Part shown: positions 1-64,000 of the stretch, one piece after another
Position numbering within the stretch: the first letter of the stretch is position 1
How the letters are laid out: each line of letters opens with the position of its first letter
Assembly (NCBI GenBank): GCA_944371605.1
Contig: CALVXU010000009.1
Location: 56,866-120,865, forward strand
DNA from: an uncultured Bacilli bacterium
Lineage (GTDB): Bacteria; Bacillota_I; Bacilli_A; RFN20; CAG-288
Length of the DNA stretch: 64,000 bases
Direction of reading: 5' to 3'
Translations under genes and position numbers: made by a program
The notes under the pieces: generated by a model
Seen by the model: only the letters and a program-made list of their open reading frames with translations
Database searches by the model: none
What the model was told of the DNA's origin: nothing

Positions 1-1
1 A

Positions 2-1249
2 GTTGAAAATGCTCTCAGTTATATCGCTGATAAAGGAGCAAAGCTCGGCTTTCAAGTCGATCGATGTGATAACTATGTGACCGAATTAACCTATGGTGAT
101 GGCGATAAAGTTTTTGATATCTATGCACATTTAGATGTCGTACCTGTAAAAGAAAAAAATTGGAAACATCATCCGTTTAGTTTGACTATTGAAGATGGCA
201 TCATGTATGGACGCGGTGTTTCAGATGATAAAGGGCCAGCTATCGCTTGTCTTTATGCTGTCAAAGCCTTGATGGATAATAAACGATTAGGCGGATATAA
301 ATTACGTTTTCTTTTCGGCGGAAATGAAGAACGAAATTCACTTTGCTTAGAACATTATTTTCATGTTTTAAACAAAGGATATCCAACTATCGGTTTTTCC
401 CCAGATGCTGATTATCCGTTGATTTATGGAGAAAAGTCTATCTATTCATATAAAGCTACTTATGATATCTCTTCAGATCAAATAAAGCCTTTTGCTATTG
501 GAGATGCACTGAATATCGTTTTAGCTGAAGCGAAATGTGAAATAGATGCTGATGAGGCAATCGTTGACGAGTTATTATCCAAATACTTAAAAAAGCATCC
601 TGAAGTAAAGATTAAATATAATAACAATACTTTAGAATTCATCGGTGTTCCGTATCATGGATCTATGCCATATAACGGAGTCAATGCCGGATTACACATG
701 CTTAATTTCTTAGGTCATTTATATGATATCAAGCGCTTGAGAGATATCTATGACGATTATTGTGATGGTAAAGGCTTTGGATTTAAAGGTGATTATCATG
801 ACCAACATTTTGACTGCACCACTTATAACGTCGGAAAAATAACTTTTGATGGTCAGCACTTAGTCGTCTTTGTCAACACTCGTTTTCCACCTATGATTGA
901 CGTTGATACAGTCATCAAAAATGTCACCTTAAACACTGGGAGTGAAGTTGAACTATTAGGTGGATCTGTCGGTTTCATAGCTGATCCGAAATCTACTTTT
1001 ATTCAAACACTTTTAAAATCATATCAAGAAGAGACTGGAGATTATAAATCTAAGCCTTTAGCTATCGGTGGTGGGACATATTCAAGAGAAAGCAAAAACA
1101 CTGTTGCTTTCGGAGCACAATTTCCTACAAGAGATTATAAGATGCATGGTGATGATGAATTCTTCCCCATCAATGACTTCTTGGCAAATATGCAAATCTA
1201 TGCTCACGCTGTCGATGCATTATCTGATTATTTGAGAAAGGGTGAATAA
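2..1249 (+). CDS. pepV: M20 family dipeptidase (PepV/Sapep type), 5'-truncated by window edge
   Basis: Frame open from position 2; motifs AHLDVVP, GRGVSDDKGP, GGNEE, GGGTY, MHGDDE. Confidence 0.88.
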   Translation, partial: VENALSYIADKGAKLGFQVDRCDNYVTELTYGDGDKVFDIYAHLDVVPVKEKNWKHHPFSLTIEDGIMYGRGVSDDKGPAIACLYAVKALMDNKRLGGYKLRFLFGGNEERNSLCLEHYFHVLNKGYPTIGFSPDADYPLIYGEKSIYSYKATYDISSDQIKPFAIGDALNIVLAEAKCEIDADEAIVDELLSKYLKKHPEVKIKYNNNTLEFIGVPYHGSMPYNGVNAGLHMLNFLGHLYDIKRLRDIYDDYCDGKGFGFKGDYHDQHFDCTTYNVGKITFDGQHLVVFVNTRFPPMIDVDTVIKNVTLNTGSEVELLGGSVGFIADPKSTFIQTLLKSYQEETGDYKSKPLAIGGGTYSRESKNTVAFGAQFPTRDYKMHGDDEFFPINDFLANMQIYAHAVDALSDYLRKGE

Positions 1250-1878
1250 TGCGATTACGACATCGAAAATGGACTGATAAGGTTCTGTTAGAAAACCAAG
1301 ACATCGGGAAAAATTTAGAGACGTTAGAACTCGATTCTTTAAAACAGTTCACTGATTTAGAAATCGGTTCTGGTCTAGGTTCTTTTCTTCTATCTTGTTC
1401 TGAAAAATGGCCGGAAAGAAAATTTTTAGGTGTAGAAATATCAAAAAACGCTTTCGCCTCAGCGATTAAAAAAGCGAGTGCTGTTAAAGATAAACAAACT
1501 AATTTTCTTTTTCTAAACGCCCCTATTGAACGCGTTTTTCCATTGTTTTCTGATGAACAATTGACTGATATCTATATAAATTTTCCTGACCCTTGGCCTA
1601 AAAAGAAACAAAAATCACGCCGTTTAACTTATCCGACAAGATTAAAGGAATATTATCGAATCCTAAAAAAAGACGGCACATTATATTTTCGAACTGATAA
1701 TATTGATCTGTTTATGGATAGCCAAGAGTATTTTAAAGAATTCCAGTTGTTCTCTTTCCAAGTCATCTCTCCATTTTATTCTGAAAAAACCGATTATTTA
1801 CCGACGACTGAATATGAAACAAAGTTCCGCGAACAAGGAATTGATATCAATGTTATCATCGCTAAGAAAAAACAATAG
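1249..1878 (+). CDS. trmB: tRNA (guanine-N7)-methyltransferase
   Basis: MRLRH start, LEIGSGLG SAM motif, INFPDPWPKKK, FRTDN, TEYE.KF. Confidence 0.95.
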   Translation: MRLRHRKWTDKVLLENQDIGKNLETLELDSLKQFTDLEIGSGLGSFLLSCSEKWPERKFLGVEISKNAFASAIKKASAVKDKQTNFLFLNAPIERVFPLFSDEQLTDIYINFPDPWPKKKQKSRRLTYPTRLKEYYRILKKDGTLYFRTDNIDLFMDSQEYFKEFQLFSFQVISPFYSEKTDYLPTTEYETKFREQGIDINVIIAKKKQ

Positions 1879-1889
1879 GTGCTGAAAAG

Positions 1890-2663
1890 ATGAAAAATTT
1901 GTTCTCATATCTTCTTTGGGCTAATCCAAAAAGTTCTGCTAATAGTTTAGAGCAATTCTACTATGATTATAACGCTACTTTATTCAATGCTTCTTTAGCG
2001 AGATTCAATGATAATTCTTCTTTATTTTCCATTATGAAAAGCGTGATAATCTTGCAAGGACTAGCCAATAAAAAGAAACTCGATAAAGCTATTCAAAGAT
2101 ATACTCCTGAACAATTAAATTCATCTGTTTTATTGAATACGATTTTTGATGGCATGCCATATTTTGAATATGAAGGCATTAAAATATATATTCCAACCTA
2201 TACACCGCAGATCAATTTAAGATATCAAAAAGATTTAGCATCACTTCAATCTTTCCCATATAATTCTCTAGTGATTGATAAAGAATCTTCATTGATTGAT
2301 CCGTTTGGAATCTACAAATATCTTCCATTTGATTCAAGCTTCACAAGATTAGTAAAGCTATCTAATCACGATATGCATTCCCAAGCTTTTTACCACATCA
2401 GCTTTCAAACTATTTTTGTCATCAATGATCAAGGTGGATTAGATGTTGAAATCCCGATATTTGATGATAGATTGAAAAACAAACAGGAAGACGGACTTTT
2501 GGAAAGATTAGAAGTTCTTATGACATATTACTATTCAGGCGATAAAGAAAAGTTCATCAATGCATTAAAAGATTTAAATTTGATTTCAGTTGATTTATTC
2601 GATGAGCTTATCGCGCTTGAAAATCGTCGAAACAAAAAGAAAGAAAAACGTTTATTACAATGA
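1890..2663 (+). CDS. hypothetical protein, 257 aa
   Basis: Long ORF; ATGA overlap with mtaB start; no recognised motif. Confidence 0.8.
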   Translation: MKNLFSYLLWANPKSSANSLEQFYYDYNATLFNASLARFNDNSSLFSIMKSVIILQGLANKKKLDKAIQRYTPEQLNSSVLLNTIFDGMPYFEYEGIKIYIPTYTPQINLRYQKDLASLQSFPYNSLVIDKESSLIDPFGIYKYLPFDSSFTRLVKLSNHDMHSQAFYHISFQTIFVINDQGGLDVEIPIFDDRLKNKQEDGLLERLEVLMTYYYSGDKEKFINALKDLNLISVDLFDELIALENRRNKKKEKRLLQ

Positions 2664-3895
2664 CCTTCAAAATATATACACTCGGTTGCAAAGTGAACGC
2701 CTATGAATCTGAAGCTATCAGAGAAAATTTGATTCGCCAAGGATTACATGAAGATGAAATCGCCGATATTTACATCGTCAACACCTGTGCTGTCACCTCA
2801 GAGGCTGAAAGAAAAGATCGTCAGCGCGTCCACGAAATCGCACGTGATCATCCGCATAGTAAAATCATCGTCATGGGATGCTCCTCTCAGATTCATAAAG
2901 AAGATTATTTAAAAATCCCACAAGTCACCCATGTTTTAGGAAATAGTAATAAATCTGCTCTATTAGAGTGTTTGACTAAAAGAGATTTGGTCGATATAGA
3001 CTCAAGGCATTTCACTTACGATGATGGGATGAAAATCCAAAAAGGTGAACATATCGCAAGAGCTTATTTAAAGGTTCAAGATGGCTGCAATAATTTTTGT
3101 TCTTATTGTGTCGTCCCTTATACTAGAGGCAATTCTCGTTCTAGAAAAAAGGTTGATATAATTGCAGAAGCCGAAAAACTTTTAGCAAACGGATATAAGG
3201 AATTAGTCATCGGAGGTATAGATACCGGATCATATTTTGATCCAGATAATACAAGCTATCATTTAAAACACTTGTTATTCGATTTAGCAAATTTACCATT
3301 TAGTGATTATCGATTACGTGTTTCATCTATCGAAGCCAGTCAAATAGATGAAGAATATGTCTCTTTATTTAAAAACTATTCGAATAGATTATGCCCGCAT
3401 TTTCATATACCGTTACAATCCGGTTCACCGAGAATTCTTCAGTTGATGAACCGCAAATATTCTCTCGATAACTTTGTCAAAAAACTCGAATTGATCAATA
3501 GTTATTTGGATCACCCGGCCTTATCTACTGATGTGATAACTGGCTTTCCTACAGAAACTGAAGACGATTTCTTGCAAACATATGATTTTCTTAAATCACA
3601 TCATTTTATGCGTATTCATGCTTTTCCTTATTCTGAAAGACCATTCACCAAAGCTAGCTCTTTAAAAGGAAGCGTTCCTAAAAATATTCGCCAAGAACGT
3701 GTTAAGAGGCTCATCGAACTATCTGATTCAGGCGAAGCAGACTTTCGTTCATCTCTCAAAAACAAAGTTCTTAAAGTCTTAGTTGAAGAACAGATTTCTG
3801 ACACGATTTATAGAGGTTATAGTGAAAACTATTTAAATATCACTATACAATCCGACAAAAATATCATCGGAACATTTCAAAAGATTTCTATTTAA
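2660..3895 (+). CDS. mtaB: tRNA t6A methylthiotransferase (radical SAM, MtaB)
   Basis: TLGCKVNAYESE, VNTCAVT, CNNFCSYC radical SAM motif, PHFHIPLQSGS, TRAM-like C-terminus. Confidence 0.93.
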   Translation: MTFKIYTLGCKVNAYESEAIRENLIRQGLHEDEIADIYIVNTCAVTSEAERKDRQRVHEIARDHPHSKIIVMGCSSQIHKEDYLKIPQVTHVLGNSNKSALLECLTKRDLVDIDSRHFTYDDGMKIQKGEHIARAYLKVQDGCNNFCSYCVVPYTRGNSRSRKKVDIIAEAEKLLANGYKELVIGGIDTGSYFDPDNTSYHLKHLLFDLANLPFSDYRLRVSSIEASQIDEEYVSLFKNYSNRLCPHFHIPLQSGSPRILQLMNRKYSLDNFVKKLELINSYLDHPALSTDVITGFPTETEDDFLQTYDFLKSHHFMRIHAFPYSERPFTKASSLKGSVPKNIRQERVKRLIELSDSGEADFRSSLKNKVLKVLVEEQISDTIYRGYSENYLNITIQSDKNIIGTFQKISI

Positions 3896-4761
3896 TCATA
3901 TAGAGCAGGAACTGTTGTCGGGCAATTTGTGAAGCTATGATAGCTGTTTGTAGGGATTTGACTGATCGTTTTCTGTCCAAAAGGCAAAGCGGAATAAAAG
4001 ATATTTTTATTATGTATATATTCCGCAGAAACATTTGAAGTCTCGGCAGCAATAAAAAAGTAATTGGCGGTGATCGTTTCTACATCATTAATAGGAAATT
4101 GATATCGAATATAGTCTTTACCTATATATTCTGGTTCATACAGTGTTGTCATATCATCATTTAAATATAGATGACAATAGCTTGAAGGATAAGCTGCCGT
4201 TGATGAATATGACGAAATATATAAAGTGTCTTTTCTTTTAAAAATAAATGATTTTTGGATTTCTATTTTGACCACATATTCAAAAATATAATGTTTTTGA
4301 TATTCTCCCACTCGAAATAAATAAGAATTAAATGATAGATATTTATCAGAAGAAAGATATTTATTCTCAGTGATTAAATAAGGATATTCACCATAGTTAT
4401 CAAAGCGATTTAAAATGATATCATCTTCAGGAACAGGACTGAGTTCAAGTTCATCCATGTCAAAAACAGGTTGCTGATCATAAGATTTAGAGACATTCAA
4501 GCCGGTGTCAGTAAAAACAAAAGCAAAAGACATGCCTATGCTGAGCAATGCTGAAATAACACTGCTTTTTAAATGATAGCCAGCATGTCTTTTCACAAAG
4601 CAAAATACTATGAAAAATAAAGAAAACATCAATGATAAGCAAAAAAGAAGAAGCATAGTTGACCTAGAAAATAAGCCGACATACAAAAGACATAAAAATG
4701 AAATATTGATGATCAACAAAATTAATCCGATAAAAATAAAACGAACTGATTTATTTTTCAT
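3892..4761 (-). CDS. hypothetical membrane protein (3 N-terminal TM segments + soluble domain)
   Basis: 289-aa ORF, hydrophobic N-terminus, convergent with mtaB; TATAAT 7 nt before ATG. Confidence 0.75.
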   Translation of the reverse strand: MKNKSVRFIFIGLILLIINISFLCLLYVGLFSRSTMLLLFCLSLMFSLFFIVFCFVKRHAGYHLKSSVISALLSIGMSFAFVFTDTGLNVSKSYDQQPVFDMDELELSPVPEDDIILNRFDNYGEYPYLITENKYLSSDKYLSFNSYLFRVGEYQKHYIFEYVVKIEIQKSFIFKRKDTLYISSYSSTAAYPSSYCHLYLNDDMTTLYEPEYIGKDYIRYQFPINDVETITANYFFIAAETSNVSAEYIHNKNIFYSALPFGQKTISQIPTNSYHSFTNCPTTVPALYD

Positions 4762-4902
4762 ATTTCTTATTATAGTCTCTTTTTAATATGTAGATATTAT
4801 TAAAAAATTATTTTAGTTTTTTCAAAGAGAATAATTATATACGTTTATGCGTCGAATTTAATTTCTAATAAAAAATACTTTTTCAATGAAAAACTAGACG
4901 TA

Positions 4903-4929
4903 TTAGCAATCATAGCTTGAAATTGCTAA
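4903..4929 (+). promoter_or_regulatory. CIRCE-like element 1 (HrcA operator)
   Basis: TTAGCAATC-N9-AATTGCTAA versus consensus TTAGCACTC-N9-GAGTGCTAA; overlaps the -35 upstream of hrcA. Confidence 0.8.
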
Positions 4930-4944
4930 ACGATTGACTATAAT
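4917..4944 (+). promoter_or_regulatory. sigma70-type promoter of hrcA operon
   Basis: TTGAAA (4917-22) - 16 nt - TATAAT (4939-44). Confidence 0.75.
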
Positions 4945-4948
4945 ATGA

Positions 4949-4974
4949 ATAGCACTCAAAAAAAAGAGTGCTAA
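4949..4974 (+). promoter_or_regulatory. CIRCE element 2 with A8 spacer
   Basis: ATAGCACTC-AAAAAAAA-GAGTGCTAA, between promoter and RBS. Confidence 0.85.
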
Positions 4975-4987
4975 TCAGGAGCTGGAT

Positions 4988-6094
4988 ATGAACTTGACAC
5001 GCAAAGATTTAGTTCTTAAATGTATCGTTGAAGAATTTGTAAAAACCGCTTCTCCAGTCGGTTCAAAAACTCTACTAGAGAAGTATTCTTTAAATTGTTC
5101 TTCAGCTACTATTAGAAATACCATGATGGAACTAGAAAAAGAAGGCTTGATTGAAAAGCCTCATGTCTCTGCCGGTCGTGTTCCTTCTGCTAAAGGCTAT
5201 CAATACTATCTAGATCATTTGGATGAAAGTGCCTTGATGAACAGCGTTGATATGGAATTTCAGCGCGAATTCAAAAGAGCTCTAGATTCTAAAACTCAAT
5301 CAGTAGAAGAAGTATTGTCGAAATCATGTGAAATGCTCTCTGAGCTGACTAATATGGCTACTGTTGTCTTAGGACCAAAAGCTGATGAAGAACACTTGGT
5401 TTCTGTGCAACTATTACAATTATCTGAAAAAACAGCGATGGGCATCTTCATCACTGATTCAGGCTACGTTGAAAAGAAGACCTTCGTTCTTCCTAATACT
5501 GGTTTGTCATTTGCAGCCTGTAGCTCAGCTGTCAAGCTCTTAGATCAAAGACTATCAGGGAGCAAAATCTCTGAGTTGCAAAGCAAAGCCCGTCTACTAG
5601 CTCCAGTCATAGCTAAAAACTTTGGCCAATCAGGAGAATTTCTTATGAAAGCTTTCTTAGAAGCTTTAGTAGGATTTGCTAAAAAGCGTTTCACCGTTTA
5701 TGGAAAGAAAAATCTATTATCTCTTCCCGAATTCTCAGAAGATAGCCAGGCCTTTATACAAGCTGTGAACGCTCTTGAAGATCCGACTTCCTTAGAACAT
5801 GGAATTTCTCACAATGATGACTTGGGAACTGTAAAAGTCGGTTTCACAAATGGACAACATGGTGACTTAGCTATCGTTTCAAAAGCTGTGAACGATCACG
5901 ACCAAATCGCGGTTGTCGGTCCTAAAAGAATGGATTACAAGAAAATCTTATCAGCGCTTGAATATGTCGTCTTCATGCTCAATAGATATTTTGGAAAAAA
6001 TAGCACTGATACTGCGCTAGTTCCAGTCAGTGAACCAGAAGAAGTCAAGCCGACTAAATCTCATAAATCTGTAAAGAAAGGAGGAAAAAAATGA
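4988..6094 (+). CDS. hrcA: heat-inducible transcription repressor HrcA
   Basis: PVGSK, SSATIRNTMMELEKEG, PHVSAGRVPS, VVGPKRMDY; CIRCE upstream. Confidence 0.97.
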   Translation: MNLTRKDLVLKCIVEEFVKTASPVGSKTLLEKYSLNCSSATIRNTMMELEKEGLIEKPHVSAGRVPSAKGYQYYLDHLDESALMNSVDMEFQREFKRALDSKTQSVEEVLSKSCEMLSELTNMATVVLGPKADEEHLVSVQLLQLSEKTAMGIFITDSGYVEKKTFVLPNTGLSFAACSSAVKLLDQRLSGSKISELQSKARLLAPVIAKNFGQSGEFLMKAFLEALVGFAKKRFTVYGKKNLLSLPEFSEDSQAFIQAVNALEDPTSLEHGISHNDDLGTVKVGFTNGQHGDLAIVSKAVNDHDQIAVVGPKRMDYKKILSALEYVVFMLNRYFGKNSTDTALVPVSEPEEVKPTKSHKSVKKGGKK

Positions 6095-6747
6095 GCGAAG
6101 AAAAGAAAGAAACTCAAAAAGAAAAAGAAAATGAGTCAACAGAGGAAATCGATTATAAAAATGAATACGAAGTCCTCAAAAAGCAACTCGATGAGCTGAA
6201 CAAAAATTATGAAGATGTGCTAAAGGTCAGCAAAGATAAAGAAAACGAGGCTAAGCAGTGGGAGAACAAATATTATACTGTCTATGCTGATATGGCTAAC
6301 ACTCGAAAACAGGTTGAAAAAGAAAATCAAGAGTTCAAGCGTTATGCTATCTCTTCCACGATCCAAGAACTCATTCCAGTTCTCGACAGCTTCGATATGG
6401 CTTTAAAGAATGAACCTCAGGATGAAAAAGTTAAAAATTATGTTGCTGGCTTCAAGATGATTCACTCTAAATTCCTCAATTCTTTAAAACAATTAGGCGT
6501 CGAAATTATCAATCCACAAATCGGCGATGAATTCAATCCGCATTTGATGGAAGCCTTCTCAACTATCGAAGGAGAACAAGACAATTTAGTCGCCGAAACT
6601 TTCTTAAAAGGTTATAAACTTCACGAACATCTCTTGCGCTCAGCCGGCGTGATTATAACGAAGAAACCGGTTGAAACAAATGAATCACAAAAGATAGATG
6701 AAGATAAAAAATCTATGGATGAAAATACCACAAAGGAGGACAAATAA
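6091..6747 (+). CDS. grpE: nucleotide exchange factor GrpE
   Basis: [35 protein letters not shown]; synteny. Confidence 0.95.
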
Positions 6748-6749
6748 TT

Positions 6750-8624
6750 ATGGCTAAAGAAGTAATCTTAGGTATTGATTTAGGTACTACTAACTCAGTC
6801 GTTTCTTACATGCAAGAGGATAAAACAGTAAAAGTTATCCCATCACCTGAAGGAACAAACACTTGTCCATCGGTCGTCGCATTCAAAGCCGATGGTGAAG
6901 AGATAGTCGGCAATGCTGCAAAGCGTATGCTCTTGACTAATCCTGATACCGTCTATTCCATCAAGAGAAAAATGGGCACAAGAGAAACTGTCCACATCAA
7001 TTGTTTGAATAAAGATTTCTCACCTGAAGAAATCTCTGCTAAAATTCTTTCTTACATCAAATCTTACGCTGAAAAATATTTAGGCTTTTCTGTCAAGAAA
7101 GCTGTTATCACTTGCCCTGCTTATTTTAATGATGACCAAAGAAGCGCTACTAAGAACGCTGGTACAATCGCCGGTCTTGATGTTGTTAGAATCATCTCTG
7201 AACCTACTGCAGCTGCCTTAGCGTATGGTATGGATTCTAAAAAAGCCGGTCGCATCATGGTCTTCGATTTAGGTGGTGGAACATTAGATGTCTCTATCCT
7301 CGATATCGGAGATGGAACCTTCGAAGTTTTATCTACTTCTGGTGATACCCATTTAGGTGGTGATGATTGGGATAGACATATCATGAAATGGCTCATCGAA
7401 GAGATCAACAAACAATGTGGAATTTTCATCGATGAGAACAATCCAAAAGATCGTCCAACTTTACAAAGACTCAGAGATGAAGCTGAAAAAGCTAAGATTA
7501 ATCTCTCTTCACAAGTTGAAACCATCATCTCTTTGCCTTATATCGGTTTTAAAGATGGCGCACCTGTCAATTTTGAGACCAGTTTAACTAGAGCTAATTT
7601 TGAAAAACTCACTGCTGATTTAATCGATCGCTGCCGTATTCCTTTTGAAAAAGCCTTAGCTGATGCCAAGTTATCTGTCAGCGAATTAGATGATATCATC
7701 TTAGTCGGTGGTTCAACTAGAATGCCTTCTGTCATCGATTTAGTCACTAGACTAAACAATGGTAAAAAACCGAATCAATCCGTCAACCCTGATGAAGCTG
7801 TCTCTGTCGGCGCTGCTGTTCAAGGTGGCGTTATCCGTGGTGACATCAATGACGTTGTTTTACTCGATGTCACTCCGTTGACTTTAGGTATCGAAACACT
7901 CGGTGGTGTCATGACTCCTTTGATTCCTAGAAATACTACTATTCCTACCACTAGACAACAGATTTTCTCCACTGCCGAAGATAATCAACCCGGTGTTGAA
8001 ATTCAGGTCTATCAAGGCGAAAGACCGATGGCCGCTGATAACAAATTCTTAGGTCGTTTCAAACTTGATGGCATTCGTCCTGCTAGAAGAGGTGAGCCTC
8101 GTATCCAAGTCACCTTCTCAATAGATGTTAATGGTATTGTCTCAGTATCTGCCAAAGATTTAGATTCTAATAGAGAACAACATATCACCATCTCCAACTC
8201 TGCTGGACTTTCAAAAGATGAAATTGATAGAATGGTCAAAGAAGCTGAAGCTAATAAAGAGGCTGATAACAAGAGAAAAGATGAAGCCGATACAAGAAAT
8301 GAGGCTGAGCAACTCATCAATATGATCGATAGACAATTGCAAGATAAAGATCATCCAGTCGATGAACAAACTAAAGCAGCTGCTACTAAGATGAGAGATG
8401 ATATCAAGGCGCTCTTAGATAAGAATGATATCGCTGGCGTCAAAGCTAAATTGGCTGAATTACAGCAAGTTGCTAACCAAGTCTATCAAGCATCTGCTCA
8501 AGCTCAAGCAAATTCTTCCACTGGCACAGCTGGTAGCACTCAAGATCAACAAACTGGTAGTGATCAACAAGATCCACACGTCGTCGATGCCACTTTCACT
8601 GAGAAGAAAGACGACAACAAATAA
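6750..8624 (+). CDS. dnaK: chaperone DnaK
   Basis: [34 protein letters not shown]. Confidence 0.99.
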
Positions 8625-8634
8625 AATATCATTT

Positions 8635-8664
8635 GCCCGGTTTTAATACCGGGCTTCTTCTTTC
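8635..8664 (+). terminator. intrinsic terminator between dnaK and dnaJ
   Basis: GCCCGGT-TTTAAT-ACCGGGC followed by TTCTTCTTTC. Confidence 0.7.
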
Positions 8665-8682
8665 AGAAAGGAGGCGAAATAC

Positions 8683-9831
8683 ATGGCAGAATCTAAACGC
8701 GATTACTATGAGATTTTAGGAGTTGATAAAACTGCTACTAGTGATCAAATAAAAAGCGCTTATCGTAAATTGGCTAAAAAATATCATCCTGATTTAAATC
8801 ACGAGCCAGATGCTGCTGAAAAATTTAAGCAGATAACCGAAGCCTACGAAGTGCTAAGTGATTCGCAAAAAAGAGCTCAATATGATCAATTCGGTCATGC
8901 CGCCTTTGATAATAATGGTGCTAATGGCTTTGGCGGATTCAATGGGTTTGGTAATTTTAGTCAAGCAGATATGTCTGACTTCGGAGATCTAGGTGATATC
9001 TTTTCACAATTCTTTGGAGGCGGAAGACGTTCAGCTAGAAGCAATGTGCCTCAAAAAGGTCGTGATCGCAGGATGATTATCAATCTTTCTTTCAATCAAG
9101 CGATCAAAGGTTATAAGATCGATATTCCCATCGATTATGTGGAAGCATGCCCCGATTGTCATGGCACAGGTGCAAGAAATCCTAATGACGTAGAAACTTG
9201 TCCAACTTGCCGTGGACGCGGACGAGTCAGAACAAGAACTAATACAATTTTTGGCATGATGGAACAGGAGAGCACCTGCCCTGATTGCAGTGGGACTGGG
9301 AAACATATCAAATATAAATGTTCTACTTGCCATGGAGCTGGTCGCGTCAAAGTTTCCAAGACTATCACTGTCAATATTCCACAGGGCGTTGATACAGGGG
9401 ATAATATCCGTATTGAAGGAAAAGGTGATGCTGGAATTAACGGCGGTCCTAATGGTGATTTGATACTTCAAATTCAAGTTGCACCAAGCACGACTTTTAC
9501 TAGAAAAGGCGCTGATATCTATATATCAGCACCCATCTCGTTCACCGATGCTTTATTAGGTGCTACCGTCACTGTTCCTTCTGTTTGGGGAGATTGCGAT
9601 TTAATTATTCCTCCATGCACAGAAGGCAATACCATTTTAAAAATGGCTAACCAAGGTGTCAAATTACCTTCAGGAAAACAAGGAAATCAATACGTCACAG
9701 TTAATATCAAATTCCCAAAGAATTTAAATCAATCACAAAAAGAATTGATTCAACAATTTGCTGATATCGAAGAGAAAAAGCCAACTTCGGTGATGGATTG
9801 GTTAAAACATAAGTTCTCCAGTAAAAAATAA
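8683..9831 (+). CDS. dnaJ: co-chaperone DnaJ
   Basis: J-domain HPD, G/F region, four CxxCxGxG repeats. Confidence 0.98.
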
Positions 9832-9835
9832 ATTT

Positions 9836-9868
9836 AAGGTCACTTGGAAAAGTGACCTTTTCTTTTTT
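9836..9868 (+). terminator. intrinsic terminator after dnaJ
   Basis: AAGGTCACTT-GGAA-AAGTGACCTT then T-tract. Confidence 0.85.
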
Positions 9869-9880
9869 ATAATATCTTTT

Positions 9881-10717
9881 ATGAAACAGATATTGAGTAA
9901 GCTTATTCCATTAGATGGAACGATTAACACCCGTGATTTAGGTGGCTATGTAACCGAAGATAAAAGAAAAGTAAAATACAAAAAAATAGTTCGCACTGAT
10001 GCGTTGCATCAATTGTCAGAAAAAGATATTTCTTTTCTGCTAGATGAATATCATCCATCGTTTGATATCGATTTACGAAGCCCTCGTGAAGCTTTATCGC
10101 GTCCTGATAAGAAAATACCAGGATGTTTATATATCTCATGTCCTATTTCTGAAGATTTGAACAATCGAGCTATAGCTAAACATGTCGATTATCAAATCGA
10201 TGACAAAAGCCTATCCGGAATCATTTCATACATCTATCAACTGGATGAAAACGGAGATATCTCTACTGCCATGGAAAGCGTCTATGAAGAATTTGTCCTC
10301 ACAGAATTCGGTCAAAAACATTACTCTTTATTCTTTAAAACTCTATTAAAAAACGAGATAGGATCAGTCTTATTTCATTGCGCAGATGGCAAAGATAGAG
10401 CAGGTATTGCTAGCGCATTATTTTTAAGTGTTTTAGGCGTCCCTTTTTCTGACGTATTAAATGATTATCTGATGACTAATATCTATACTAAAAACAAAGC
10501 TGAGCATCGTGAAAAACAGCTTCGTGAAATATACCATGTAAAAGATGAGGTGTTAATATCTAGTGTTAAAGCTATCGCAGGTGTGAGAGATAACTGGTTA
10601 AAAGCAGCTTTTAAAGCGATTGAAACACATTATCAATCGCTTGAGAATTATTTTCATAAGGCGCTTAATTTTTCTGCAGAAGAGATTGAAAAATTAAAAA
10701 GTTTATACCTTAACTAA
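9881..10717 (+). CDS. tyrosine-protein phosphatase (Y_phosphatase3-like), probably leaderless
   Basis: NTRDLGGY, DLRS, P-loop FHCADGKDRAG, DYLMTN. Confidence 0.9.
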   Translation: MKQILSKLIPLDGTINTRDLGGYVTEDKRKVKYKKIVRTDALHQLSEKDISFLLDEYHPSFDIDLRSPREALSRPDKKIPGCLYISCPISEDLNNRAIAKHVDYQIDDKSLSGIISYIYQLDENGDISTAMESVYEEFVLTEFGQKHYSLFFKTLLKNEIGSVLFHCADGKDRAGIASALFLSVLGVPFSDVLNDYLMTNIYTKNKAEHREKQLREIYHVKDEVLISSVKAIAGVRDNWLKAAFKAIETHYQSLENYFHKALNFSAEEIEKLKSLYLN

Positions 10718-10759
10718 GATTTAGAAAAAATGCCGAAGAATATAGGAATATTATGCATT

Positions 10760-11273
10760 TTAAGTTGTTATTCGTATAAATATTGGTAATTATATCCTAG
10801 CTGAAATTTATTGTCTTCACTTTTAGAAAAGTAAACACCAATAATCTAACTTGCATAATCCTCATAAGTAGATTCATCATTACCTTTGATGAAAGTATTT
10901 TTTGACTATATTCCAATTATCTTTAGCAAATTGATACATAAAATCTTGAAAATATTGATAATCTAAGTCTTTTAGAGAGTTAGCTATAATTATTAATCTA
11001 TCTTCTTGGAGGACATCTTGAGTATTAGTAATCATATGAATTATTTAATACTTGAAGAGTAAGTTCCTTTAATAGCTTTATTTTTTTACAGTGATTTTAT
11101 CACCATTATTACGAAGATAGTACTCATCACTACGCGACTCTATTTCAAAGTTTTTAATAACTTATGACAACATCTTAAATTGCTTAAACTTATTTGTTTA
11201 TTATTACTCTCATACCATTTTCATTATAATTGCCACTACAAAGATTCTATAATGACTTAATACTATTAGCTCA
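10760..11273 (-). pseudogene. decayed ORF remnant downstream of the 266-aa membrane protein
   Basis: Coding-like pieces (KNFEIESRSDEYYLRNNGDKITVKK; MITNTQDVLQEDRLIIIANSLKDLDYQYF; IIGVYFSKSEDNKFQLGYNYQYLYE) broken by stops and frameshifts. Confidence 0.4.
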
Positions 11274-12074
11274 TCAAACTACATAATCAGAAATTTTCAT
11301 CAAGTATAAACCAACAAAATTATTAGATTGAACACCCATTTCAAAAATCAATCCATCAACCATAAAATATCGTTCATCATTATGATAAACGATTTCATTA
11401 TCTTTTATTTCACAATAAGTTTTCGAATTATATGAAAAAGAATCATTCATATATATAGCTATCCAAATTAATATATCATCTGTTCCAAAAGGTTGACGAT
11501 TTATCAAAATGTCCCAATCTAATTTTGATAAAGTATCTTTAAAAAGGGAAAATCTAAAAAAGACATTATAAGTATCATTTTGATAATCGTAATAATTAGT
11601 GTCTAAAAACTCAACATAATTATCTTTCTTTACAGGCCAGGTTCTTATCATTTTTCCTGAGCGCTTAAAATAGAAAGGAGCATCTCTAAACTCTTTTATA
11701 TATCCACTTTTATCTATTTTTATCTGAATCTGACGTTTTGAAATATATAGTTCATCGTCATCAACATTTAAATGGTTTTTTATATTTTCAAACGAATAGT
11801 TCTCATAAAAAGTATGAATATTATCCGTTGTGTATAGCTTAGTATTATAAATATATTTCTGATTATAAATATATTCACCAGTTGGAACTCCCACACCAAC
11901 TCCAATTGAACAAATTAAAATAGCAATTACCAAGAACCAGTATTTTAATTTGACATCTTTATTTTTCTTAATACAATGTTCTACATAAACAAATTGGTAA
12001 AGCAAAAAGGCAATTATCAATAAAGCGATTGTTATTGATATTAATATAAGCCAAAAATCCATTGTGCCAGCCAT
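11274..12074 (-). CDS. hypothetical membrane protein (2 N-terminal TM segments)
   Basis: 266-aa ORF with GAGGTG RBS, 16 nt after the 795-aa gene. Confidence 0.8.
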   Translation of the reverse strand: MAGTMDFWLILISITIALLIIAFLLYQFVYVEHCIKKNKDVKLKYWFLVIAILICSIGVGVGVPTGEYIYNQKYIYNTKLYTTDNIHTFYENYSFENIKNHLNVDDDELYISKRQIQIKIDKSGYIKEFRDAPFYFKRSGKMIRTWPVKKDNYVEFLDTNYYDYQNDTYNVFFRFSLFKDTLSKLDWDILINRQPFGTDDILIWIAIYMNDSFSYNSKTYCEIKDNEIVYHNDERYFMVDGLIFEMGVQSNNFVGLYLMKISDYVV

Positions 12075-12090
12075 ATATTCACCTCAATAC

Positions 12091-14478
12091 TTATACATTT
12101 TCATCTACTAGTATGAGTTCATTATAAATAGGAATCATCACGTCATCATAATCTAAGAAAGTTAGATGTAAAGAAAAATTAATATAAGTAGAAGATATTT
12201 CTAGATAAAACATTTTTACTAAATCATTATCTATTATCTCACCACCTATAACACCTGGGCTTTTTACAGGATTGCCACTTGAATATAACTCATCTTCTAA
12301 TGTATATACACTTAATGTAACTGAATCATTTTGAGCTGTTATATATTTTGCGGGCACAGCTACTTGATTAATAATCATTCCATTATGATTAATTTTTATA
12401 TTTTGAACACATACAGCATATCTCTTCTTAAATGAATCAATGTAAATATCTTGACTTCCAAGTTCAATAATTTGAGAGTTTATGAGTTCTACCTGCAAAT
12501 TTCCATTATTATTAAAACCAGAAAATTCAAAATAATAATCCGTATTTTTCGAAAAAAATAGATTATCAACTATTTCAATATTTTCAGTAAAGTTAAGTTC
12601 TTTATATAATTGTTTATTTTCATATATTCTTAAAATTGATCCTCCATCAGCTTTATATTTGATTAACTGATATTGATCATCATCCGATGCATAAATAAAT
12701 CGAATAGTTTCACCTAGCTTGTAGTTTTTAGTAAAAATCTCTTCACCTGTGATTTCTTTCTGAATCATCTGATAATTAGGAGCAAAGTTTACGCCTAAGA
12801 AACTCATCAACTTTCTAGGTTCTTTTGGTGTCATAAAAATAGGATCTACAACTCTGTCACAGACATCTAATCCTATTGCATAAGTTAACTTTGTCTCATT
12901 ACTTGGTATATTATTATTAGCATAAATAGTTGAAATCTTTGCTTGTGCATAATTACTATGATCTTTAAATAATGTAGGATTATATTTTTCAGTAGAATTC
13001 TCATCTGATTTAAAATATTGGTTATTAGGAATCACATACATTGTCTTTAATAGTCCACCATATATTTGTCTTTGTTCAAGAGCTGAATGAGGGTAATTTT
13101 TAATATTTGCTTCATTATCTCCAACAACTTGGTTATAATCGAAATTTGGTTGTCCAATGCCTAAGAAATTAAAAAAATCTGTTGCTAAAGTAAATGCATC
13201 AATGGCGGCCATAATTTTATCAGTAACTGGTAAATAGCTTAATACTATTTGAACATCTTGAATTAAAGTACTCTCCGACTCCTCTTCCTCAATAACATAA
13301 CCATTATAGTTATATCTGGTCTGAATAATATAATCACCATTGTCTAACTCAGAAACATAGTTAGAATCACCCATATTACTTTCATTAGCGTTTTGTAAGG
13401 AAACACCAAAGCTGATATTAGCTAATGAAAGATAAGGTGCATCTGCTGAAAAATAAATTAATTCATCAACACTTGAAGAAAAGCCATTGTATCTCCAATA
13501 ATAATCATCTTCATAGATGTCGTGTTTAAACGTTCCAAACACTTTAGGAACCACTTTGATTTCTATTTCAGATTGAGATCTATCTAAATTTCCTGGCAGT
13601 GTTATATCAATGGAAAAGATAGCTACTAAAGATTGATGTTTATTTTCTAGTGTAATAGTAGCTCCATCAGTCACTGTTTTAACAACAAAGCCATATTCTT
13701 TTCCAATATAGAAATATTCGCCTTCTTCAGTAAAGCACCTCTCAGGAATTAATTCAGTAATTTGATTCCCAGTTATATAACCATATGAGTCAAGATCGTT
13801 ATCGATAGGATTATAATTATCTAAAATTGAACTACAAGAAGTCATTCTCTCACATTCCTCTTCATAAGAAGAGGTCTCAGAGCCGCTATTATTTTCAAAC
13901 CCAATAGAAAACGACTTGATAGCATCTTCGTGCTTTACATACTGAGAATATTTGAAAAAATAAATTTTCTGTTGAAGAATGTCATTTTTAGCTGTTTCAT
14001 TTAATTGAAGTATTGGTAATTGTAAAGAATTAAACTCACTCTTAGTAAATCTAACTAAAGAAGAATAGATAATCTTATCTTGAGTATCAATGAGAGAAAC
14101 ATCTAAAAGAGAACCTTCTTCATCTCCTTTAAAAAGCAATTTTATTGGCATATATCTTTGCCTAACTGAAAAATCAAGACAATTTGCCTCTATTCCGCTA
14201 TAGCCAAAAACATCACCAGCTTGAATTTCATAGAAATGATAGTTAAAAAGGTTGATACTTGTTTCATCACCATTTCCAAGTTCTAATGTTAAAATGTGAC
14301 CAGAAATATTAGCTTCTTCAATATCAACTGAATTACGATTAGCTTTCTTAGCCGAATGTCTTTTACTCATATCAAAGGTTTTAGTTTCTTTAGAAGGAAG
14401 ATTAATATTGACTTCTCTACCAAAACTAGGAAGTAAAGATAAACCTAATAAGATAAGAGAAACAAAAATTACTTTCAT
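12091..14478 (-). CDS. secreted hypothetical protein, 795 aa
   Basis: Signal-peptide-like N-terminus MKVIFVSLILLGLSLLPSFG; AGAGGT RBS; AT-rich codons. Confidence 0.85.
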   Translation of the reverse strand: MKVIFVSLILLGLSLLPSFGREVNINLPSKETKTFDMSKRHSAKKANRNSVDIEEANISGHILTLELGNGDETSINLFNYHFYEIQAGDVFGYSGIEANCLDFSVRQRYMPIKLLFKGDEEGSLLDVSLIDTQDKIIYSSLVRFTKSEFNSLQLPILQLNETAKNDILQQKIYFFKYSQYVKHEDAIKSFSIGFENNSGSETSSYEEECERMTSCSSILDNYNPIDNDLDSYGYITGNQITELIPERCFTEEGEYFYIGKEYGFVVKTVTDGATITLENKHQSLVAIFSIDITLPGNLDRSQSEIEIKVVPKVFGTFKHDIYEDDYYWRYNGFSSSVDELIYFSADAPYLSLANISFGVSLQNANESNMGDSNYVSELDNGDYIIQTRYNYNGYVIEEEESESTLIQDVQIVLSYLPVTDKIMAAIDAFTLATDFFNFLGIGQPNFDYNQVVGDNEANIKNYPHSALEQRQIYGGLLKTMYVIPNNQYFKSDENSTEKYNPTLFKDHSNYAQAKISTIYANNNIPSNETKLTYAIGLDVCDRVVDPIFMTPKEPRKLMSFLGVNFAPNYQMIQKEITGEEIFTKNYKLGETIRFIYASDDDQYQLIKYKADGGSILRIYENKQLYKELNFTENIEIVDNLFFSKNTDYYFEFSGFNNNGNLQVELINSQIIELGSQDIYIDSFKKRYAVCVQNIKINHNGMIINQVAVPAKYITAQNDSVTLSVYTLEDELYSSGNPVKSPGVIGGEIIDNDLVKMFYLEISSTYINFSLHLTFLDYDDVMIPIYNELILVDENV

Positions 14479-14528
14479 AAAATTACCTCTTGCAACTATT
14501 ACTTTTTAACAAAATTGCTTCTAAGTTA

Positions 14529-14557
14529 AATATACAACATTATAAAAATGAAGTCAA
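14529..14557 (-). promoter_or_regulatory. promoter of the island operon
   Basis: TTGACT - 17 nt - TATATT on minus strand. Confidence 0.55.
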
Positions 14558-14563
14558 TAAAAA

Positions 14564-15429
14564 GGCAAATATGTCATTCTAGTTAAATGTTGGTATGACA
14601 TAGTCTATGGTCTAATGGAAAAAGAGTTCTAAAATATAAATCGACATATTTACCACAATTTTTGTACTCGGTAGTTGAACATGCTCTATTAATCCATCTT
14701 AGCTTTTCATGGCTATCTTTTTGTGTGAACTTTATTCATATTTATTCTTTCAAGTTAATGGCATCAAAGGCGTGTTCATAACCTCTTAAATTATCATGAG
14801 CTAACGTTGAATCATCAGCAATAATATCTATCCATGCAGCATTTAATTCTTTAGCCTTTGGATGACCTTCACCAATATAATTAACTCTTATATGATGGCT
14901 ATCATATATGACTATTGCTAAAAGTGATTGCTGATACCTAACTCCTCTTTTTCGAACATTATTATCTTGTTTTAGTGATTTAGGAAACAATAATCATAGT
15001 CTAATCAATTTGAACTTTATGAGATAATTTAGGTAATTTTAAATGATTATGTAGATAGTCTAATAATAAATATCGATATCTAAAAGCAGTTTTGATATAT
15101 ACTCGATTAGAAATAGCTGAAGCATATAAAGTGCTACTTGTTTTTAAGTCCTTAATCATATTCTAAATAATATGGCAACCAAGCCTACCATGATAATAGA
15201 TACTATTGATAGAACTCATAAAAGTTTTTTCACAATGAGAACATTTATATCTTTGTTTATTATTTACTTTTCCATACTTGATATAATCTTTGCTTTTGCA
15301 ATGAGGACAAAGTTTTATTTTTGGATTATAAATAGATTTGATTATTGAATATTCATAAAAGTCTTTTATTTAGCAAAAATATTATATAACTTCATATATC
15401 CTTACCAAAACTGGAATGACATAAATTCA
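14564..15429 (-). mobile_element. degenerate IS1595-family insertion sequence (transposase pseudogene)
   Basis: Manual translation: CPHCKSKDYIKYGKVNNKQRYKCSHCEKTF zinc ribbon, IKTAFRYRYLL, LSHKVQID*, RKRGV, then the 82-aa ORF 14742-14990; imperfect terminal IRs 14564-14584 and 15409-15429 (16/21 match). Confidence 0.8.
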
Positions 15430-15839
15430 TTTTATTACATTATCACTTTATAGGCCAACTTGCATGTGATAAGTGTTCTTGACGACTATCAAATTTATTC
15501 TTTTAAATTTTGAATTAAATTTAGAAGACTGGATATTACCATTAACATCAGTCTTAACCTAAAGACGATTAAATTTAAAGCTTTGCTTCGTTAATCGGTT
15601 TCAAGCTACTTTATAGGATTAGATAGTGCATAAACTTCTTGCCTTATATTCTACAATTGCAACTTTAATCATACTTAAATATTACTACTTCTATTTTTTA
15701 ATCAAGAGGGTCAAAAAGACTATATTTAAATATATATTTAAATAAAAGATCAATTTTATTTCCACGTAAAATTAAGTCATATTCTTTCGCTAACAAGATT
15801 ATTAACAGTGAATTTAATATCCTAAAAATTATTTTGACC

Positions 15840-15878
15840 AAAATAAAAACTGCTGATATGTAATCCTATCAGCAGTTT
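15840..15878 (-). terminator. terminator of adhE-kinase operon
   Basis: AAACTGCTGATA-N8-TATCAGCAGTTT with T-rich tail on minus strand. Confidence 0.8.
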
Positions 15879-15902
15879 AAAAAGCAGATTTTATCCAGCT
15901 CT

Positions 15903-16673
15903 TTAGATGTAGTCGACGACGTTGATATTTCTCAACAAAAGAGCTCTTTTTTCTTTATCTTTGGTCGTGACTAATTTAGTGGCTGAGACCACTGAAATCC
16001 ATTGCTGAACATATTGGATAGCGATATCAGATCTTCGGCAAAATTCTTTGAGATACATCTCAGCACCTTTTTCATCTCCATCTAAAACTAAAAGGATATA
16101 AGTCATAGCTGCATCAGCCGATGAGTTTCCTCTAGTGCAATGAGCCCAATCCAAAATATAATATTTGTCTTTGACCAAAATGATATTATGCGGGACTAAG
16201 TCTCCATGACAAACCTTGTAATGATTAGGCATCTTTTCCAATCTGACATGTAAATCATATCTAGTAGAAGCATCAAGACCCGAATCAGAAATATATGCAT
16301 TAAGCTTATCTTTTAGTTTTGGCAACTTAAGATTTGAAGAAAGATGTGAAAGAACATCCAACTGAATTTGAACTAATTTGGCAATATATTTTCTCTTATC
16401 AGAAGGGTTTTCTTCGATAAGCTGTGCCAATGTCTTACCCTTGATTTCCTCGCTAGCTAAAGCATAATCTTTTCCGATAGGAAAGACATCATAAACCTCA
16501 GGAGCATTAAACCCACATTCACGTGCATAAGATTGATTCATCGCCTCCCTTAAAACATCGCTAAAAGAATACGCTTTATGATCATATACTTTAGTGATAG
16601 TTCCATCATTGCGATAAATCTTTTTGTTGTTTCTAGTGAGAATCAACTCACCTAATTCCTTTTCATTAATCAT
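15903..16673 (-). CDS. APH/choline-kinase-like phosphotransferase
   Basis: CHGDLVPHNI catalytic loop, ILDWA metal loop, EEIKGKTL; 29 nt downstream of adhE with own RBS. Confidence 0.85.
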   Translation of the reverse strand: MINEKELGELILTRNNKKIYRNDGTITKVYDHKAYSFSDVLREAMNQSYARECGFNAPEVYDVFPIGKDYALASEEIKGKTLAQLIEENPSDKRKYIAKLVQIQLDVLSHLSSNLKLPKLKDKLNAYISDSGLDASTRYDLHVRLEKMPNHYKVCHGDLVPHNIILVKDKYYILDWAHCTRGNSSADAAMTYILLVLDGDEKGAEMYLKEFCRRSDIAIQYVQQWISVVSATKLVTTKDKEKRALLLRNINVVDYI

Positions 16674-16702
16674 TAAAATATACCTCTAGTTATTATTTTA
16701 TA

Positions 16703-19330
16703 CTATTTTGCTAATTTTTTAGCATATTCTTTCTCACCATAATAGGCTTTTAAGTAAAGTTCTTTGATTTCAGAAATCAATGGATAACGAGGGTTAGTAC
16801 CAGTGCATTGGTCATTGAAAGCTGCTTCAGACATTTCATCTAAAGTAGTCAAAAATTTACTTTCCTCAACACCAGCTTCCTTGATAGTCATAGGCAGTTC
16901 AATTTCAGATTTCAATTCATCGATCTTCTTTAAGAGTTTCTTAAATTTCTCCTCATCGGTTTTACCAGTAAGTCCTAACATCTCGGCAATCTCAGCATAT
17001 CTTCTCAAAGTATGCGGATATTGATATTGAGGGAAAGTACCCATTTTAGTCGGTCTCTCACCAGCGTTAAATTTCATGACCTCATCTAACATTAAAGAGA
17101 CACAAACACCATGAGGTAGATGATGATATGCACCTAATTTATGACCGCAAGAATGGTCGATACCTAAGAAGGCATTAGCAAAAGCCATACCAGCCAAGGT
17201 AGCAGCATGAGCCATATGCTCTCTTGCGACTGGATCATTTCCTAAATTTTTATAAGCTCTAGGTAAATAAGCAAAGATTTCAGAAATAGCTTCTTTAGCA
17301 AGAGCATCGGTGAAACTAGTAGCATACATAGAAGCATAAGCTTCGATACAGTGAGTGAGAGCATCAATTCCTGAAGCTCTAGTAAGACCTTTTGGAATGG
17401 TTAACATCAAATCCGAATCAATGATAGCCATATTTGGTAATAATTCATAATCAGTAATCGGGTATTTGGTTCCATCTCTTTGATCAGTGATGATAGCAAA
17501 AGGTGTGACTTCAGATCCTGTACCGGCTGTAGTAGGAACACAGATAAGCATCGCTTTGCTTCCCATCTTAGGGAATGTGACAACTCTCTTTCTGATATCC
17601 ATGAAATCCATCGCCATATCCGAAAAGTCAACTTCAGGATGTTCATATAAAACCCACATAATCTTAGCAGCATCCATTGGTGAGCCACCGCCTAAAGCGA
17701 TGATTGCATCTGGCTTATATGATTTGCATAAGTTAGCACCTTCTTCAGCACAAGCTAAAGTGGGATCTGGAGCAACATCAGAGAACACTTCAGTTTGGAT
17801 GCCTAATTTATCTAAAGTATCAGTCACTTTACGACTGAAGCCAGATTCATATAAGAATTTATCAGTTATGACTAAAACACGTTTGCGATCATAGACAGTT
17901 TTGAGCTCTTCTAAAGCTTTTGACAAACAACCGGGTTTGAAGAAGATCTTACTAGGAGTTCTAAACCAAAGCATATTTTCTCTCCTTTTTGCAACAGTTT
18001 TAATGTTCAATAATTGTTGGACACCAACATTTTCCGAAACCGAATTTCCGCCCCAAGAACCACATCCTAATGTTAAGGATGGCTTGATTCGGAAATTATA
18101 TAAATCACCGATACCGCCTAAGGCAGAAGGGGTGTTGATCAATATACGGCAAGCCTTCATCCTGTCAGCGAATTCATCGATATGATCTTTAGCTAATATT
18201 TCATCAGCATATAAATCAGCAGTATGACCAAATCCTCCATCTCTAACCAAAGTATCAGCCTTGTTCAAAGCTTCTTCAAAGCTCTCAGCTTTGTACATAG
18301 CTAAAACAGGGCAGAGCTTTTCATGAGCGAATTCTTCAGAGATATCGACTTTTTCGACTTCACCGATTAAAAGTTTAGTATCTTCTGGAACATCAAAACC
18401 AGCCATTTTAGCGATGGTCACAGGCTTTTGTCCGACAACTTTAGCATTAGTCCCACCATTGATGATGATTGTCTTTCGTACTTTATTAAGCTCGTCTTTA
18501 GTTAAAAAATGAGCGCCTCGATAAATAAATTCAGCTTTAACAGCATCATAAATATCACTTAAAGCGATGACCGATTGCTCGGAAGCACAAATCATGCCAT
18601 TATCGAATGTCTTAGAGTGAATAATAGAAGAGACTGCCATTTTGACATCAGCAGTGCTATCAATGATTGTCGGAGCATTTCCAGGGCCAACACCGATAGC
18701 AGGCTTTCCAGATGAATAAGCAGAAGTGACCATACCAGGACCACCAGTAGCTAAAATACAATCACAAGACTTCATCAATTGGCTAGAGAGCTGAATAGAT
18801 GGTTCTTCAATCCAAGCGATGATATCTTTTGGAGCGCCCGCTTCAACAGCGGCATCTAAAACGATTTGAGCAGCGTGAATCGTGCATTTCTTAGCGCGAG
18901 GGTGAGGTGAAAAGATGATACCATTTCTTGTCTTTAGAGCTAATAAAGATTTAAAAATCGCTGTAGCAGTAGGATTAGTAGTCGGGATAATACCAGCTAA
19001 AACACCCAATGGCTCGGCGATTCTTTCATATCCCATATCATCATCTCTTTCGATAACACCACAAGTTTTAGTATCTCTATATGTATTATAAATATATTCG
19101 GCAGCAAAATGATTCTTGATGACTTTATCTTCAAGAACACCCATACCAGTTTCCTCAACAGCCTCTTTAGCTAATGGAATACGGGCTTTATTGGCAGCGA
19201 TCGCCGCCGCTTGGAAAATCTTGTCGACTTGTTCTTGACTATAAGTAGCATAAATCTTTTGAGCAGCTTTTACTCTTTCAATCAATTTAGAAAGTTCATC
19301 GCTAGCTTTTATCTTCTGTTCTTCTTCCAT
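16703..19330 (-). CDS. adhE: bifunctional acetaldehyde-CoA/alcohol dehydrogenase
   Basis: GIIPTTNPT, ATGGPGMV, FDNGMICASEQ, GGGSPMDAAK, TTAGTGSEVT; start moved to 19330 behind AGGAGG. Confidence 0.97.
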   Translation of the reverse strand: MEEEQKIKASDELSKLIERVKAAQKIYATYSQEQVDKIFQAAAIAANKARIPLAKEAVEETGMGVLEDKVIKNHFAAEYIYNTYRDTKTCGVIERDDDMGYERIAEPLGVLAGIIPTTNPTATAIFKSLLALKTRNGIIFSPHPRAKKCTIHAAQIVLDAAVEAGAPKDIIAWIEEPSIQLSSQLMKSCDCILATGGPGMVTSAYSSGKPAIGVGPGNAPTIIDSTADVKMAVSSIIHSKTFDNGMICASEQSVIALSDIYDAVKAEFIYRGAHFLTKDELNKVRKTIIINGGTNAKVVGQKPVTIAKMAGFDVPEDTKLLIGEVEKVDISEEFAHEKLCPVLAMYKAESFEEALNKADTLVRDGGFGHTADLYADEILAKDHIDEFADRMKACRILINTPSALGGIGDLYNFRIKPSLTLGCGSWGGNSVSENVGVQQLLNIKTVAKRRENMLWFRTPSKIFFKPGCLSKALEELKTVYDRKRVLVITDKFLYESGFSRKVTDTLDKLGIQTEVFSDVAPDPTLACAEEGANLCKSYKPDAIIALGGGSPMDAAKIMWVLYEHPEVDFSDMAMDFMDIRKRVVTFPKMGSKAMLICVPTTAGTGSEVTPFAIITDQRDGTKYPITDYELLPNMAIIDSDLMLTIPKGLTRASGIDALTHCIEAYASMYATSFTDALAKEAISEIFAYLPRAYKNLGNDPVAREHMAHAATLAGMAFANAFLGIDHSCGHKLGAYHHLPHGVCVSLMLDEVMKFNAGERPTKMGTFPQYQYPHTLRRYAEIAEMLGLTGKTDEEKFKKLLKKIDELKSEIELPMTIKEAGVEESKFLTTLDEMSEAAFNDQCTGTNPRYPLISEIKELYLKAYYGEKEYAKKLAK

Positions 19331-19492
19331 ACTAGAAGACCTCCTATTTCCATCCATTAATTATAAAGATAATGCGTGTTTATGTAAACAAAAAATATGC
19401 AAAACAAGTAATTTTCTAATCTTTTTGCGCATTTTATGCACATTTCATGCGCAAATCTTGATAAATTCTTGCTCATTTTTCATAAAACAATT

Positions 19493-19538
19493 AAAAAAAG
19501 CCATAGCTAGTGAAGGAGGTAGAACACTAGCTATGACT
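19493..19538 (-). terminator. terminator after GH2 gene
   Basis: CATAGCTAGTG-N12-CACTAGCTATG hairpin, T7 tract on minus strand. Confidence 0.8.
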
Positions 19539-19567
19539 CGTATAGGATAAAAGCAGAAATCTAGTTT

Positions 19568-21502
19568 TTATTTTTTCTTCTTTTCCCAACTCATACTGTT
19601 ACCGCTAGTAACGATATAAGCAGGGTCTTTTTCAGCGACTTTTTGAATCGTCATCTCTTCATGATAATCAGCAGAAACAACTTTGATATGATTAGCACCA
19701 TCATGTAAGTCAAGCTTAAATTTGAAGATTTTATCTCCCTTCAAAGTAGCGACTTTCTTATCATCATGATAGAGAGTGACCTCCTTCAAAGTGGAATAAA
19801 CTTTAATCTCAGTTCTCTTTTCATGACGATTGATGTATCTAGTAGAGCAGAGATGCAAGAATGGTTCATCACTCCAATACGCTTTATAAAGATAGAAAGC
19901 ATCTTTCTTAATCTTACGATCAAAAGTGACTAAACCTTTATGATTCTTTCCAGGATCACCGCCTTGATCACGGCCATCAGATCCGAAATCGAACATATTC
20001 CAAACATGAGTCGCCCATAAATATGGATGTTTCTTAAAGCATTCTAAGAGATGTTCATGATAAATGGCTTGATATTCTTCGGTATTATCAAAACGTTTAG
20101 GTTTAGGTGAATGCAAATTAGGCATACCTTCAGCACCATATTCTGAATAGCCTAAGCATCTGTTCGGATAGAGCAAATGGAAGAAAGAAATCCATAAACC
20201 ATTGAGGAAGAAGAATGGTACATACCATCCTAAATAAAGGTTCCAAGAGACCACATCAGTGATATGAGCAGTCTTATTAAAAGGTGTAGCAACAGCATAG
20301 CATGCTAAAGTTGTGAGTCTAGAATGATCCATTTGATGTATCAAATCATTTAATTGATGATTCAAAGCTAACATCTCTTTCTTATGTTTAGGAACCATAG
20401 TGATCTCATTAGAAACACCCCAAACAACAATTGAGGGATGATTATATTGTTGATAAACTAATTCCTTCATTTGAGAGATGGCATTTTCATCACCATTGAC
20501 TAAATGTTGAGAAATATAAGGGATTTCAGCCCAAACAATCATGCCATATTTATCACATAAATCATAGAAGTAATCATCATGTTGATAATGAGCTAAACGG
20601 ATGGTGTTAGCACCTATTTCACGAATCATATCCATATCTTCATCGTGATCCTCTTTAGAGAGAGCGTTACCTTTATGAAGTCTATCTTGATGTCTAGACA
20701 CACCATGTAAAGGATATGATTTACCATTTAAGAAAAAGCCTTTTTTAGGATCGATAGAGAAAGTTCTCACACCAAAATTGGTGCTGATTTCATCTAAAAC
20801 AGTGCCATCTTCAGACAATAGTTTAGCGACTGCCTTATAAAGATAAGGATCCTTTAATCCGTTCCATAAATGAACTTTCGAGATAGTTAATTCTTTATCA
20901 TTTTCACCTTCGATAACTGTCTCACCCTTATCATCTAAAATGCTGATAACAACTTTTTTCTCGCTCTTAGTATAGGCAGTGACTGTGACCAAGGCATCTT
21001 CGCCATTCACTTTGGTATCAACTTTGATTCCTTTAGCGCCAAAGAAGTCTAAATCGAAATGCTCTTTATTTACACGAATCAAATTGACATCTCTATAAAT
21101 ACCACCATAAAAAGTAAAATCAGCTTTTTGTGGATATACATAATCATTGACACTATTATCAACTAAAACTTTTAAAATATTTTCCTCACCGATTTTAAAA
21201 GCATCAGTCAAATCGCAACGAAAAGTAGAATAGCCGCCATCATGTTTTCCGACTAGAGTTCCATTCAAATAAACTTCCGCAGAAGAATTGACTCCCTTAA
21301 ACTCCGCATACAAAACTTCATCATCTGCTAACTCAGGGCAAGTGAATTTATGTTGATAAACAGCTTGACCACGATAATAATCACCGCCTCCATCTTGACC
21401 ATCTTCATTGTTCCAAGTATGAGGTAAATCAATATGGAACAGTTCTTTCGTTTTCGGATCCTCAAATGTCCAATCACGATTGATGTTAGTTATTGTTCTC
21501 AT
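19568..21502 (-). CDS. GH2 glycoside hydrolase, likely cytoplasmic beta-glucuronidase
   Basis: LHGVSRHQD, IRLAHYQH, WGVSNEI acid/base, SEYGAEG nucleophile, KNHKG (NxKG); start at 21502 behind AAGGAG; no signal peptide. Confidence 0.88.
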   Translation of the reverse strand: MRTITNINRDWTFEDPKTKELFHIDLPHTWNNEDGQDGGGDYYRGQAVYQHKFTCPELADDEVLYAEFKGVNSSAEVYLNGTLVGKHDGGYSTFRCDLTDAFKIGEENILKVLVDNSVNDYVYPQKADFTFYGGIYRDVNLIRVNKEHFDLDFFGAKGIKVDTKVNGEDALVTVTAYTKSEKKVVISILDDKGETVIEGENDKELTISKVHLWNGLKDPYLYKAVAKLLSEDGTVLDEISTNFGVRTFSIDPKKGFFLNGKSYPLHGVSRHQDRLHKGNALSKEDHDEDMDMIREIGANTIRLAHYQHDDYFYDLCDKYGMIVWAEIPYISQHLVNGDENAISQMKELVYQQYNHPSIVVWGVSNEITMVPKHKKEMLALNHQLNDLIHQMDHSRLTTLACYAVATPFNKTAHITDVVSWNLYLGWYVPFFFLNGLWISFFHLLYPNRCLGYSEYGAEGMPNLHSPKPKRFDNTEEYQAIYHEHLLECFKKHPYLWATHVWNMFDFGSDGRDQGGDPGKNHKGLVTFDRKIKKDAFYLYKAYWSDEPFLHLCSTRYINRHEKRTEIKVYSTLKEVTLYHDDKKVATLKGDKIFKFKLDLHDGANHIKVVSADYHEEMTIQKVAEKDPAYIVTSGNSMSWEKKKK

Positions 21503-21544
21503 GTAGTTGATACTCCTTAATAACATTTTAAGGATATAACGAAA

Positions 21545-21558
21545 TGTAAGCGATTGCA
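21545..21558. promoter_or_regulatory. cre-like (CcpA/LacI) site upstream of GH2
   Basis: TGTAAGCGATTGCA versus TGWNANCGNTNWCA, one mismatch. Confidence 0.55.
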
Positions 21559-21581
21559 ATAAAAGCTTAATTCTTTTGCGT
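21554..21581 (-). promoter_or_regulatory. candidate activator site, GH2 promoter
   Basis: ACGCAA-N16-TTGCAA, 23 nt before TAAAAT. Confidence 0.5.
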
Positions 21582-21584
21582 TTT

Positions 21585-22374
21585 TTATCTATTTTTTAAC
21601 TTATTCTTTTTTGAAAGACCGATAATCTTTCTGTAGTCCCTGTAAAAAGTCGAGTAATTTTCAAAGCCTAATTGTTCAGCTACTAGTGTCTTTTTCATCC
21701 CGTTCATAATCATGCGATGAGCGATAATAATCTTTTTTGAACGCACATATTGCATGATAGGTGTATTCATATATTTTTTGAAACAATTCGATAGATATGA
21801 TTTAGAAAAATAAAAATGCTCACATAAAGATTCCAAAGTGATATTTTCATTGAGATGTTTATCAATATAGTCGATGACTTTTTTGATGATATCGTTCTGC
21901 CTAGTCGTCGTGAAAGACTTCTGTCCTTCTTTGGATAGATAAATCAAAAACTTTATCAACTCCCCTATAAAAAGAGCATATATCTCTTCCTCACTTTTAA
22001 ACTGGCTATAAAAATCATCTAAAGTAGAAAAATCTAAATGATATTTCATCATATCAGAATAAAAAGAAGAGCAGTTCTTGATGAAATCGACTAAAAATCC
22101 AGGCAAAATTTTATCTGGAAATTTTAAAACATATCTCTCATAAGGCTGGCTTAAATTGCAAACAGCAAAATGGAATTTTCCGCTAGGAACAATGATGACA
22201 TCCCCTGGAGATAGCTTACGACTCTCCGATTCAACATGATAATCCACATCACCAGACACAAAAAAAAATGACTTCATTAAAATAATGCATGTGACGTTCA
22301 AAATTTTCGCTAGGTGTCGTGCTGTTATCTAGTTTATGAGCAAAATCAATACTTTTATAATTGAAATTAAACAT
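21585..22374 (-). pseudogene. AraC-family regulator split by a +1 frameshift in a T9 run
   Basis: Cupin N-terminus MFNF...RHMHYFNEVIFF joins VSGDVDYHVE if one T of the run at 22260-22268 is removed (262 aa); C-terminal double HTH intact. Confidence 0.85.
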
Positions 22375-22418
22375 ATATAGTATAATAACAAAGATAGTAT
22401 AAAGAGATTCTGGTTGAA

Positions 22419-22474
22419 TTGCAACCAAAACAAGAAAAAATTGCAATTTAATTGGATAGCATATCATTTATAAT
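22419..22474 (+). promoter_or_regulatory. uxuA promoter with candidate activator site
   Basis: TTGCAA-N16-TTGCAA, then 22 nt, then TATAAT (22469-74); no consensus -35. Confidence 0.6.
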
Positions 22475-22510
22475 GATAGCTAATATCTCTAAATATAGAA
22501 AGGAGAATGT

Positions 22511-23563
22511 ATGAAACTTACGTTTCGCTGGTATGGTGAGACAGACAGCATACCATTAGACTACATCCGTGAAATTCCTGGAATCACTGGTGTTGTCACC
22601 GCTCTTTATGATGCTAAACCCGGTCAACTATGGAAAGAAGAATCATTAAAGAGACAAAAAGAACTATGTGCCGCTAAAGGATTAGAGATGGAAGTCATCG
22701 AATCCATCCCTGTTTCTGAAGACATCAAATTAGGCAAACCTAATCGTGATGAATTAATAGCTAATTACGCAAAAAATATCGAATTAGTCGCCAAATATGG
22801 TGTTAAATGCGTATGTTATAATTTCATGCCTGTTTTCGATTGGCTAAGAACAACTATGCATTATGTCAATCCAGATGGTTCTAATTCTCTCGCTTATATC
22901 TATGAAGACTTCTTAAAAGTCGACCCTAAACACTTGCATCTACCTGGTTGGGATGAGAGCTATACCGAAGATGAATTGCAAGCTTTGCTAGCAGAATACA
23001 AAAATATTTCTCATCAACAATTGTTTGAAAATCTCGTTTATTTCTTAGAAAGAATCATCCCTGTTTGTGAAAGATGTGATGTTAATATGGCTATCCATCC
23101 AGATGATCCGCCGTGGGATGTCTTCTCACTTCCTCGCATCATCTCTAATGAAGAAGATTTAGATAAACTCTTCAAAGCTGTACCTAGCACGCGTAATGGT
23201 CTGACTCTCTGCACAGGTTCCTTCGGAGCTTCTAGAAATAATGACTTAGTCCATATGGCTGCTAAATATGCTAAAGAAGGACGTATCCACTTCGCACATT
23301 TAAGAAATGTCAAGTACTTAGGTGATCATGATTCATTTGTCGAAGCTGGTCATCTCAGTAAGATGGGCTCCTTAAATATTGCTAAAATCGTTGAAGCTTT
23401 AGTTGAAAACGGATTTGATGGTTATGTCAGACCAGATCACGGAAGAAATATCTTCGGTGAAGATGCTAAACCTGGATACGGATTATATGATCGTGCTTTA
23501 GGAGCATGTTATATCAATGGTTTATTTGAAATGATCGAATATAAAAAAGGAGAAAATAAATAA
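22511..23563 (+). CDS. uxuA: mannonate dehydratase
   Basis: TFRWYG, VIESIPVSEDIK, CYNFMPVFDW, AIHPDDPP, RPDHGR, PGYGLYDRALG. Confidence 0.97.
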   Translation: MKLTFRWYGETDSIPLDYIREIPGITGVVTALYDAKPGQLWKEESLKRQKELCAAKGLEMEVIESIPVSEDIKLGKPNRDELIANYAKNIELVAKYGVKCVCYNFMPVFDWLRTTMHYVNPDGSNSLAYIYEDFLKVDPKHLHLPGWDESYTEDELQALLAEYKNISHQQLFENLVYFLERIIPVCERCDVNMAIHPDDPPWDVFSLPRIISNEEDLDKLFKAVPSTRNGLTLCTGSFGASRNNDLVHMAAKYAKEGRIHFAHLRNVKYLGDHDSFVEAGHLSKMGSLNIAKIVEALVENGFDGYVRPDHGRNIFGEDAKPGYGLYDRALGACYINGLFEMIEYKKGENK

Positions 23564-24423
23564 TGAAGTTTGAAGATTTACCTATCGGTGTTAAACTCAC
23601 TGACAAAGTTGTCGCTATCACTGGTGCTGGCGGTGTTATCTGCGGCGCTTTGAGCAAAGCTATCGCTGCTGCCGGTGCCAAGGTTGCTGTTCTTGATTTA
23701 AAGCTTGAATCTGCGATGAAAGTCGTCGAAGAGATTCGTGCAGATGGCGGAATCGCTTATGGCTATGCTGCTAATGTTTTAGAGTTAGAGAGCTTAAAGA
23801 AAGCCCATGATGATATCAATAAAGATTTAGGCAAAGTTGATATCCTCATCAATGGTGCTGGCGGTAATAATCCTCGTGCTAATACTGATAAAGAGTATTA
23901 TGAAGTCGGAGATATCGATGATCCGGAATTAAAAACCTTCTTCAACCTTGATTCAAGCGGTGTCTCTTTCGTTTTCAATTTAAATTTCTTAGGTACACTT
24001 TTGCCTAGCCAAGTCTTCGCCAAAGATATGTTAGGAAGAGAAGGCTGCTCTATCCTGAACATTTCTTCGATGAACGCTTTCACTCCTTTAACCAAAATCC
24101 CGGCATATTCTGGTGCTAAAGCTGCCGTCAGTAACTTTACTAAATGGTTAGCTGTTCACTTTTCTAAAGTCAATATCCGTGTCAACGCTATCGCACCTGG
24201 ATTCTTAGCCACCGCTCAAAACAAGAGCTTGTTATTCAATCCAGATGGTACTCCAACAGCTCGTACTGGCAAGATTATCAACGCTACACCTATGGGCAGA
24301 TTCGGTGAACCAGATGAACTCATCGGTGCTACACTCTTCTTGATTTCTGACAAAGCTAGTTCCTTCATCACCGGTGTCGTTCTACCTATCGATGGTGGCT
24401 TCTCTAGCTACTCTGGAGTTTAA
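23563..24423 (+). CDS. uxuB: SDR-family D-mannonate oxidoreductase (fructuronate reductase)
   Basis: ITGAGG, NGAGGN, NISSM, YSGAK, IAPGF; between uxuA and uxaC. Confidence 0.85.
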   Translation: MKFEDLPIGVKLTDKVVAITGAGGVICGALSKAIAAAGAKVAVLDLKLESAMKVVEEIRADGGIAYGYAANVLELESLKKAHDDINKDLGKVDILINGAGGNNPRANTDKEYYEVGDIDDPELKTFFNLDSSGVSFVFNLNFLGTLLPSQVFAKDMLGREGCSILNISSMNAFTPLTKIPAYSGAKAAVSNFTKWLAVHFSKVNIRVNAIAPGFLATAQNKSLLFNPDGTPTARTGKIINATPMGRFGEPDELIGATLFLISDKASSFITGVVLPIDGGFSSYSGV

Positions 24424-24431
24424 TCAATAAA

Positions 24432-25853
24432 ATGAAAAGCTTTAATGATAAAGACTTCATGCTCCAAAATGAAGTCGGACAAAAACTTTATCATGAAGTG
24501 GCTGAATCTCTTCCGATTTTTGATTTCCACTGTCATCTTCCTATCGAAGAGATTTATTCTGATAGAACCTATGATTCCATCACCGATTTATGGCTAGTAG
24601 AAAAGAAAAATGGCAAAGCGTTCGGTGACCATTATAAATGGCGCTTGATGCGTGCAAATGGTGTTGATGAAGCTTACATCACCGGTGATAAAGATAAAAA
24701 AGAAAAATTTGTAAAATGGGCAGATACTTTGCAAAACGCTTTCTTAAATCCTCTCTATCATTGGTCACATTTAGAGCTGAAGCAATACTTCGATATCGAT
24801 GAGCCTTTGACTAGTGACAACGCTGAAAAAATCTACGATTTATTAAATGAAAAACTAAAATCTCTTTCAGTTAGAAAGCTCTTAGTAAAAGCGAATGTTC
24901 ACACCTTATACACCACTGATGATCCTCTTTCTGATTTGCATTATCATCAATTATTAAGACAAGATAAGTCTTTCAAAGTAGTCGTCAATCCTGCCTTTAG
25001 AGCAGATAATTTCATCAAGATTTATGCTCCTAACTTCTCAGAAGTCATCACAGCCTTAGGAAAAGTCACTAATAAAGAGATCACAAGTATCAAAGACTTA
25101 GAAGATGCTTTAGATGAAAGATTAGCTTATTTTGCTGAAAATGGTTGTCTTGCTTTCGATGTTTCATTCGAAGACTTCCTCTATCAAAAAGCTGATATCG
25201 ATGAAGTTGATCATATCTTCAAAAATGCTTTGAACCATGAAACATTGACCAAAAGCGATTTAGCTAAATATTATGCTGAAATCTTGCACTTCTTCGGAAA
25301 AGCATGTGCCAAATATCACTTCGTCATGCAGTATCATCTCAAAGCTTTGAGAAATCTCAATTCCCGTGCCTTTGAAACTTTAGGAGCCGACTCTGGTTAT
25401 GACGCTATCTCTGACACAGACCTCATCCATGATTTGACTCATTGCTTAGACGATCTAGAAAAAGAAAACTCTTTATATAAGACTATCATCTATACACTTG
25501 ACCCATCAGATTATGAACCATTGTTAGCGATGTGTGGTTCTTTCCAAAAGGCGCCTTATAGAGGCAAGATTCAATTCGGTGCAGCTTGGTGGTTCAACGA
25601 TCACCGCGATGGCATGGAAAAACAAATGAGAGCTTTAGCAAATTATAGTTTATTGCCTCACTTTGTCGGTATGTTAACTGATTCTAGAAGCTTCTTGAGT
25701 TATGCTAGACACGATTACTTTAGGCGTCTATTATGTAATTTGATCGGCAAGACTGTTGAAGATGGTGAATATCCTTTAAATGAGGAATTCTTAAAGAAAA
25801 TGGTCAAGAAGATCAGTTTTGATAACGCTGTCGAATTCTTTACAAAAGATTAA
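24432..25853 (+). CDS. uxaC: uronate isomerase
   Basis: DFHCHL, DHYKWRLMRANG, NPLYHWSHLEL, GAAWWFND, GMLTDSRSFLSY. Confidence 0.97.
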   Translation: MKSFNDKDFMLQNEVGQKLYHEVAESLPIFDFHCHLPIEEIYSDRTYDSITDLWLVEKKNGKAFGDHYKWRLMRANGVDEAYITGDKDKKEKFVKWADTLQNAFLNPLYHWSHLELKQYFDIDEPLTSDNAEKIYDLLNEKLKSLSVRKLLVKANVHTLYTTDDPLSDLHYHQLLRQDKSFKVVVNPAFRADNFIKIYAPNFSEVITALGKVTNKEITSIKDLEDALDERLAYFAENGCLAFDVSFEDFLYQKADIDEVDHIFKNALNHETLTKSDLAKYYAEILHFFGKACAKYHFVMQYHLKALRNLNSRAFETLGADSGYDAISDTDLIHDLTHCLDDLEKENSLYKTIIYTLDPSDYEPLLAMCGSFQKAPYRGKIQFGAAWWFNDHRDGMEKQMRALANYSLLPHFVGMLTDSRSFLSYARHDYFRRLLCNLIGKTVEDGEYPLNEEFLKKMVKKISFDNAVEFFTKD

Positions 25854-25873
25854 TATAGAAGGTTACTAAATAT

Positions 25874-26476
25874 ATGGATATCATTGAAAAAATTCACGAA
25901 TTAAAAGTTGTTCCTGTTGTCGTTTTAAATTCTGTCGATGAAGTTGAAGATAAAATCGGTGGTTTAGTCGAAGGAAAATTACCTGTTGCTGAAATCACTT
26001 TCCGCACTGCTTGTGCTGCTGAAGCTATCAAAAAATCAATCGAATTATATCCCGATGCCCTCATCGGTGCTGGCACTGTCATCAACGCTAAACAATGTGA
26101 AGCAGCCATCAAAGCCGGCGCTAAATTCATCGTTTCTCCAGGTTTTGCTGATGATGTCGATTTGGTTTGTAAAGCTCATGACATTCCTTATCTTCCTGGT
26201 ATTGCTACCCCTACTGAAATCATTCACGCTATCAGTTTAGGTCATAAGATCATCAAGTTCTTCCCAGCTAGCATCTATGGCGGATTAAAAGCTATCAAGA
26301 GTTTAGCTGCTGTTTTCCCGGATGTAAAATTCTTGCCGACTGGTGGTATCAATGAGGATACTTATCTCGAGTACTTAGCATTCGATAAAATCATCGCTGT
26401 CGGTGGTTCCTGGATGACTAAAGGTAGCCATGAAGAAATCGTCGCTAAATGCTTGCAGATTCATGAAGGTAAATAA
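25874..26476 (+). CDS. eda: KDPG/KHG aldolase
   Basis: AEITFRT, IGAGTV, FIVSPG, KFFPA, PTGGI. Confidence 0.95.
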   Translation: MDIIEKIHELKVVPVVVLNSVDEVEDKIGGLVEGKLPVAEITFRTACAAEAIKKSIELYPDALIGAGTVINAKQCEAAIKAGAKFIVSPGFADDVDLVCKAHDIPYLPGIATPTEIIHAISLGHKIIKFFPASIYGGLKAIKSLAAVFPDVKFLPTGGINEDTYLEYLAFDKIIAVGGSWMTKGSHEEIVAKCLQIHEGK

Positions 26477-26504
26477 TATTTTTTAAGAAAAAGAGGTATA
26501 TATT

Positions 26505-27530
26505 ATGGCTAAAATTGTCACTATGGGTGAAATCATGCTTCGTCTTTCCACTCATGGATTCTTACGTTTTGTTCAATCTGATAGTTTCGACGCTTGCTAC
26601 GGTGGTGGTGAAGCTAACGTCGCGTTATCTTTATCCAACTATGGTCATAAAACTTATTTTGTCACTAAGCTTCCTAAGAATGATATCGGTCAAAGCGCCA
26701 TCAACTCTTTACGCGAGTTTGGTGTCAATACCGACTATATCGTCAGAGGTGGTGACAGAATCGGTATCTATTATTTAGAGACTGGTGATGCTATGCGTCC
26801 TTCAAAAGTCATCTATGATCGTTCTAATTCTGCTATCGCTTTAGCTGAAGCTGATGAATTCGATTTCGATAAAATCTTTGAAGGCAAAGATTGGTTCCAT
26901 TTCACTGGCATCACTCCAGCTATCTCTGAGAAAGCTGAAAAATTAACTGTCTTAGCTTGCCAAGCTGCTAAAAAGCATGGCTTGACAGTTTCTTGCGATT
27001 TAAACTTCCGTAAAAAATTGTGGACTAGTGAAAAAGCTATCCAAGTCATGACATCTTTAATGCCATATGTCGATGTCTTGATCGGTAATGAAGAAGATTG
27101 TGAGAAATGCTTAGGCTTTAAAGCTGAGAAGAGCGATGTCACTAAAGGTCAACTCAATCTTAGCGGCTATCAAGATGTGTTTATGAAACTCAAAGAAAAA
27201 TTTGGTTTCAAATATATGGCTACTTCTCTAAGAGAATCTTACTCTGCTTCTGATAACGGTTGGTCAGCTCTCATCTATGATGGAAAAGAATTCTATCACT
27301 CTCGTGAGTACCAAATCCGTCTTGTCGATCGCGTCGGTGGAGGCGATTCTTTCGCAGGTGGTCTCATCCATGGTTTGTTAGCCTACAATGGCGACGAAAA
27401 GAAAGCCTTGGAATTTGCGGTTGCAGCTTCTGCTTTAAAACAAACTATCCCTGGCGATGTCAATCACGTCAGCACTGAAGAAGTTGAAACATTGATGAAT
27501 GGTGATGCTTCTGGAAGAGTCCAAAGATAA
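26505..27530 (+). CDS. kdgK: 2-keto-3-deoxygluconate kinase (PfkB family)
   Basis: GEIMLRLS, GGGEANVA, DLNFRKKLW, DRVGGGDSFAGG. Confidence 0.95.
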   Translation: MAKIVTMGEIMLRLSTHGFLRFVQSDSFDACYGGGEANVALSLSNYGHKTYFVTKLPKNDIGQSAINSLREFGVNTDYIVRGGDRIGIYYLETGDAMRPSKVIYDRSNSAIALAEADEFDFDKIFEGKDWFHFTGITPAISEKAEKLTVLACQAAKKHGLTVSCDLNFRKKLWTSEKAIQVMTSLMPYVDVLIGNEEDCEKCLGFKAEKSDVTKGQLNLSGYQDVFMKLKEKFGFKYMATSLRESYSASDNGWSALIYDGKEFYHSREYQIRLVDRVGGGDSFAGGLIHGLLAYNGDEKKALEFAVAASALKQTIPGDVNHVSTEEVETLMNGDASGRVQR

Positions 27531-27561
27531 TAGATTCTTCAGTTCCGATACTCTCCTTTTT

Positions 27562-27600
27562 AAACCGGATGGCTTTTCTCCAGTTATCCGGTTTTTTCTT
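27562..27600. terminator. bidirectional terminator between kdgK and lipoprotein gene
   Basis: AAACCGGAT-N15-ATCCGGTTT followed by T-tract. Confidence 0.75.
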
Positions 27601-27659
27601 TATAAAAAAACTATAACTTTTCAGTTATAGTTCATAATTACGATCAAAAGATAAATTGG

Positions 27660-30600
27660 TTAATTGGCCGGTGCTGGATCGATAGCTAGTGAAGAAATAG
27701 TCACTACTGAACCAGCATCAGGAAAGATTCCTAAGCGTTGACCATATCCGTTGTTAGCGAGATATTTATCAAAACTCAAAACAAAGTCATCGCTCATAGT
27801 GAAAGAATAGGAACTGCCAGAATAATCACCACTTTTATCGAATTCAACAACTGCATCATTGACGAGCAACTGTAAGGTTAATGTGTCCGCATCTACTCTA
27901 GTCACTTTTAAAGAGACTTGGTTGACTTGATTGAATTTAAACGCATCAGTATTAGCAGTGAAAGTATAGTTATGACCATTATGATGACAAGTTAAAGTGA
28001 TTTTATTATCTTCAAAGTGATAACCAAATCCGAAGCCACCAGTCGTACTAGGGGTCACCCACGAGTTATTAGCGATAGCAGTCATCTCGAAAGCACCAGT
28101 CGATTCGATGCCTAATGAGAAGGTATAGGTTCTGCCATAATAATCAGTGTAACCATTCCATTTATTATCAGCATCTTTGTCACCAAAATGGCATCCATCA
28201 TCCTTAAAGTAGAAGAAATCGGTTCTGCTAGGAGTCGCATTTGTAAAACTTAAATTATGATCTTCATCGATGATAGAATCATCACGAGCGATTTGATCTT
28301 GAGTAGTCCCATACCAGTTAGCTGGATCGAAGAAATCTTTTCCATTATAAAGATTATAATGTTTTTCTACAGGCTCTGGATCAGGTTCAGTGATTTGCTC
28401 AGGTTCAGGATCAATGGCGAGAGAAGAAATCTTGAAAGTGGTGTCATCCGAAGGATAAACACCAAAGCGAGGACCATATCCGCTACCCTTGACGTAATTA
28501 GATGTATAAGTGCCATTTTCATCAACAGAATAGGTTCCACGACTTCCTTGTGTCCAATCGTCACCTTCGAATTTAACCTGTTTATCGTTCACAAAGACTT
28601 GAAGAGTCAAGGTGTTGATATCAACACGATTGACTTTAAATGATAACTTGTTAGTCTCGTTTAATTTAAAACCAGTATCAGCACAGGTGAAATGATCTTT
28701 GAAATCATTGTTAGACATAGGTGCTGATTGATCTAAAGACATACTACCATCAGATTTGATATGCAAATATAGTGAGGCGGAACTCGTATTTGTAGGACCA
28801 TTAGCACCAGAAGTACCAAAGATCATCAAATTGACTTCACCATCAGTTTCAACATCCATATCAAATGAATAGGTTTGATTGTAAATCGGTTCAAAAATGG
28901 CTTGTTGATCTTTGCTGGTTCCATCGATATTATTACTATTTTCGGCAAAATTAGCATGATTAGGACCATAGAATAAATCGAATCTACTAGCAGTGCTAGA
29001 AGTGAATGAGAGTTTGAAATCACTATCGATGATAGAGTCATCTCTAGCTCCTTCACCATTAGCATCCCAATTAGCAGGATCAAAGAAATCTTCTTCTAAA
29101 TAGGTGTAATAATGTTTCTCAGTCGGAGCACTGACAGTGACAACACAGGTATCTTCAAACAAGCCATCATTTGTTTTAACTGTGATAGTTGTTTGACCTT
29201 CAGTTAAAGGAGTCACTAAACCAGTGTCAGAAACACTAGCTACTTCAGGCGCACTGCTGGACCAAGTCAAAGTTTTATTAGAAGCATTATCAGGAGTGAT
29301 AGTAGCAACTAATTGACTTGCATCATCGCCAGCGGTTAATTCTAAAGTCTCCTTATCTAATTCAACTCCGGTTACCGGAATAACCATATCTAAGACCTCA
29401 ACATCACAAGTGGCTGTTAATCCACCACAAGTAGCAGTGATCTTCGCAGTCCCAATAGTTTTAGCTGTCAATTTACCATTGTCATCAACATCAACAATTT
29501 CAGGATGATCACTTGACCAAGTGACAGTTTTATCTGTAGCAATATCAGGTAAAACAGTAGCGACTAAAGTTTCTTCATCACCGACTTGCATTGCCAAATA
29601 AGTCTTATTTAATGTCAAATCAGTGACTTTGATATCTTTCTCGTTTTCAACTAAATCAGTTTCACCAAAATAGAGCAATGAAGAAGTGACTTTACCTGTC
29701 TTTTCAGCTTCAGGAAGAGTGATGACATGAAGATTGCTTAAAGTATAAGTAGCATCCCCACCGCCGATAAAGATTTGTATCATCTGTTCTTGTTTATCGA
29801 CCATGTCTGGTGAAGGGCTGGTGTTAGTTGTTTCCATCTTATAGATGAAACGATATGTAGTATTACCCTTTAAAATTCTGTTAGGATTCTTCTCAACGCT
29901 GCCTTTATTTCCACTATCAGCACCTAAGAGATTAGACTGATCATATTCACCTAAAGTATCAGTTTTAACATTGCCATCATAATCAGCGATCATAGCTCCT
30001 AATCTATCCACAAGCATATCACGATCGATTGTGATTTCAAATGTCAAATAGAATTGACCAGTATAAGCAGTTTGACCATCACCAACAACAAATCTAGTAA
30101 AGGAGCATTGATTAGCTGTTCCTTTTGAAAGGGTGATATCAACTGCTTCACCATCTCTATATGTGACTTGACAACCATCTTTAGAACTTCTTTGAGTGTG
30201 GAAAGTCATTTTGGTATCATGAATCGATTCAATCATCGCGATTTTATCATCGCCAGTATCGCAATATCCATCACCAGAAGTAGCAGTCAATGGCACGAGA
30301 TTTGTAGAGTCAAACACTTGAGAATCGTATCTATAAGTTCCACAGCCATTCTCGCAGACACCATAAGTATTAAAATTATGTTCACCAGATGCTGGGATGA
30401 TCAAATCACTTTCTTGAACTTCAACACCATCAATAAAATATTTATGACAGACCGAACATTGATCATAAGCTTTTTTACCAGGTATACAAGTCGAAGCTAC
30501 TTCATCATGATGAACTAACTCATGTTCCGCAGTTTCTTTAGGAATGACTAAAGCTTCCTGATAATTTTCTTCAGTATAGTTTTCACCATCGATAACATAA

Positions 30601-30956
30601 GAGCCGCAATCAGCACAATAAGAATATTCTTTAGTGCCATCGGTCAAACATGTGGCTGGAGTTCCTGGATGAGTAGTCAAAGAATTCGAATCGTGATTTT
30701 TAGGATCTAATGGCAATAAAACTTCTTCATCAGTCACAACTTGACCATCGATCATCTTCTTGCGGCAATACGGACATTCCTCATAGGCTTTATGTCCTTG
30801 TGTCTTGCAAGTAGAAGCGACAGCCTCTACTGGATAAAAGACACATTCATGCACAGCGACAGAGGATGATGAATCTTGAGTACAGCTAGAAAGAATAGGT
30901 GACATAAACATCAATGACAAAAGAGTTATGCCAACAGCTTTTTTCTTATTTTTCAT
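27660..30956 (-). CDS. large multidomain lipoprotein (Cys/His repeats, 2 Big_2-like Ig domains, 2 tandem beta-rich domains)
   Basis: Start 30956 MKNKKK with lipobox ILSSC; TVTWSS/TLTWSS Ig repeats; duplicated EKHY...DFFDPANW...ISSLAIDP domains. Confidence 0.85.
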   Translation of the reverse strand: MKNKKKAVGITLLSLMFMSPILSSCTQDSSSSVAVHECVFYPVEAVASTCKTQGHKAYEECPYCRKKMIDGQVVTDEEVLLPLDPKNHDSNSLTTHPGTPATCLTDGTKEYSYCADCGSYVIDGENYTEENYQEALVIPKETAEHELVHHDEVASTCIPGKKAYDQCSVCHKYFIDGVEVQESDLIIPASGEHNFNTYGVCENGCGTYRYDSQVFDSTNLVPLTATSGDGYCDTGDDKIAMIESIHDTKMTFHTQRSSKDGCQVTYRDGEAVDITLSKGTANQCSFTRFVVGDGQTAYTGQFYLTFEITIDRDMLVDRLGAMIADYDGNVKTDTLGEYDQSNLLGADSGNKGSVEKNPNRILKGNTTYRFIYKMETTNTSPSPDMVDKQEQMIQIFIGGGDATYTLSNLHVITLPEAEKTGKVTSSLLYFGETDLVENEKDIKVTDLTLNKTYLAMQVGDEETLVATVLPDIATDKTVTWSSDHPEIVDVDDNGKLTAKTIGTAKITATCGGLTATCDVEVLDMVIPVTGVELDKETLELTAGDDASQLVATITPDNASNKTLTWSSSAPEVASVSDTGLVTPLTEGQTTITVKTNDGLFEDTCVVTVSAPTEKHYYTYLEEDFFDPANWDANGEGARDDSIIDSDFKLSFTSSTASRFDLFYGPNHANFAENSNNIDGTSKDQQAIFEPIYNQTYSFDMDVETDGEVNLMIFGTSGANGPTNTSSASLYLHIKSDGSMSLDQSAPMSNNDFKDHFTCADTGFKLNETNKLSFKVNRVDINTLTLQVFVNDKQVKFEGDDWTQGSRGTYSVDENGTYTSNYVKGSGYGPRFGVYPSDDTTFKISSLAIDPEPEQITEPDPEPVEKHYNLYNGKDFFDPANWYGTTQDQIARDDSIIDEDHNLSFTNATPSRTDFFYFKDDGCHFGDKDADNKWNGYTDYYGRTYTFSLGIESTGAFEMTAIANNSWVTPSTTGGFGFGYHFEDNKITLTCHHNGHNYTFTANTDAFKFNQVNQVSLKVTRVDADTLTLQLLVNDAVVEFDKSGDYSGSSYSFTMSDDFVLSFDKYLANNGYGQRLGIFPDAGSVVTISSLAIDPAPAN

Positions 30957-30967
30957 TTTAGCACCTC

Positions 30968-33900
30968 TCATTTTCTCAAACTCAAGGATTCCTGAATCTG
31001 TTTTGCACAATCATAGATGTAGATAGCACCGAACATGACCGTAGACCAAACAACTAAAGTGAATAAAACACGAGTGACAACTGGGACTAATTTTTCCCAA
31101 AGTGGAGTGATAGTAGTGAAGGAAGAATCACCAGTGATACCATTCATAGCATTAGAATTGACAACTGTGTAAAGAACATTCTTGACACAATCTCTCATAG
31201 CCCAAGCTAATTTTCCATAGCCAGTTTCGTAGTCAACAAATTGAGCACTATTTCCATCATAGTCATTACCGCCAGACCAACTGCCGATATTACCATCGGG
31301 TAAATCGTTACCATATAAGACACCTTGGATAGGAGACATATAACGACGAGAAGAGTTGTAGTCAGAAATAGCATAGCTAGTCATACCGAATTCAGCTCTT
31401 AAAACAGTGTTCAAGAAGCCTTGGCCACCAGTCCAAACAGCGCCGAGACGATTCATACCAGTCATGACGCCTAACATCGGCATATGAGTTCTCTCACCAT
31501 TCTCATCGAAAGCTAGTTCTCTATCTAATTCGATTGCGACTTCGAGAGCACGGCAATAAATCTCACGAATAGATTGTTCATTTGCCCAAACATTAAGACC
31601 AGCTCTGTGAGTCTCTTGGTCGTTTAAAACAGCGTGTTTAGCTAAAACAAATACGCCCATGTCATGTAAGCCAGCAGCTTCATAACCAGCAGCAACACCA
31701 GTCAAGAATCCATCTTCTGAATAATACTCGAAAGTTCTGCCACAATAAGCACCTCTATGAATGTTAACACCTAAACCATAGATGCCGTTATAGCCAGCCC
31801 AAATAGCTTCTTCACCAGTTTGCTTACCTATTCTTCTGATCAAATCAACGTTATAGGTAGCAGCAACAATACCATTATTAGCAAAAATAGTCGGTTTTGT
31901 ATTCACACCATCATTTCTTAATTCAGCAAATCCACGGAAAGCATTTTGACTTGGAATCGCACCATCATTACGAGAGTGAACAGGTGAGATAGCACCATTT
32001 TGTTGAGAAGTCATAGGAGCAGCGATGGAATCGATACCACGAGTATAACGTAAAGCATCTTGCAAAATATAGCAGGTCTCATCCCAAGAGATGCGATCGA
32101 GCAAAGTATCCCAGTCAGGGTCATCGAAAGATTTTCCGCGTAAATAGATGAGTTTGATTTCATCAAACATATCATCGCCTTCATAGAAGCCGATTTCATC
32201 ATAAGTCGGATAAGCGATATTATCTTGTTCAACAGCTGGCACCTTTTGTGCTTCAGCCAATTCAGAGCTAGCAGTCAATTTGATGACTTTACCATAAGTG
32301 CCAGTCCAATTGCTTCTAGTCATATAAGGTTGCGACTCTTCACTTTCAGAGAAAAGGCCAGCTTTCTGATAGTCAGTGTTATCGAATTGGTTAGTGATAG
32401 AGGAGACACCATAGTTAGCTTCTTCACCAGGATATCGAGCTTCAAAGTTTTCATTTTGTTGTTCGATATAGTCATTGGTAGAGTACTTAGTAGCACTATA
32501 AGCGATATGTTTACCCCAAACTAAAGACTTATCACCATTGCCACGACCATCATTAGTAGTGATGCTCTCTAAATCGACATCAACACCATTATCGGCTTTG
32601 TATTGTAAGAAATTATTTTCAGCATCATGCGCATCTTTAGCGACTGTGAATAAATATTCATCATCTTCATCGCTAGAACCAATGACATAAGTCTTCTCAC
32701 CATTAGCATCATAAGCAGCTAAATACTTGCCTTTGATCTCAATGGTAGCAGGAACAGTCTCATGAGCTTTGACATCCACTTTAGTGAAACCAGCTAATTC
32801 AACAGCTGATTTTTCAACACCGTTTTCAATATCCTTAGCTGTGTATGGTTTTTGGATATATGCTTGAACAACTTCTTTACCGTCGATATCTGAATTATTG
32901 GTGACATCAACTGTTAAGGTATAAGTATCCTCTTCAGTATTTTCTGTAACTTTGAAATTAGAATAAGAATAATCAGAGTAGCTTAAGCCATAACCGAAAG
33001 GATAAGATACAGCTGCTTGATAATCAAAACTACCAGCATTAGCACGATTAGTCAAAACGTCTTCATAACGAGTTTCAGTATATTTATATCCGTTATAAAT
33101 ACCTTCTTGGTAAGCGACATAGAATTTATTATTATATTCTTTTCTAGTAGCAAAATAATCCTTTAAAACACTAGAATTCCCATATTCAAAGGAACCGAAA
33201 TTATAGTAAACAGGATTATATTTGCTATCAGCAAAGAAAGTATCAGCAGTTCTGCCGGAGAAATTATATTCACCAGTTAATAACTTGCCAATCGCGTTAG
33301 CACCATTAGTGCCGATGGTTCCAACCCATAAAGCAGCATCAATACCATATTCTTCTTGATCAACAAAAGCGCTTTGGAAAGGACTTGCGCAATTCATAAT
33401 GACAATAATCTTGTCCAATTTGCCCTCATCCTTCATTCTCTTCATATTTTGAAGAACATCTTTTTCATTATCGGTTAAAGCTAAAGCATCGCCGACAGAA
33501 TTATTCGGATCACCATTATGATCACGGCTGACAATGGTTCTAGTCTGTCCATCATCCATAGTCGTATCCATATATAAGTCAATAGCTTCACCTGAGTTTC
33601 TAGCTAAAACCATGATACCAGCTTTAGCATCATTTTCTTTATCAGATGGAAGAGCAGACCAAGGGGCATCTTCGACAACTAATTGGACTTCTTGATCCTC
33701 ATAACCGATGAAGTGGCCGTTAGTAGAATTCAGATAGGAAAGACCGTTGTTTTTGTACCATTCATTTAAATTTTTATTGACACTCAAACCAGCACTGGTC
33801 AAACCTTGTTCCAAAGTGACAATATCAGCAAAAGGATCTTGGTCACCATTGACTTTGAAACTTGAAGATCCCATACCAGTGACAACCGAATGATAGGAAG

Positions 33901-34222
33901 CAGCACCGTAAAGATTAACTGTATCTTCTTTAGCTAAAGGTAATGCATCATTATCATTCTTTAACAAAACAGCACCTTCTTTTAAAGTCTCATCAATGAT
34001 ATCTTTACTGGCCTGTTTAACTTCGTCCATCGTCTCGAATTCAGTGTCAAAATAAATGTTTCCATCTGAGCCGCTGCCAGTCGATGTTTGAATCTTAAAG
34101 GTGGTATTGATGATACCAGCATAGTCTAATAACATCGGGCTAGCTGTGACAGCTAAGGCAAAAAGAACAAATGTGACATGAAAACTGATTTTAGATATTC
34201 CTAAAGCTGTTTTTCTTTTCAT
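30968..34222 (-). CDS. membrane-anchored GH3 glycosidase, permuted domain order
   Basis: GAVLLKNDNDALPL first, YQEGIYNGYKY, YPFGYGLSY, Fn3-like, then GLGVNIHRG, EYYSEDG, KHAVLNDQET, AISD; hydrophobic segments at both termini. Confidence 0.92.
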   Translation of the reverse strand: MKRKTALGISKISFHVTFVLFALAVTASPMLLDYAGIINTTFKIQTSTGSGSDGNIYFDTEFETMDEVKQASKDIIDETLKEGAVLLKNDNDALPLAKEDTVNLYGAASYHSVVTGMGSSSFKVNGDQDPFADIVTLEQGLTSAGLSVNKNLNEWYKNNGLSYLNSTNGHFIGYEDQEVQLVVEDAPWSALPSDKENDAKAGIMVLARNSGEAIDLYMDTTMDDGQTRTIVSRDHNGDPNNSVGDALALTDNEKDVLQNMKRMKDEGKLDKIIVIMNCASPFQSAFVDQEEYGIDAALWVGTIGTNGANAIGKLLTGEYNFSGRTADTFFADSKYNPVYYNFGSFEYGNSSVLKDYFATRKEYNNKFYVAYQEGIYNGYKYTETRYEDVLTNRANAGSFDYQAAVSYPFGYGLSYSDYSYSNFKVTENTEEDTYTLTVDVTNNSDIDGKEVVQAYIQKPYTAKDIENGVEKSAVELAGFTKVDVKAHETVPATIEIKGKYLAAYDANGEKTYVIGSSDEDDEYLFTVAKDAHDAENNFLQYKADNGVDVDLESITTNDGRGNGDKSLVWGKHIAYSATKYSTNDYIEQQNENFEARYPGEEANYGVSSITNQFDNTDYQKAGLFSESEESQPYMTRSNWTGTYGKVIKLTASSELAEAQKVPAVEQDNIAYPTYDEIGFYEGDDMFDEIKLIYLRGKSFDDPDWDTLLDRISWDETCYILQDALRYTRGIDSIAAPMTSQQNGAISPVHSRNDGAIPSQNAFRGFAELRNDGVNTKPTIFANNGIVAATYNVDLIRRIGKQTGEEAIWAGYNGIYGLGVNIHRGAYCGRTFEYYSEDGFLTGVAAGYEAAGLHDMGVFVLAKHAVLNDQETHRAGLNVWANEQSIREIYCRALEVAIELDRELAFDENGERTHMPMLGVMTGMNRLGAVWTGGQGFLNTVLRAEFGMTSYAISDYNSSRRYMSPIQGVLYGNDLPDGNIGSWSGGNDYDGNSAQFVDYETGYGKLAWAMRDCVKNVLYTVVNSNAMNGITGDSSFTTITPLWEKLVPVVTRVLFTLVVWSTVMFGAIYIYDCAKQIQESLSLRK

Positions 34223-34686
34223 TTGGCATTTCCTCCAGTAGATAATTCAGTCTTTTTGGTCATATGATTCTTCTCTTCCTTTGATTTTCTAAACGGAGGA
34301 ATATACATAGCGATAGATGAAAAAATGAAGGAAAGCACGAATAATAAAACTGTGACCCAAACAAATGTGTCTAAATTAAAGAACGCTTCAAATGAGAAGC
34401 CGCTGAAGAAAGCGGTTGAAAGATAGTCGATTAAACCTTCAGCCTTCGCAAATGCGCATACACATAAGAAATCACAGCACATCAAAGAGATAGGAGCTAA
34501 GACAGCTGTTTTCTTAAATAACATCAAAACACAGAAAAGACCAACGCCTAAAATAGCGAATAAGCAAACTTGTAAGTTGAATAAGTCAGTAGGAACATAG
34601 GTGTAAATCCAAGCTTGGGCAACTGTTGTCATAACAGCTAAATACCCGAATGCTCTATTCACCCAATTGATTTTTTTCTCCCTCAT
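34219..34686 (-). CDS. small 4-TM membrane protein
   Basis: 155 aa, four hydrophobic segments, overlaps GH3 start; similar to 48063-48497. Confidence 0.8.
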   Translation of the reverse strand: MREKKINWVNRAFGYLAVMTTVAQAWIYTYVPTDLFNLQVCLFAILGVGLFCVLMLFKKTAVLAPISLMCCDFLCVCAFAKAEGLIDYLSTAFFSGFSFEAFFNLDTFVWVTVLLFVLSFIFSSIAMYIPPFRKSKEEKNHMTKKTELSTGGNAK

Positions 34687-34688
34687 AA

Positions 34689-35936
34689 TTATTCCTCCTC
34701 ATTGAGGACGATAGCACTGCTATCTCCGAGAATGTTAAGATTTTCATCAAGAGTAGAAAGAGAAACAGCATCTAAATTACAAGGTGAACCAGTTCCAGCG
34801 TTTGGACCACTTGTAAAAATCAAATGATTGACACCTTTTTGTAATTCGATTTGAACACTGGGCATAGTATAAGGGGTATAGTAACCACTACCAGCACCAG
34901 GGACTTCAATGTCATCTAAAACATCAATCTTAGAGCCGTTAAGAGACACTTTGAAATAATTAGAGAAGACATCTCCTTGCGGACGTTGACAAACTAACAT
35001 GGTTAAATTGACAGTGGCTGCTTGAGAAGTGACGATTTCAAAATCAACTTTCATATTATTAGTATTAAAGCTTCGTAAACAAGCACCACCACTACAATCC
35101 CTACCATCAATAGTTTCACCTTCTGAAGATAAGAATGGTTTATTATTATCTGGCATTGTAGCTAATTGTTCTCTAGTCAATAACACATCGTCTTTATAAA
35201 CGTCTTGATTTTCAGCTTCGAGGAGAACAGTGTTCGATAACTTGCTTTCATCAATATAGCCATTGACAACAGAGGTGTCTAACTCAAGAGTTAAGTCTTG
35301 ATATCTCTTGCTAGCTAAACAAATAGTTCCCATGTTAGGAGTCATAGTGATATCTTCAGCATTTAAATAGAATTCTGAATCGACATAATAATAATTTTTT
35401 ACATCTTCAGTTTCTTCAGTAGATGTATTTTCATCGGAAGCAGTCACTTCATCAGTATTTCCTTCATTTGAAGTATCTGCAGAGGCAGCTTCTTTTTCTA
35501 AAGCAAGATCATTTTCTTTTTCATAAATCGGTTTGATAGAAGCATTATCTTCAATATCTTCTTTAGCAGTTAAGACTCCATCTTCACTATAGTACTTACG
35601 AATGACGAAGCCATATTCATCGGCAGGCATATCTGCATTATTGACGATATTCTCTAACGATGGATCTCTAGCAACCACTCTGACCTGATTCTTTTCTTTA
35701 TCAAAAGAAAAAGTATCACCAGTGAAATATGATTGCTGATAATTTGGTGAATCTAAACGGATTAGTCCCTTCGTGCCGTACTCTACCGTTGGTTCTTCAA
35801 TCAATTCTCCGCCATATAAAATAGCAACAGCGACAGAAATGACAAAAAATAGCGGTAAAAAGACAGCCAAAACAACTTTCAAAGCCTTAAAACGTGATTT
35901 TTTAGGTTCAGGCTTGATTGCAGCTTGTTCGTCCAT
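34689..35936 (-). CDS. single-pass membrane protein with C-terminal CBM6/CBM35-like domain
   Basis: N-terminal TM; VLLEAE...SGGACL...LQKGVNHLIF...NLDAV pattern; acidic linker. Confidence 0.65.
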   Translation of the reverse strand: MDEQAAIKPEPKKSRFKALKVVLAVFLPLFFVISVAVAILYGGELIEEPTVEYGTKGLIRLDSPNYQQSYFTGDTFSFDKEKNQVRVVARDPSLENIVNNADMPADEYGFVIRKYYSEDGVLTAKEDIEDNASIKPIYEKENDLALEKEAASADTSNEGNTDEVTASDENTSTEETEDVKNYYYVDSEFYLNAEDITMTPNMGTICLASKRYQDLTLELDTSVVNGYIDESKLSNTVLLEAENQDVYKDDVLLTREQLATMPDNNKPFLSSEGETIDGRDCSGGACLRSFNTNNMKVDFEIVTSQAATVNLTMLVCQRPQGDVFSNYFKVSLNGSKIDVLDDIEVPGAGSGYYTPYTMPSVQIELQKGVNHLIFTSGPNAGTGSPCNLDAVSLSTLDENLNILGDSSAIVLNEEE

Positions 35937-36059
35937 AACCCCCTCCTAGTTAAGTTGAATGACTTTAAATACAAAAATGTATAAAATCACCTACTTGTAT
36001 ATTTTAAATTTTTATGAAAAGCCTTACAACAATTAAAATGGCAAATTTCGTTGCAAATA

Positions 36060-36087
36060 TTGCAAAAGCAATTATTTTTCATTGCAT
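36060..36087 (-). promoter_or_regulatory. candidate activator site, surface operon promoter
   Basis: ATGCAA-N16-TTGCAA, 22 nt before TTTAAT. Confidence 0.45.
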
Positions 36088-36340
36088 TTTCACCATTTGA
36101 CATAAATAATCCGTGAATTGTCACTGTTGATTATCATCTTTTTTATCATCAATGACATTAACTCTTTCTTTAAAAAGTTTGAATGAGGAAGAACATTTTA
36201 AAAAAGCATGTTGCAAAAAAAGTTTCTTTTTTAACATTTTATGAAAAACAATTTGCTATTTAATCCTTGTAAGCGCTATTCTATTGTAGAAGTGCATAGC
36301 TTACTTTTGTTATGTACCGAAAATTGAAAGGAAAACATCT

Positions 36341-38353
36341 ATGGAAACAACAGACGCAAAAAAAAGTTTCTTCGAAACTCCTATGCTCTCTACAAAGATT
36401 AAGTCTGCCAATGTAAAACTCGTTCCAGAAGCTGCATTTGGTTACTTAGTCGGTCCTGCATTCGCTCTGATTGCAAATAGTGTTGTCAACACCTATTTAA
36501 GTCAGTATTGGCGCAATGTCTTAGGTTTGGGTGAATGGGCTTATACATTCACATGGTTACTTCCTTTAATCTCAGCAGTCATCATCGTTGTCGGCAATTT
36601 ATTAGTCGGAAGATTATTTGAAAGAAAACCGACCATCGCTGGCAAAGCTCGTCCGTTTATTCTCATCGGTATGCCATTGATGGCAATCGCTCTTTTAATC
36701 CTCTTCCTAGTTCCATTCCCTAAAGGTGCTACCGCTCAAAATCCTAACTGGTTAACTCTAGTATTTATCGCTGTCGGTTACAACCTTTATTATGCTGTAG
36801 CTTATCCATTCTATTACACTTCACACTCCGCTTTAGTCAATCTTTCCACCCGTGATAGATCTAAGAGATCATTGCTAGCTACTGCTTCCAATGCTGCTCA
36901 AATCGTTGCGTCTGGAGCCGCTGGTATGGTTGCACCATTCTTCATTGATGCTTTAGGATTGCTTCCTGCTGGTGAAGTTACTGGTCAGCTAGCTGATGAA
37001 GCCGCCAGAAGTGAAGCTAACAGCAAGTGGGTCATCTTGATGGTCATCTTGATCGTCATCCAAGTGATCGGCTGCTTATTAGAGTACTATTTCACTAGAG
37101 AAAGAATCACTGAAGAAAAATTCAAATTAAAAATTGCAAATTCTGCTGACAATCTCGCATTAGAAGCTAAAAAAGTTCCTATGAGCCAACAGGTTAAAAT
37201 TTGTGCTCGTGACAAATTCTGGTGGATGGTAATCATCTTCTACTTCCTCTATCAATTAGGTGGTATGTTAAAGAACAATGATGCAACTTGGTTCTCTCAA
37301 GCTTTCTTAGGTGCTAACCAAACCAAATTAGCTGGTACTATCAATACAGTTGGTGCTATTCCTACTGCTTTAGGTATGTTAGTCATTTGGCCATTAGCTA
37401 GAAAATTCGGCAAGGCCAATTGTATTAAAGTAGGTGGATTCTTAGCCTTTTTGATGGGATGCTTAGGATTCTTAGTTTTACCTTTAAGCGACAACACCTC
37501 TGCCGTCTGGGGCATTTCTATCACTGCCTTCTGCTTAAAATCTATCGGCACCGTCCCTGCTATGTATATTTCTATGGCTTTATTATCTGACGTTTTGGAA
37601 CACCAAGAAGCTATTTATGGTATTAGAACTGATGGTTTCTCAATGGCTGTTTATGGTTCAATCATGATTGCTATGCCTGGTGTCGCAAATGCTATCATCA
37701 ACCTTATTAATAATAATCCTAACATTTCTTCTAATGTTGAGACTTGGCAAATCGCCAACACCTTTATCTACTTCGGTGGTGAATCTATCTGCTACTTATT
37801 GATCGGTCTCATCTTCTTATTTATGAATGTAGAAAGATTCTCGAAGCTTGATAAGACGGCTATTACAAACGATCAAAAAGAAGTAGCCATTAGAAAAGGT
37901 GCTGAATGGGTCGACCCCGAAATTAGACTTGAACAAGAGCAAGCTGAAGCTGAAGAGCAAGTCCATCAAGAAGAAATTGAAAACTTACGTAAACGTGTTG
38001 AGAAAAATAATGCTAAATTCCACGAGCTCACAGCTGCAGGTAAATCAACCGAATTAAAAGAACTCGTTTTCGAAGAAGAATTAGAGAAATACGAAACCGA
38101 ACGTGCGAATAAGAAAGCTGAAGCTGACAGAAAGAAAGCTGAAGCTGATAAAAAGAGAGAAGAACAACGTCTTGCTAAAGAAAAAGAGCATGAACAATGG
38201 TTAGCTTCTTTAAGTGATGACCAGCGAAATGCTTATGAAAAGAAGATGAAGGAAAAAGAAGAAAGAAAAGCTGCGTTCGATGCTGAATCCGAACGAGAAT
38301 TCTTAGAATTAAGAGATTTAGCTGCTGAAGAAAGAGCTGCTAATTTGGCTTAA
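36341..38353 (+). CDS. GPH-family MFS sugar/glycoside transporter with long charged C-terminal tail
   Basis: ~12 TM segments, GKARPFILIG, RSLLAT, TRERITE, GIRTDGF; E/K/R/A-rich tail. Confidence 0.88.
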   Translation: METTDAKKSFFETPMLSTKIKSANVKLVPEAAFGYLVGPAFALIANSVVNTYLSQYWRNVLGLGEWAYTFTWLLPLISAVIIVVGNLLVGRLFERKPTIAGKARPFILIGMPLMAIALLILFLVPFPKGATAQNPNWLTLVFIAVGYNLYYAVAYPFYYTSHSALVNLSTRDRSKRSLLATASNAAQIVASGAAGMVAPFFIDALGLLPAGEVTGQLADEAARSEANSKWVILMVILIVIQVIGCLLEYYFTRERITEEKFKLKIANSADNLALEAKKVPMSQQVKICARDKFWWMVIIFYFLYQLGGMLKNNDATWFSQAFLGANQTKLAGTINTVGAIPTALGMLVIWPLARKFGKANCIKVGGFLAFLMGCLGFLVLPLSDNTSAVWGISITAFCLKSIGTVPAMYISMALLSDVLEHQEAIYGIRTDGFSMAVYGSIMIAMPGVANAIINLINNNPNISSNVETWQIANTFIYFGGESICYLLIGLIFLFMNVERFSKLDKTAITNDQKEVAIRKGAEWVDPEIRLEQEQAEAEEQVHQEEIENLRKRVEKNNAKFHELTAAGKSTELKELVFEEELEKYETERANKKAEADRKKAEADKKREEQRLAKEKEHEQWLASLSDDQRNAYEKKMKEKEERKAAFDAESEREFLELRDLAAEERAANLA

Positions 38354-38376
38354 TCCATTATCTCATAGCTGATTTT

Positions 38377-38410
38377 AGCCTTTGATCTGAAAAGGTCGAA
38401 GGCTTTTTTT
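38377..38410 (+). terminator. terminator after MFS
   Basis: AGCCTTTGATCT-GAAA-AGGTCGAAGGCT then T-tract. Confidence 0.8.
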
Positions 38411-38448
38411 GTTTCATTTTATATCCAGAAAATTACATTAATTTTAGG

Positions 38449-38477
38449 TTGAAACACAAATATGATTATGGTATCAT
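38449..38477 (+). promoter_or_regulatory. rpmB promoter
   Basis: TTGAAA - 17 nt - TATCAT with TG extension. Confidence 0.65.
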
Positions 38478-38525
38478 TTTAAAGCACGTTTTTATTGTGA
38501 TTATATAAGTTTGGAGGAGATTACT

Positions 38526-38750
38526 ATGTCAAGAAAATGCCCACTTACCGGTAAAGGTCCGATGTCTGGTAATTATGTCTCTCACTCTATGAGACATAAT
38601 CGTCGTCGTTTCAATGTCAACTTACAATGGACTACTGTTGTTGTTGATGGCAAGAAACAAAGAATCAAGGTTTCCACTGCTGCTATTCGTACTTTAAGAA
38701 AGAATGCGAAAGCTAAAGAAGCCAAACCAGCAGAAGCTGTTGCCGCTTAA
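38526..38750 (+). CDS. rpmB: 50S ribosomal protein L28
   Basis: MSRKCPLTGKGPMSGNYVSHS..HNRRRFNVNLQ; ATG at 38526 behind GGAGGA. Confidence 0.95.
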   Translation: MSRKCPLTGKGPMSGNYVSHSMRHNRRRFNVNLQWTTVVVDGKKQRIKVSTAAIRTLRKNAKAKEAKPAEAVAA

Positions 38751-38764
38751 TAATATATGTGTTT

Positions 38765-38790
38765 GCTGAGCTAATAGCTCAGCTTTTTTT
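38765..38790 (+). terminator. terminator after rpmB
   Basis: GCTGAGCT-AAT-AGCTCAGC then T7. Confidence 0.85.
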
Positions 38791-38806
38791 CTTATTACAA
38801 AGCCAC

Positions 38807-38862
38807 TAAAAAAGCTGTAACTTTGACCTCGAGTTAAGTTTGAGATCTTGTTACAGCTCTTT
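38807..38862 (-). terminator. terminator after glgA
   Basis: AGCTGTAAC...GTTACAGCT stem with T-tract on minus strand. Confidence 0.65.
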
Positions 38863-38883
38863 TAATTTTTTAAGAATAAAGGC

Positions 38884-40293
38884 TTATTTCCAAGTTATCG
38901 AGTTATAGAGATTCAAGTATTCTTTAGCAGAAAGATGCCATCCATAATCACCATTCATCCCGTTGATGATCTCACGTTTAAGACCTGGATTATAAAAATA
39001 AGAAGCTGAAGCATAGAAGCAATTGATGAAGCCAAAATAATCTTTATTGTTGAAAACAAACCCAGTGGCTTCTTCACCGCGAGAGAGATCTTTAACTGTA
39101 TCATTTAACCCACCAACATTAGAGACGATTGGAACGGTTCCATAGCGCATGGAGATCAATTGACTTGTTCCACACGGTTCAAAATAAGAAGGCATCAAGA
39201 AATAATCACTAGCTGCATATAGGATGTGAGCAAGGTTTTCATCATATCTCTTGATGAAATAAACTTCTGGATATTGCAAAGAATTATATAGGAAATTATC
39301 CTCCATCTCACCAGTACCAATGACGATTAAACGCGCATCTGCAGCCTTTAATTGTGGCATGCATTGGATGAGTCTTTCGACACCTTTCTGAGAAGAGAGA
39401 CGAGTGATTGCTGAATAGAGCGGCCCCTTAAAATCGCATGACATTCCTAATGAATTTAAGAGAGCGACTTTATTTGCTTTCTTACCTTCTACATAATTAT
39501 CAACTGAATAATTTTGATAAAGATGTTTGTCGGTTTGTGGATTCCATAAATCAGTGTCTAACCCATTGACAATACCGACAAAATCGTTATGTCTACACCA
39601 ATCGATGATAGCTCCGATACCTCCAAAACTTTCATGGTCATGCAGTAGTTCTTGGCAATGAGTTCTTGAAACTGTTGAGATTTTATCCGCTGTCATAATA
39701 CCAGTCTTCAAGAAATTGAAACAATCTCCCATTCTTACCAAGCCGGAATCAAAATAATCTGTATGTAAATTAAAATACTTCGATAAATCTTCTCTTCTAG
39801 CATAACCTTGATAGGCTGGATTATGAATAGTGAGAACAGTTTTTATCGGATTGGGATTATATCTTAAGAGCAATGGAAGCACTGCTGTCTGCCAATCATT
39901 GCAATGAACGACATCAAAGACATTATGACGAGTGATAAAAGTGTTGACAGCCATCATAAAGGCGGCAAAACGAGCGATGTCATCATCATATCCGTATAGA
40001 TTAGGACGATTAAACCATTCGTCCATAGCTAAGAAATAATAATCAACGCCATTGACAGTATGTTTAAAGACGCCGCAACCTTGCTGTCTCCAATTCATAT
40101 AGAAGTCAAAAGAATCATAATAGCCATGCATGATTTCAGGATGTTTTTCTCTGATAGTTTGATAAAAAGGGAGTATGACTGAGACTTGTTGATTCTCTTT
40201 GACTAATGCTTTTCCGAAAGAAAAAATAAAATCTGCCAATCCGCCTGATTTACAAAACGGAAGTGCTTCACCAGTGACTAAAAGAATTTTCAT
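38884..40293 (-). CDS. glgA: glycogen synthase
   Basis: KSGGLAD, VHCNDWQTA, TIHNPAYQG, PSYFEPCG, NVGGLNDTV. Confidence 0.96.
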   Translation of the reverse strand: MKILLVTGEALPFCKSGGLADFIFSFGKALVKENQQVSVILPFYQTIREKHPEIMHGYYDSFDFYMNWRQQGCGVFKHTVNGVDYYFLAMDEWFNRPNLYGYDDDIARFAAFMMAVNTFITRHNVFDVVHCNDWQTAVLPLLLRYNPNPIKTVLTIHNPAYQGYARREDLSKYFNLHTDYFDSGLVRMGDCFNFLKTGIMTADKISTVSRTHCQELLHDHESFGGIGAIIDWCRHNDFVGIVNGLDTDLWNPQTDKHLYQNYSVDNYVEGKKANKVALLNSLGMSCDFKGPLYSAITRLSSQKGVERLIQCMPQLKAADARLIVIGTGEMEDNFLYNSLQYPEVYFIKRYDENLAHILYAASDYFLMPSYFEPCGTSQLISMRYGTVPIVSNVGGLNDTVKDLSRGEEATGFVFNNKDYFGFINCFYASASYFYNPGLKREIINGMNGDYGWHLSAKEYLNLYNSITWK

Positions 40294-41408
40294 TAAACGA
40301 TATCTCCTCTGGCGATATAAAGAGGATCATCTAAAGTTCCGATGACTTCCGAAACATGTAAAACTTGAGCCTCTTTATCAACAATGGCATTTTCGATATG
40401 TGTGTTGACATCAATGACTGCTCCAGAACCGATGACCGAATTCTTAATCACTACGCCTTTATGAACCTTGACATCACGACCGACGATAGAATTGATGACT
40501 GTTCCTTCGATGATCGAGCCATTAGCGATAGTTGAATTCTTCACCAAAGCTCCTGGCTTATAGAGAGTCGGTGGCGTATCATAAGTCTTAGTATAAATAG
40601 GCCAGTTTTCTTTAAAGAGAGTGTTATATACGCTCTCATCTAATAGTTCTAATGAATACTTGAGATAATGCTTTAAGGAATCAAATGATCTGACATATCC
40701 ATTATGTTTCACCGCTCTGATTAACACAGAAGGTGAGACATAATTTAAAGCATCAGCTAATGAAAAGAAAGAAGAAGTTCCTGAGGCATATTCGATGAGA
40801 TTTTCTAACATCGGATAGTCCATAATCATCGTTCCTAAAGAAACATCACCTTCATCAGTTTCACCGCGATTAATCTCAAATTTAGTGACTTTTCCGCGAT
40901 CAGAAATGTACACTTTTCTAGCATTTATGAATGAACTCTTTAAGCCTGTAACATGAGCATATAATAGTGAAATACGACTTTTTGAAGCGATATGATCCGC
41001 TAATAATTGTGAAAAATCTTCCTGGAAGACCACATGAGGTGAAGATATAACAACATAATCAGGATTCACTTGTTTTAAAAACCAGCGATTTTCAATCAAG
41101 TCAGCTACGTCAGTATTATAAGAAGAATTAGCGATATTGGGTTCATCATACAAAACATGGAAATCACCGATTTTAGTATTAGTAATCCAGGTTCTGCCAC
41201 TCCCGACGTGTCTTGACAAAGAACGAATATGATGTTGGCATAAAACACCGATAGAAGGGATTTTTGAATTTAAAAAGTTAGATAAAACAAAATCGATAAA
41301 AGCGTAACGACCTAAAAATGAAGTAGAAGCGATAGCGCGATGCCTAGTCATCGGGCCGAAATTAGGATTATTAAAACAATCGACTAGACCTAATACTTTA
41401 ATAGCCAT
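40293..41408 (-). CDS. glgD: ADP-glucose pyrophosphorylase subunit GlgD
   Basis: FLGRYAFIDFVLSN, IYTKTYDTPPTLY, beta-helix tail; between glgC and glgA. Confidence 0.9.
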   Translation of the reverse strand: MAIKVLGLVDCFNNPNFGPMTRHRAIASTSFLGRYAFIDFVLSNFLNSKIPSIGVLCQHHIRSLSRHVGSGRTWITNTKIGDFHVLYDEPNIANSSYNTDVADLIENRWFLKQVNPDYVVISSPHVVFQEDFSQLLADHIASKSRISLLYAHVTGLKSSFINARKVYISDRGKVTKFEINRGETDEGDVSLGTMIMDYPMLENLIEYASGTSSFFSLADALNYVSPSVLIRAVKHNGYVRSFDSLKHYLKYSLELLDESVYNTLFKENWPIYTKTYDTPPTLYKPGALVKNSTIANGSIIEGTVINSIVGRDVKVHKGVVIKNSVIGSGAVIDVNTHIENAIVDKEAQVLHVSEVIGTLDDPLYIARGDIV

Positions 41409-41422
41409 TGTAGTTTACCTCC

Positions 41423-42529
41423 CTAGTCGTTGACGAGGATTATGTCCTCATCCTTTCCTATTTTATCGTTAGACACCACAGTTTTACTTCCAACGATAGC
41501 ATAATTAACTTTGACATCTTTTTTAATCACTGCTCCAGGCATGATGAATGAATTGACAATTTCAGCACCTGGTTCAATGACAGCTTCATTCGAGACTATC
41601 GAATGAATGACTTTTCCTTTTACTACTGCGCCTTGATTGATGATAGAATCTTTGACTTCAGCACTAGGAGAAATATATTGTGGACGTGAACAAGTATCTG
41701 CTGAATAGATTTTAAAGTCTTTAGAGAAAAGATGGAGCAAACAATCAGAATCTAATAAATCCATATTGGATTCCCATAAAGATTTTATAGTTCCGACATC
41801 TTTCCAATAGCCTGTAAATGGATAGGCATATAAACTTCTACCGTTATTCAATAAATAAGGAAGAATATTTTTGCCGAAATCATGATCAGTTTTTTCAGCA
41901 TTATGATCTTTGATAAGAGCATCTCTTAAGAGCTTATAAGTGAAGATGTAAATTCCCATTGAGGCCAGTGTAGATTTAGGATTCTTAGGTTTTTCTTGGA
42001 ACTCTTGAATCTTGTGTTCTTTATCAGCGACGATGATACCAAAACGCGATGCCTCTTCAAGCGGAACATCAATACAAGCGATAGTGACATCTGCACCATT
42101 TTTCTTGTGGAACTTAAGCATATCAGAATAATCCATCTTATAGATGTGATCACCAGAAAGAATGACAACATATTCGCAGTGCGTCTTATCTAACCAATCG
42201 ATGTTTTGATAAATAGCATCTGCAGTGCCTAAGTACCAACTGGCACCATCAGGTGTTTCTCTTGGTGGCAAAATTGAAGTCAATGCACCAGTACCATTTA
42301 ATCCCCAACTGGCACCAGTACCGATATAATTGTTTAAAACTGTTGATTCATATTGTGTAGCGACACCAACACAATTTATACCGGAATTTGCGACATTCGA
42401 CAAAACGAAGTCGATGATACGATACTTCCCACCAAAAAAAACAGCTGGCTTAGCAATTTTGCTAGTCAACGATTTAAGGCGGGTTCCTCTACCACCGGCT
42501 AAAATCATGGCAACCATCTCTTCTTTCAT
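41423..42529 (-). CDS. glgC: glucose-1-phosphate adenylyltransferase
   Basis: ILAGGRGTRL, AKPAVFFGGKYRIIDF, LSGDHIYKMDY, YWKDVGT; start 42529 behind AGGAGG. Confidence 0.97.
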   Translation of the reverse strand: MKEEMVAMILAGGRGTRLKSLTSKIAKPAVFFGGKYRIIDFVLSNVANSGINCVGVATQYESTVLNNYIGTGASWGLNGTGALTSILPPRETPDGASWYLGTADAIYQNIDWLDKTHCEYVVILSGDHIYKMDYSDMLKFHKKNGADVTIACIDVPLEEASRFGIIVADKEHKIQEFQEKPKNPKSTLASMGIYIFTYKLLRDALIKDHNAEKTDHDFGKNILPYLLNNGRSLYAYPFTGYWKDVGTIKSLWESNMDLLDSDCLLHLFSKDFKIYSADTCSRPQYISPSAEVKDSIINQGAVVKGKVIHSIVSNEAVIEPGAEIVNSFIMPGAVIKKDVKVNYAIVGSKTVVSNDKIGKDEDIILVND

Positions 42530-42541
42530 GATAGCCTCCTG

Positions 42542-42569
42542 TGTAAACGCTTTCAATATGGATATTATA
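42542..42569 (-). promoter_or_regulatory. glgC -10 box and consensus cre site
   Basis: TATAAT (42564-69) followed by TGAAAGCGTTTACA (42542-55), a full match to cre consensus. Confidence 0.75.
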
Positions 42570-42888
42570 CACTTTTTTTCTCTTCGAAAAAAGAATAATT
42601 CTCAACTTGTCCAGTTTTTTACATTATTGACATAAAGACGATTTTTAAACAAAAAATAAGTTAGCATTTTCATCTTTTTTCGAACTATATTTCCATAACA
42701 AATATACCACTCATTTATAATTTAGTAGCATTTTTTTATTTAAAAGACTATCAGTGTGCACAAATTCATTTTTTATTAATATAATATATTTACAAAGCGT
42801 TTACTTAATCAAATAAACTTGAGTATTTTTGTATCTCTTTCAGCTTCGGACATATGGCAAGTTTTGAAAAGGTAAAAGTGAGGTTAAA

Positions 42889-44898
42889 ATGTCATATAAG
42901 TTTAATGTCCAAGAAAAGAAATATGGAACTATTAGGCAACAATTCTATGAACTTCCTGATAGAGGCTTATGCAATTTTTATAATGGTGACAGCAAGTTAT
43001 TCTTCAAAACATTAAGCGGTAAAAAGCTGAACAAAAATCAATATTTAGTCTTCCAAAGCGAAGCGTTTGATTCAAAAAATATCGACTTATTTCAAAACAA
43101 ATATTTGAGCTATATCCCTAAATGTGATGCTTTAATAAACAACAAGTCAATCAAAGAAAATCTCGAACTTGCCTTTTTAGTTTCGCAGTTAGAATATCGT
43201 CTAGATTCGATCAAAGAGCTTTTTTCACTCGTTGACTTAGCTTATAGCGATGATTATCTCGATGTTTTCCTAGATCTCAAAGTAAAAAGACTCACACGTT
43301 TAGATTATTTTAAGCTTTCACTAGCTATCTCTCTTCTTAAAAAGCCAAAGATTATCATCATAGAAAGTATGAATAATCTGCTGAATGATGATATGATCGA
43401 TTGTTTAAATATCATTAAAAAACTGAGCCGAGATCGTGCGATATATGTCTCATGTAAAAATGATTCAAAAACAAAATTATATTTTGATTTTGTAGTAGAT
43501 TTAAAAGAACTCAAACCGATAAAAATAGCTGAGAATAGTGAATTTTATTATCACTATGATTATGGTGATTTATCACATAAAAATTCTGATTCATCTGTGA
43601 TAAAGCAATCATTAAAACATAACAAAGCCTCCATCTGTTCAATGATTGCTCTAACAAGTGTCATCTTTGGACTTTTCACTACTTCTATATCTTTATATTC
43701 CACTGATAGTCGCGCTTTATTCATCGATAAGCTATATGAAAATGATGTCGATTCATTGATGATTGAAAAAAAATATATGCGTGCCGATGGTCATAGCGGA
43801 AGCTATGATATCATTGATTATGACTTCGATGAAGAAGAGAAACAAAGAATAACTGAACATAACAATAATAGCAGTCTATTTATAGATGTTTTGCCTTCAT
43901 CTTTTAGCATTCAAAATAATGTCATCGAGAAAATTGATACTTTTAGTAACCTATATTTTCAAGAAATATATGGTTTAGAGATCACTGATAAAACAACTGC
44001 TGACTGTTTGAATTTAAAGCCTGTCAATTTTGAATCACGCTTTCCAAAAAACAAAGATGAGATCGCTTTGACCGATTATCAGGCTAATCTTCTTTGCAAT
44101 TATGGGCTCAGTGAAACAACCAGTCATTTGACACCGACTGAACTGATCGGTAAAAAATATAATGGTTTAACAATCACTGGAATATTTAAAACCAGCTATG
44201 ATGATTACCAGACTTATAAAGAATATATAAATAATGAAGATAAATTGACTGATGATATTTCAAATATTGCTAGAGGTTTTACTTTAGATAAATGCTTTTT
44301 CGTCTGCGATGATTTCTTCGCAAATATCAATCAAGATTTTAGTGGTTATAATAAAGCATTTATTCGATTAAGCGGTGATAGAAATAAAGATATCAAGTTT
44401 ATAAATACTTTTAAAAATGATCGGACATTTATCGAACTTCACGGCAAGTATGAAAACTATTTCATCATTTTGTTTAATGTCTTCCAAGTCAAGAACACTT
44501 ATCGCAATATCACTAATTGGGTTAATGATAGTAATACTAAAATGTGGGCTATCATAATCTCAATAACTGTCTTTGGCTTGATATATGAAGTTCTCATGCT
44601 CTTAATCATCAATCGCAACACGATAAAAGAATTATTGCTGTTAAATAATTTAGGTGCCGAAAGAAAAATGATCAAGTCGCTTCTAATAAAAAAGATGCTT
44701 ATCATCGGCTTAATCGAACTCATATCCAGTTTAATCATCTCAGTGATCAGCTGCATAGTGATCAATCACTTCATAAATTTCACAATCTCTAATATAACCA
44801 TAATCGGAATACTCATCTGCACTATTTTAATCATCTTCGCCCTGCTTCTAACTTCCGCAATCATCATGAACAGATATCACAAAAAGATCAAAGAATAA
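42889..44898 (+). CDS. MacB/FtsX-like permease fused to degenerate ABC ATPase domain
   Basis: LTRLDYFKLSLAISLLKKPKIIIIES resembles signature/Walker B; no Walker A; 1 TM + large loop + 3 C-terminal TM. Confidence 0.65.
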   Translation: MSYKFNVQEKKYGTIRQQFYELPDRGLCNFYNGDSKLFFKTLSGKKLNKNQYLVFQSEAFDSKNIDLFQNKYLSYIPKCDALINNKSIKENLELAFLVSQLEYRLDSIKELFSLVDLAYSDDYLDVFLDLKVKRLTRLDYFKLSLAISLLKKPKIIIIESMNNLLNDDMIDCLNIIKKLSRDRAIYVSCKNDSKTKLYFDFVVDLKELKPIKIAENSEFYYHYDYGDLSHKNSDSSVIKQSLKHNKASICSMIALTSVIFGLFTTSISLYSTDSRALFIDKLYENDVDSLMIEKKYMRADGHSGSYDIIDYDFDEEEKQRITEHNNNSSLFIDVLPSSFSIQNNVIEKIDTFSNLYFQEIYGLEITDKTTADCLNLKPVNFESRFPKNKDEIALTDYQANLLCNYGLSETTSHLTPTELIGKKYNGLTITGIFKTSYDDYQTYKEYINNEDKLTDDISNIARGFTLDKCFFVCDDFFANINQDFSGYNKAFIRLSGDRNKDIKFINTFKNDRTFIELHGKYENYFIILFNVFQVKNTYRNITNWVNDSNTKMWAIIISITVFGLIYEVLMLLIINRNTIKELLLLNNLGAERKMIKSLLIKKMLIIGLIELISSLIISVISCIVINHFINFTISNITIIGILICTILIIFALLLTSAIIMNRYHKKIKE

Positions 44899-44920
44899 AG
44901 AAAAGGTTTTAAATAAATAT

Positions 44921-44952
44921 AAAAAGGATGTGAACTAAATCACATCCTTTTT
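44921..44952. terminator. bidirectional terminator
   Basis: AAAAAGGATGTGA-ACTAAA-TCACATCCTTTTT between convergent genes. Confidence 0.9.
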
Positions 44953-44975
44953 ATTATCTAGTCATCAAGATTTGA

Positions 44976-47900
44976 TTAATCTTCTTCTTTCTTTTTTAAA
45001 TTCTTTCGATAATATTCAAAGCCGAAGAAGCCGATAGAAGCGGCGGTGAGAACACCTAAGACGCTATCAGCAGCGATTAATCCGATCTGATAAGGAGTGA
45101 GAACATGGACCAAACGAGTATTAGAATCCCAGCCATTCATAGCAGATGAATGACAAACAGTATAAAGAATACGTTTGGCTGATTCTCTCATCTTCCATGC
45201 GAGTTCTCCATATCCTTCTTTATAAGCATCGAATTGAGAATTGATATTAGCACCATCGACAAGATCGTTTCCGCAGAAAACCCCATAAGGCATCTTCAAT
45301 AGTCCCATGTAGAAGGTTAAAGTTCCGTATTGTTGAAGCATATACATATCAGTGACAACAAAACCATCAAATCCTTCTTCACCTCTCAACCAATCAGTCA
45401 AAAGATTTGAACTAGCCCCAGAGACAGAGGTTCCAACACGATTATAAGAACTCATCATAGCATGAGCATCACCTTCTTCGATAGCGATTTGGAAAGCTTC
45501 TAAATACAATTCACGGAAGCTCTGTTCATTAAGCCATGTAGAAAGACCATAACGACTAGTCTCTTGGTCATTTAAAACGAAGTGTTTGATATAGGCATAG
45601 ACACCTTTGGATTGAATACCAGCGACTTGAACACTCGCTGTCTTGCCGGATAAGAAACCATCTTCAGAATAATATTCAGGATTGCGAGAAGAGTATTGAG
45701 TGCGGTGGAGGTTCATAGCTGGTCCATAAATACCTTTATAACCAGCCCAAAGACAATTTTCACCATACATCTTACCAACTCTATCGATCAATTCAGCATT
45801 CATAGTCGAAGCTAAGACACCAGCAGCCGGGAAAGTTGAAGGTCTTGCAGTCGGATCTTCATTATTTTTATAAGCTAATCCATTTTGACTAGTAGCGAAT
45901 AATTCAGTGACACCTAGAGGACCGTTATGATCAAGGGTTGCAGGTTTGCCGAGAACACCTTCAAGACCAGCAGTGGATCTCATACCATTAGAGAGAAGTT
46001 GGACAGTATCATCCCAAGTGAGCTGATCGAGATAAGTATCCCAAATGTCAGCATCATAAGGGATTTCGTTTCCATCAGTATCCTCTCTTAAACTGACTAA
46101 AGACAAGCCATTATTAGCACCATATGTCGGATACTCGATATCATCTTTTTGAAGTAGGCTTTCATCCCAACCAGTGCGGAAATCTTCAAGCATCTTTTTA
46201 GTCATCGTGATCTTAGTATAACTATCATTGTTATCAAGAGAATCTAAAACCACAGTGCCTTGCCAATCGTTTCTAGTGATGTAGGTGACAGGAGAGGTGT
46301 CTTTGGTCTCAGCATATTTGTTCAAATCAGCATTATCGAATAAATTAGTGATCTTTTGACCAGTCGCTTTAGATGTGGAATACTTAGTCGTGTCAACTTC
46401 TTCTTGGTTCAAAGCAACTTTAGCTAAAGAAGCATCACCTTCATCATCCATTCTGCCATCAGCAGGAGAATAACCTAGATTAGCCAATAAATTATTAGTT
46501 GCATCGTGAGCACCATTACCTAAAACTAGATAATATTCGCCTGGAGTTAAGACATAAGTCTTCGAAGTGTTAGCATCATAAGAAGCGAATTGACGACCGT
46601 CGACAGTATATGTGATATTTTCTGTATCGCCAGGTTCTATCAAAGGAGTTTTTTGATATCCGACTAATTCAACAGCACTTGCCTCGATGCCATTTTTAAT
46701 ATTGTAGTCAGTATATGGTTTTGATAAATAGATCTCGACAACATCTTTTCCAGCGACATCACCGCTATTTGTGACATCAACTGAAACCTGATAATCGTCT
46801 CCAGTTCTGCTCACTTTGTAATTAGAATAGGTGAATTCGGTGTAAGATAAACCGAAACCGAAAGGAACAGCAACTGTCGAAGCATAGTCGAAATCACCAG
46901 TCTTTTCCCTATTAGCCACATAATCAGCATAACGTGTTTCTGTGTAACGATAACCGAGATAAATGCCTTCTTGATAAACGACATAATGTCCTTCATAACC
47001 ACCGACACCATCAGTCGCTTCATGCAAAGTCAAACCATCAGGATTTAAGAACTCATATCCTAATTGATTGGTCAAAGTCGGATTTTGATCATTAGAATAC
47101 CAAAGAGTATCATTGCTCTTGCCAGAAGGGTTAGCATTTCCAGCTAATAAATCACCGACACCATTAAAGCCAGTAGTACCGACCGTTTGTATCTGTAAAC
47201 AAGCATCGATTCCGAATTCCTCATCATCTAGGAAACCTAAATCAATCGTGGCTGTGCAGTTTAATAAGACGATGATCTTTTTGACTGTTCCAGCATCTTT
47301 TAAAGCTTTTAAGCCGCGTAAAACGCTCATCTCATCATTAGATAATGTCAAAGCATCACCATTCGGAGTGTTTTCAGTTCCAGAACGATTGACGTCTTTG
47401 TTTCCTTCACCAGAAACACGAGTGATATTCATTATTGCTGCATCACCATATTGGGCGATAGATGAACCAAAACCAGCATTAGCGACATCCCAAGGAACTT
47501 CACCAACTCTTTGAATCAATGGATTAGGAGTTCCCATACCATTTCTTTGAGTGCCATAAGTCGATTGGACTTCAGAATCACTGTAATAATCCCAAGCGGT
47601 TGGATTGACTTCAAAACCAGCATGTTCTAATCCTGCTTTCAAAGTGACTTCACGACCAGTAGCGCTTGAGCTAGCGACTGAACCTGAAGATGTTAAGCTT
47701 GAGACAACAGAAGCGATGCCGACAGTGGTAACCTTAGAATTTTTAGCAAGTGGCAAAGCTTCGTTTTTATTCATGATAAGAACAGCACCTTCTTCCACTT
47801 CCTCTTCGATGAGTTCATCAGTATCTTCAATCAAATCATCTAAGTGCTCATACTCAGATTTATAATATTCGGTATCTTTTTCTTCACCATCAGCCGCTTC

Positions 47901-48050
47901 ATCTTGAACAATCTCCCAAGAAGTGGTGCCTAAAGCAGTATTGATTGCTAAAACATTCTCATTGCAGATGACGGTAGTCAAAATAGACAAACCTAAAAGA
48001 GAAGCAAAAGTAGTCAAACAAATCTTACTCGCAGTATATCTTTTACTCAT
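44976..48050 (-). CDS. second membrane-anchored permuted GH3 glycosidase
   Basis: GAVLIMNKNEALPL, YQEGIYLGYRY, PFGFGLSY, GPAMNLHRT, EYYSEDG, KHFVLNDQET, FVVTD; TM at both ends. Confidence 0.92.
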   Translation of the reverse strand: MSKRYTASKICLTTFASLLGLSILTTVICNENVLAINTALGTTSWEIVQDEAADGEEKDTEYYKSEYEHLDDLIEDTDELIEEEVEEGAVLIMNKNEALPLAKNSKVTTVGIASVVSSLTSSGSVASSSATGREVTLKAGLEHAGFEVNPTAWDYYSDSEVQSTYGTQRNGMGTPNPLIQRVGEVPWDVANAGFGSSIAQYGDAAIMNITRVSGEGNKDVNRSGTENTPNGDALTLSNDEMSVLRGLKALKDAGTVKKIIVLLNCTATIDLGFLDDEEFGIDACLQIQTVGTTGFNGVGDLLAGNANPSGKSNDTLWYSNDQNPTLTNQLGYEFLNPDGLTLHEATDGVGGYEGHYVVYQEGIYLGYRYTETRYADYVANREKTGDFDYASTVAVPFGFGLSYTEFTYSNYKVSRTGDDYQVSVDVTNSGDVAGKDVVEIYLSKPYTDYNIKNGIEASAVELVGYQKTPLIEPGDTENITYTVDGRQFASYDANTSKTYVLTPGEYYLVLGNGAHDATNNLLANLGYSPADGRMDDEGDASLAKVALNQEEVDTTKYSTSKATGQKITNLFDNADLNKYAETKDTSPVTYITRNDWQGTVVLDSLDNNDSYTKITMTKKMLEDFRTGWDESLLQKDDIEYPTYGANNGLSLVSLREDTDGNEIPYDADIWDTYLDQLTWDDTVQLLSNGMRSTAGLEGVLGKPATLDHNGPLGVTELFATSQNGLAYKNNEDPTARPSTFPAAGVLASTMNAELIDRVGKMYGENCLWAGYKGIYGPAMNLHRTQYSSRNPEYYSEDGFLSGKTASVQVAGIQSKGVYAYIKHFVLNDQETSRYGLSTWLNEQSFRELYLEAFQIAIEEGDAHAMMSSYNRVGTSVSGASSNLLTDWLRGEEGFDGFVVTDMYMLQQYGTLTFYMGLLKMPYGVFCGNDLVDGANINSQFDAYKEGYGELAWKMRESAKRILYTVCHSSAMNGWDSNTRLVHVLTPYQIGLIAADSVLGVLTAASIGFFGFEYYRKNLKKKEED

Positions 48051-48062
48051 ATTCGTTAACTC

Positions 48063-48497
48063 CTATTCAGTGACCTTATCTTTTTCGTCAACGGCCGCAC
48101 CTTTCTTATATAGAGGTAAAAAGATAGAAGCAATGCTGAAGCCATAAGTTAAAAAGTAAAAGATAAGAGAGAAAATAAAATCAATAGAAAAGCTTTCGAT
48201 ATCGATACCGGTAAAAACTGTAGCGACATAGTTGTAGCAAGCATAAATAAAGAACCCGATACCCAAAGCGCTCAAAATGGTGTTGATAGCTGGAGCGAAT
48301 TGGAACTTATCAAAAACAAATAAAGCGATATCGACTAAGATGAGGAGTAGAAAACAAACAAAAGTGCCCCAAGATTGATAACTAGTGGCTGAACCGACAA
48401 GACAGAGAATAAAAGAGATGAGAGAGAACAACATCGTAGCGAAGATGAAGTAAGAGCCTAGACTACTTCTTTTAAATCGTTCTAAAATACCTTTCAT
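48063..48497 (-). CDS. small 4-TM membrane protein (paralog of 34219-34686)
   Basis: 144 aa, GGAGG RBS, shared (L/F)AP, Y.(S/A)T.F and terminal P.(F/Y).K motifs. Confidence 0.8.
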   Translation of the reverse strand: MKGILERFKRSSLGSYFIFATMLFSLISFILCLVGSATSYQSWGTFVCFLLLILVDIALFVFDKFQFAPAINTILSALGIGFFIYACYNYVATVFTGIDIESFSIDFIFSLIFYFLTYGFSIASIFLPLYKKGAAVDEKDKVTE

Positions 48498-48585
48498 TTA
48501 CACCTCCGATAAAAGACAAGTTAAGCGGCTAAAAACTTTTGAGAAAAATAGTTTTCACATGCCATTTAACTAATAAAAATTATAA

Positions 48586-48599
48586 TTTAATCGCTTTCA
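48586..48599 (-). promoter_or_regulatory. cre-like site upstream of second GH3 cassette
   Basis: TGAAAGCGATTAAA on minus strand. Confidence 0.45.
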
Positions 48600-48643
48600 G
48601 CATATATAGACATATATTATGAAAATTAATAATATTTAGACAT

Positions 48644-48702
48644 AAAAAAAATATTTGTCAATATTCTTTGACATAATAGTCATAAAACACGACAAATATT
48701 TT
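48644..48702 (-). terminator. hairpin/terminator after SMC gene, overlapping next -35
   Basis: AAAATATTTGTC...GACAAATATTTT perfect 12-bp IR, T-tract on minus strand; TTGACA within arm. Confidence 0.55.
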
Positions 48703-48711
48703 GGGGATTTT

Positions 48712-51700
48712 TTATTTCTGTTCAGAAATCTTTTGTTCGACAAACTCTTCGACTATCGTCTTCTTTTTCTTTTCTTCATAAACATCAACGCTTGAATGTT
48801 TGCGTCTGTCATTATGGTTAGCGACTAAGATCAAGTCGACATAGCTGACTAACTCAGCCAACTTTTCACTAGGTGAAGAGATGATAGCCTGTAGTCCAAA
48901 GCTTCTCAAAAGATTAGCCGATTCCTTGATTCTCGCAGCATCCATTTTTGAGAAAGCTTCATCGAAGATGACTAATCTCAAAGTATTGTTATCTTTACTG
49001 TTCTTGGCGCGACATAAAGCAGAGAAAGAAGCTAAAATAGCGATATAGAAAGGAGTCTGAGTCTCACCACCTGATTGGGACCTGAATGAGCGGCCTAAAG
49101 AGATCGGTTGAGCGACGCTGTCTGTTCCACGATAAACGAAGAGATCGAAGACGATATATGTGGTATATCTGGTGAAAGTATCGATATTTTTTGTGATCTG
49201 TTCTAATTGTTCACCAGATGCGCTCGTCGAGGAAGAGATGAGATTGAAAAGATCATCCATAGTGGTGCGATATTTTTCCATGAATAAGCTCTCAGCATCA
49301 CCGGCTTTTAAAAGCAAAGGATCCATGATCATATTGTAATATTCGAGGTAATCCTTAGAGGGTGAGACTTTAAATTGGTAGGTGTCACGTCCGAAATGCG
49401 AATCCACTAAAGCTTGATTCAACTCTTCGATCTGTTGATAGACAGTTTCGATAGATGTGCGAAGCTTATAAACAAAGTCATCTTTGAACTCTTTGATGGA
49501 ATCATCATGCGCCTTCTTGATCTTTTCTTCATAATCCGGAAGCATGACAGTAGAAATATTTTTTAATTCTGCATCGAATTCATCGTTGGTATCTAAATTA
49601 GTAGTAGCATAGCCAAGCTTATTGGCAGCGCAATAATCCGAACGTAAGCGGATGAGATTTTCTCTCTCATATTTTTGCTTATTTGATGTTTGAATATATT
49701 CTTTGGTCGCTTCGTTTCTGATTTGAGCCAAAGACATCTGTTGTTGATCGATGAGCATATTGAAATATGGTTCATAATCACGATTAGAAAGTTCGGGATC
49801 AAAGTTGTTTAACGATGCCTTGAAACTTTCTAAAGAAGAAGTCGCTAACGGAATTTCTTCACCGTTTAAGCGATTGACTTCATTGAGTAAAGATCCTCTC
49901 TCAGTCAATAAGTCAGCACGTTCTTTTTCTATCGAAGCGATATCTTCTTTGATAGCGGAAATCTTTTTATCGAGCTCATTCATATCTCCGAGAGCAGCAT
50001 CATGCATCTGAGAATCGACATTTGAAAGATCGTTTTGAAGATTTTTGATTTCACCAGTCTTGTCGATATCAGCCTGATAGCTTTGGCATTCAGCCTCTGA
50101 CATCACCGGTAAAGCTAAAAGATTTTGAAGTTTGTTTAAAGCTTCGGTGAAAAGATTATATTTAGCCTGCATATCTTGATAATCTTTTGCAGAGATAGCT
50201 TTGGTAGAAGAAGATACTTGAGTCCCGAGATAAAACACTCTCGCATGCGCTTTATTCAAATACCAAGTAGCATATCCGCGGTAACCAGTACAATCAGATA
50301 AAAGACCTGAGCCAGAAGCTCGAGCTTCTTCGAATGAATGACATTTTTTGATTCTTCCTAATAAATAGTCAGTATAGGCTCTAGCACCAGGGTCATTTGT
50401 ATTGATGAGCTTAGCGATAGAATCCTCATTAGCTGTGATATGATTGGCTAAAAGACGATCGCTATCGACTAACGAGACATGATAATAATTATATTCGTCA
50501 GCGAGCTCCTTTAAGAGACGATTAGCTTCTTCATAGTATTTAGGATTGACAAAGAAATTGAATTTTTGATTGAAGAGAACAGCTTCTAAAGCTAAAGTCC
50601 ATTCAGGATCATTGACATCTACGAGATCACAATAAATGTTGACATATGCATCACCATGACGGTCTTTTAAAGCTCTTTCTAAAGATGATTTGATCGCCAT
50701 ATAATTAGGCCCTAATTTATCAAATGGTTTTCTGCCAGAGTTGACAGCTGATAAATCGGATTGCAACTGTTGCAAATCTTCTGATATGACATAGAGTTCA
50801 TTATTCAATTGTTGTCTTAAAGAAATGGCCTGATTCTTCAATAGATCCATGTCATTTCTAAAGACTTTAACAGCTTCAAAATCCACGCTGTCATCGTCGA
50901 TACTCTGAATGAGAGAAGAAGCCTCACTGCTGATATCTTGGCAAAGTTCTAATAACTCATCAAAAGAATTCTTGATGTTTTTACCCAAACGAGAGCTATC
51001 GAATTGCGAATAATAATTGTAGAAACTTTGGCAAGTCGATTGATAATCATGGACGTAATTGTTGAGCTTAGTCATGACTTGAGAAGCAGACATTTGAATA
51101 GAAGTTATTTTAGAAGTTATGGTGTCTTTTTTCATCGAGAGTCGTTCAGTCAAAGAGTAATTCTTAGATTGGACTTTTTTAGCATTATAAGATTCTAAAT
51201 CTGCGTTTAATTCAGCGATTTGTGAATCGAAAACTCTCAATTGATTAGAGATATAAGATAAACGATCATTGTCTTTCTTTAACTTATCGACAAAACCATC
51301 TAATCTCTTCTTCGCTTCTTCATAACTCACACGAGTGTTGACATAATTTAAAGTGTTTAAATATCGTTGATGTGTTTGATAAGAAGTGAAGACTTCTGAT
51401 ATCTTATTCAAACTTTCAACCTTGTTTCTCAACCTCTTGGCTTCTAATTCTAAAATTTTATATTGCTCGATGTTTTTCTGCATCGGTTCGATATTGATCT
51501 TTTTATCAACATCACAAATATATTCAGTGATGAAAGAAGAAATATCAGAAATCGGAGCAAAAGACACCGCCTTTTTGAAAAGTTCAAAGTATTTATCAGG
51601 CAGATTGCCATAAGCTTCTTTAATGAAGCCTTTATAATCGGTATCAGTGTCAAAGAAACGATATTGGGAAGGCTTAAAATTAGCTCTCACATAGCTTGAT

Positions 51701-52182
51701 AGCTCTTTATATTGAAGCGGTTTGATGCGATTGGAATCTTTTTCCATCTCTGAATTAGTGAAATTATTATCTAAGAAAGGTGTAGATAAATAAAAATAAT
51801 GTTTATCAATCTGATCTGAGCTATCGACATCAAAAACCACGCCTAAAGTGAAGGTCTTATTTTCGACATCATCATATATTTCAATCGCGATATAAGAAGT
51901 GAAATTACCTTTTCTTAAGTTGATCACTTGGCCGTCACCAGTCACACCTGTTTGACCTCTTAAATAGGAGATCAAAGTACGACCTGAACGAGCTTTTTCA
52001 TTGGCGGCTTTATTGAAATTTTCAGGTCTAGTCGATCCTAAAATCAAAATTTGTAACGCATCGATAATCGTCGATTTACCTGTACCGTTTGGACCGGTCA
52101 AGTAAGTGATATTTTTGATATCACATGTGGTATTTGTGAAATAATGCCAGTTGATCAAGCGAAGTTTAACAAGATTTTTCAT
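48712..52182 (-). CDS. jetC: SMC-family ATPase, JetC/MksB type
   Basis: LINWHYF, Walker A GPNGTGKST, long coiled coils, SGGETQ signature, LVIFDEAFSKMD Walker B/D-loop. Confidence 0.85.
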   Translation of the reverse strand: MKNLVKLRLINWHYFTNTTCDIKNITYLTGPNGTGKSTIIDALQILILGSTRPENFNKAANEKARSGRTLISYLRGQTGVTGDGQVINLRKGNFTSYIAIEIYDDVENKTFTLGVVFDVDSSDQIDKHYFYLSTPFLDNNFTNSEMEKDSNRIKPLQYKELSSYVRANFKPSQYRFFDTDTDYKGFIKEAYGNLPDKYFELFKKAVSFAPISDISSFITEYICDVDKKINIEPMQKNIEQYKILELEAKRLRNKVESLNKISEVFTSYQTHQRYLNTLNYVNTRVSYEEAKKRLDGFVDKLKKDNDRLSYISNQLRVFDSQIAELNADLESYNAKKVQSKNYSLTERLSMKKDTITSKITSIQMSASQVMTKLNNYVHDYQSTCQSFYNYYSQFDSSRLGKNIKNSFDELLELCQDISSEASSLIQSIDDDSVDFEAVKVFRNDMDLLKNQAISLRQQLNNELYVISEDLQQLQSDLSAVNSGRKPFDKLGPNYMAIKSSLERALKDRHGDAYVNIYCDLVDVNDPEWTLALEAVLFNQKFNFFVNPKYYEEANRLLKELADEYNYYHVSLVDSDRLLANHITANEDSIAKLINTNDPGARAYTDYLLGRIKKCHSFEEARASGSGLLSDCTGYRGYATWYLNKAHARVFYLGTQVSSSTKAISAKDYQDMQAKYNLFTEALNKLQNLLALPVMSEAECQSYQADIDKTGEIKNLQNDLSNVDSQMHDAALGDMNELDKKISAIKEDIASIEKERADLLTERGSLLNEVNRLNGEEIPLATSSLESFKASLNNFDPELSNRDYEPYFNMLIDQQQMSLAQIRNEATKEYIQTSNKQKYERENLIRLRSDYCAANKLGYATTNLDTNDEFDAELKNISTVMLPDYEEKIKKAHDDSIKEFKDDFVYKLRTSIETVYQQIEELNQALVDSHFGRDTYQFKVSPSKDYLEYYNMIMDPLLLKAGDAESLFMEKYRTTMDDLFNLISSSTSASGEQLEQITKNIDTFTRYTTYIVFDLFVYRGTDSVAQPISLGRSFRSQSGGETQTPFYIAILASFSALCRAKNSKDNNTLRLVIFDEAFSKMDAARIKESANLLRSFGLQAIISSPSEKLAELVSYVDLILVANHNDRRKHSSVDVYEEKKKKTIVEEFVEQKISEQK

Positions 52183-52184
52183 AT

Positions 52185-52940
52185 TTATTTATCTCCATCA
52201 TTGAAGTCGACAGGAATATCAACTCCCATCTTGGTTTCCACAGGAGTAGCGACGTCATTAAAATCGCTTTTAGTCTCCTCTTCTTTCGGAGCACTAAAAG
52301 TGTTGAAGAGCATCGAAGAATTGCTCTCTTCAGGTTTTTGTGTGAGGAAGGAATATAAATCATTCATTTTTTCAGTGGAGATGACATAACGAATGGTGGG
52401 GAGAATATAGAATTTATATGAAGGATCACCATAAGTATTGCTGTATCTAGTGATGATGTTAAAAGAGTCTAAAGTTCTTAAAGAAGAAGCGATAGTCGCT
52501 AAAGAAAGGCGTTTGGAAATATTAGATAATCCGCTTTCTTGTAACAGAGACATCAAACTGCTCGAGCTCATCAAGACATTTCTTTCTTGAGGATCCTTAC
52601 TGATAGCTGATTCATAGAATGAACGAAGCGCATAGACTAATAAAGTGGTGACGATATCTAAACGAAGATGATTCATCTCGATGTCTGATACGATAAAAAT
52701 GACACCGTCATCATCGTCTTTAGTCAAAGTCACATCGATAAAAGCAAGATATTCTTCGATCAAAGAGAAATGTCTTTCGATGAATAAATACGTCGGATCT
52801 GCTTTGAACATCTGGCTTTTTCGATCATAAGCTTTCCTCAAAATAAACTCTTTATAAAGGAGTTCATTGATGGCTTCAGAAAATTGATTTTTTTCTCCAC
52901 GAGTCAATTTATCATATTCTTCTTGAAACATCTTTATCAC
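52185..52940 (-). CDS. jetB: JetB/MksE-like (DUF4194-like) KITE subunit
   Basis: Position directly upstream of SMC; GVIFI, TTLLVYALRSFYE, ILPTIRYVI resemble DUF4194 proteins. Confidence 0.7.
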   Translation of the reverse strand: MIKMFQEEYDKLTRGEKNQFSEAINELLYKEFILRKAYDRKSQMFKADPTYLFIERHFSLIEEYLAFIDVTLTKDDDDGVIFIVSDIEMNHLRLDIVTTLLVYALRSFYESAISKDPQERNVLMSSSSLMSLLQESGLSNISKRLSLATIASSLRTLDSFNIITRYSNTYGDPSYKFYILPTIRYVISTEKMNDLYSFLTQKPEESNSSMLFNTFSAPKEEETKSDFNDVATPVETKMGVDIPVDFNDGDK

Positions 52941-54409
52941 CTCTTATTATTCTTTTTTCTTGTAAATCTATATAACGGCATATAGTAATTAGCATATTCA
53001 ATACGATCAGAAATTTTAGTCGCTTCATATGGGATGACACCTAAATTAGCCTTGATGACTGCTAGAATCCATAAGACTAAGTTATCTAACACTGTTAAAT
53101 CGACATCGGTGTTGACTAATTCATCCTTTCCTTCCATATGAGATGATAAGAAATCTAAGATGGCTGAATCAGAAAAACGCGTCAATTGCCTGTTCATAAA
53201 TTCATCCATCAAAGCGCTCTGCTCTTCAGGATAGAATTCATCATCCAAAGGTAAAAACTCTCCTTCTTCAACTTGATTTCTTTTGAAAGGCATCGTCAAA
53301 GACTGCGAATCGAAAAAGCCTTGTCTATTCAATATCAATGTCTCATGGGCGCGATTCAATATCGGCATTTCCTCATATCTTAAAGCGGGATTGTTTTTGA
53401 TTTCATTAGCCATCGACAAAATGATGGCATCGATTTTACCTTTAGTCGTCTTATCAGAGGCTGACAAATAATTTATCTTTCTCTGAACAGCTTCAGTATA
53501 ATTAGCATTAGCGACATCGATATCATTAAAAGCGGTTGTAAGACGTGAAAAAATATCGATGATTTCTTGAATGATTTTGATGATTTCACTAGCTAGAGTC
53601 GCTTCTTCTTTCTTTTGATTCATCGGTTCAGCTTTCGCCTCTTTGACAAGAAGTGAAATGATTCTCTCGCTTTTTAACCAGCGGTTGAGTATGGTGATGG
53701 TCGGCAAAGAATAAAGGCCTAACGAATCGAAAGTCTTCATCGGATGATAATACTTATCAGATATCGAGAGACGATATTCATCGAAGTGCTGTTTTAAAGC
53801 GACATTCGGATCTAAGACTGAAGTCAAGCGATTGCCAAAAACACAGATCTGTTGTCTGAGCAAGGTGACTGACATCTCGATAGTATCTGCATTAGTCCTA
53901 GCATTCATAAGAGAGCGGTACATATAATCGTCTTCTTTTTCATCTTCCATCTTCAACTCAGCATATGTTTGATGAACTAAAGGTAAATAAGAGCCGACAT
54001 CCGAGGTGATTTCATCTATAATCTTTAATAATTGAATGGAATAAGCAGGGATATAAATATATTCAACATTATTCTTTTTAGGATCTTTAGAGATGATGAA
54101 CCAACCGCAACTAGCTAATTTTCTGATGATATAAGAGACTTTTTGATTTAATTCAGTATCCGAATCATCGACAGCGACTTCTTCGCTTTCATCTTTATCA
54201 TCCAACTTATCAGTTTCGATATTAAAAAGAGCCATCAGCTCTTCGCCTTGACTCCGTAAAAGAGAAGCAAAATCGCTTCTTTTGATATCCGTTTTATATA
54301 ATTTTATGCAGTGATATAAACACACTAAAGCAAATGCATAAATCGCTTTATATTTTCTAGCGAGCGGAGAGAAGAGCTCCCCTGGAATTCTATCAAATAA
54401 TCTAGCCAA
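52937..54409 (-). CDS. jetA: JetA/MksF-like (DUF5716-like) kleisin subunit
   Basis: LFDRIPGELFSPLA N-terminus, IRKLASCGWF winged helix; first gene of 3-gene operon, TTG start with GAAAGG. Confidence 0.65.
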   Translation of the reverse strand: MARLFDRIPGELFSPLARKYKAIYAFALVCLYHCIKLYKTDIKRSDFASLLRSQGEELMALFNIETDKLDDKDESEEVAVDDSDTELNQKVSYIIRKLASCGWFIISKDPKKNNVEYIYIPAYSIQLLKIIDEITSDVGSYLPLVHQTYAELKMEDEKEDDYMYRSLMNARTNADTIEMSVTLLRQQICVFGNRLTSVLDPNVALKQHFDEYRLSISDKYYHPMKTFDSLGLYSLPTITILNRWLKSERIISLLVKEAKAEPMNQKKEEATLASEIIKIIQEIIDIFSRLTTAFNDIDVANANYTEAVQRKINYLSASDKTTKGKIDAIILSMANEIKNNPALRYEEMPILNRAHETLILNRQGFFDSQSLTMPFKRNQVEEGEFLPLDDEFYPEEQSALMDEFMNRQLTRFSDSAILDFLSSHMEGKDELVNTDVDLTVLDNLVLWILAVIKANLGVIPYEATKISDRIEYANYYMPLYRFTRKKNNKR

Positions 54410-54641
54410 GATATTATTAACCTTTCACATAACTACCGAATAAAATTATAACTTGCTATTTTTTTTAATACAATAATAAATAAAATAATTTATTCATCAA
54501 TAGCAATTCTTTTTTAAGAAACAACTTTATTTTGAAAGTTGAGTAGGCATCTCATCAGCAGCATTTTCACCCATTTTTTTAAAAAAAGTGAGACCTCCGA
54601 ACTCTTTTTTTCTTATTTTTTACCTAAAAAATGATTTCAAG

Positions 54642-54650
54642 TGATATAAT
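54642..54650 (+). promoter_or_regulatory. extended -10 promoter, leaderless geometry
   Basis: TG-A-TATAAT, 7 nt, then ATG at 54658; no SD. Confidence 0.65.
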
Positions 54651-54657
54651 CGCATAG

Positions 54658-55566
54658 ATGAAAAGCTTACCTAAAACTGAATGTAAACCGAAAAAAGACC
54701 GTATCTTAGAGGTTGACTTGTTGAGAGGATTCCCGATTTTTTTAGTAGTCCTCTTCCACCTATGTTATGACTTCACTGAAATCCCTTATATCTTTTCAAA
54801 TTTTCAAACTAATATAGTCAATTACCCTCAATTATCAGCTTTGATCGAATTCTGTGGCTCTATCATGGATAACGATATCATCCACGATTATCTAGTACCT
54901 CTCTTTGGAGGAATGTTTCTTTTTGCCTGTGGGATATCGACCAGTTTGACAAGGAGTAATGTCCGAAGAAGTCTATTGCTTTGTCTTGTCGCTTCTTTGA
55001 TTTCATTGGGAAGCTGGGGGTTATCTTATCTTCTGCATATGGATTTATTCATCGCATGGGGTGTGATTCATATCATGGCCTTTTCGATTCTTGTCTATGC
55101 GCTTTTAGAACTATTTGCTAGAAAGATTTTCAAAAAAGAAGTTCATCCGTTGATTCCATTAGCTATCGGTGTGCTGATTCTTTTCACTGGCCTATTGCTC
55201 AGACAAGGAATCGAAATCGATAATCATTTGATATATTGGCCTTCTTCTTCAGCGTATCTCGGAAATGATTTATCTCATGCTTTCACCTTTCAAGACTTCG
55301 TCTATTCAGCTTTGGGAAAATCATTAAATTATGTCGATTGGTGGCCGATCTTTCCTTTTTCAGGAGTGATTTTTATCGGCATCTCTATTGGACAAATACT
55401 ATTTAGAGAACATAAATATTCATATATGAAAAAAGGCAGATACCAGCTGATATTAAAGCCCATCGGTTTTATAGGCTCTCACACCATTTGGATTTATGTC
55501 TTCCATCAGCCTTTGATCATCATCATTTTAGGAATCATATTTTTATCATTAGGATTTACGCTATGA
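54658..55566 (+). CDS. DUF1624/HGSNAT-like membrane acyltransferase domain protein
   Basis: RILEVDLLRG, VLFHLCYD, WGVIH, DWWPIFPF, IYVFHQP. Confidence 0.85.
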   Translation: MKSLPKTECKPKKDRILEVDLLRGFPIFLVVLFHLCYDFTEIPYIFSNFQTNIVNYPQLSALIEFCGSIMDNDIIHDYLVPLFGGMFLFACGISTSLTRSNVRRSLLLCLVASLISLGSWGLSYLLHMDLFIAWGVIHIMAFSILVYALLELFARKIFKKEVHPLIPLAIGVLILFTGLLLRQGIEIDNHLIYWPSSSAYLGNDLSHAFTFQDFVYSALGKSLNYVDWWPIFPFSGVIFIGISIGQILFREHKYSYMKKGRYQLILKPIGFIGSHTIWIYVFHQPLIIIILGIIFLSLGFTL

Positions 55567-57149
55567 GAGAAACAAGCACTTTATATCAAGCTGTCGCACG
55601 TTATAAGAATAGTCATTCGGTCGCTCTCTACTTTCGAAACAAAAGCATTCGTTTCCCTGAATTCATCAACCGCGTCGACAAAATGGCTAGTATTTTACAG
55701 TCATTAGGAATTGAGAAAGACACTGTGGTGACTCTTTTAGCTCCTAATGTTCCAGAAACTATCATCACTCTTTATGCCCTCTCCAAAATCGGAGCTATCT
55801 CTTCGATTTTGCACCCGCTTTTACCAAGTGAAGTCCTCTATGAATCAATCGTTGAGACTAAGGCCACTTATTTTATTGTCTTAGATGTTCTAGCTGAAAA
55901 ATATCTCGACATCGTCAAAAGAACTAATATTAGAACTTATTACATAAGCGCCTTGCAAGATTTAAATCCGATCACTCGCATCGGTTTTCATTTGATGTAT
56001 AAAAAGGAATTATCTTTGATAGATAAACACCATTATTTATATAAAATGGATTCCGATGAAGAAGTCATCACCAGTGATGACGCTTTAAAACCGAGTCTCT
56101 ACTTGAGATCAGGTGGAACTACTGGAAAAAGTAAGACAGTCGTCATCAATGATGAGGCCATCAACTTTGTCACTCGTCAATCAAAAGAGATTTTATGTCA
56201 CGAAACAACTGGTTTTTCTATGATTGGACTCATGCCGATTTTTCATGGCTTCGGCTTAGCAATGGGTATACATGCACCGCTGTCTAATAATGCAGCAAGC
56301 GCTTTGATGATCTCATATGATGGGAGTGAAATAGTCAAAAAGATCAAGCAGAACAAAATCAATGTTTTGTTGACTATCCCATATTTGACAGACAAACTGT
56401 TGGCTAGAAAAGATTTTTCCGGTAAAAAATTACAAAATTTGATCGCGACTTATATCGGAGCTGATAAGCCTGAAAAGCGTTTATTTTCAGAATTCGACAA
56501 CCGCATGAAAGAAGCATCTTCTATCAATAGGTTATTAGAAGGTTATGGTCTTACAGAAACTGCCACCGTTAATTTTGTCAACACATTAAAAGAAAATAAA
56601 ACCGGTTCTGTAGGTAAACCTCTCAAAGGAGTAAGAGTAAAAATCGTCAATCCTGAAGTCTCTTTTGAAGAAGAGTTAAGGCCGAATCAAATAGGTGAAA
56701 TATTGATCTCTTCTCCATCTCTTTGCCTCGGTTATTTAAATGTTGAAGAGGATAAGCAACCTTTTTATTATGACCGACAAAATATTAAATGGCTGAAAAC
56801 TGGTGATATCGGTTACCTCGATGAAGATGGCTTTTTATTCTTTATCAATCGCGCAAAAGATGTGTATAAAATCGCTGGATATAATATCTTCCCAGCCGAC
56901 ATAGAAAAACTAGCTGGTGAAGTTGAAGGTGTTAAATCCTGCGCAGCCATCTATCATAAAGATGAAAAGCATCCGTATTTTACACTTTATGTCGAGAGTG
57001 ATGTTCAAGATAAAAATGATCTCATTTTAAAAATACAAGACTATTTAAAAAAGCATCTCATCAAATATTCAATACCCGAAAAAATCATCATTTCAAAAGC
57101 TTTACCAAGAACTGACATCGGTAAAATTGACCGAAAAAAGCTCATCTAG
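55563..57149 (+). CDS. AMP-binding acyl-CoA synthetase
   Basis: SGGTTGKSK, EGYGLTET, WLKTGDIG, PRTDIGKID; ATGA overlap with previous gene. Confidence 0.92.
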   Translation: MRETSTLYQAVARYKNSHSVALYFRNKSIRFPEFINRVDKMASILQSLGIEKDTVVTLLAPNVPETIITLYALSKIGAISSILHPLLPSEVLYESIVETKATYFIVLDVLAEKYLDIVKRTNIRTYYISALQDLNPITRIGFHLMYKKELSLIDKHHYLYKMDSDEEVITSDDALKPSLYLRSGGTTGKSKTVVINDEAINFVTRQSKEILCHETTGFSMIGLMPIFHGFGLAMGIHAPLSNNAASALMISYDGSEIVKKIKQNKINVLLTIPYLTDKLLARKDFSGKKLQNLIATYIGADKPEKRLFSEFDNRMKEASSINRLLEGYGLTETATVNFVNTLKENKTGSVGKPLKGVRVKIVNPEVSFEEELRPNQIGEILISSPSLCLGYLNVEEDKQPFYYDRQNIKWLKTGDIGYLDEDGFLFFINRAKDVYKIAGYNIFPADIEKLAGEVEGVKSCAAIYHKDEKHPYFTLYVESDVQDKNDLILKIQDYLKKHLIKYSIPEKIIISKALPRTDIGKIDRKKLI

Positions 57150-57955
57150 GCTTTTATCTTCGGTAAATACAAAACACGATTTAGTTTTTTGTCTGAATAT
57201 CCATTCAAACTCTTGACTAATTCAACATCCTTTTCCTTTAAATTTTTAAGTTCAGCTTCGATAGCATCATGACAATACTCAGCTATTTCTTGAGATGTCA
57301 TATTCTCATATTCAGAAGGATATAATGGCTTTAAGAAACTGATCTGAACCGGATACTGTTTATAATGATATTTTTGATATAAGATACGATCAGTCATGAA
57401 AAGAGCGACCGGAACGATGGGAAGGTCTCTTCTAGTGGCTATCTTAAAAGAACCGGGATGGAAAGAGCCGAGGGTGAAATCAGGTCTTTTGCTCCTCGTC
57501 CCTTCAGGAAAGACAACAAAAGAAAGATCAGGATGAGTTTCTAACTCCTTATTTATTTCTTGAAAAACTTTAATCTCACTTCTTAAATCCATTCGATCGA
57601 TGAATTTACTTCCAATCATCTTAGCCAATGTTTTAACGACGATCATATCAGCGACATCTTCTTTAGCTAAAAAAGCGATCGGTTTGTCCATGATGTTCAT
57701 GAAGGTGATCGGATCACCATTAGAGGTATGATTCGCATAAAAAACGCATTGCCCGTCAGGAATGTTCTCTTTATAATTGATAAAAAAACGCGAATGAAAT
57801 GAGACCTCATTGATCCTTTTTAACAAACCGCTCGCTGCTTCATAACGAGTTTTTAAATCATATTTTTCAGGGTGCTTAGCAATTTTAAGGATTTTAGGAT
57901 AGCGATGGATTAAAGTCGGAATAGCTTTTAAAACATACTTGATATACTTGATCAT
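57146..57955 (-). CDS. plsC: 1-acyl-sn-glycerol-3-phosphate acyltransferase
   Basis: NHTSNGD, FLAKE, FPEGTRS, IVPV. Confidence 0.9.
   Translation of the reverse strand: MIKYIKYVLKAIPTLIHRYPKILKIAKHPEKYDLKTRYEAASGLLKRINEVSFHSRFFINYKENIPDGQCVFYANHTSNGDPITFMNIMDKPIAFLAKEDVADMIVVKTLAKMIGSKFIDRMDLRSEIKVFQEINKELETHPDLSFVVFPEGTRSKRPDFTLGSFHPGSFKIATRRDLPIVPVALFMTDRILYQKYHYKQYPVQISFLKPLYPSEYENMTSQEIAEYCHDAIEAELKNLKEKDVELVKSLNGYSDKKLNRVLYLPKIKA

Positions 57956-64000: not shown

Follow-up and report, generated by a model that had tools for sequence, protein, structure and literature searches.

Within the 64-kb stretch of DNA analysed here (the window), an uncultured gut bacterium with a small genome of 1.43 Mb (G000) carries genes for glucuronide import and glucuronate catabolism, which adjoin an operon encoding four surface proteins. 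This arrangement raises the question of whether the surface proteins serve glucuronide use or only lie beside it. We put at roughly 0.6 the probability that AraC controls the region as a single glucuronide regulon, in which a known cytoplasmic core is combined with a surface front end. Pfam and NCBIfam searches of the ORFs recovered every gene listed in the initial annotation, with coordinates that matched exactly or nearly. Its statement that an ABC solute-binding protein, PTS, SusC/D, alpha-glucuronidase (GH67), uxaA and uxaB are missing from the window holds for ORFs of at least 120 aa over the whole 64 kb, and UxaA was not found anywhere in the G000 genome.

The cytoplasmic core

The first gene of the locus (19568..21502, - strand) encodes a cytoplasmic GH2 beta-glucuronidase (GUS) of the FMN-binding type, 644 aa long, in which no signal peptide was seen. 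In phmmer searches against the PDB, its best match was 6MVG (730 bits, E 2.6e-218), 6MVH, 7KGZ and 6MVF were also matched, and identity to the solved FMN-binding gut beta-glucuronidases was ~57%; 6MVH and 6MVG are structures of FMN-binding GUS (PMC9377255). The motifs NEITM, SEYG and NHKG were all found, the last within GKNHKGLV, which contains the NxKG motif named in the initial annotation. The likely start codon is the ATG at 21502, and a longer open frame (to 21559) extends into the GH2 operator.

The neighbouring gene (21585..22374, - strand) encodes an AraC-family regulator with cupin and HTH domains (Pfam HTH_AraC, HTH_18 and Cupin_2) that is frameshifted in the present assembly. Frame analysis against the related species G014 and G015 placed its true start at 22374 (ORF as called: 21585-22301) and the disruption in a T9 run at 22260-22268; in 10 conspecific assemblies the run is T8 and the gene is intact.

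On the + strand, the uxuA-uxuB-uxaC-eda-kdgK operon (22511..27530), followed by a terminator at 27562-27594, encodes UxuA (22511-23563; Pfam UxuA, 448 bits), the SDR-type mannonate oxidoreductase UxuB (23563-24423; NCBIfam D-mannonate oxidoreductase, 426 bits against a cut-off of 281), UxaC (24432-25853; Pfam UxaC, 592 bits), Eda (25874-26476; Pfam Aldolase, 208 bits) and a PfkB-type KDG kinase, KdgK (26505-27530; Pfam PfkB). The route of such an operon leads from glucuronate through fructuronate, mannonate, KDG and KDPG to pyruvate and glyceraldehyde-3-phosphate. At the far end of the locus, divergent from the surface operon, lies the gene for a symporter of 670 aa (36341..38353, + strand; terminator at 38377-38404), whose earlier assignment to the GPH family of MFS carriers agrees with its Pfam MFS_2 match (153 bits). 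The symporter matches TIGR00792 gph with 92 bits, under the model cut-off, ends in a charged coiled-coil tail of ~170 aa, and is the sole GPH carrier that the genome encodes.

Four surface proteins, one a permuted GH3

Between kdgK and the symporter gene, the convergent operon predicted by the initial annotation (anchor, 4-TM protein, GH3 and lipoprotein; 27660-35936, - strand) was found with all four genes present, and is termed the cassette here. All four products would sit at the external surface of the cell membrane, where they may form a physical complex.

The anchor protein (34689..35936, - strand, 415 aa) consists of an N-terminal TM helix, an Ig-like domain, an acidic linker and a C-terminal CBM35-like domain (~residues 235-400). 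We found 41 homologs of it and no match in Pfam, the CBM_6 and CBM_35 models included. The AF2 model (pLDDT 83) gave substance to its earlier description as CBM-like, since the top Foldseek matches were the CBM35 modules 2W1W, 2W46, 4QAW, 2W47 and 2W87, uronate-binding ones among them. CBM35 modules that are calcium-dependent uronic acid binders, such as 2W47, 2W87, 2VZP and 4QB1, share their fold with the C-terminal domain (TM up to 0.79), which has the EAE...NLD sequence pattern; here, however, the domain belongs to a separate protein carried on a TM stalk rather than being appended to an enzyme.

The small 4-TM membrane protein (34219..34686, - strand, 155 aa) had no match in Pfam or NCBIfam. 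Its gene is translationally coupled to that of the GH3 (GH3a), and an ortholog lies immediately upstream of the cassette GH3 at every locus examined. A further pair of 4-TM and GH3 genes is located at 44976-48497 of the window.

The surface lipoprotein (27660..30956, - strand; ORF to 31010) probably starts at 30956, which gives 1098 aa with a lipobox, close to the ~1100 aa first estimated. The lipobox is accompanied by three Cys/His repeats, an orphan beta jelly-roll, two Big_2 domains and two copies of an orphan beta domain of ~240 aa. Residues 233-882 were modelled by AF2 as all-beta (pLDDT 90.7), and the R domain matched neither PDB nor Pfam entries. The multidomain beta-sandwich resembles the surface glycan-binding proteins of polysaccharide utilisation loci (PULs), with BT4661 among the fold matches. 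Of 26 other loci that were inspected, 16 carry an ortholog following the GH3 gene.

GH3a (30968..34222, - strand, 1084 aa) is a domain-permuted GH3 exo-glycosidase with the Pfam order GH3_C, Fn3-like, GH3_N. TM helices were found at both termini, one at each, as the label "doubly anchored" had implied, and the catalytic part is predicted to lie outside the cell. The permuted topology is that of the GH3 subfamily containing GlyA1 and BrGH3A (PDB 5K6L-5K6O; PMC5104943, PMC11233000), with which GH3a shares the order alpha/beta sandwich, FnIII, (alpha/beta)8 barrel and the catalytic Asp and Glu; GlyA1, however, is a soluble beta-glucosidase/xylosidase, whereas GH3a has a TM helix at both ends and an obligate 4-TM neighbour. 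The nucleophile D954 and the acid/base E212 align with D242 and E458 of TnBgl3B. The -1 subsite is remodelled relative to characterised beta-glucosidases and xylosidases: compared with GlyA1, Y677 is replaced by an invariant M923, W710 by an invariant Y955, and the canonical O4/O6-binding Asp by Asn or Arg. For this last position, phmmer alignments to 8IDZ and 5K6L place R763 there (K in one ortholog), whereas MAFFT and an HMM built from the 21 closest paralogs place N742 there, with the R763 segment aligned as an insertion.

The genome of G000 encodes 23 permuted GH3 paralogs within 1.43 Mb, so that adjacency to the uxu genes is by itself weak proof of a shared function. For the other paralogs, LytTR/GHKL two-component systems stand in place of AraC (14 of 23 loci). 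The cassette GH3s form a separate clade (support 100/100, stem 0.96, tips 0.07-0.22), whose members share 63-76% identity.

These features could be read, though we consider it unlikely, as a change of glycone specificity in the cassette clade, which would make GH3a an extracellular exo-uronidase or an enzyme for another C6-modified sugar; glucuronate or a short uronide would then be released at the cell surface, and the GH2 would act on other imported glucuronides. A long stem that ends in very short, conserved tips points to a newly acquired function later kept under constraint, and the Met and Tyr substitutions, the position of R763 in the phmmer alignments and the co-regulation of the GH3 with glucuronate catabolism through a common operator would all fit such an enzyme. 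Against it, N742 rather than R763 takes the place of the canonical Asp in the paralog-based alignments, the importer is of the GPH type (a glycoside carrier) and not of the ExuT hexuronate type, a dedicated glucuronidase is already part of the regulon, and no GH3 uronidase has been described to our knowledge.

A common operator across species

In G000, a TTGCAA-N16-TTGCAA operator is common to the uxuA/araC, cassette and, with one mismatch, GH2 promoters. It lies between the divergent uxuA and araC genes (22419..22446, strandless), upstream of the cassette (36060..36087, - strand; ATGCAA-N16-TTGCAA, then extra TTGCAA and TTGCCA boxes with a 22-bp period) and upstream of the GH2 gene (21554..21581, - strand; ACGCAA-N16-TTGCAA, with box 2 overlapping the cre box TGCAATCGCTTACA at 21545-21558). 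The MFS promoter (36253..36279, + strand) contains one TTGCTA box and the cre TGTAAGCGCTAT. The two TTGCAA boxes of the operator are spaced 22 bp apart, the proximal one abutting the -35, and they are self-complementary, so that a single site is able to serve both divergent promoters.

In the related species G005 (1.4 Mb), the pattern WTGCAA-N15-17-TTGCWA occurs only four times, before the MFS, cassette, uxuA/araC and GH2 genes, with 0 matches to a control pattern. N16 sites were found at the same four promoters in G015, and the GH2 promoters of both species carry an exact TTGCAA-N16-TTGCAA at the orthologous position. The MFS promoter has a full two-box operator in G005, G015, L048 and L052, and just one recognisable box in G000 and G014. 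The uxuA/araC operator is kept in G005, G014, G015, L048, L052, G061, G062 and G064; in L048 and L052 the operator also precedes the MFS and uxuA genes.

The initial annotation had proposed that co-conservation and co-induction would tie the surface genes to the uxu genes, and both co-conservation and a shared control element were observed: in each of the 19 other species whose upstream sequence could be read, the operator precedes the cassette, and 17 of the 18 other genomes that carry a cassette encode UxaC. The operator was also present 5' of the cassette in five contexts reached via distant anchor-protein homologues. In 20 loci from GTDB species-representative genomes, 19 of 19 exact N16 sites were upstream of genes of the system; L056, L057, L059, L060, L063 and L064 had no exact N16 site, and N15 or one-mismatch versions were found instead. 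In at least four cassette-bearing genomes, unlinked uxu and GH2 genes are preceded by the operator as well: in G061, G062, G064 and G067 the system is spread over separate contigs, and the box stands before each part, namely uxu, eda-kdgK-uxaC, GH2 and the cassette (control counts 0-1). TTGCAA pairs occur in G000 at a few unrelated promoters as well (cadA, fruR-like). The other G000 GH3 loci had no N16 site upstream, and the only other match near one of them was an N15 site at the start of a small 4-TM ORF (C28:6503-6529).

Within the genus, the cassette was found in only 3 of 24 UxaC-bearing species, directly 3' of kdgK in G005 and G015 and inverted there in G000, and the sister species G014 has a GH2-araC-uxu-MFS locus without it. 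In a distant lineage (L048, L052, L055) the genes form one array, AraC-MFS-GH2-anchor-4TM-GH3-lipoprotein; in most species the cassette and uxu are not adjacent. Judged from gene content, the glucuronide locus is complete without the cassette, which is an optional addition.

This accessory status would also suit a cassette that is chiefly a sensor or signal generator, in which a small glucuronide derived from a polymer is imported and induces AraC, with carbon supply minor. We regard this as rather improbable, even though the cassette has its own promoter under the operator, similar pairs of GH3 and 4-TM genes adjoin AgrC-like kinases at other loci, and a poly-G tract in the cassette promoter spacer of several species suggests on/off switching. 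Four proteins encoded over 8 kb, with multivalent binding modules, would be a costly means of pure sensing, the cassette is tied to the cytoplasmic AraC by its presumed product alone, and such a role is in any case compatible with nutrient harvesting. That the cassette is a mere neighbour, one of 23 generic GH3 modules, with the TTGCAA boxes a general promoter feature or a global-regulator site, is very improbable: the number of paralogs, the pairs at cadA and fruR-like genes, the locus of G014 and the distance from uxu in most species speak for it, but the four sites of the G005 genome all precede genes of the system, no N16 site lies upstream of the other GH3 loci in G000, the box accompanies the cassette, uxu and GH2 across classes even where they are unlinked, L048 and L052 carry the cassette in a single array with AraC, MFS and GH2, and its GH3 belongs to a distinct orthologous clade. 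The functional link first drawn between the surface operon and the glucuronide genes is supported by operator, synteny and clade.

Working model and relation to known systems

In the regulon that we favour, the anchor protein and the lipoprotein would probably bind a glycan or glycoside containing glucuronate, and the GH3 would probably trim the bound substrate down to a glucuronide of a size fitting the symporter. Because GH3 enzymes are not known to cleave glucuronides, the chemical link from a GH3 step to glucuronide import is conjectural. After uptake by the GPH symporter, the cytoplasmic GH2 would free glucuronate, which UxaC, UxuB, UxuA, KdgK and Eda would turn into pyruvate and glyceraldehyde-3-phosphate. 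The AraC regulator most likely binds the two-box TTGCAA operator and acts as an activator at the regulon promoters, and the cre boxes would supply catabolite repression. In E. coli, AraC at araI1-araI2 and RhaS at rhaBAD use a pair of half-sites separated by about two helical turns. The present system appears similar in this spacing, its regulator gene divergent from the operon, its proximal half-site abutting the -35 and its catabolite control, but it differs in the self-complementary hexamers, the cre-mediated form of that control and the dispersed regulon.

The gus/uid system of E. coli comprises UidR-UidA-UidB-UidC together with UxaC, UxuAB, KdgK and Eda, under regulators of the TetR or GntR type. 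Import by a GPH symporter, a cytoplasmic GH2 GUS and the isomerase pathway to KDPG are common to both systems; here, however, the regulator is of the AraC type, the GUS is of the FMN-binding and not the Loop-1 class, the transporter is only a distant relative of UidB, for which it scored 40 bits (cut-off 528), and an extracellular front end is added with no outer-membrane UidC. Gram-positive PULs of Roseburia and Eubacterium combine a regulator, a transporter and glycoside hydrolases; surface glycan-binding lipoproteins of the SusE/F type occur in the Sus-like PULs of Bacteroidota. We class the present region as a variant form of the Gram-positive PUL. As in PULs, one glycan class appears to be served by a co-regulated set of surface binders, surface glycosidase, importer and cytoplasmic enzymes, but the window has no SusC/SusD pair or ABC solute-binding protein among its ORFs of at least 120 aa, the surface proteins are anchored through TM helices or a lipid rather than by sortase or S-layer homology (SLH) domains, and the parts may be dispersed along the chromosome, united solely by the operator.

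The core of AraC, transporter and glucuronidase has already been described: gut GUS loci of Firmicutes combine an H11G11-BG or GUS gene with a glucuronide transporter, an AraC-family regulator and an esterase (Gloux & Anba-Mondoloni 2016, PMC4732671). We found no description of the surface front end. Unlike in that account, which mentions no GH3, surface binding proteins, operator or uxu link, the cassette and the uxu/kdg operon share an operator here. The same wiring in many other gut Firmicutes hints at the natural substrates of drug-reactivating FMN-binding glucuronidases. As in the loci of that account, the AraC-family regulator, GPH-type transporter and GH2 beta-glucuronidase are encoded together, and an esterase is part of the regulon in one relative.

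Glucuronidase, regulator and carrier genes of the locus

Pfam and NCBIfam scans confirmed all of the genes that the initial annotation had listed for the system, namely a GH2 enzyme, an AraC regulator, the uxuA-uxuB-uxaC-eda-kdgK set, a convergent operon of surface proteins and a GPH-family MFS transporter. Its statement that the window contains no ABC solute-binding protein, PTS, SusC/D, alpha-glucuronidase (GH67), uxaA or uxaB was borne out among ORFs of at least 120 aa, where the hallmark of Sus-like polysaccharide utilization loci (PULs), a SusC (TonB-dependent transporter) and SusD pair, was likewise not found. UxaA was absent from the entire genome (G000), so the pathway comprises the glucuronate (mannonate) branch only. 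The uxuB product is an SDR-type D-mannonate oxidoreductase (426 bits versus an NCBIfam cut-off of 281), and the KDG kinase encoded with uxuA-uxuB-uxaC-eda is of the PfkB type. The proposed PUL-like architecture also held, with Pfam placing AraC, GPH/MFS, GH2 and GH3 genes together within 19 kb. A Gram-positive PUL is defined by a regulator, a carbohydrate transporter and one or more glycoside hydrolases encoded together, as they are here; two loci of more distant genomes, L048 and L052, have this gene set in a single array.

The GH2 gene (19568-21559, minus strand; Pfam Glyco_hydro_2_N, Glyco_hydro_2 and Glyco_hydro_2_C) probably starts at the ATG at 21502, which gives a protein of 644 aa. It matched PDB entry 6MVG with 730 bits (E 2.6e-218) and 6MVH with 725 bits, with 7KGZ and 6MVF scoring nearly as high; 6MVH and 6MVG are structures of FMN-binding gut beta-glucuronidases (GUS) (PMC9377255). 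The catalytic Glu motifs NEITM and SEYG align with those of both structures, and the N-x-K carboxylate-recognition motif, GKNHKGLV, lies opposite GMNHKGLV in 6MVG and GQNHKGLV in 6MVH. Since GH2 combines these scores and motifs with the absence of a signal peptide, it is predicted to be a cytoplasmic beta-glucuronidase of the FMN-binding class. At 644 aa it lacks the C-terminal domain of about 100 residues found in the solved enzymes (734-780 aa), a domain proposed to act as an active-site gate (PMC9377255).

The regulator gene starts at 22374 on the minus strand (HTH_AraC, HTH_18, Cupin_2). Its product has the C-terminal double HTH and the N-terminal cupin ligand domain of the AraC/XylS family, and AraC_binding is annotated in conspecific copies. 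In the present assembly a T9 run at 22260-22268 breaks the reading frame. At this position ten conspecific assemblies, all with an identical UxuA, read T8, which leaves the gene intact. The T9 form was seen only here and reflects either a mistake in the assembly or a strain or phase variant in which the regulon would be silenced.

The transporter gene diverges from the surface operon. It scored 153 bits against Pfam MFS_2, but only 92 bits against TIGR00792 (cut-off 231) and 40 bits against the UidB model (cut-off 528), and its product is probably a divergent GPH-type carrier, the only one in the genome. Its tail (37840-38353), cytoplasmic, about 170 aa long, highly charged and coiled-coil-like, is kept in orthologs.

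The surface cassette and its GH3 clade

The convergent operon, hereafter the cassette, encodes an anchor protein (415 aa, one TM helix), a small polytopic membrane protein with four TM segments (4-TM, 155 aa), a GH3 enzyme (GH3a; 30968-34222, 1084 aa) and a lipoprotein of about 1100 aa with its probable start at 30956. The anchor matched no Pfam family at E <= 0.01, the CBM35 sequence model included. Its AF2 model (pLDDT 83) consists of a TM helix, an Ig-like domain, a linker and a C-terminal jelly-roll, and a Foldseek search of the PDB aligned the jelly-roll with 2W1W, 2W46, 2W47, 2VZP and 4QB1 at a probability of 1.00 and a target-normalised TM score of 0.69-0.79. The best PDB matches of the jelly-roll are CBM35 modules, including the uronate-binding 2W47, 2W87, 2VZP and 4QAW. 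The lipoprotein (AF2 model pLDDT 90.7; precomputed Pfam accessions PF26182 and PF26918) carries a lipobox, Cys/His repeats, an orphan jelly-roll present in all orthologs, Big_2 domains, and one or two orphan beta domains of about 240 aa. A fold search with a lipoprotein fragment was dominated by its two Big_2 domains and left the two jelly-roll domains unclassified, and a profile of the repeated C-terminal domain had no match in the PDB or Pfam.

GH3a carries a hydrophobic helix at both ends and has its Pfam domains in permuted order, GH3_C (85-379), Fn3-like (450-510) and GH3_N (778-897), that is, an (alpha/beta)6 sandwich, an FnIII domain and an (alpha/beta)8 barrel. This permuted fold is shared with GlyA1 and BrGH3A, from which it was already known. 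The nucleophile D954 lies opposite D242 of TnBgl3B, in the column marked by the D242A mutant chain 2X42, and the acid/base E212 lies opposite TnBgl3B E458; both residues are invariant in the clade of cassette GH3s. Subsite -1 of the beta-glucosidase GlyA1 is formed by D532, R597, K630, H631, R641, Y677 and W710 (PMC5104943). It is only partly conserved in GH3a, which keeps the Arg, Lys-His and Arg positions (R829, K862-H863, R873) and has M923 in place of Y677 and Y955 in place of W710. The counterpart of D532 is R763 by phmmer (8IDZ, 5K6L) and N742 by the paralog HMM and MAFFT. With these subsite -1 residues changed, the specificity of GH3a cannot be transferred from GlyA1. Within residues 736-770, the clade-specific IPSQNAFRGFAELR resembles the GH3 motif 'IP.....DGPAGLR' with Arg/Lys in place of the sugar-binding Asp, and an upstream QQNGA segment is an alternative equivalent of that motif. 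A search with the linker region (560-800) returned no solved relative.

Doubly anchored permuted GH3s are abundant in this genome. G000 (1.43 Mb, 33 contigs) encodes 23 such paralogs, about 5% of the genome, in addition to two ordinary cytoplasmic GH3s. The paralogs lie on contigs C2, C17, C19, C20 and C28-C33; most of their loci also contain lipoproteins and often a small polytopic protein, and a LytTR response regulator with a GHKL kinase adjoins 14 of the 23. Five paralogs are 1372-2059 aa long; four of them extend well past the membrane helix and have a second TM segment after it, and in the fifth (1372 aa) the extra length precedes the C-terminal helix. One further pair in the window (44976-48497), a 4-TM protein of 144 aa and a doubly anchored permuted GH3 of 1024 aa (4TMb and GH3b), sits beside a JetABC (Wadjet) operon and has no TTGCAA operator. 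Given 23 such paralogs, adjacency to the uxu genes proves nothing by itself.

In a maximum-likelihood tree of the 25 GH3s of G000 and seven from cassettes of other genomes, every cassette GH3 fell into one clade (support 100/100) with a long stem of 0.96 and short tips of 0.07-0.22. The cassette GH3s are 63-76% identical to GH3a, and the anchor proteins only 37-50% identical. On these sequence comparisons, we regard the cassette as an orthologous unit.

Synteny, distribution and a shared operator

In two genomes of the same genus, G005 and G015, GH2 and araC are followed by the divergent uxuA-uxuB-uxaC-eda-kdgK genes and then, immediately behind kdgK on the same strand, by genes for the anchor, the 4-TM protein, a GH3 75% identical to GH3a and the lipoprotein; the G000 cassette is inverted relative to this arrangement. 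The MFS ortholog of these two genomes (69-71% identical) is on another contig, with neighbours that match no protein of the system. A third congener, G014, has the order adhE-GH2-araC-uxu-eda-kdgK-MFS-glgADC-GH3b-4TMb, with uxu genes 77-87% identical to those of G000, the highest values in the set. The cassette is missing from this locus and no anchor homolog was found anywhere in the G014 genome. The second 4-TM and GH3 pair keeps its place after glgADC there. Among 61 relatives, anchor orthologs occur in 3 versus UxaC in 28, and the cassette is therefore an accessory add-on to the uxu system.

Two distant anchor homologs (37-38% identical) lie in an AraC-MFS_2-GH2-anchor-4TM-GH3-lipoprotein array divergent from uxuA-uxuB-uxaC-eda-kdgK, and three others lie in stand-alone cassettes. 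The co-occurrence of surface and uxu genes, proposed earlier as a check, was found: UxaC is encoded in 17 of the 18 other cassette-bearing genomes, a raw co-occurrence with no matched background, and synteny and a shared operator agree with it. Because the carriers are variously labelled Firmicutes, Bacilli, 'Mollicutes', Clostridia and Christensenellaceae in their records and the GH3 identity is high, these data suggest that the cassette has spread horizontally.

The operator, TTGCAA-N16-TTGCAA, was located about 22 nt upstream of the -10 box in the uxuA/araC intergenic regions of G000, G005, G014 and G015. The same two-box architecture, together with a cre box, precedes the MFS and anchor genes of G005 and G015. 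A pattern scan of the whole G005 genome (1.4 Mb) gave four distinct sites, before the MFS, anchor, uxuA/araC and GH2 genes, with no hit for the control pattern, and the four N16 sites of G015 mark the same four promoters. In G000 the sites are at 22419-22446 (uxuA/araC), 36060-36087 (cassette promoter) and 21554-21581 (GH2, one mismatch), and the MFS promoter retains one box and the cre.

This association extended to more distant genomes. Two boxes lie just upstream of the anchor gene in all five contexts of distant anchor homologs. Cassette-type GH3s were found in 20 GTDB species representatives. Within these 20 loci there are 19 exact N16 sites, every one of them upstream of a system gene; six of the loci lack an exact site and have N15 or one-mismatch versions instead. 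The operator was also scanned in eight further genomes, with control counts of 0-1. In four of these, which carry the system genes on separate contigs (G061, G062, G064 and G067), the box precedes uxuA/araC, GH2, eda-kdgK-uxaC and the anchor cassette, as well as extra 4-TM and GH3 pairs, lipoproteins, an esterase and an ApbE lipoprotein. The Clostridia-labelled G061 (loci L089-L098) has 12 operators versus 0 control hits; its additional targets are an ApbE flavin-transferase lipoprotein, a BD-FAE esterase lipoprotein, a Na+/H+ exchanger, large lipoproteins and two more 4-TM and GH3 pairs.

All these comparisons support a predicted regulon that unites the catabolic core with the cassette. The alternative, in which the cassette would be one generic module among 23 and have nothing to do with glucuronides, draws on the number of paralogs in G000 and was rejected on the operator and synteny data. 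AraC is our leading candidate for the box-binding factor, because it is the only regulator consistently encoded with the system genes. The proximal box of many cassette promoters directly adjoins a -35 hexamer (TTGACA), the place at which class II activators bind.

Several other species have homopolymers of G7-G10 in the cassette promoter, within the -35/-10 spacer directly after the proximal TTGCAA, at L049:8156-8215 and in the anchor upstream regions of L056, L057, L059, L060, L064 and L070, and these tracts suggest slipped-strand phase variation of the surface cassette. G000 also has TTGCAA-N15-TTGCAA about 62 bp upstream of two other loci (C6:9838-13699 and C2:63248-66294). One is an operon of a GH88 lipoprotein and a lipoprotein with the orphan C-terminal domain of the cassette lipoprotein, and the other encodes a GH29 fucosidase lipoprotein, frameshifted, that has F5/8C, CBM6/35 and Calx-beta domains. 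Both loci may also belong to the regulon; they were left out of its count because their spacing differs from N16.

Proposed route and comparison with known loci

We propose that the AraC-type activator, presumably sensing glucuronate or a glucuronide, would switch on at least four promoters, over which CcpA-type cre boxes would add catabolite repression. At the membrane surface, a glycan or glycoside that contains glucuronate is predicted to be bound by the anchor and the lipoprotein and would be trimmed there by the tethered GH3 with its 4-TM partner. The GPH symporter would then take up the resulting glucuronide, and the cytoplasmic GUS would free glucuronate for catabolism by UxaC, UxuB, UxuA, KdgK and Eda. 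The release of glucuronate by GUS and its breakdown by these five enzymes is an established pathway; for this system we infer the surface binding and trimming steps, the assembly of a complex, and the substrate.

A more specific reading, to which we give a probability of roughly one in five, is that the four cassette proteins form a stable complex within the membrane, a 'utilisome' of monoderm gut bacteria. The glycone specificity of its GH3 would be new: with a basic residue in the C6 pocket, the enzyme would be an exo-uronidase or would act specifically on sugars substituted with glucuronate. The complex as a whole would supply the GPH symporter and the FMN-binding glucuronidase. If true, the utilisome would be a widespread, horizontally shared glucuronide-harvesting device under one AraC operator, with poly-G phase variation in some species, and would show which dietary or host glycans the FMN-binding GUS class naturally acts on. 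To our knowledge, the natural substrates and gene partners of these enzymes are poorly defined. FMN-binding GUS of gut Firmicutes have been studied as reactivators of drug glucuronides such as mycophenolate (PMC9377255). The present comparisons suggest that in many uncultured gut lineages they are part of a conserved regulon with an extracellular, tethered binding and trimming module of orphan proteins, which offers a concrete lead to their physiological substrates.

The Firmicute GUS loci described by Gloux and Anba-Mondoloni combine AraC, a transporter and a glucuronidase (PMC4732671). Their core is the same as the one here, whereas GH3 and surface proteins are not mentioned in that paper (PMC4732671), and literature searches that combined glucuronide, GH3, CBM35 and AraC gave no relevant paper. 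Since the core and the GH3 fold are known and these searches showed no such surface module, we rate the system as a variant of the Gram-positive PUL type, in which a conserved operator links established catabolic and regulatory parts to an orphan surface module that we did not find described. It could serve as a compact model of glycan harvest by small-genome monoderm bacteria that use neither ABC binding proteins nor cellulosomes nor Sus-like systems. The defined operator could be used to predict regulon members in metagenomes, and the single GH3 clade with its remodelled active site is a priority for enzymology.

Elsewhere in the window, a JetA-JetB(DUF4194)-JetC operon of Wadjet/Mks-like type occupies 48712-54409, with no JetD-like domain in the scanned flanking ORFs. 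Proteins of 795 and 266 aa without a Pfam match are encoded at 10000-16000, where the GC content is 0.27-0.29 versus about 0.36 in other parts.

Follow-up and report, generated by a model that had tools for sequence, protein, structure and literature searches.

A One-Base Frame Break at a Homopolymer in the AraC-Family Regulator Gene of a Glucuronide Locus from an Uncultured Bacilli Bacterium

Described homopolymer systems and the interrupted gene

Several described systems bear on a gene whose reading frame is broken at a homopolymer. In the pseudogenes and loss-of-function alleles that replication slippage has produced in particular strains, a change of a single A/T unit breaks an otherwise intact gene; polymerase infidelity partly rescues some of them, as in the catalogued cases with nine A or nine T (9A/9T; Baranov et al. 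2005, PMC1088944). Programmed slippage of the mxiE or Thermus dnaX type involves a run of at least about nine A/T at a frame junction (PMC1088944), together with a two-frame arrangement that is conserved among orthologues. The mxiE gene of Shigella flexneri is itself a member of the AraC family, with a T run at the junction of two overlapping frames; its two-frame form is the normal, conserved one, and the frame is restored by the gain of one base. The contingency loci of Neisseria, Haemophilus, Campylobacter, and Mycoplasma carry a homopolymer, such as poly-G or poly-A, early in the coding region, one unit of which decides between ON and OFF; such a tract is polymorphic in length, with recurring ON and OFF forms, and is maintained in related lineages. 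As for the protein, AraC/XylS-family regulators of sugar-acid use combine an N-terminal cupin sensor with a C-terminal double helix-turn-helix (HTH), adjoin a catabolic operon, and act at direct-repeat sites with a period of about 22 bp that abut the -35 region.

The gene described here lies on the minus strand at 21585–22374 of the window, i.e., the whole 64,000-nucleotide stretch analysed (C9:56866-120865), which belongs to a metagenome-assembled genome (MAG) of 1.43 Mb in 33 contigs, roughly 90% complete and with 34% G+C. Its coding strand reads ...CAC ATG CAT TAT TTT AAT GAA GTC ATT... ahead of the homopolymer and GAA GTC ATT TTT TTT TGT GTC TGG TGA across it. The run consists of exactly nine T's (A9 at 22260–22268 on the plus strand), that is, the Ile-Phe-Phe codons and a surplus T. 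The T9 frame opens at the ATG at 22374, comprises 41 codons, and ends at a TGA (22251–22249) three codons past the tract, leaving the gene in two pieces. The 5′ fragment (22249–22374, minus strand) encodes the N-terminal part of the cupin domain and ends with ...HMHYFNEVIFF followed by the out-of-frame CVW*. The 3′ fragment (21585–22277, minus strand) is a 230-aa ORF beginning with MKSFFFVSGDVDYH... and encodes the remaining cupin domain and both HTH motifs. It starts at a fortuitous ATG at 22277 just upstream of the tract (ATG AAG TCA TTT TTT TTT GTG), before which no Shine-Dalgarno motif is visible in the sequence. With one T fewer (T8), the frame continues for 262 aa up to the stop at 21585; both T9 and T10 are out of frame. 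The source record splits the gene into P0134, a 72-aa ORF with an upstream ATG as its start, and P0130, the 230-aa ORF; these are best taken as a single AraC-family gene that has been interrupted.

The 262-aa read-through protein exceeds the Pfam cut-offs for Cupin_2 (33.6 bits; cut-off 27.2), AraC_binding (30.8 bits; cut-off 21.1), HTH_AraC (52.7 bits; cut-off 26.6), and HTH_18 (51.3 bits; cut-off 33.6). Its DNA-binding domain, with the two HTH motifs characteristic of AraC/XylS members, spans residues 170–254. The N-terminal cupin, or AraC-type ligand-binding, domain is likewise present; it is contiguous in the T8 reading only and is cut at residue 38 in the T9 assembly, where the gene lacks the single intact ORF of a functional member. 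In the T8 form, the run supplies the codons ATT TTT TTT (Ile-Phe-Phe) of a β-strand of the cupin sensor domain. The domain architecture is thus that of the sugar-acid regulators. A preliminary description of this DNA had placed the tract at the same coordinates, with the same length and a stop after about 40 codons, and had proposed that T8 would yield an intact 262-aa cupin and HTH protein; all of this is correct. Two other views of the gene were rejected. A compensating second indel near the tract does not occur in the alignment with L008, where the 5′ portion of the gene has a single indel and the stop comes three codons past the tract. A 290–293-aa form from an upstream ATG at 22467 is not regarded as the true protein, as its extension overlaps the promoter/operator region and the proteins of the sister species and of G014 begin with MFNF....

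The tract among relatives

A protein search with the read-through protein returned one cluster at 90% identity or more, whose 15 members comprise 12 distinct full-length sequences, one chimeric fragment, and the window's own two pieces. All of the full-length members read ...EVIFFVSGDVDYH... at the position concerned. The read-through protein is 97–99% identical to the full-length proteins from conspecific contigs, and the frame break is not a chance pattern of ORFs. Within the cluster, no contig other than the window's, in its NCBI copy, has yielded the split products P0130 and P0134.

A DNA census of the tract covered 15 conspecific records from ENA, Logan, and an NCBI MAG, which are 98.1–99.1% identical over the gene. 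The tract is T8 (ATT TTT TTT G) and the gene intact in every one of them, so that no OFF tract length was found in other strains among these records. In the sister species, at 85% nucleotide identity, the corresponding codons are ATC TTT TTT (T6) in 13 of 13 records; two more distant congeners have CTC TTC TTT and CTC TAC TTC, with no homopolymer tract, and the orthologue of G014 is intact at 263 aa. All orthologues examined are single in-frame ORFs. T8 arose in this species through a synonymous C-to-T change (ATC to ATT), and T9 is private to this one MAG. Because neither the sister species nor the congeners maintain a tract, the homopolymer is nothing more than ordinary Ile-Phe-Phe codons in an AT-rich genome, not conserved beyond the species. 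T9 is a singleton variant, with no near-identical strain to confirm it.

A second homopolymer in the same gene varies among strains. An A6 run in the last codons (21606–21611, minus strand) is A7 in three independent conspecific records, a form that only alters the C-terminal tail. The A6/A7 difference gives the alternative tails ...SKKNKLKNR and ...SKKEQVKK, and a third tail, ...SKKNKK, also occurs among strains.

Origin of the ninth T

The reliability of the assembly can be gauged from its other homopolymers. Genome-wide, A/T runs of lengths 5 to 9 number 7870, 2978, 1024, 127, and 4, respectively; the counts drop 8-fold from length 7 to 8 and 32-fold from 8 to 9, a steepness that fits selection against slippage-prone runs of nine or more. 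Nearly half of the A/T8 runs (61 of 127) lie within intact long ORFs, and a T9 run at C1:1480-1488 is in frame in a tyrosine-recombinase gene; another nine-base run, the A9 at C2:93737-93745, is intergenic. Runs of A15 and A16 (C1:6524-6538 and C3:16209-16224), which would be extremely slippage-prone, are in frame in long ORFs and encode Lys5-6; a further A16 run, at C28:13215-13230, is within a short 67-codon open frame only. The A8 run of glgC at 42434–42441 of the window is likewise real and, as had been stated previously, keeps its frame, which is open over 392 codons.

Alignment of positions 11553–51408 of the window (~40 kb) to conspecific contigs at about 99% identity gave a similar picture. 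The indels are all intergenic, mostly single-base changes in A/T runs, except for T9 at 22260 and the A6/A7 difference near the 3′ end of this gene, and T9 is the sole frame-breaking coding indel. Because indels avoid coding sequence, unlike random consensus errors, the pattern looks filtered by selection, which speaks for an accurate assembly and for frequent, genuine variation in homopolymer length. Pervasive assembly error, which the preliminary description had likewise discounted, is therefore rejected in view of the 61 A/T8 runs in intact ORFs and the indels that spare coding sequence. A hypermutator state through loss of mismatch repair is rejected as well; mutS and mutL are both intact, and hence no special hypermutability is expected.

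A genome-wide ORF-fusion screen for homopolymer frameshifts yielded 33–46 candidates. Nearly all were dismissed on inspection as ordinary junctions between genes or as 5′ untranslated regions, e.g., ParA/ParB, GatA/GatB, and the stretches upstream of upp, apt, and ftsK. The survivors were the AraC-family gene, a G8 lipoprotein gene, and a MerR-family gene.

The T9 break is very probably an unprogrammed, private +1 change of the T8 run, be it real or an artefact; in other words, it is an ordinary private mutation or an assembly slip, not an evolved on/off switch. Of the two, we lean toward a real and recent replication-slippage mutation or a sample-level polymorphism, a reading to which we give an even chance. 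It is favoured over an artefact because homopolymer length polymorphism is common and selection-filtered in the species and because the assembly handles other long runs correctly. The genuine gene decay in the MerR-family gene of this species, described below, also speaks for it. If so, the ninth T would be present in the DNA and not merely in the assembly, replication slippage in the strain or population behind the MAG having changed T8 to T9. The regulator would then be truncated after 41 codons and, provided that it is an activator of the three repeat-bearing promoters described below, induction of the glucuronide/hexuronate locus at these promoters would be lost or strongly reduced. Any such loss would be recent, because the genes of the regulon are intact and of the same length as in relatives.

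A real T9 allele would probably be leaky. Nine A/T is the length at which RNA polymerase slippage and selection against runs become evident in many bacteria (PMC1088944), which upholds the earlier remark that a nine-base run is long enough for slippage by this enzyme. Given this threshold and the 32-fold drop in run counts in the genome itself, slippage on U9 would be likely to produce some U8 transcripts and, from these, some full-length protein. In this respect, the gene resembles the catalogued 9A/9T alleles: a single-unit A/T change breaks an intact gene, and the length of nine makes partial rescue plausible (PMC1088944). Unlike those alleles, the lesion is found in one MAG only, and both the variant and its rescue are putative. 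If T9 is real, homopolymer-driven gene loss would gain one more case: a strain of a small-genome gut Firmicute that is naturally regulator-deficient or hypomorphic in its use of glucuronides/hexuronates.

The alternative is that the organism has T8 and that the consensus gained one T through low coverage, library polymerase stutter, or polishing. Homopolymers of 9 nt are the commonest sites of indel error in short-read and HiFi assemblies, and the chance of a consensus error at such a run speaks against a real mutation, as do the singleton status of T9 and the intact mutS and mutL. T9 differs from all conspecific records by exactly one homopolymer unit, and no other frame-breaking indel turned up in the comparison of about 40 kb. 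In addition, the source genome is a roughly 90%-complete MAG in 33 contigs, the split products are on record solely from the NCBI copy of its contig, and the AraC-family gene has no other decay, its regulon being intact. An artefact is thus a serious possibility, to which we assign somewhat less than an even chance; it stays close behind a real mutation because of the lack of further decay and the singleton status of T9. Its weakness lies in the 61 A/T8 runs and the in-frame T9, A15, and A16 runs that the same assembly carries in open frames, and in the avoidance of coding sequence by indels, which is expected of real polymorphisms but not of random errors. If T9 is an artefact, the correct annotation would be a single 262-aa AraC-family gene in place of the public 72-aa and 230-aa ORFs. 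There is little gain beyond such annotation hygiene to be had from the T9 break.

An evolved contingency locus, in which T8/T9 slippage reversibly toggles the regulator and the glucuronide regulon, was the preferred reading of the preliminary description and is improbable. The tract does lie early in a coding region, where one unit toggles the frame as in the known contingency loci; the regulator has a plausible multi-promoter regulon; and the genome seems to use simple-sequence switches elsewhere, in the form of G8/C8 tracts after lipoboxes and before -10 boxes. However, all 15 conspecific records have T8, the ON form, and the OFF form is seen in this MAG only, so that the recurring ON and OFF lengths of a contingency locus are missing among strains; a comparison of tract length across strains had been suggested as a check, and no variation emerged among these records. 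Moreover, the sister species breaks the tract with ATC and the congeners lack it altogether, so that it is not maintained by selection. T8 is also short for an A/T contingency tract, with mismatch repair intact, and the likely switches of this genome are poly-G/C, not poly-A/T. The gene is a cytoplasmic regulator, unlike the surface or restriction-modification genes of contingency loci. The earlier account had further looked to relatives lacking the tract and to additional decay of this copy as signs against a switch. Relatives without the tract do exist, but the copy itself has not decayed further: comparison with relatives revealed neither a second lesion nor a signal of relaxed selection in the gene.

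Marginally less probable still is a young stochastic switch, in which T9 would turn an activator off and U9 slippage would keep a low basal level of it. Three promoters, namely those of the GH2 glucuronidase, the uxu/kdg pathway, and the surface GH3 operon, would then be off, and the result would be ON/LOW bistable glucuronide foraging in a gut commensal, mxiE-like but reversible at the DNA level.

Programmed recoding, with the T9 two-frame form as the normal one, expressed by transcriptional slippage or +1 ribosomal frameshifting, is the weakest explanation and very unlikely: nine T's at a frame junction are a known slippage site, and mxiE encodes an AraC-family activator made in this way (PMC1088944), but the out-of-frame arrangement is here a private deviation, every orthologue examined being one in-frame ORF, no stimulatory element is evident, and restoration of the frame would need the loss of one U or the gain of two, unlike the gain of one in mxiE. 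The T9 break therefore fails the defining tests of mxiE-type slippage genes as well as those of contingency loci, and it is an already-known kind of event.

The glucuronide locus, a candidate operator, and other tracts

The regulator gene is flanked by the uxuA-uxaC-eda-kdgK operon and a GH2 glycosidase gene. The former is transcribed divergently (22511–27530, plus strand) and encodes UxuA, an SDR oxidoreductase, UxaC, KDPG aldolase, and a PfkB sugar kinase; all five genes are intact, and their lengths from uxuA to the PfkB gene equal those in conspecific L029. The glycosidase gene, of the β-glucuronidase type, lies downstream of the regulator (19568–21502, minus strand) and is intact, with the 644-aa start as called in other assemblies and the length that it has in a conspecific MAG.

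An operator-like direct repeat, TTGCAATT-N14-TTGCAATT, occupies 22417–22446 in the divergent promoter region between the regulator gene and uxuA. It also fits the pattern GCAA-N16-TTGCAA, on both strands (22419–22446). A second such repeat is located between the stop codon of the regulator and the GH2 gene (21554–21579, minus strand) and a third upstream of a surface/GH3 operon (36060–36085, minus strand). Altogether, the pattern has 4 matches at 3 promoters, where 0.23 would be expected; all of 100 shuffles gave fewer than 4. Conspecifics and the sister species have the first two sites at matching positions, and the third is kept in the conspecific loci that cover it (L032–L034). Among the other congeners, G014 has the repeat in the spacer between the regulator gene and uxuA, and the more distant G005, G013, and G015 have it at one or two sites each. 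GCAA-N16-TTGCAA is thus a candidate operator of the AraC-type regulator.

In the direction of uxuA, a TATAAT box follows 22 nt past the end of the repeat; all three promoters have such a repeat about 22 nt upstream of a -10 box, as activator-dependent AraC-type promoters typically do. A promoter-like site for the regulator gene, TTGCAA-17-TATACT, is present at 22396–22424 on the minus strand as a consensus match only, and the -35 element of this predicted promoter is one half-site of the repeat. The arrangement suggests an AraC-type activator site with autoregulation, in which both binding and the sign of regulation are predicted from the layout. As in the known sugar-acid regulators, the gene adjoins a catabolic operon that it probably controls, and the direct repeat, with its period of about 22 bp, directly borders the -35 region; unlike the characterised members, this protein has only a putative effector, DNA site, and sign of regulation. 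Because the conserved operator-like repeat is found at three promoters, the regulator plausibly controls the whole glucuronide/hexuronate locus. The preliminary description had assigned it this role, which is plausible for that reason, and had let the switch toggle the whole regulon, which is unsupported.

No Shine-Dalgarno motif is visible at the start codon of the regulator (22372–22401). A second TATACT box lies just 4 nt before its ATG (TATACTATATATG), and because of this box the regulator mRNA may begin with a very short leader or with none.

The candidate operator linking three promoters and a set of poly-G/C8 tracts are more useful by-products of the analysis than the T9 break. Of the G/C runs in the genome, ten are exactly 8 long and one is 9, with none of 7 and only three of 6. 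These longer runs, all outside the window, are located at C3:8679-8686, C4:18025-18032, C14:42847-42854, C15:25032-25040, C15:44443-44450, C17:16668-16675, C18:15505-15512, C19:73803-73810, C30:119039-119046, C30:143774-143781, and C30:153446-153453. Several G/C tracts are directly upstream of TAAAAT or TATAAT boxes. Four are just past the lipobox cysteine of lipoprotein genes, and three of these four are in frame; the tract at C30:143774 is out of frame at G8, where G9 would be in frame. As candidates for phase variation, these poly-G/C8 tracts are far superior to the T9 run.

The MerR-family gene from the ORF-fusion screen is split at an A7 run (C24:55339-55345). Its full length is about 258 aa, and the protein aligns end to end with 260-aa homologues. 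In conspecific assemblies, the gene carries differing lesions, and only one copy is intact (259 aa). It is decaying across the species and, as the lesions differ among conspecifics, genuine pseudogenisation does take place there.

Two further differences were noted in the comparison with a conspecific MAG. The intergenic stretch at 15031–15061 is rearranged or variable relative to this MAG, and at 15721–15732 the window has a 12-bp tandem duplication (TATATTTAAATA twice), of which the MAG has one copy.

Follow-up and report, generated by a model that had tools for sequence, protein, structure and literature searches.

Few glycosidases are as abundant in gut and rumen metagenomes as those of family GH3, which have usually been studied as soluble, stand-alone proteins. 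A GH3 subfamily with a permuted domain topology is known from GlyA1 (PDB 5K6L-5K6O; Ramirez-Escudero et al., 2016, PMC5104943), in a paper that makes no mention of transmembrane (TM) helices, a signal peptide or a membrane partner. Butyrivibrio proteoclasticus B316 encodes secreted GH3s with a C-terminal TM helix beside LytTR regulators (Kelly et al., 2010, PMC2914790); that report covers regulator-enzyme proximity only, with no small membrane partner. A GH3 beta-glucuronidase, SN243, was obtained in a metagenomic droplet screen (bioRxiv 10.1101/2022.04.25.489410). Thus, two items of background in the initial annotation of the DNA considered here, namely that permuted GH3s are known and that a GH3 beta-glucuronidase has been reported, both trace to published work.

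The window (the whole 64,000-nucleotide stretch of DNA that was analyzed, from an uncultured Bacilli bacterium) carries two gene pairs, each made up of a small gene for a four-TM (4-TM) protein and a gene for a permuted GH3. Unlike GlyA1 as published, these GH3s carry hydrophobic helices at both ends and are accompanied by a cognate 4-TM protein. The permuted GH3 subfamily being already known, it is the unnamed 4-TM partner family that appears to be the new part.

Gene pairs and permuted GH3 enzymes of the window

Both pairs were found as first described, on the minus strand, with the open reading frames and translations in place and the small gene directly 5′ of the GH3 gene. Module 1 comprises the 4-TM gene P0002 (34219..34686, 155 aa) and the GH3 gene P0001 (30968..34222, 1084 aa, predicted membrane-anchored), and the stop codon of the former overlaps the start codon of the latter by 4 nt (ATGA). 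The first gene of this operon encodes a 415-aa single-TM protein (34689..35936, minus strand) without a match in Pfam or NCBIfam, and the last encodes a 1116-aa Big_2-containing surface protein (27660..31010, minus strand; Pfam Big_2 and Big-like); no minus-strand terminator was found between the 415-aa gene and P0002, and no convincing candidate between P0001 and the Big_2 gene. Divergent from the operon is a gene for a GPH/MFS_2 sugar transporter (36341..38353, plus strand; Pfam MFS_2, E 1.3e-44). Module 2 is a two-gene operon of the 4-TM gene P0004 (48063..48497, 144 aa) and the GH3 gene P0003 (44976..48050, 1024 aa, likewise predicted membrane-anchored). P0004 has a strong ribosome-binding site (GGAGG, 48503-48507), that of P0003 overlaps the P0004 stop codon, and one strong intrinsic terminator 3′ of P0003 (44919..44954, minus strand; a 15-bp stem followed by a T-run) closes the pair.

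In both enzymes, Pfam placed Glyco_hydro_3_C, Fn3-like and Glyco_hydro_3 (the TIM barrel) in that order, at residues 85-379, 450-510 and 778-897 of P0001 and 90-367, 436-512 and 738-906 of P0003, which bears out the permuted order (alpha/beta sandwich, Fn3-like domain, then TIM barrel) of the initial annotation. Full-length identity between the two proteins is 35%. P0001 contains KHAVLNDQE at 862-870 (KH 862-863) and AISD at 951-954, with D954 as the nucleophile by motif; the counterparts in P0003 are KHFVLNDQE at 822-830 (KH 822-823) and VVTD at 898-901, with D901 as the nucleophile by motif, and D954 aligns with D901. Equivalence to Asp-709 and Lys-630/His-631 of GlyA1 is by motif rather than by structural superposition. 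An SGE motif is conserved at 210-212 of P0001 and 213-215 of P0003, as well as in proteins in which a 4-TM domain and a GH3 are fused (see below); as in GH3s generally, its Glu is presumably the acid/base residue of P0001 and P0003. GlyA1 and the window GH3s are alike in having an alpha/beta sandwich and an FnIII-like domain ahead of the TIM barrel, a nucleophile Asp in the barrel and an acid/base Glu in the sandwich (putative in the window GH3s), and a gut or rumen origin. The nearest PDB relatives of P0003 were 2X40 and the permuted 5K6L, and 5K6L (barrel at residues 543-711) was among the PDB sequence matches; judged by sequence, both enzymes are members of the known permuted (GlyA1-type) subfamily. 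No NCBIfam equivalog cut-off was reached by either, the best match, NF041610 (arabinopyranosidase), scoring 222 bits where 1300 are required.

P0001 has hydrophobic helices at residues 7-25 and 1045-1063, and P0003 has them at 10-28 and 991-1009. The earlier reading of TM helices at both ends thus stands insofar as each end has a hydrophobic helix, but the N-terminal one is followed by V-x-A sites and might therefore be removed as a signal peptide; double anchoring of the window GH3s in the membrane is likely. No PBP transpeptidase, SEDS protein or sortase is encoded in the host genome; the host is therefore probably wall-less, in which case its surface enzymes would have to be membrane-held.

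The 4-TM family and its linkage to GH3 genes

Compared pairwise, P0002 and P0004 show weak similarity (E 6e-4), and both match a profile of the family strongly (E 6.7e-35 and 8.9e-38, respectively); the motifs originally quoted as shared line up in the alignment, and the two proteins can be regarded as paralogous, as had been proposed. The family numbers 440 representative clusters when cut at E ≤ 1e-3 and 217 when cut at E ≤ 1e-10, its database relatives are unnamed entries, and no description of it was found in the literature. P0002 and P0004 had no Pfam match at E ≤ 0.01 (noise only at E ≤ 10) and no credible NCBIfam match. Precomputed Pfam matches were seen on a single family member, P0049, which has a C-terminal coiled-coil extension and matches PF28533 (DUF8429) somewhere along its length; none were seen on other members, and literature searches on DUF8429 and, separately, on membrane-anchored GH3s in Mollicutes returned nothing.

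AlphaFold2 modeled P0004 as a four-helix bundle with four TM helices and a short N-terminal amphipathic helix (pLDDT 92.6, pTM 0.83); the bundle is tightly packed, with no cavity-forming features reported. A Foldseek search of the PDB with this model yielded nothing significant (best E 0.21). Conserved across the family are the basic amphipathic N-terminal helix and Tyr32/36/40/88/90 at the outer interface, and the conservation profile contains no conserved intramembrane charged or polar residue. The outer part of TM3 and loop 3 are invariant in P0004 orthologs and differ among paralogs. In a long-variant subfamily, the 4-TM domain plus a fifth TM helix carries a large ectodomain, and the gene lies directly after the GH3 gene; the AlphaFold2 model of this variant, built from a six-sequence alignment, was of low confidence (pLDDT 42.5). 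Kinship of the long-variant ectodomain with the 415-aa protein of operon 1 was rejected on comparison. Two other sets of small membrane proteins, the ∼90-aa two-TM proteins 5′ of two other GH3 paralogs and a 174-aa 4-TM open reading frame 3′ of the GH3 C17_61837, had no credible homology to the family.

Homologs mostly unlinked to GH3 genes had been named in the initial annotation as part of what would refute the dedicated-subunit reading; the reverse was observed. An iterated profile search of the 1.43-Mb genome recovered exactly six members, all directly 5′ of a permuted GH3, and 52 of the 53 assessable members in other genomes and metagenome contigs abut a permuted GH3, the only assessable orphan small gene being L059. 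The small gene is upstream in 31 of these 52 cases, downstream in 20 and fused in one, so that the description of the 4-TM genes as invariably upstream of their GH3 is correct within this genome (6/6) and not for the family as a whole. Weak profile matches to L040, L077 (a DUF308 protein) and L078 were false or doubtful and were left out of the counts. Two other species of the genus have orthologs of P0002 (57% identity) at the corresponding position, and adjacency of the 4-TM and GH3 genes persists through changes in gene order. The host genome encodes 25 GH3 paralogs, 23 of them membrane-anchored, including 17 TM-anchored paralogs without a 4-TM partner; the six partnered GH3s fall on the same side of one branch in the GH3 tree. 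No partner-specific motif or feature was seen in the GH3 terminal helices.

At least three natural fusions exist, namely the one among the 52 linked cases and two further proteins. L037 (1193 aa) and P0108 (1129 aa) share the order 4-TM domain, TM5, GH3 and C-terminal TM helix and are only 36% identical, and a third, P0140, is truncated. In two fusions, the loop between TM4 and the GH3 TM helix is only about 10-11 residues, which forces the GH3 helix to lie beside the bundle. Another candidate, P0147, which resembled a GH3 carrying the small domain at its C-terminus, was not counted and is considered an assembly chimera or deletion, because its barrel ends abruptly just past the nucleophile, where it runs into the small protein at TM2. 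Divergence of the small proteins tracked that of the GH3s (Mantel r 0.83 over 34 pairs; 0 of 2000 permutations as high). Linkage, fusions and co-divergence together support the original proposal that the 4-TM family is a dedicated membrane partner of GH3, which we consider very likely.

Candidate roles of the 4-TM protein

The best reading, which we hold to be reasonably probable, is that each pair constitutes a surface exo-glycosidase and a dedicated membrane subunit that stabilizes or positions the enzyme. The GH3 catalytic ectodomain would lie outside the cell, held by its C-terminal TM helix, with an uncleaved N-terminal TM helix probably serving as a second anchor, and the 4-TM bundle would have both termini in the cytoplasm. 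A single mRNA would yield the two proteins, through translational coupling, at about 1:1; the bundle may then pack in the membrane against the GH3 terminal helix or helices, with the conserved tyrosine ring at the outer membrane surface facing the GH3 juxtamembrane segment. Such an association would likely stabilize, orient or position the GH3 on an apparently wall-less cell, and released sugars would be imported by separate transporters, such as the neighboring GPH permease. Building on the gene linkage, fusions, co-divergence, fold and topology logic shown here, we infer both the physical contact and the stabilizing or positioning role. Since 17 TM-anchored GH3s have no partner, the 4-TM protein is not required for anchoring as such.

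Tight co-expression and adjacency are equally compatible with a transient biogenesis factor that aids insertion, folding or protection of the GH3 during export and is absent from the mature enzyme. Such a factor could deal with an ectodomain of 1000 residues flanked by two TM helices, and the confinement of the partner to one GH3 clade might reflect a clade-specific folding problem. However, fusions kept through divergence as deep as 36% identity imply that the two parts stay together at 1:1, the 4-TM domain of the long variants serves as a permanent anchor of another ectodomain, and no resemblance to YidC, PrsA or any other known insertase or foldase was seen; this explanation is therefore judged unlikely. 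A somewhat less likely proposal is that the 4-TM protein couples substrate binding or turnover by the surface GH3 to a neighboring AgrC-like histidine kinase and LytTR regulator. LytTR/AgrC-type systems adjoin the secreted, C-terminally TM-tethered GH3s of B. proteoclasticus (PMC2914790), and in the genome studied here, 12 of 13 full-length kinases have a GH3 no more than 6 kb away; the kinase gene is directly 5′ of the small gene in L061, L063 and genome module C2. Against a relay of this kind, an AgrC-like kinase homolog occurs within 6 kb of just one of the six 4-TM modules of the host, neither window module being that one, and the other 11 kinase-linked GH3s have no 4-TM partner. From this distribution, the kinase goes with the GH3 family and not with the 4-TM partner.

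The product channel suggested in the initial annotation is disfavored, and a channel or signaling relay is in general the less likely role for the 4-TM protein. Oligomers forming a pore or small transporter that imports GH3-released sugar would fit the size and helix count of small oligomeric transporters, and the conserved tyrosines of the outer face could stack on sugars; nevertheless, no charged or polar position within the membrane is conserved in the family, the model is a tight bundle in which no cavity-forming features were reported, and no transporter family was matched by sequence or fold. For SMR/EmrE, SemiSWEET and GtrA-like proteins in particular, there was neither a Pfam match, nor a conserved intramembrane charge, nor a fold match. 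A GPH/MFS_2 transporter already adjoins module 1, moreover, and fusion to the N-terminus of an enzyme would be unusual for a permease, leaving a conduit very improbable. That the small open reading frames are coincidental neighbors, either unrelated membrane genes or non-genes beside GH3 genes, might be read from the weak pairwise similarity of the two window proteins, but this is effectively refuted by the size of the family (440 clusters at the looser threshold and 217 at the stricter one), the near-universal linkage, the fusions, the strong ribosome-binding site and the confident fold prediction.

Implications and comparison with known systems

If the 4-TM protein is a true subunit of the GH3, recombinant work on GH3 alone may miss stability, positioning and coupling to uptake. 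The system is heavily expanded in this host, where 23 membrane-anchored GH3 paralogs account for about 5.6% of the 1.43-Mb assembly, and it may be central to the feeding of these uncultured, small-genome Bacilli. Single-copy 4-TM occurrences are found in complete, single-contig genomes of a neighboring order, which, together with the natural fusions, would offer direct experimental entry points.

The B316 GH3s resemble those of the window in being surface enzymes with a C-terminal TM tether, and AgrC/LytTR genes as in B316 neighbor many GH3 paralogs here and some 4-TM modules elsewhere. Among tetraspan proteins, TARP/claudin auxiliary subunits are likewise small four-helix membrane proteins, and TARPs gave the best structural overlaps in Foldseek (TM-score about 0.58, E about 2, not significant); these matches are eukaryotic and have no sequence similarity to the 4-TM protein, and the likeness is that of a generic helix bundle. 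The 4-TM protein is proposed to accompany a larger membrane-anchored protein, as TARPs do, the analogy being one of role only.

A more specific picture, which we put forward tentatively and regard as possible but doubtful, is that the 4-TM protein and the two GH3 terminal helices would form a six-helix, membrane-integral base, which would be an obligatory, paralog-specific auxiliary subunit of the enzyme. The tyrosine-lined outer face of this base would dock the ectodomain near the membrane and the sugar importer, and in some lineages the base would bear an extra ectodomain. Were this to hold, the six-helix base would represent an undescribed modular device with which gut bacteria that are wall-less or otherwise monoderm harvest glycans at their surface, in a part analogous to that of the surface enzyme complexes of Bacteroidota.

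Gene layout and the small-protein family

All four open reading frames were recovered on the minus strand at exactly the positions that the initial annotation had given for them. In module 1, a small gene encoding four transmembrane (TM) helices (P0002, 155 aa; 34219-34686) precedes a GH3 gene (P0001, 1084 aa; 30968-34222), the stop codon of the former and the start codon of the latter sharing four bases (ATGA). In module 2, a 12-nt gap separates the small gene (P0004, 144 aa; 48063-48497) from its GH3 gene (P0003, 1024 aa; 44976-48050); a GGAGG ribosome-binding site lies ahead of the small gene, and the AGGAG site of the GH3 gene covers part of the small gene’s stop codon. Module 2 is thus predicted to be a clean two-gene operon, closed by a terminator with a 15-bp stem (44954-44919, minus strand). 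Module 1 belongs to a longer minus-strand unit that runs from a 415-aa single-TM protein through P0002 and P0001 to a 1116-aa Big_2 surface protein, with no convincing internal terminator found between its genes. Between the modules lie glycogen synthesis genes (38884-42556, minus strand; GlgA-like starch synthase, GlgD-like protein, and GlgC-like nucleotidyl transferase) and, convergent with module 2, a gene whose 669-aa product has five predicted TM helices and resembles FtsX only faintly (42889-44898, plus strand).

Pairwise similarity between P0002 and P0004 is weak (E 6e-4); nevertheless, the paralogy proposed for them held, since profile searches place both in a single family and the motif pairs on which it was based coincide in the alignment. 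When the ORFs of the 1.43-Mb genome were all searched with an iterated profile, the result converged on exactly six proteins, including these two; a second profile, derived from 143 relatives in databases, recovered the six at 2e-24 to 1e-44, with no further genome ORF better than 0.005. Scanned in full with HMMER, a set of 1.84 billion representative proteins contained 440 matching clusters at E ≤ 1e-3, of which 217 passed E ≤ 1e-10. No named protein was found among the relatives, and the small proteins had no match in Pfam or NCBIfam; one relative carries a precomputed match to PF28533 (DUF8429), which may lie within or outside the 4-TM domain. Three metagenomic members (P0036, P0049, and P0066; loci L063 and L066) continue at the C-terminus into ∼150 cytoplasmic residues, either coiled-coil or charged, and are still directly 5′ of a GH3 gene, one of which encodes 2215 aa and lies behind a LytTR/AgrC pair.

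The AlphaFold2 model (143 sequences; pLDDT 92.6, pTM 0.83) consists of four TM helices preceded by a short amphipathic helix at the N-terminus. Foldseek found no significant match to it in the PDB; TARPs were among the best structural overlaps (TM-score ∼0.58, E ∼2), a generic four-helix likeness. Conserved positions include a basic N-terminal motif (I-K-x-F-F-K-x-K..G-F-Y), Gly52, Lys131, and, at the outer ends of TM1 and TM3, Tyr32/36/40 and Tyr88/90; the conservation profile contains no conserved charge inside the membrane. By the positive-inside rule, both termini are cytoplasmic, the N-terminus being basic and the third loop acidic. P0004 orthologs (45-75% identity) do not vary in outer TM3 or in the third loop, which is extracellular, whereas paralogs differ there; a determinant for recognition of the cognate enzyme would be expected to show this pattern.

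Linkage to GH3 genes and distribution

The genome encodes 25 GH3 paralogs, 23 of them permuted and nearly all of these with hydrophobic helices near both ends; together these 23 take up ∼26,700 codons, or ∼5.6% of assembled bases, a great expansion of the family. Each of the six small genes is immediately followed by a permuted GH3 paralog, for which the chance expectation is ∼(25/1400)^6, and in the paralog tree the six partnered GH3s all lie to the same side of a branch with SH-aLRT 79. Two sister GH3 paralogs are each immediately preceded by a gene from a second family, which encodes ∼90-aa proteins with two TM helices and shows no credible homology to the 4-TM proteins (C29:6898-7182 and C17:26106-26369, both minus strand).

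The neighbor tally suggested in the initial annotation covered 56 profile matches (E < 1e-5) in metagenome contigs and in further genomes from the host’s family, order, and class, and a GH3 gene was adjacent or fused in nearly all of them: 31 were directly upstream of a permuted GH3 gene, 20 directly downstream, and one fused, while two lay at contig ends and could not be assessed, one was a false positive (a DUF308 protein), and one was a true orphan. The claim that the small gene is always directly upstream therefore holds in this genome but not in the survey. The orphan, the only assessable member lacking a neighboring GH3 gene (L059:875-1309, Candidatus Onthovivens sp. MAG contig17), follows an AT-rich, non-coding stretch of ∼870 nt with which the contig begins. 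A weak match (E ∼1e-6; L078:5031-5474, minus strand) corresponds to a 147-aa protein with four TM helices whose gene shares an operon with that of a 1071-aa InlB B-repeat surface protein; it could be either a false positive or a distant relative that pairs with another kind of surface protein. In the small-protein tree, upstream and downstream arrangements occupy different clades, so adjacency has outlasted changes in gene order. Small-protein distances also correlate with those of the N-terminal halves of the cognate GH3s (Mantel r 0.83, 34 pairs; reached in 0 of 2000 permutations), and the modules thus duplicate and diverge as units.

The 4-TM family was found in 28 of the 67 genomes of the host’s taxonomic family and in 16 of 399 in a class-wide sample, comprising the present genome, 10 others of the same order, and five from other orders, each with a single copy and four of them single-contig assemblies. 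Relatives with names include a Candidatus Onthovivens MAG and uncultured Bacillota, and Ala/Arg-rich members on metagenome contigs suggest that the family also occurs in higher-GC Firmicutes. PBP transpeptidase (PF00905), FtsW/RodA/SpoVE SEDS protein (PF01098), and sortase (PF04203) had no match in the 90%-complete genome, although control genomes gave matches for all three; the host is therefore probably wall-less, in which case it must rely on the membrane to hold its surface enzymes.

Fusions, long variants, and the role of the small protein

Two proteins, L037 (1193 aa, same genus) and P0108 (1129 aa, metagenome), join the 4-TM domain to a GH3 N-terminal TM helix, ectodomain, and C-terminal TM helix. 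They share only 36% identity, which implies that the fusion either is ancient and has been kept or originated twice; a third, P0140, is cut off by a contig end. The predicted topology is self-consistent, in that the helix following a C-in bundle would lead outward to the ectodomain, and the cytoplasmic loop between TM4 and the GH3 helix in L037 and P0140, at ∼10-11 residues, would hold the enzyme’s own helix against the 4-TM bundle. A subfamily of long variants (456-713 aa), always directly downstream of GH3, adds a fifth TM helix and a large conserved beta-rich ectodomain to the same 4-TM domain (L038:3954-6095, L039:2771-4879, L073:5013-6416, L074:4137-5507, L075:3392-5473, and L076:3402-5468), which shows the 4-TM domain in the role of a membrane base. 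This ectodomain has no family match, and its AlphaFold2 model (pLDDT 42.5) is too poor to name the fold.

Linkage, coupled translation, co-divergence, and especially the fusions argue for a stoichiometric, lasting membrane association, and on these grounds the dedicated membrane subunit proposed in the initial annotation is favored. That the small protein is a dedicated physical partner of the GH3 enzyme appears reasonably probable from these sequence patterns; it would pack against the terminal helices of the enzyme in the membrane and, with less confidence, would stabilize or position it. The main weakness of the subunit reading is that 17 other anchored GH3 paralogs do without a partner. 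A transient biogenesis factor would agree equally with co-expression, but is at odds with the conserved fusions, and the product channel or sugar conduit also put forward is disfavored: the membrane region has no conserved polar residue, the modeled bundle appears tight, transporter families gave no match, and dedicated transporters are close by.

Alternatively, the small protein could relay to AgrC/LytTR systems, which adjoin 12 GH3 paralogs in this genome and accompany C-terminally anchored GH3s in Butyrivibrio (PMC2914790); however, no kinase gene lies within 6 kb of five of the six 4-TM modules, among them the two of the window, and the remaining 11 kinase-linked GH3s have no 4-TM partner. 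The genome has 13 full-length AgrC-like (HATPase_c_5-type) membrane kinases (for example C30:156400-157734, C2:53105-54460, and C2:7442-8740), 12 within 6 kb of a GH3 paralog and only one next to a 4-TM module.

The GH3 enzymes and known systems

The enzyme is a member of a known subfamily. No published account of the 4-TM partner family or of its pairing with GH3 was found in the literature. Pfam domain positions bore out the permuted order described for both enzymes (Glyco_hydro_3_C, Fn3-like, Glyco_hydro_3 TIM barrel), which share 35% identity end to end. The KH pair and nucleophile Asp are conserved and aligned (K862/H863 and D954 in P0001; K822/H823 and D901 in P0003), and the SGE motif of the sandwich domain is likely to supply the acid/base residue. 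TM helices had been assigned to both ends; a hydrophobic helix is indeed present near either terminus, with basic residues flanking the cytoplasmic side of both, but V-x-A comes right after the N-terminal one, which may accordingly be removed by signal peptidase. No NCBIfam equivalog cut-off was reached by either enzyme; their PDB sequence matches include 2X40 and the permuted 5K6L and 5WUG. The initial annotation was also correct that a GH3 beta-glucuronidase exists, namely SN243 (bioRxiv 10.1101/2022.04.25.489410). The permuted subfamily was described previously for GlyA1 (PDB 5K6L), with Asp-709 as nucleophile and Glu-143 as acid/base residue (PMC5104943). GlyA1 has the same permuted topology as P0001 and P0003; however, its description is silent on membranes, whereas the enzymes of the window carry a hydrophobic helix near each end.

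Follow-up and report, generated by a model that had tools for sequence, protein, structure and literature searches.

A JetD-less type I Wadjet operon as the probable condensin of RFN20 Bacilli without detectable Smc-ScpAB

A compact operon for JetA, JetB and JetC of type I Wadjet, with intact ATPase motifs, is located in the window (the whole 64,000-nucleotide stretch of DNA analysed here), which belongs to a metagenome-assembled genome (MAG) of Candidatus Enterosoma (order RFN20) with a size of 1.43 Mb. Comparison across this genome, its order and its class indicates that the operon is probably a domesticated condensin of the MksBEF/MukBEF kind, which has replaced Smc-ScpAB and acts as chromosome organiser. 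The sequence-only reading had considered a domesticated condensin, possibly replacing Smc-ScpAB; since jetD was found neither elsewhere in the genome nor at orthologous loci of relatives, and no normal Smc-ScpAB was detected, this is the best-supported reading of the operon.

All three genes are located on the minus strand: jetA (52937..54409; 490 aa, TTG start) encodes the kleisin-like subunit, jetB (52185..52940; 251 aa, GTG start) the KITE (MukE-like) subunit, and jetC (48712..52182; 1156 aa) the SMC-like ABC ATPase with a long coiled coil and a hinge. The coordinates are exact and give a 4-nt overlap between jetA and jetB and a 2-nt gap between jetB and jetC, pointing to tight coupling. 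JetA matched PF18982/DUF5716 (1.2e-60, model positions 28-434 of 434) and the PADLOC model JetA1 (PDLC00449, 1.1e-82), JetB matched DUF4194 (PF13835, 1.9e-17) and JetB1 (PDLC00502, 1.4e-63), and JetC matched JetC1 over its full length (PDLC00519, 7e-289, residues 1-1142), in addition to the Pfam families AAA_29, SbcC_Walker_B and, weakly, SMC_hinge (residues 519-622, 20.2 bits, below the 22.5-bit cut-off). The JetC motifs (Walker A GPNGTGKST, signature SGGETQ, Walker B/D-loop FDEAFSKMD) are kept in relatives and across families. Both the kleisin/KITE/SMC operon and the intact Walker A, signature and Walker B proposed from the letters alone were thus confirmed. All three proteins remain recognisable as type I Wadjet, and the PADLOC defence models match them at full length. 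In GC content (0.35-0.36), the operon does not differ from the genome.

Upstream of jetA, the intergenic region (54410..54657, minus strand) is shared with a divergent gene annotated as HGSNAT_cat (formerly DUF1624), which bounds the operon as had been stated; it contains a predicted sigma-70-like promoter site (TTGATG-16-TATTAT; 54500..54473, minus strand; consensus match alone). At the operon end, jetC is followed by an AT-rich spacer of 214 nt (48498..48711, minus strand), in which a consensus scan of the minus strand returned no hairpin terminator, so the terminator claimed to bound the operon on this side was not recovered. Beyond the spacer are a 144-aa ORF (48063-48497), a GH3 enzyme and an FtsX-like protein, which occur at this position in this species only among ~80 loci and are outside the JetABC system. 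The 144-aa ORF was considered as a fourth subunit and rejected: it is without family match, is absent at all other loci, and by eye appears to be a small multi-pass membrane protein. The nearby ftsK reported before corresponds to an FtsK/SpoIIIE gene (62797-63999) in the same window. Reads covering the locus were found in DNA metagenome runs only (chicken gut and others); no RNA run carries it.

The sequence-only reading had noted the lack of JetD on either flank, and this lack extends to the whole assembly, where a profile search for the JetD families PF09983 and PF11795 gave no candidates and tblastn with seven JetD queries, including two from the same genus, was negative; JetA, JetB and JetC queries matched this locus alone (tblastn). 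A canonical SMC hinge was not found in the genome either. The best SMC_hinge score of this search (12.9 bits, at C15) was discarded as a candidate Smc, as it belongs to a membrane protein with hydrophobic C-terminal segments read by eye, and SMC_N matched only RecN-size (552 aa) and RecF-size (371 aa) proteins and ordinary ABC NBDs. ScpA (PF02616) and ScpB (PF04079) were searched for in this genome, and the wider samples were searched by SMC hinge. ScpA had no match, and the sole ScpB match (14.4 bits, at C10) was rejected as a MarR regulator. Finally, all ORFs that have an N-terminal Walker A and a length of 700 aa or more were inspected, and the split-head SMC layout was present in JetC only. 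A ParA-ParB pair is still present, with a degenerate ParB N-domain motif; it was recovered by tblastn, using a B. subtilis Spo0J sequence as ParB query, and subsequently by Pfam and NCBIfam, after a motif regex (GERRxRA, ENLQRE) had falsely indicated the absence of ParB.

These absences recur across the order, which consists of gut bacteria with small genomes and in which JetABC is the only SMC complex found. Among 151 RFN20 genomes, including the single-contig genomes G025 and G145, JetA was present in 124, which belong to 38 of the 47 genera and include 26 of the 27 genomes of the own genus, while a JetD above the cut-off was found in 11 only, always within separate, divergent and horizontally moving jetABCD loci. 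At the ~55 orthologous loci no JetD was found, which leaves no sign of a recent loss at this site among relatives. A canonical SMC hinge was found in none of the 151 genomes: no score exceeded 31 bits, and nearly all weak matches were in an ORF of ~1100-1190 aa adjoining jetA, i.e., JetC.

It is very improbable that JetD and Smc-ScpAB are missing merely through an incomplete MAG or through HMMs blind to divergent homologues. Such an artefact would be compatible with an assembly that is 89.9% complete and split into 33 contigs, with a profile search that scores only candidates from a loose prefilter, and with the lack of any SMC_hinge match in the control B. thetaiotaomicron, which means that the model can miss some lineages. 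However, the outcome was the same throughout RFN20 and in closed Acholeplasma and Mycoplasmatota genomes, and the inspection of the large Walker A ORFs left JetC as the only one in the own genome with a split-head SMC layout. Moreover, the hinge model scored 81-117 bits in 109 of 200 sampled genomes of other Bacilli and in the B. subtilis and L. lactis controls, and picked up Smc within the same range in Mycoplasma-size genomes of the same class.

Outside RFN20, the class sample comprised 30 genomes with JetA and without SMC hinge, among them Acholeplasma laidlawii, Izemoplasmatales and 'Mycoplasmatota bacterium' zrk1 and WC44; a JetD was found in only one of these genomes, at a second locus. 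In A. laidlawii, jetABC corresponds to ACL_0434 and its two neighbours. Acholeplasmataceae, Izemoplasmatales and related "Mycoplasmatota" families have JetD-less JetABC and, by SMC hinge search, no Smc. In the sister family f12, Smc, a fixed JetD-less JetABC and a mobile JetABCD occur together, which looks like an intermediate stage. In RFN20 family f3, JetA and an SMC hinge are both missing from at least 20 near-complete genomes (96-100%), so loss of the complex is possible and these small genomes do not strictly need an SMC complex.

In a JetC tree of 76 sequences, the core copies of RFN20 formed one clade (support 100) in which every family was monophyletic; the sister group of this clade comprises Izemoplasmatales and two other families (support 96). 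JetC proteins linked to JetD were only ~25% identical and were placed elsewhere in the tree; copies from different families were nearly the same, which points to horizontal transfer. One origin for all JetD-less, Smc-less JetC was ruled out by an AU test (p = 0.00013) on a group chosen post hoc, i.e., defined after the tree had been seen. Whether nuclease-free type I Wadjet took over the condensin role repeatedly in Mycoplasmatota-related Bacilli is evenly balanced in our judgement; by the JetC phylogeny this would amount to at least three events: (i) RFN20 with Izemoplasmatales and two further families; (ii) Acholeplasmataceae; and (iii) the family of 'Mycoplasmatota bacterium zrk1/WC44'. A missing JetD-binding helix at the N-terminus of JetB was tried as a marker of domestication and dropped, as it is inconsistent across lineages: JetB of RFN20, Izemoplasmatales and the zrk1 type begins right at the conserved core, Acholeplasma JetB retains the N-terminal extension, and some JetD-linked JetB are without it. 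In all RFN20 families sampled JetB has a 7-residue insertion, and its acidic C-terminal tail varies.

The gene order at the core locus of RFN20 is glgB-like, plsC, jetABC, glgC, glgD, glgA, and that of Izemoplasmatales is dnaJ, PadR, jetABC, rsmE, mtaB-like, phoH, ybeY, cdd, era, recO; RFN20 family f2 has downstream genes in common with the latter, and JetD-bearing loci have no flanking genes in common. The JetD-less operon tracks family taxonomy at conserved housekeeping sites (glycogen operon or dnaJ-rsmE-era-recO), and is a stable, vertically inherited chromosomal locus, neither accessory nor mobile; phylogeny and prevalence across the clade both support the domestication first proposed. 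It is also under strong purifying selection, stronger than that on its neighbours, with dN/dS values of 0.022 for jetA (against a relative whose protein is 96% identical), 0.032 for jetB and 0.024 for jetC at a dS of ~1.0-1.3, compared to 0.062-0.075 for two neighbouring genes. The same data bear on the idea of a recently decayed Wadjet remnant, in which jetABC, having only just lost JetD, would be heading for pseudogenisation. Three intact ORFs with motifs conserved across families, orthologues in many MAGs with identities between 44% and 79%, monophyletic families and dN/dS values of 0.02-0.03 already refute this idea, the probability of which is next to nil, although JetD is absent and a few fragmented jetA pieces exist at second loci in other genomes (G076 C32).

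A fixed site, a vertical tree and a low dN/dS are the reverse of what is usual for defence systems. The fixed housekeeping site, the taxonomy-like tree and dN/dS values below those of the neighbouring metabolic genes therefore speak against the possibility that the operon still serves immunity, in which case JetABC would sense small circular DNA by complete extrusion and either hand over to an unrecognised trans-encoded effector or neutralise the DNA without cutting, by compaction, silencing or blocked partition. Such a role is unlikely, albeit worth keeping in mind given the full-length matches to type I Wadjet defence models and the fact that the only solved JetC relatives, from E. coli GF4-3 (8as8) and P. 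aeruginosa (8dk1-3), are anti-plasmid proteins. Effector swapping may occur in genus g25 of family f3, where a giant protein with DUF4011, SF1 helicase and REase_MTES_1575 nuclease is encoded directly upstream of a JetD-less jetABC, but no fourth gene is conserved beside the core operon in the ~55 loci, and a JetD-like Toprim protein was not found in the own genome. Furthermore, genomes that need plasmid cleavage have an additional complete jetABCD, and immunity leaves unexplained why Smc is absent exactly where the JetD-less operon is fixed. A leftover anti-plasmid role of JetABC may nevertheless persist, judging from protein similarity.

For the preferred condensin reading, the following course can be envisaged. 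A JetABC of type I Wadjet ancestry would have lost its JetD Toprim nuclease long ago and have since been inherited vertically as part of the core gene set of RFN20 and its sister lineages. From the solved JetABC and MukBEF complexes we infer, by analogy, that two JetC dimers would be bridged by a JetA dimer bearing JetB dimers, and that this assembly would carry out ATP-driven DNA loop extrusion. With no nuclease to activate, it would fold and individualise the chromosome, and support its segregation, instead of having plasmids cut, and would thus be the condensin of the cell in place of Smc-ScpAB, which is absent from these genomes.

MukBEF is highly diverged, has Pfam families of its own and works with the partners MatP and topo IV. 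In contrast, the proteins described here are ordinary type I JetA, JetB and JetC, matching PF18982 and DUF4194; MukB_N matched JetC marginally (24 bits, cut-off 23), and the Pfam scan of the operon proteins reported no MukF or MukE family. By these matches, the RFN20 case looks like a much less diverged takeover than that of MukBEF. The ParA-ParB pair retained in the own genome is a further point in this comparison. Type I Wadjet JetABCD, examples of which are E. coli GF4-3 (8as8/8bfn/8q72), P. aeruginosa PA14 (8dk1-3), C. glutamicum MksBEFG and M. smegmatis EptABCD, has homologous JetA, JetB and JetC with identical gene order and ATPase motifs, but here JetD is missing at the locus and in the genome, and the locus is core and syntenic, not accessory; the JetABCD of RFN20 is a separate, divergent, horizontally transferred lineage that coexists with it in the 11 JetD-bearing genomes. 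From Smc-ScpAB the operon differs in its JetC hinge, which scores under the cut-off, and in JetA and JetB, which match PF18982 and PF13835, not ScpA and ScpB. MksBEF of P. aeruginosa is likewise a three-subunit kleisin/KITE/SMC operon without MksG/JetD, but its host, a member of Pseudomonadota, retains Smc-ScpAB, whereas the putative condensin operon described here is from Bacillota and from a genome with no detectable Smc, ScpA or ScpB.

Nuclease-less Wadjet-group operons and takeovers from Smc, as in MukBEF, are already known. MukBEF took the place of Smc-ScpAB in enterobacteria (PMC10586767; bioRxiv 10.1101/2020.05.18.101659), and MukBEF of E. coli and related gamma-proteobacteria is, as proposed here, a nuclease-less member of the Wadjet/Mks group that replaced Smc-ScpAB throughout a lineage (PMC10586767; PMC7617805). 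Buermann et al. 2025 (Cell; PMC7617805) report several Wadjet-group members without MksG/JetD, and Data S1 includes nuclease-less 'FEB' operons of 'Tenericutes bacterium GWF2_35_184' and 'GWF2_57_13'. The text and supplements searched make no link between 'FEB' operons and either a missing Smc-ScpAB or vertical inheritance across a clade, and the names Acholeplasma, Enterosoma and Izemoplasma were not found in the supplementary data searched (PMC7617805). According to PMC11329512, nuclease-free mycobacterial MksB has a proposed chromosome/replisome role, and its JetD-bearing paralogue EptABCD defends against plasmids. This core-plus-accessory arrangement is mirrored in some RFN20 genomes, but mycobacteria keep Smc besides MksB and EptABCD, while here Smc is absent. 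A search of the literature on Acholeplasma, Mollicutes or RFN20 in combination with Wadjet, Mks or SMC loss returned nothing relevant, and a clade-wide replacement of Smc-ScpAB by JetD-less JetABC is undescribed in the literature searched.

Reviews have speculated that MukBEF and MksBEF descend from Wadjet defence systems and became chromosome organisers, the known cases being old and highly diverged. RFN20 and related lineages offer a less diverged, clade-wide natural experiment on this transition from defence to housekeeping: a similar motor belongs to a mobile, accessory jetABCD where its nuclease is present, and to a fixed operon under strong constraint where the nuclease is missing, the two forms sometimes sharing a genome, and the canonical condensin is missing where the nuclease-free form is fixed, f12 having both. 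Defence finders should not label such operons as Wadjet immunity, and 'no Smc' in these MAGs should not be taken for an assembly gap; for minimal-cell thinking, it is relevant that some RFN20 genomes are without any SMC complex. As Acholeplasma laidlawii is cultivable, the transition is directly testable. If the takeover was indeed repeated, the MukBEF takeover would have several young and independent counterparts in these lineages, including one in this cultivable species, and several genomes would hold a domesticated motor and an active JetABCD in the same cell.

The jetABC operon lies on the minus strand of the window and consists of three closely packed genes: jetA (52937-54409; 490 aa; PF18982, 1.2e-60, Pfam/PADLOC), jetB (52185-52940; 251 aa; DUF4194, 1.9e-17), which overlaps jetA by 4 nt, and jetC (48712-52182; 1156 aa), which starts 2 nt past the jetB stop and matches the type I JetC profile PDLC00519 over its full length (7e-289). 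The ORF listing placed these genes exactly where the sequence-only reading had put a tight three-gene operon, and the Walker A (GPNGTGKST), signature (SGGETQ) and Walker B/D-loop (FDEAFSKMD) motifs that it had described as intact were all present in JetC. The same motifs are kept in 76 relatives, both with and without JetD, and the only relatives of JetC with solved structures are the JetC chains of Escherichia coli GF4-3 (8as8 and others) and Pseudomonas aeruginosa (8dk1-3). The GC content of the operon equals that of the genome. The divergent upstream gene previously called DUF1624 corresponds to HGSNAT_cat, the current name of that family, and the nearby ftsK was located as an FtsK/SpoIIIE gene 8 kb beyond it. 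The terminator proposed after jetC was not recovered, as a scan of the 214-nt AT-rich spacer (48498-48711) revealed no hairpin. This spacer contains the similar short words AATATTTGTC, AATATTGACAAATATT and ATATATGTCTATATATG and several plus-strand promoter-like matches, and could represent a regulatory region for the adjoining membrane-protein and GH3 genes. In JetB, a 7-residue insertion in the first winged-helix region (YDRKSQMFKADP in the window) is common to all RFN20 core JetB proteins in the alignment and missing in all other lineages sampled; the C-terminal tail of the window JetB is acidic and unusually long, and it differs among members of the genus.

The host genome is a MAG of 1.43 Mb in 33 contigs. 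JetD had been reported as absent from both flanks of the operon, and in this 89.9%-complete assembly it was not detected elsewhere either: the JetD_C (PF09983) and DUF3322 (PF11795) profiles gave zero candidates, and tblastn with seven JetD proteins of relatives, two of them from the same genus, returned no match, while JetA, JetB and JetC queries run alongside matched the jetABC locus only. A regular Smc-ScpAB, named beforehand as counter-evidence if relatives also carried jetD at this locus, was likewise not found in the host assembly, be it as smc, scpA or scpB. The best match to the SMC hinge profile (12.9 bits) was discarded as Smc, since it falls within a 1045-aa membrane protein; SMC_N detected only proteins of RecN size (552 aa) and RecF size (371 aa) and ordinary ABC domains. 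The ScpA profile had no match, and the sole ScpB candidate (14.4 bits) proved to be a MarR regulator. All host ORFs that reach 700 aa and have a Walker A near the N-terminus were inspected by eye, and the split-head layout of SMC proteins was recognized in JetC alone.

Three families (JetA, JetD and the SMC hinge) were searched in one set of 151 genomes of the order RFN20. JetA was found in 124 of these, covering 38 of the 47 genera and 26 of the 27 genomes of the host genus, and its absences were mostly confined to one family (f3). JetA relatives include Candidatus Enterosoma merdigallinarum, Candidatus Enterosoma having been placed in GTDB order RFN20, family CAG-288 (PMC8035907). JetD scored above the cut-off in only eleven genomes, at a second locus in every case where the DNA was fetched. 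An accessory jetABCD occurs in the host genus too, in genomes G105 and G134. No SMC hinge score exceeded 31 bits across the 151 genomes, and nearly all weak matches fell in an ORF of ~1100-1190 aa adjoining jetA, representing the hinge of JetC itself; the positive controls Bacillus subtilis and Lactococcus lactis were detected in the same search. At least 20 f3 genomes, 96-100% complete and ~1.1 Mb in size (including G003, G011, G018, G024, G030, G054, G060, G066, G071, G079, G082 and G085), had neither JetA nor an SMC hinge. Judged by these profiles, such genomes appear to be without any SMC complex except a possible RecN, and they count against an essential role of JetABC.

The surroundings and phylogeny of the operon were followed in approximately 55 jet loci fetched from RFN20 and the class Bacilli, and in a maximum likelihood tree of 76 JetC proteins. 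JetD-less operons have flanks that are conserved inside each lineage: in most RFN20 families the order is glgB-like, plsC, (AMP-ligase, DUF1624), jetABC, glgC, glgD and glgA, and in Izemoplasmatales it is dnaJ, PadR, jetABC, rsmE, mtaB-like, phoH, ybeY, cdd, era and recO, with RFN20 family f2 sharing the downstream genes of the latter arrangement. Loci bearing JetD have no flanks in common. Same-genus loci carry glgC-glgD-glgA directly after jetC, where the host species has three inserted genes (42889-48497): a 144-aa ORF that by eye looks like a multi-pass membrane protein, a GH3 enzyme of 1024 aa in which the Pfam C-terminal domain (residues 90-367) precedes the N-terminal domain (residues 738-906), and an FtsX-like protein of 669 aa on the opposite strand. 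The RFN20 core JetC proteins form one clade (support 100), within which every family is monophyletic, and their sister group comprises Izemoplasmatales and two further families (support 96). JetD-linked JetC proteins are placed elsewhere in the tree and share only ~25% identity with the window JetC. Near-identical complete jetABCD loci occur across families (L062 of f7 and L066 of f5; L064 of f7 and L119 of f33; JetC branch lengths 0.01-0.08), which points to recent horizontal transfer among gut Bacilli. In three genomes of one f3 genus (g25), an "accessory" type of JetD-less jetABC (L054 3-5822, L073 13187-19000, L074 1-5811) has directly upstream, on the same strand, a giant protein of more than 1936 aa (cut by the fetched region). 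DUF4011, helicase domains of the SF1 type (AAA_11/AAA_12) and a nuclease domain, REase_MTES_1575, were identified in this protein, which could act as an alternative effector in place of JetD.

Selection was estimated between the window and a relative with 83% DNA and ~95% protein identity. The dN/dS ratios of jetA (0.022), jetB (0.032) and jetC (0.024) were lower than those of two neighbouring genes (0.062 and 0.075); with dS at ~1.0-1.3, near saturation, the ratios are rough, but the ranking is still clear.

Beyond the order, SMC hinge, JetA and JetD were cross-tabulated in 200 Bacilli genomes. The hinge scored 81-117 bits in 109 genomes of this class-level sample, Mycoplasma-size ones included. 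Outside RFN20, JetA without a hinge was observed in 30 genomes of five families; a single one of these genomes contained JetD, at a second locus. According to exact JetB matches, these families include Acholeplasma laidlawii (ACL_0434), Candidatus Izemoplasmatales with "Mycoplasmatota bacterium WC30", and "Mycoplasmatota bacterium zrk1/WC44". In Smc-bearing families JetA is missing or jetABCD is complete. In family f12 ("Mycoplasmatota bacterium", 2.3-3.6 Mb), Smc coexists with a syntenic JetD-less jetABC located ~15-25 kb from smc (L120-L123, L129, L132). A separate complete jetABCD is often present as well (L124, L125, L130, L131, L141), giving up to three SMC-type systems per genome; f12 possibly represents an intermediate stage of takeover. 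A single clade of JetD-less, Smc-less JetC proteins was rejected (AU p = 0.00013, for a group named after the tree was seen), so that there were probably multiple events, either of JetD loss or of Smc loss with fixation of JetABC. The main rival explanation, a defence role for JetABC that is nuclease-independent or exerted via a trans effector, is less likely: it finds no conserved partner gene in its support and leaves the complementary distribution of JetABC and Smc unexplained.

Gene content, intact motifs, phyletic pattern, synteny and constraint thus make a domesticated Wadjet motor, similar to MksBEF/MukBEF and serving in place of Smc-ScpAB as the sole SMC complex of these cells, the best reading of jetABC, in agreement with the condensin proposed earlier. 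By analogy with the solved JetABC and MukBEF structures and the genetics of P. aeruginosa MksBEF, the complex would assemble as a dimer-of-pentamers, extrude DNA loops and act on the chromosome. A ParA-ParB pair is encoded outside the window, ~32 kb before its start (23603-25160 of the same contig), and its ParB scores 60.4 bits against TIGR00180 (cut-off 58.45) and also matches HTH_ParB and, weakly, ParB_N. In canonical ParB, GERRxRA and ENLQRE are the CTP-binding and Smc-recruiting motifs; the host protein has GAKRFLLA and ENIIAEN at these positions, changes that might fit a lineage no longer loading Smc at parS.

Nuclease-less complexes known in the Wadjet group are MukBEF, P. aeruginosa MksBEF and mycobacterial MksB. 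"FEB" operons of "Tenericutes bacterium" MAGs appear in Data S1 of Buermann et al. 2025 (PMC7617805). Among the papers searched, none was found to describe RFN20, Acholeplasma or Izemoplasmatales as lacking Smc-ScpAB and having a fixed JetD-less JetABC in its place. Read as a domesticated condensin, jetABC would replicate the takeover by MukBEF in a young form that spans a whole clade and is accessible to experiment.
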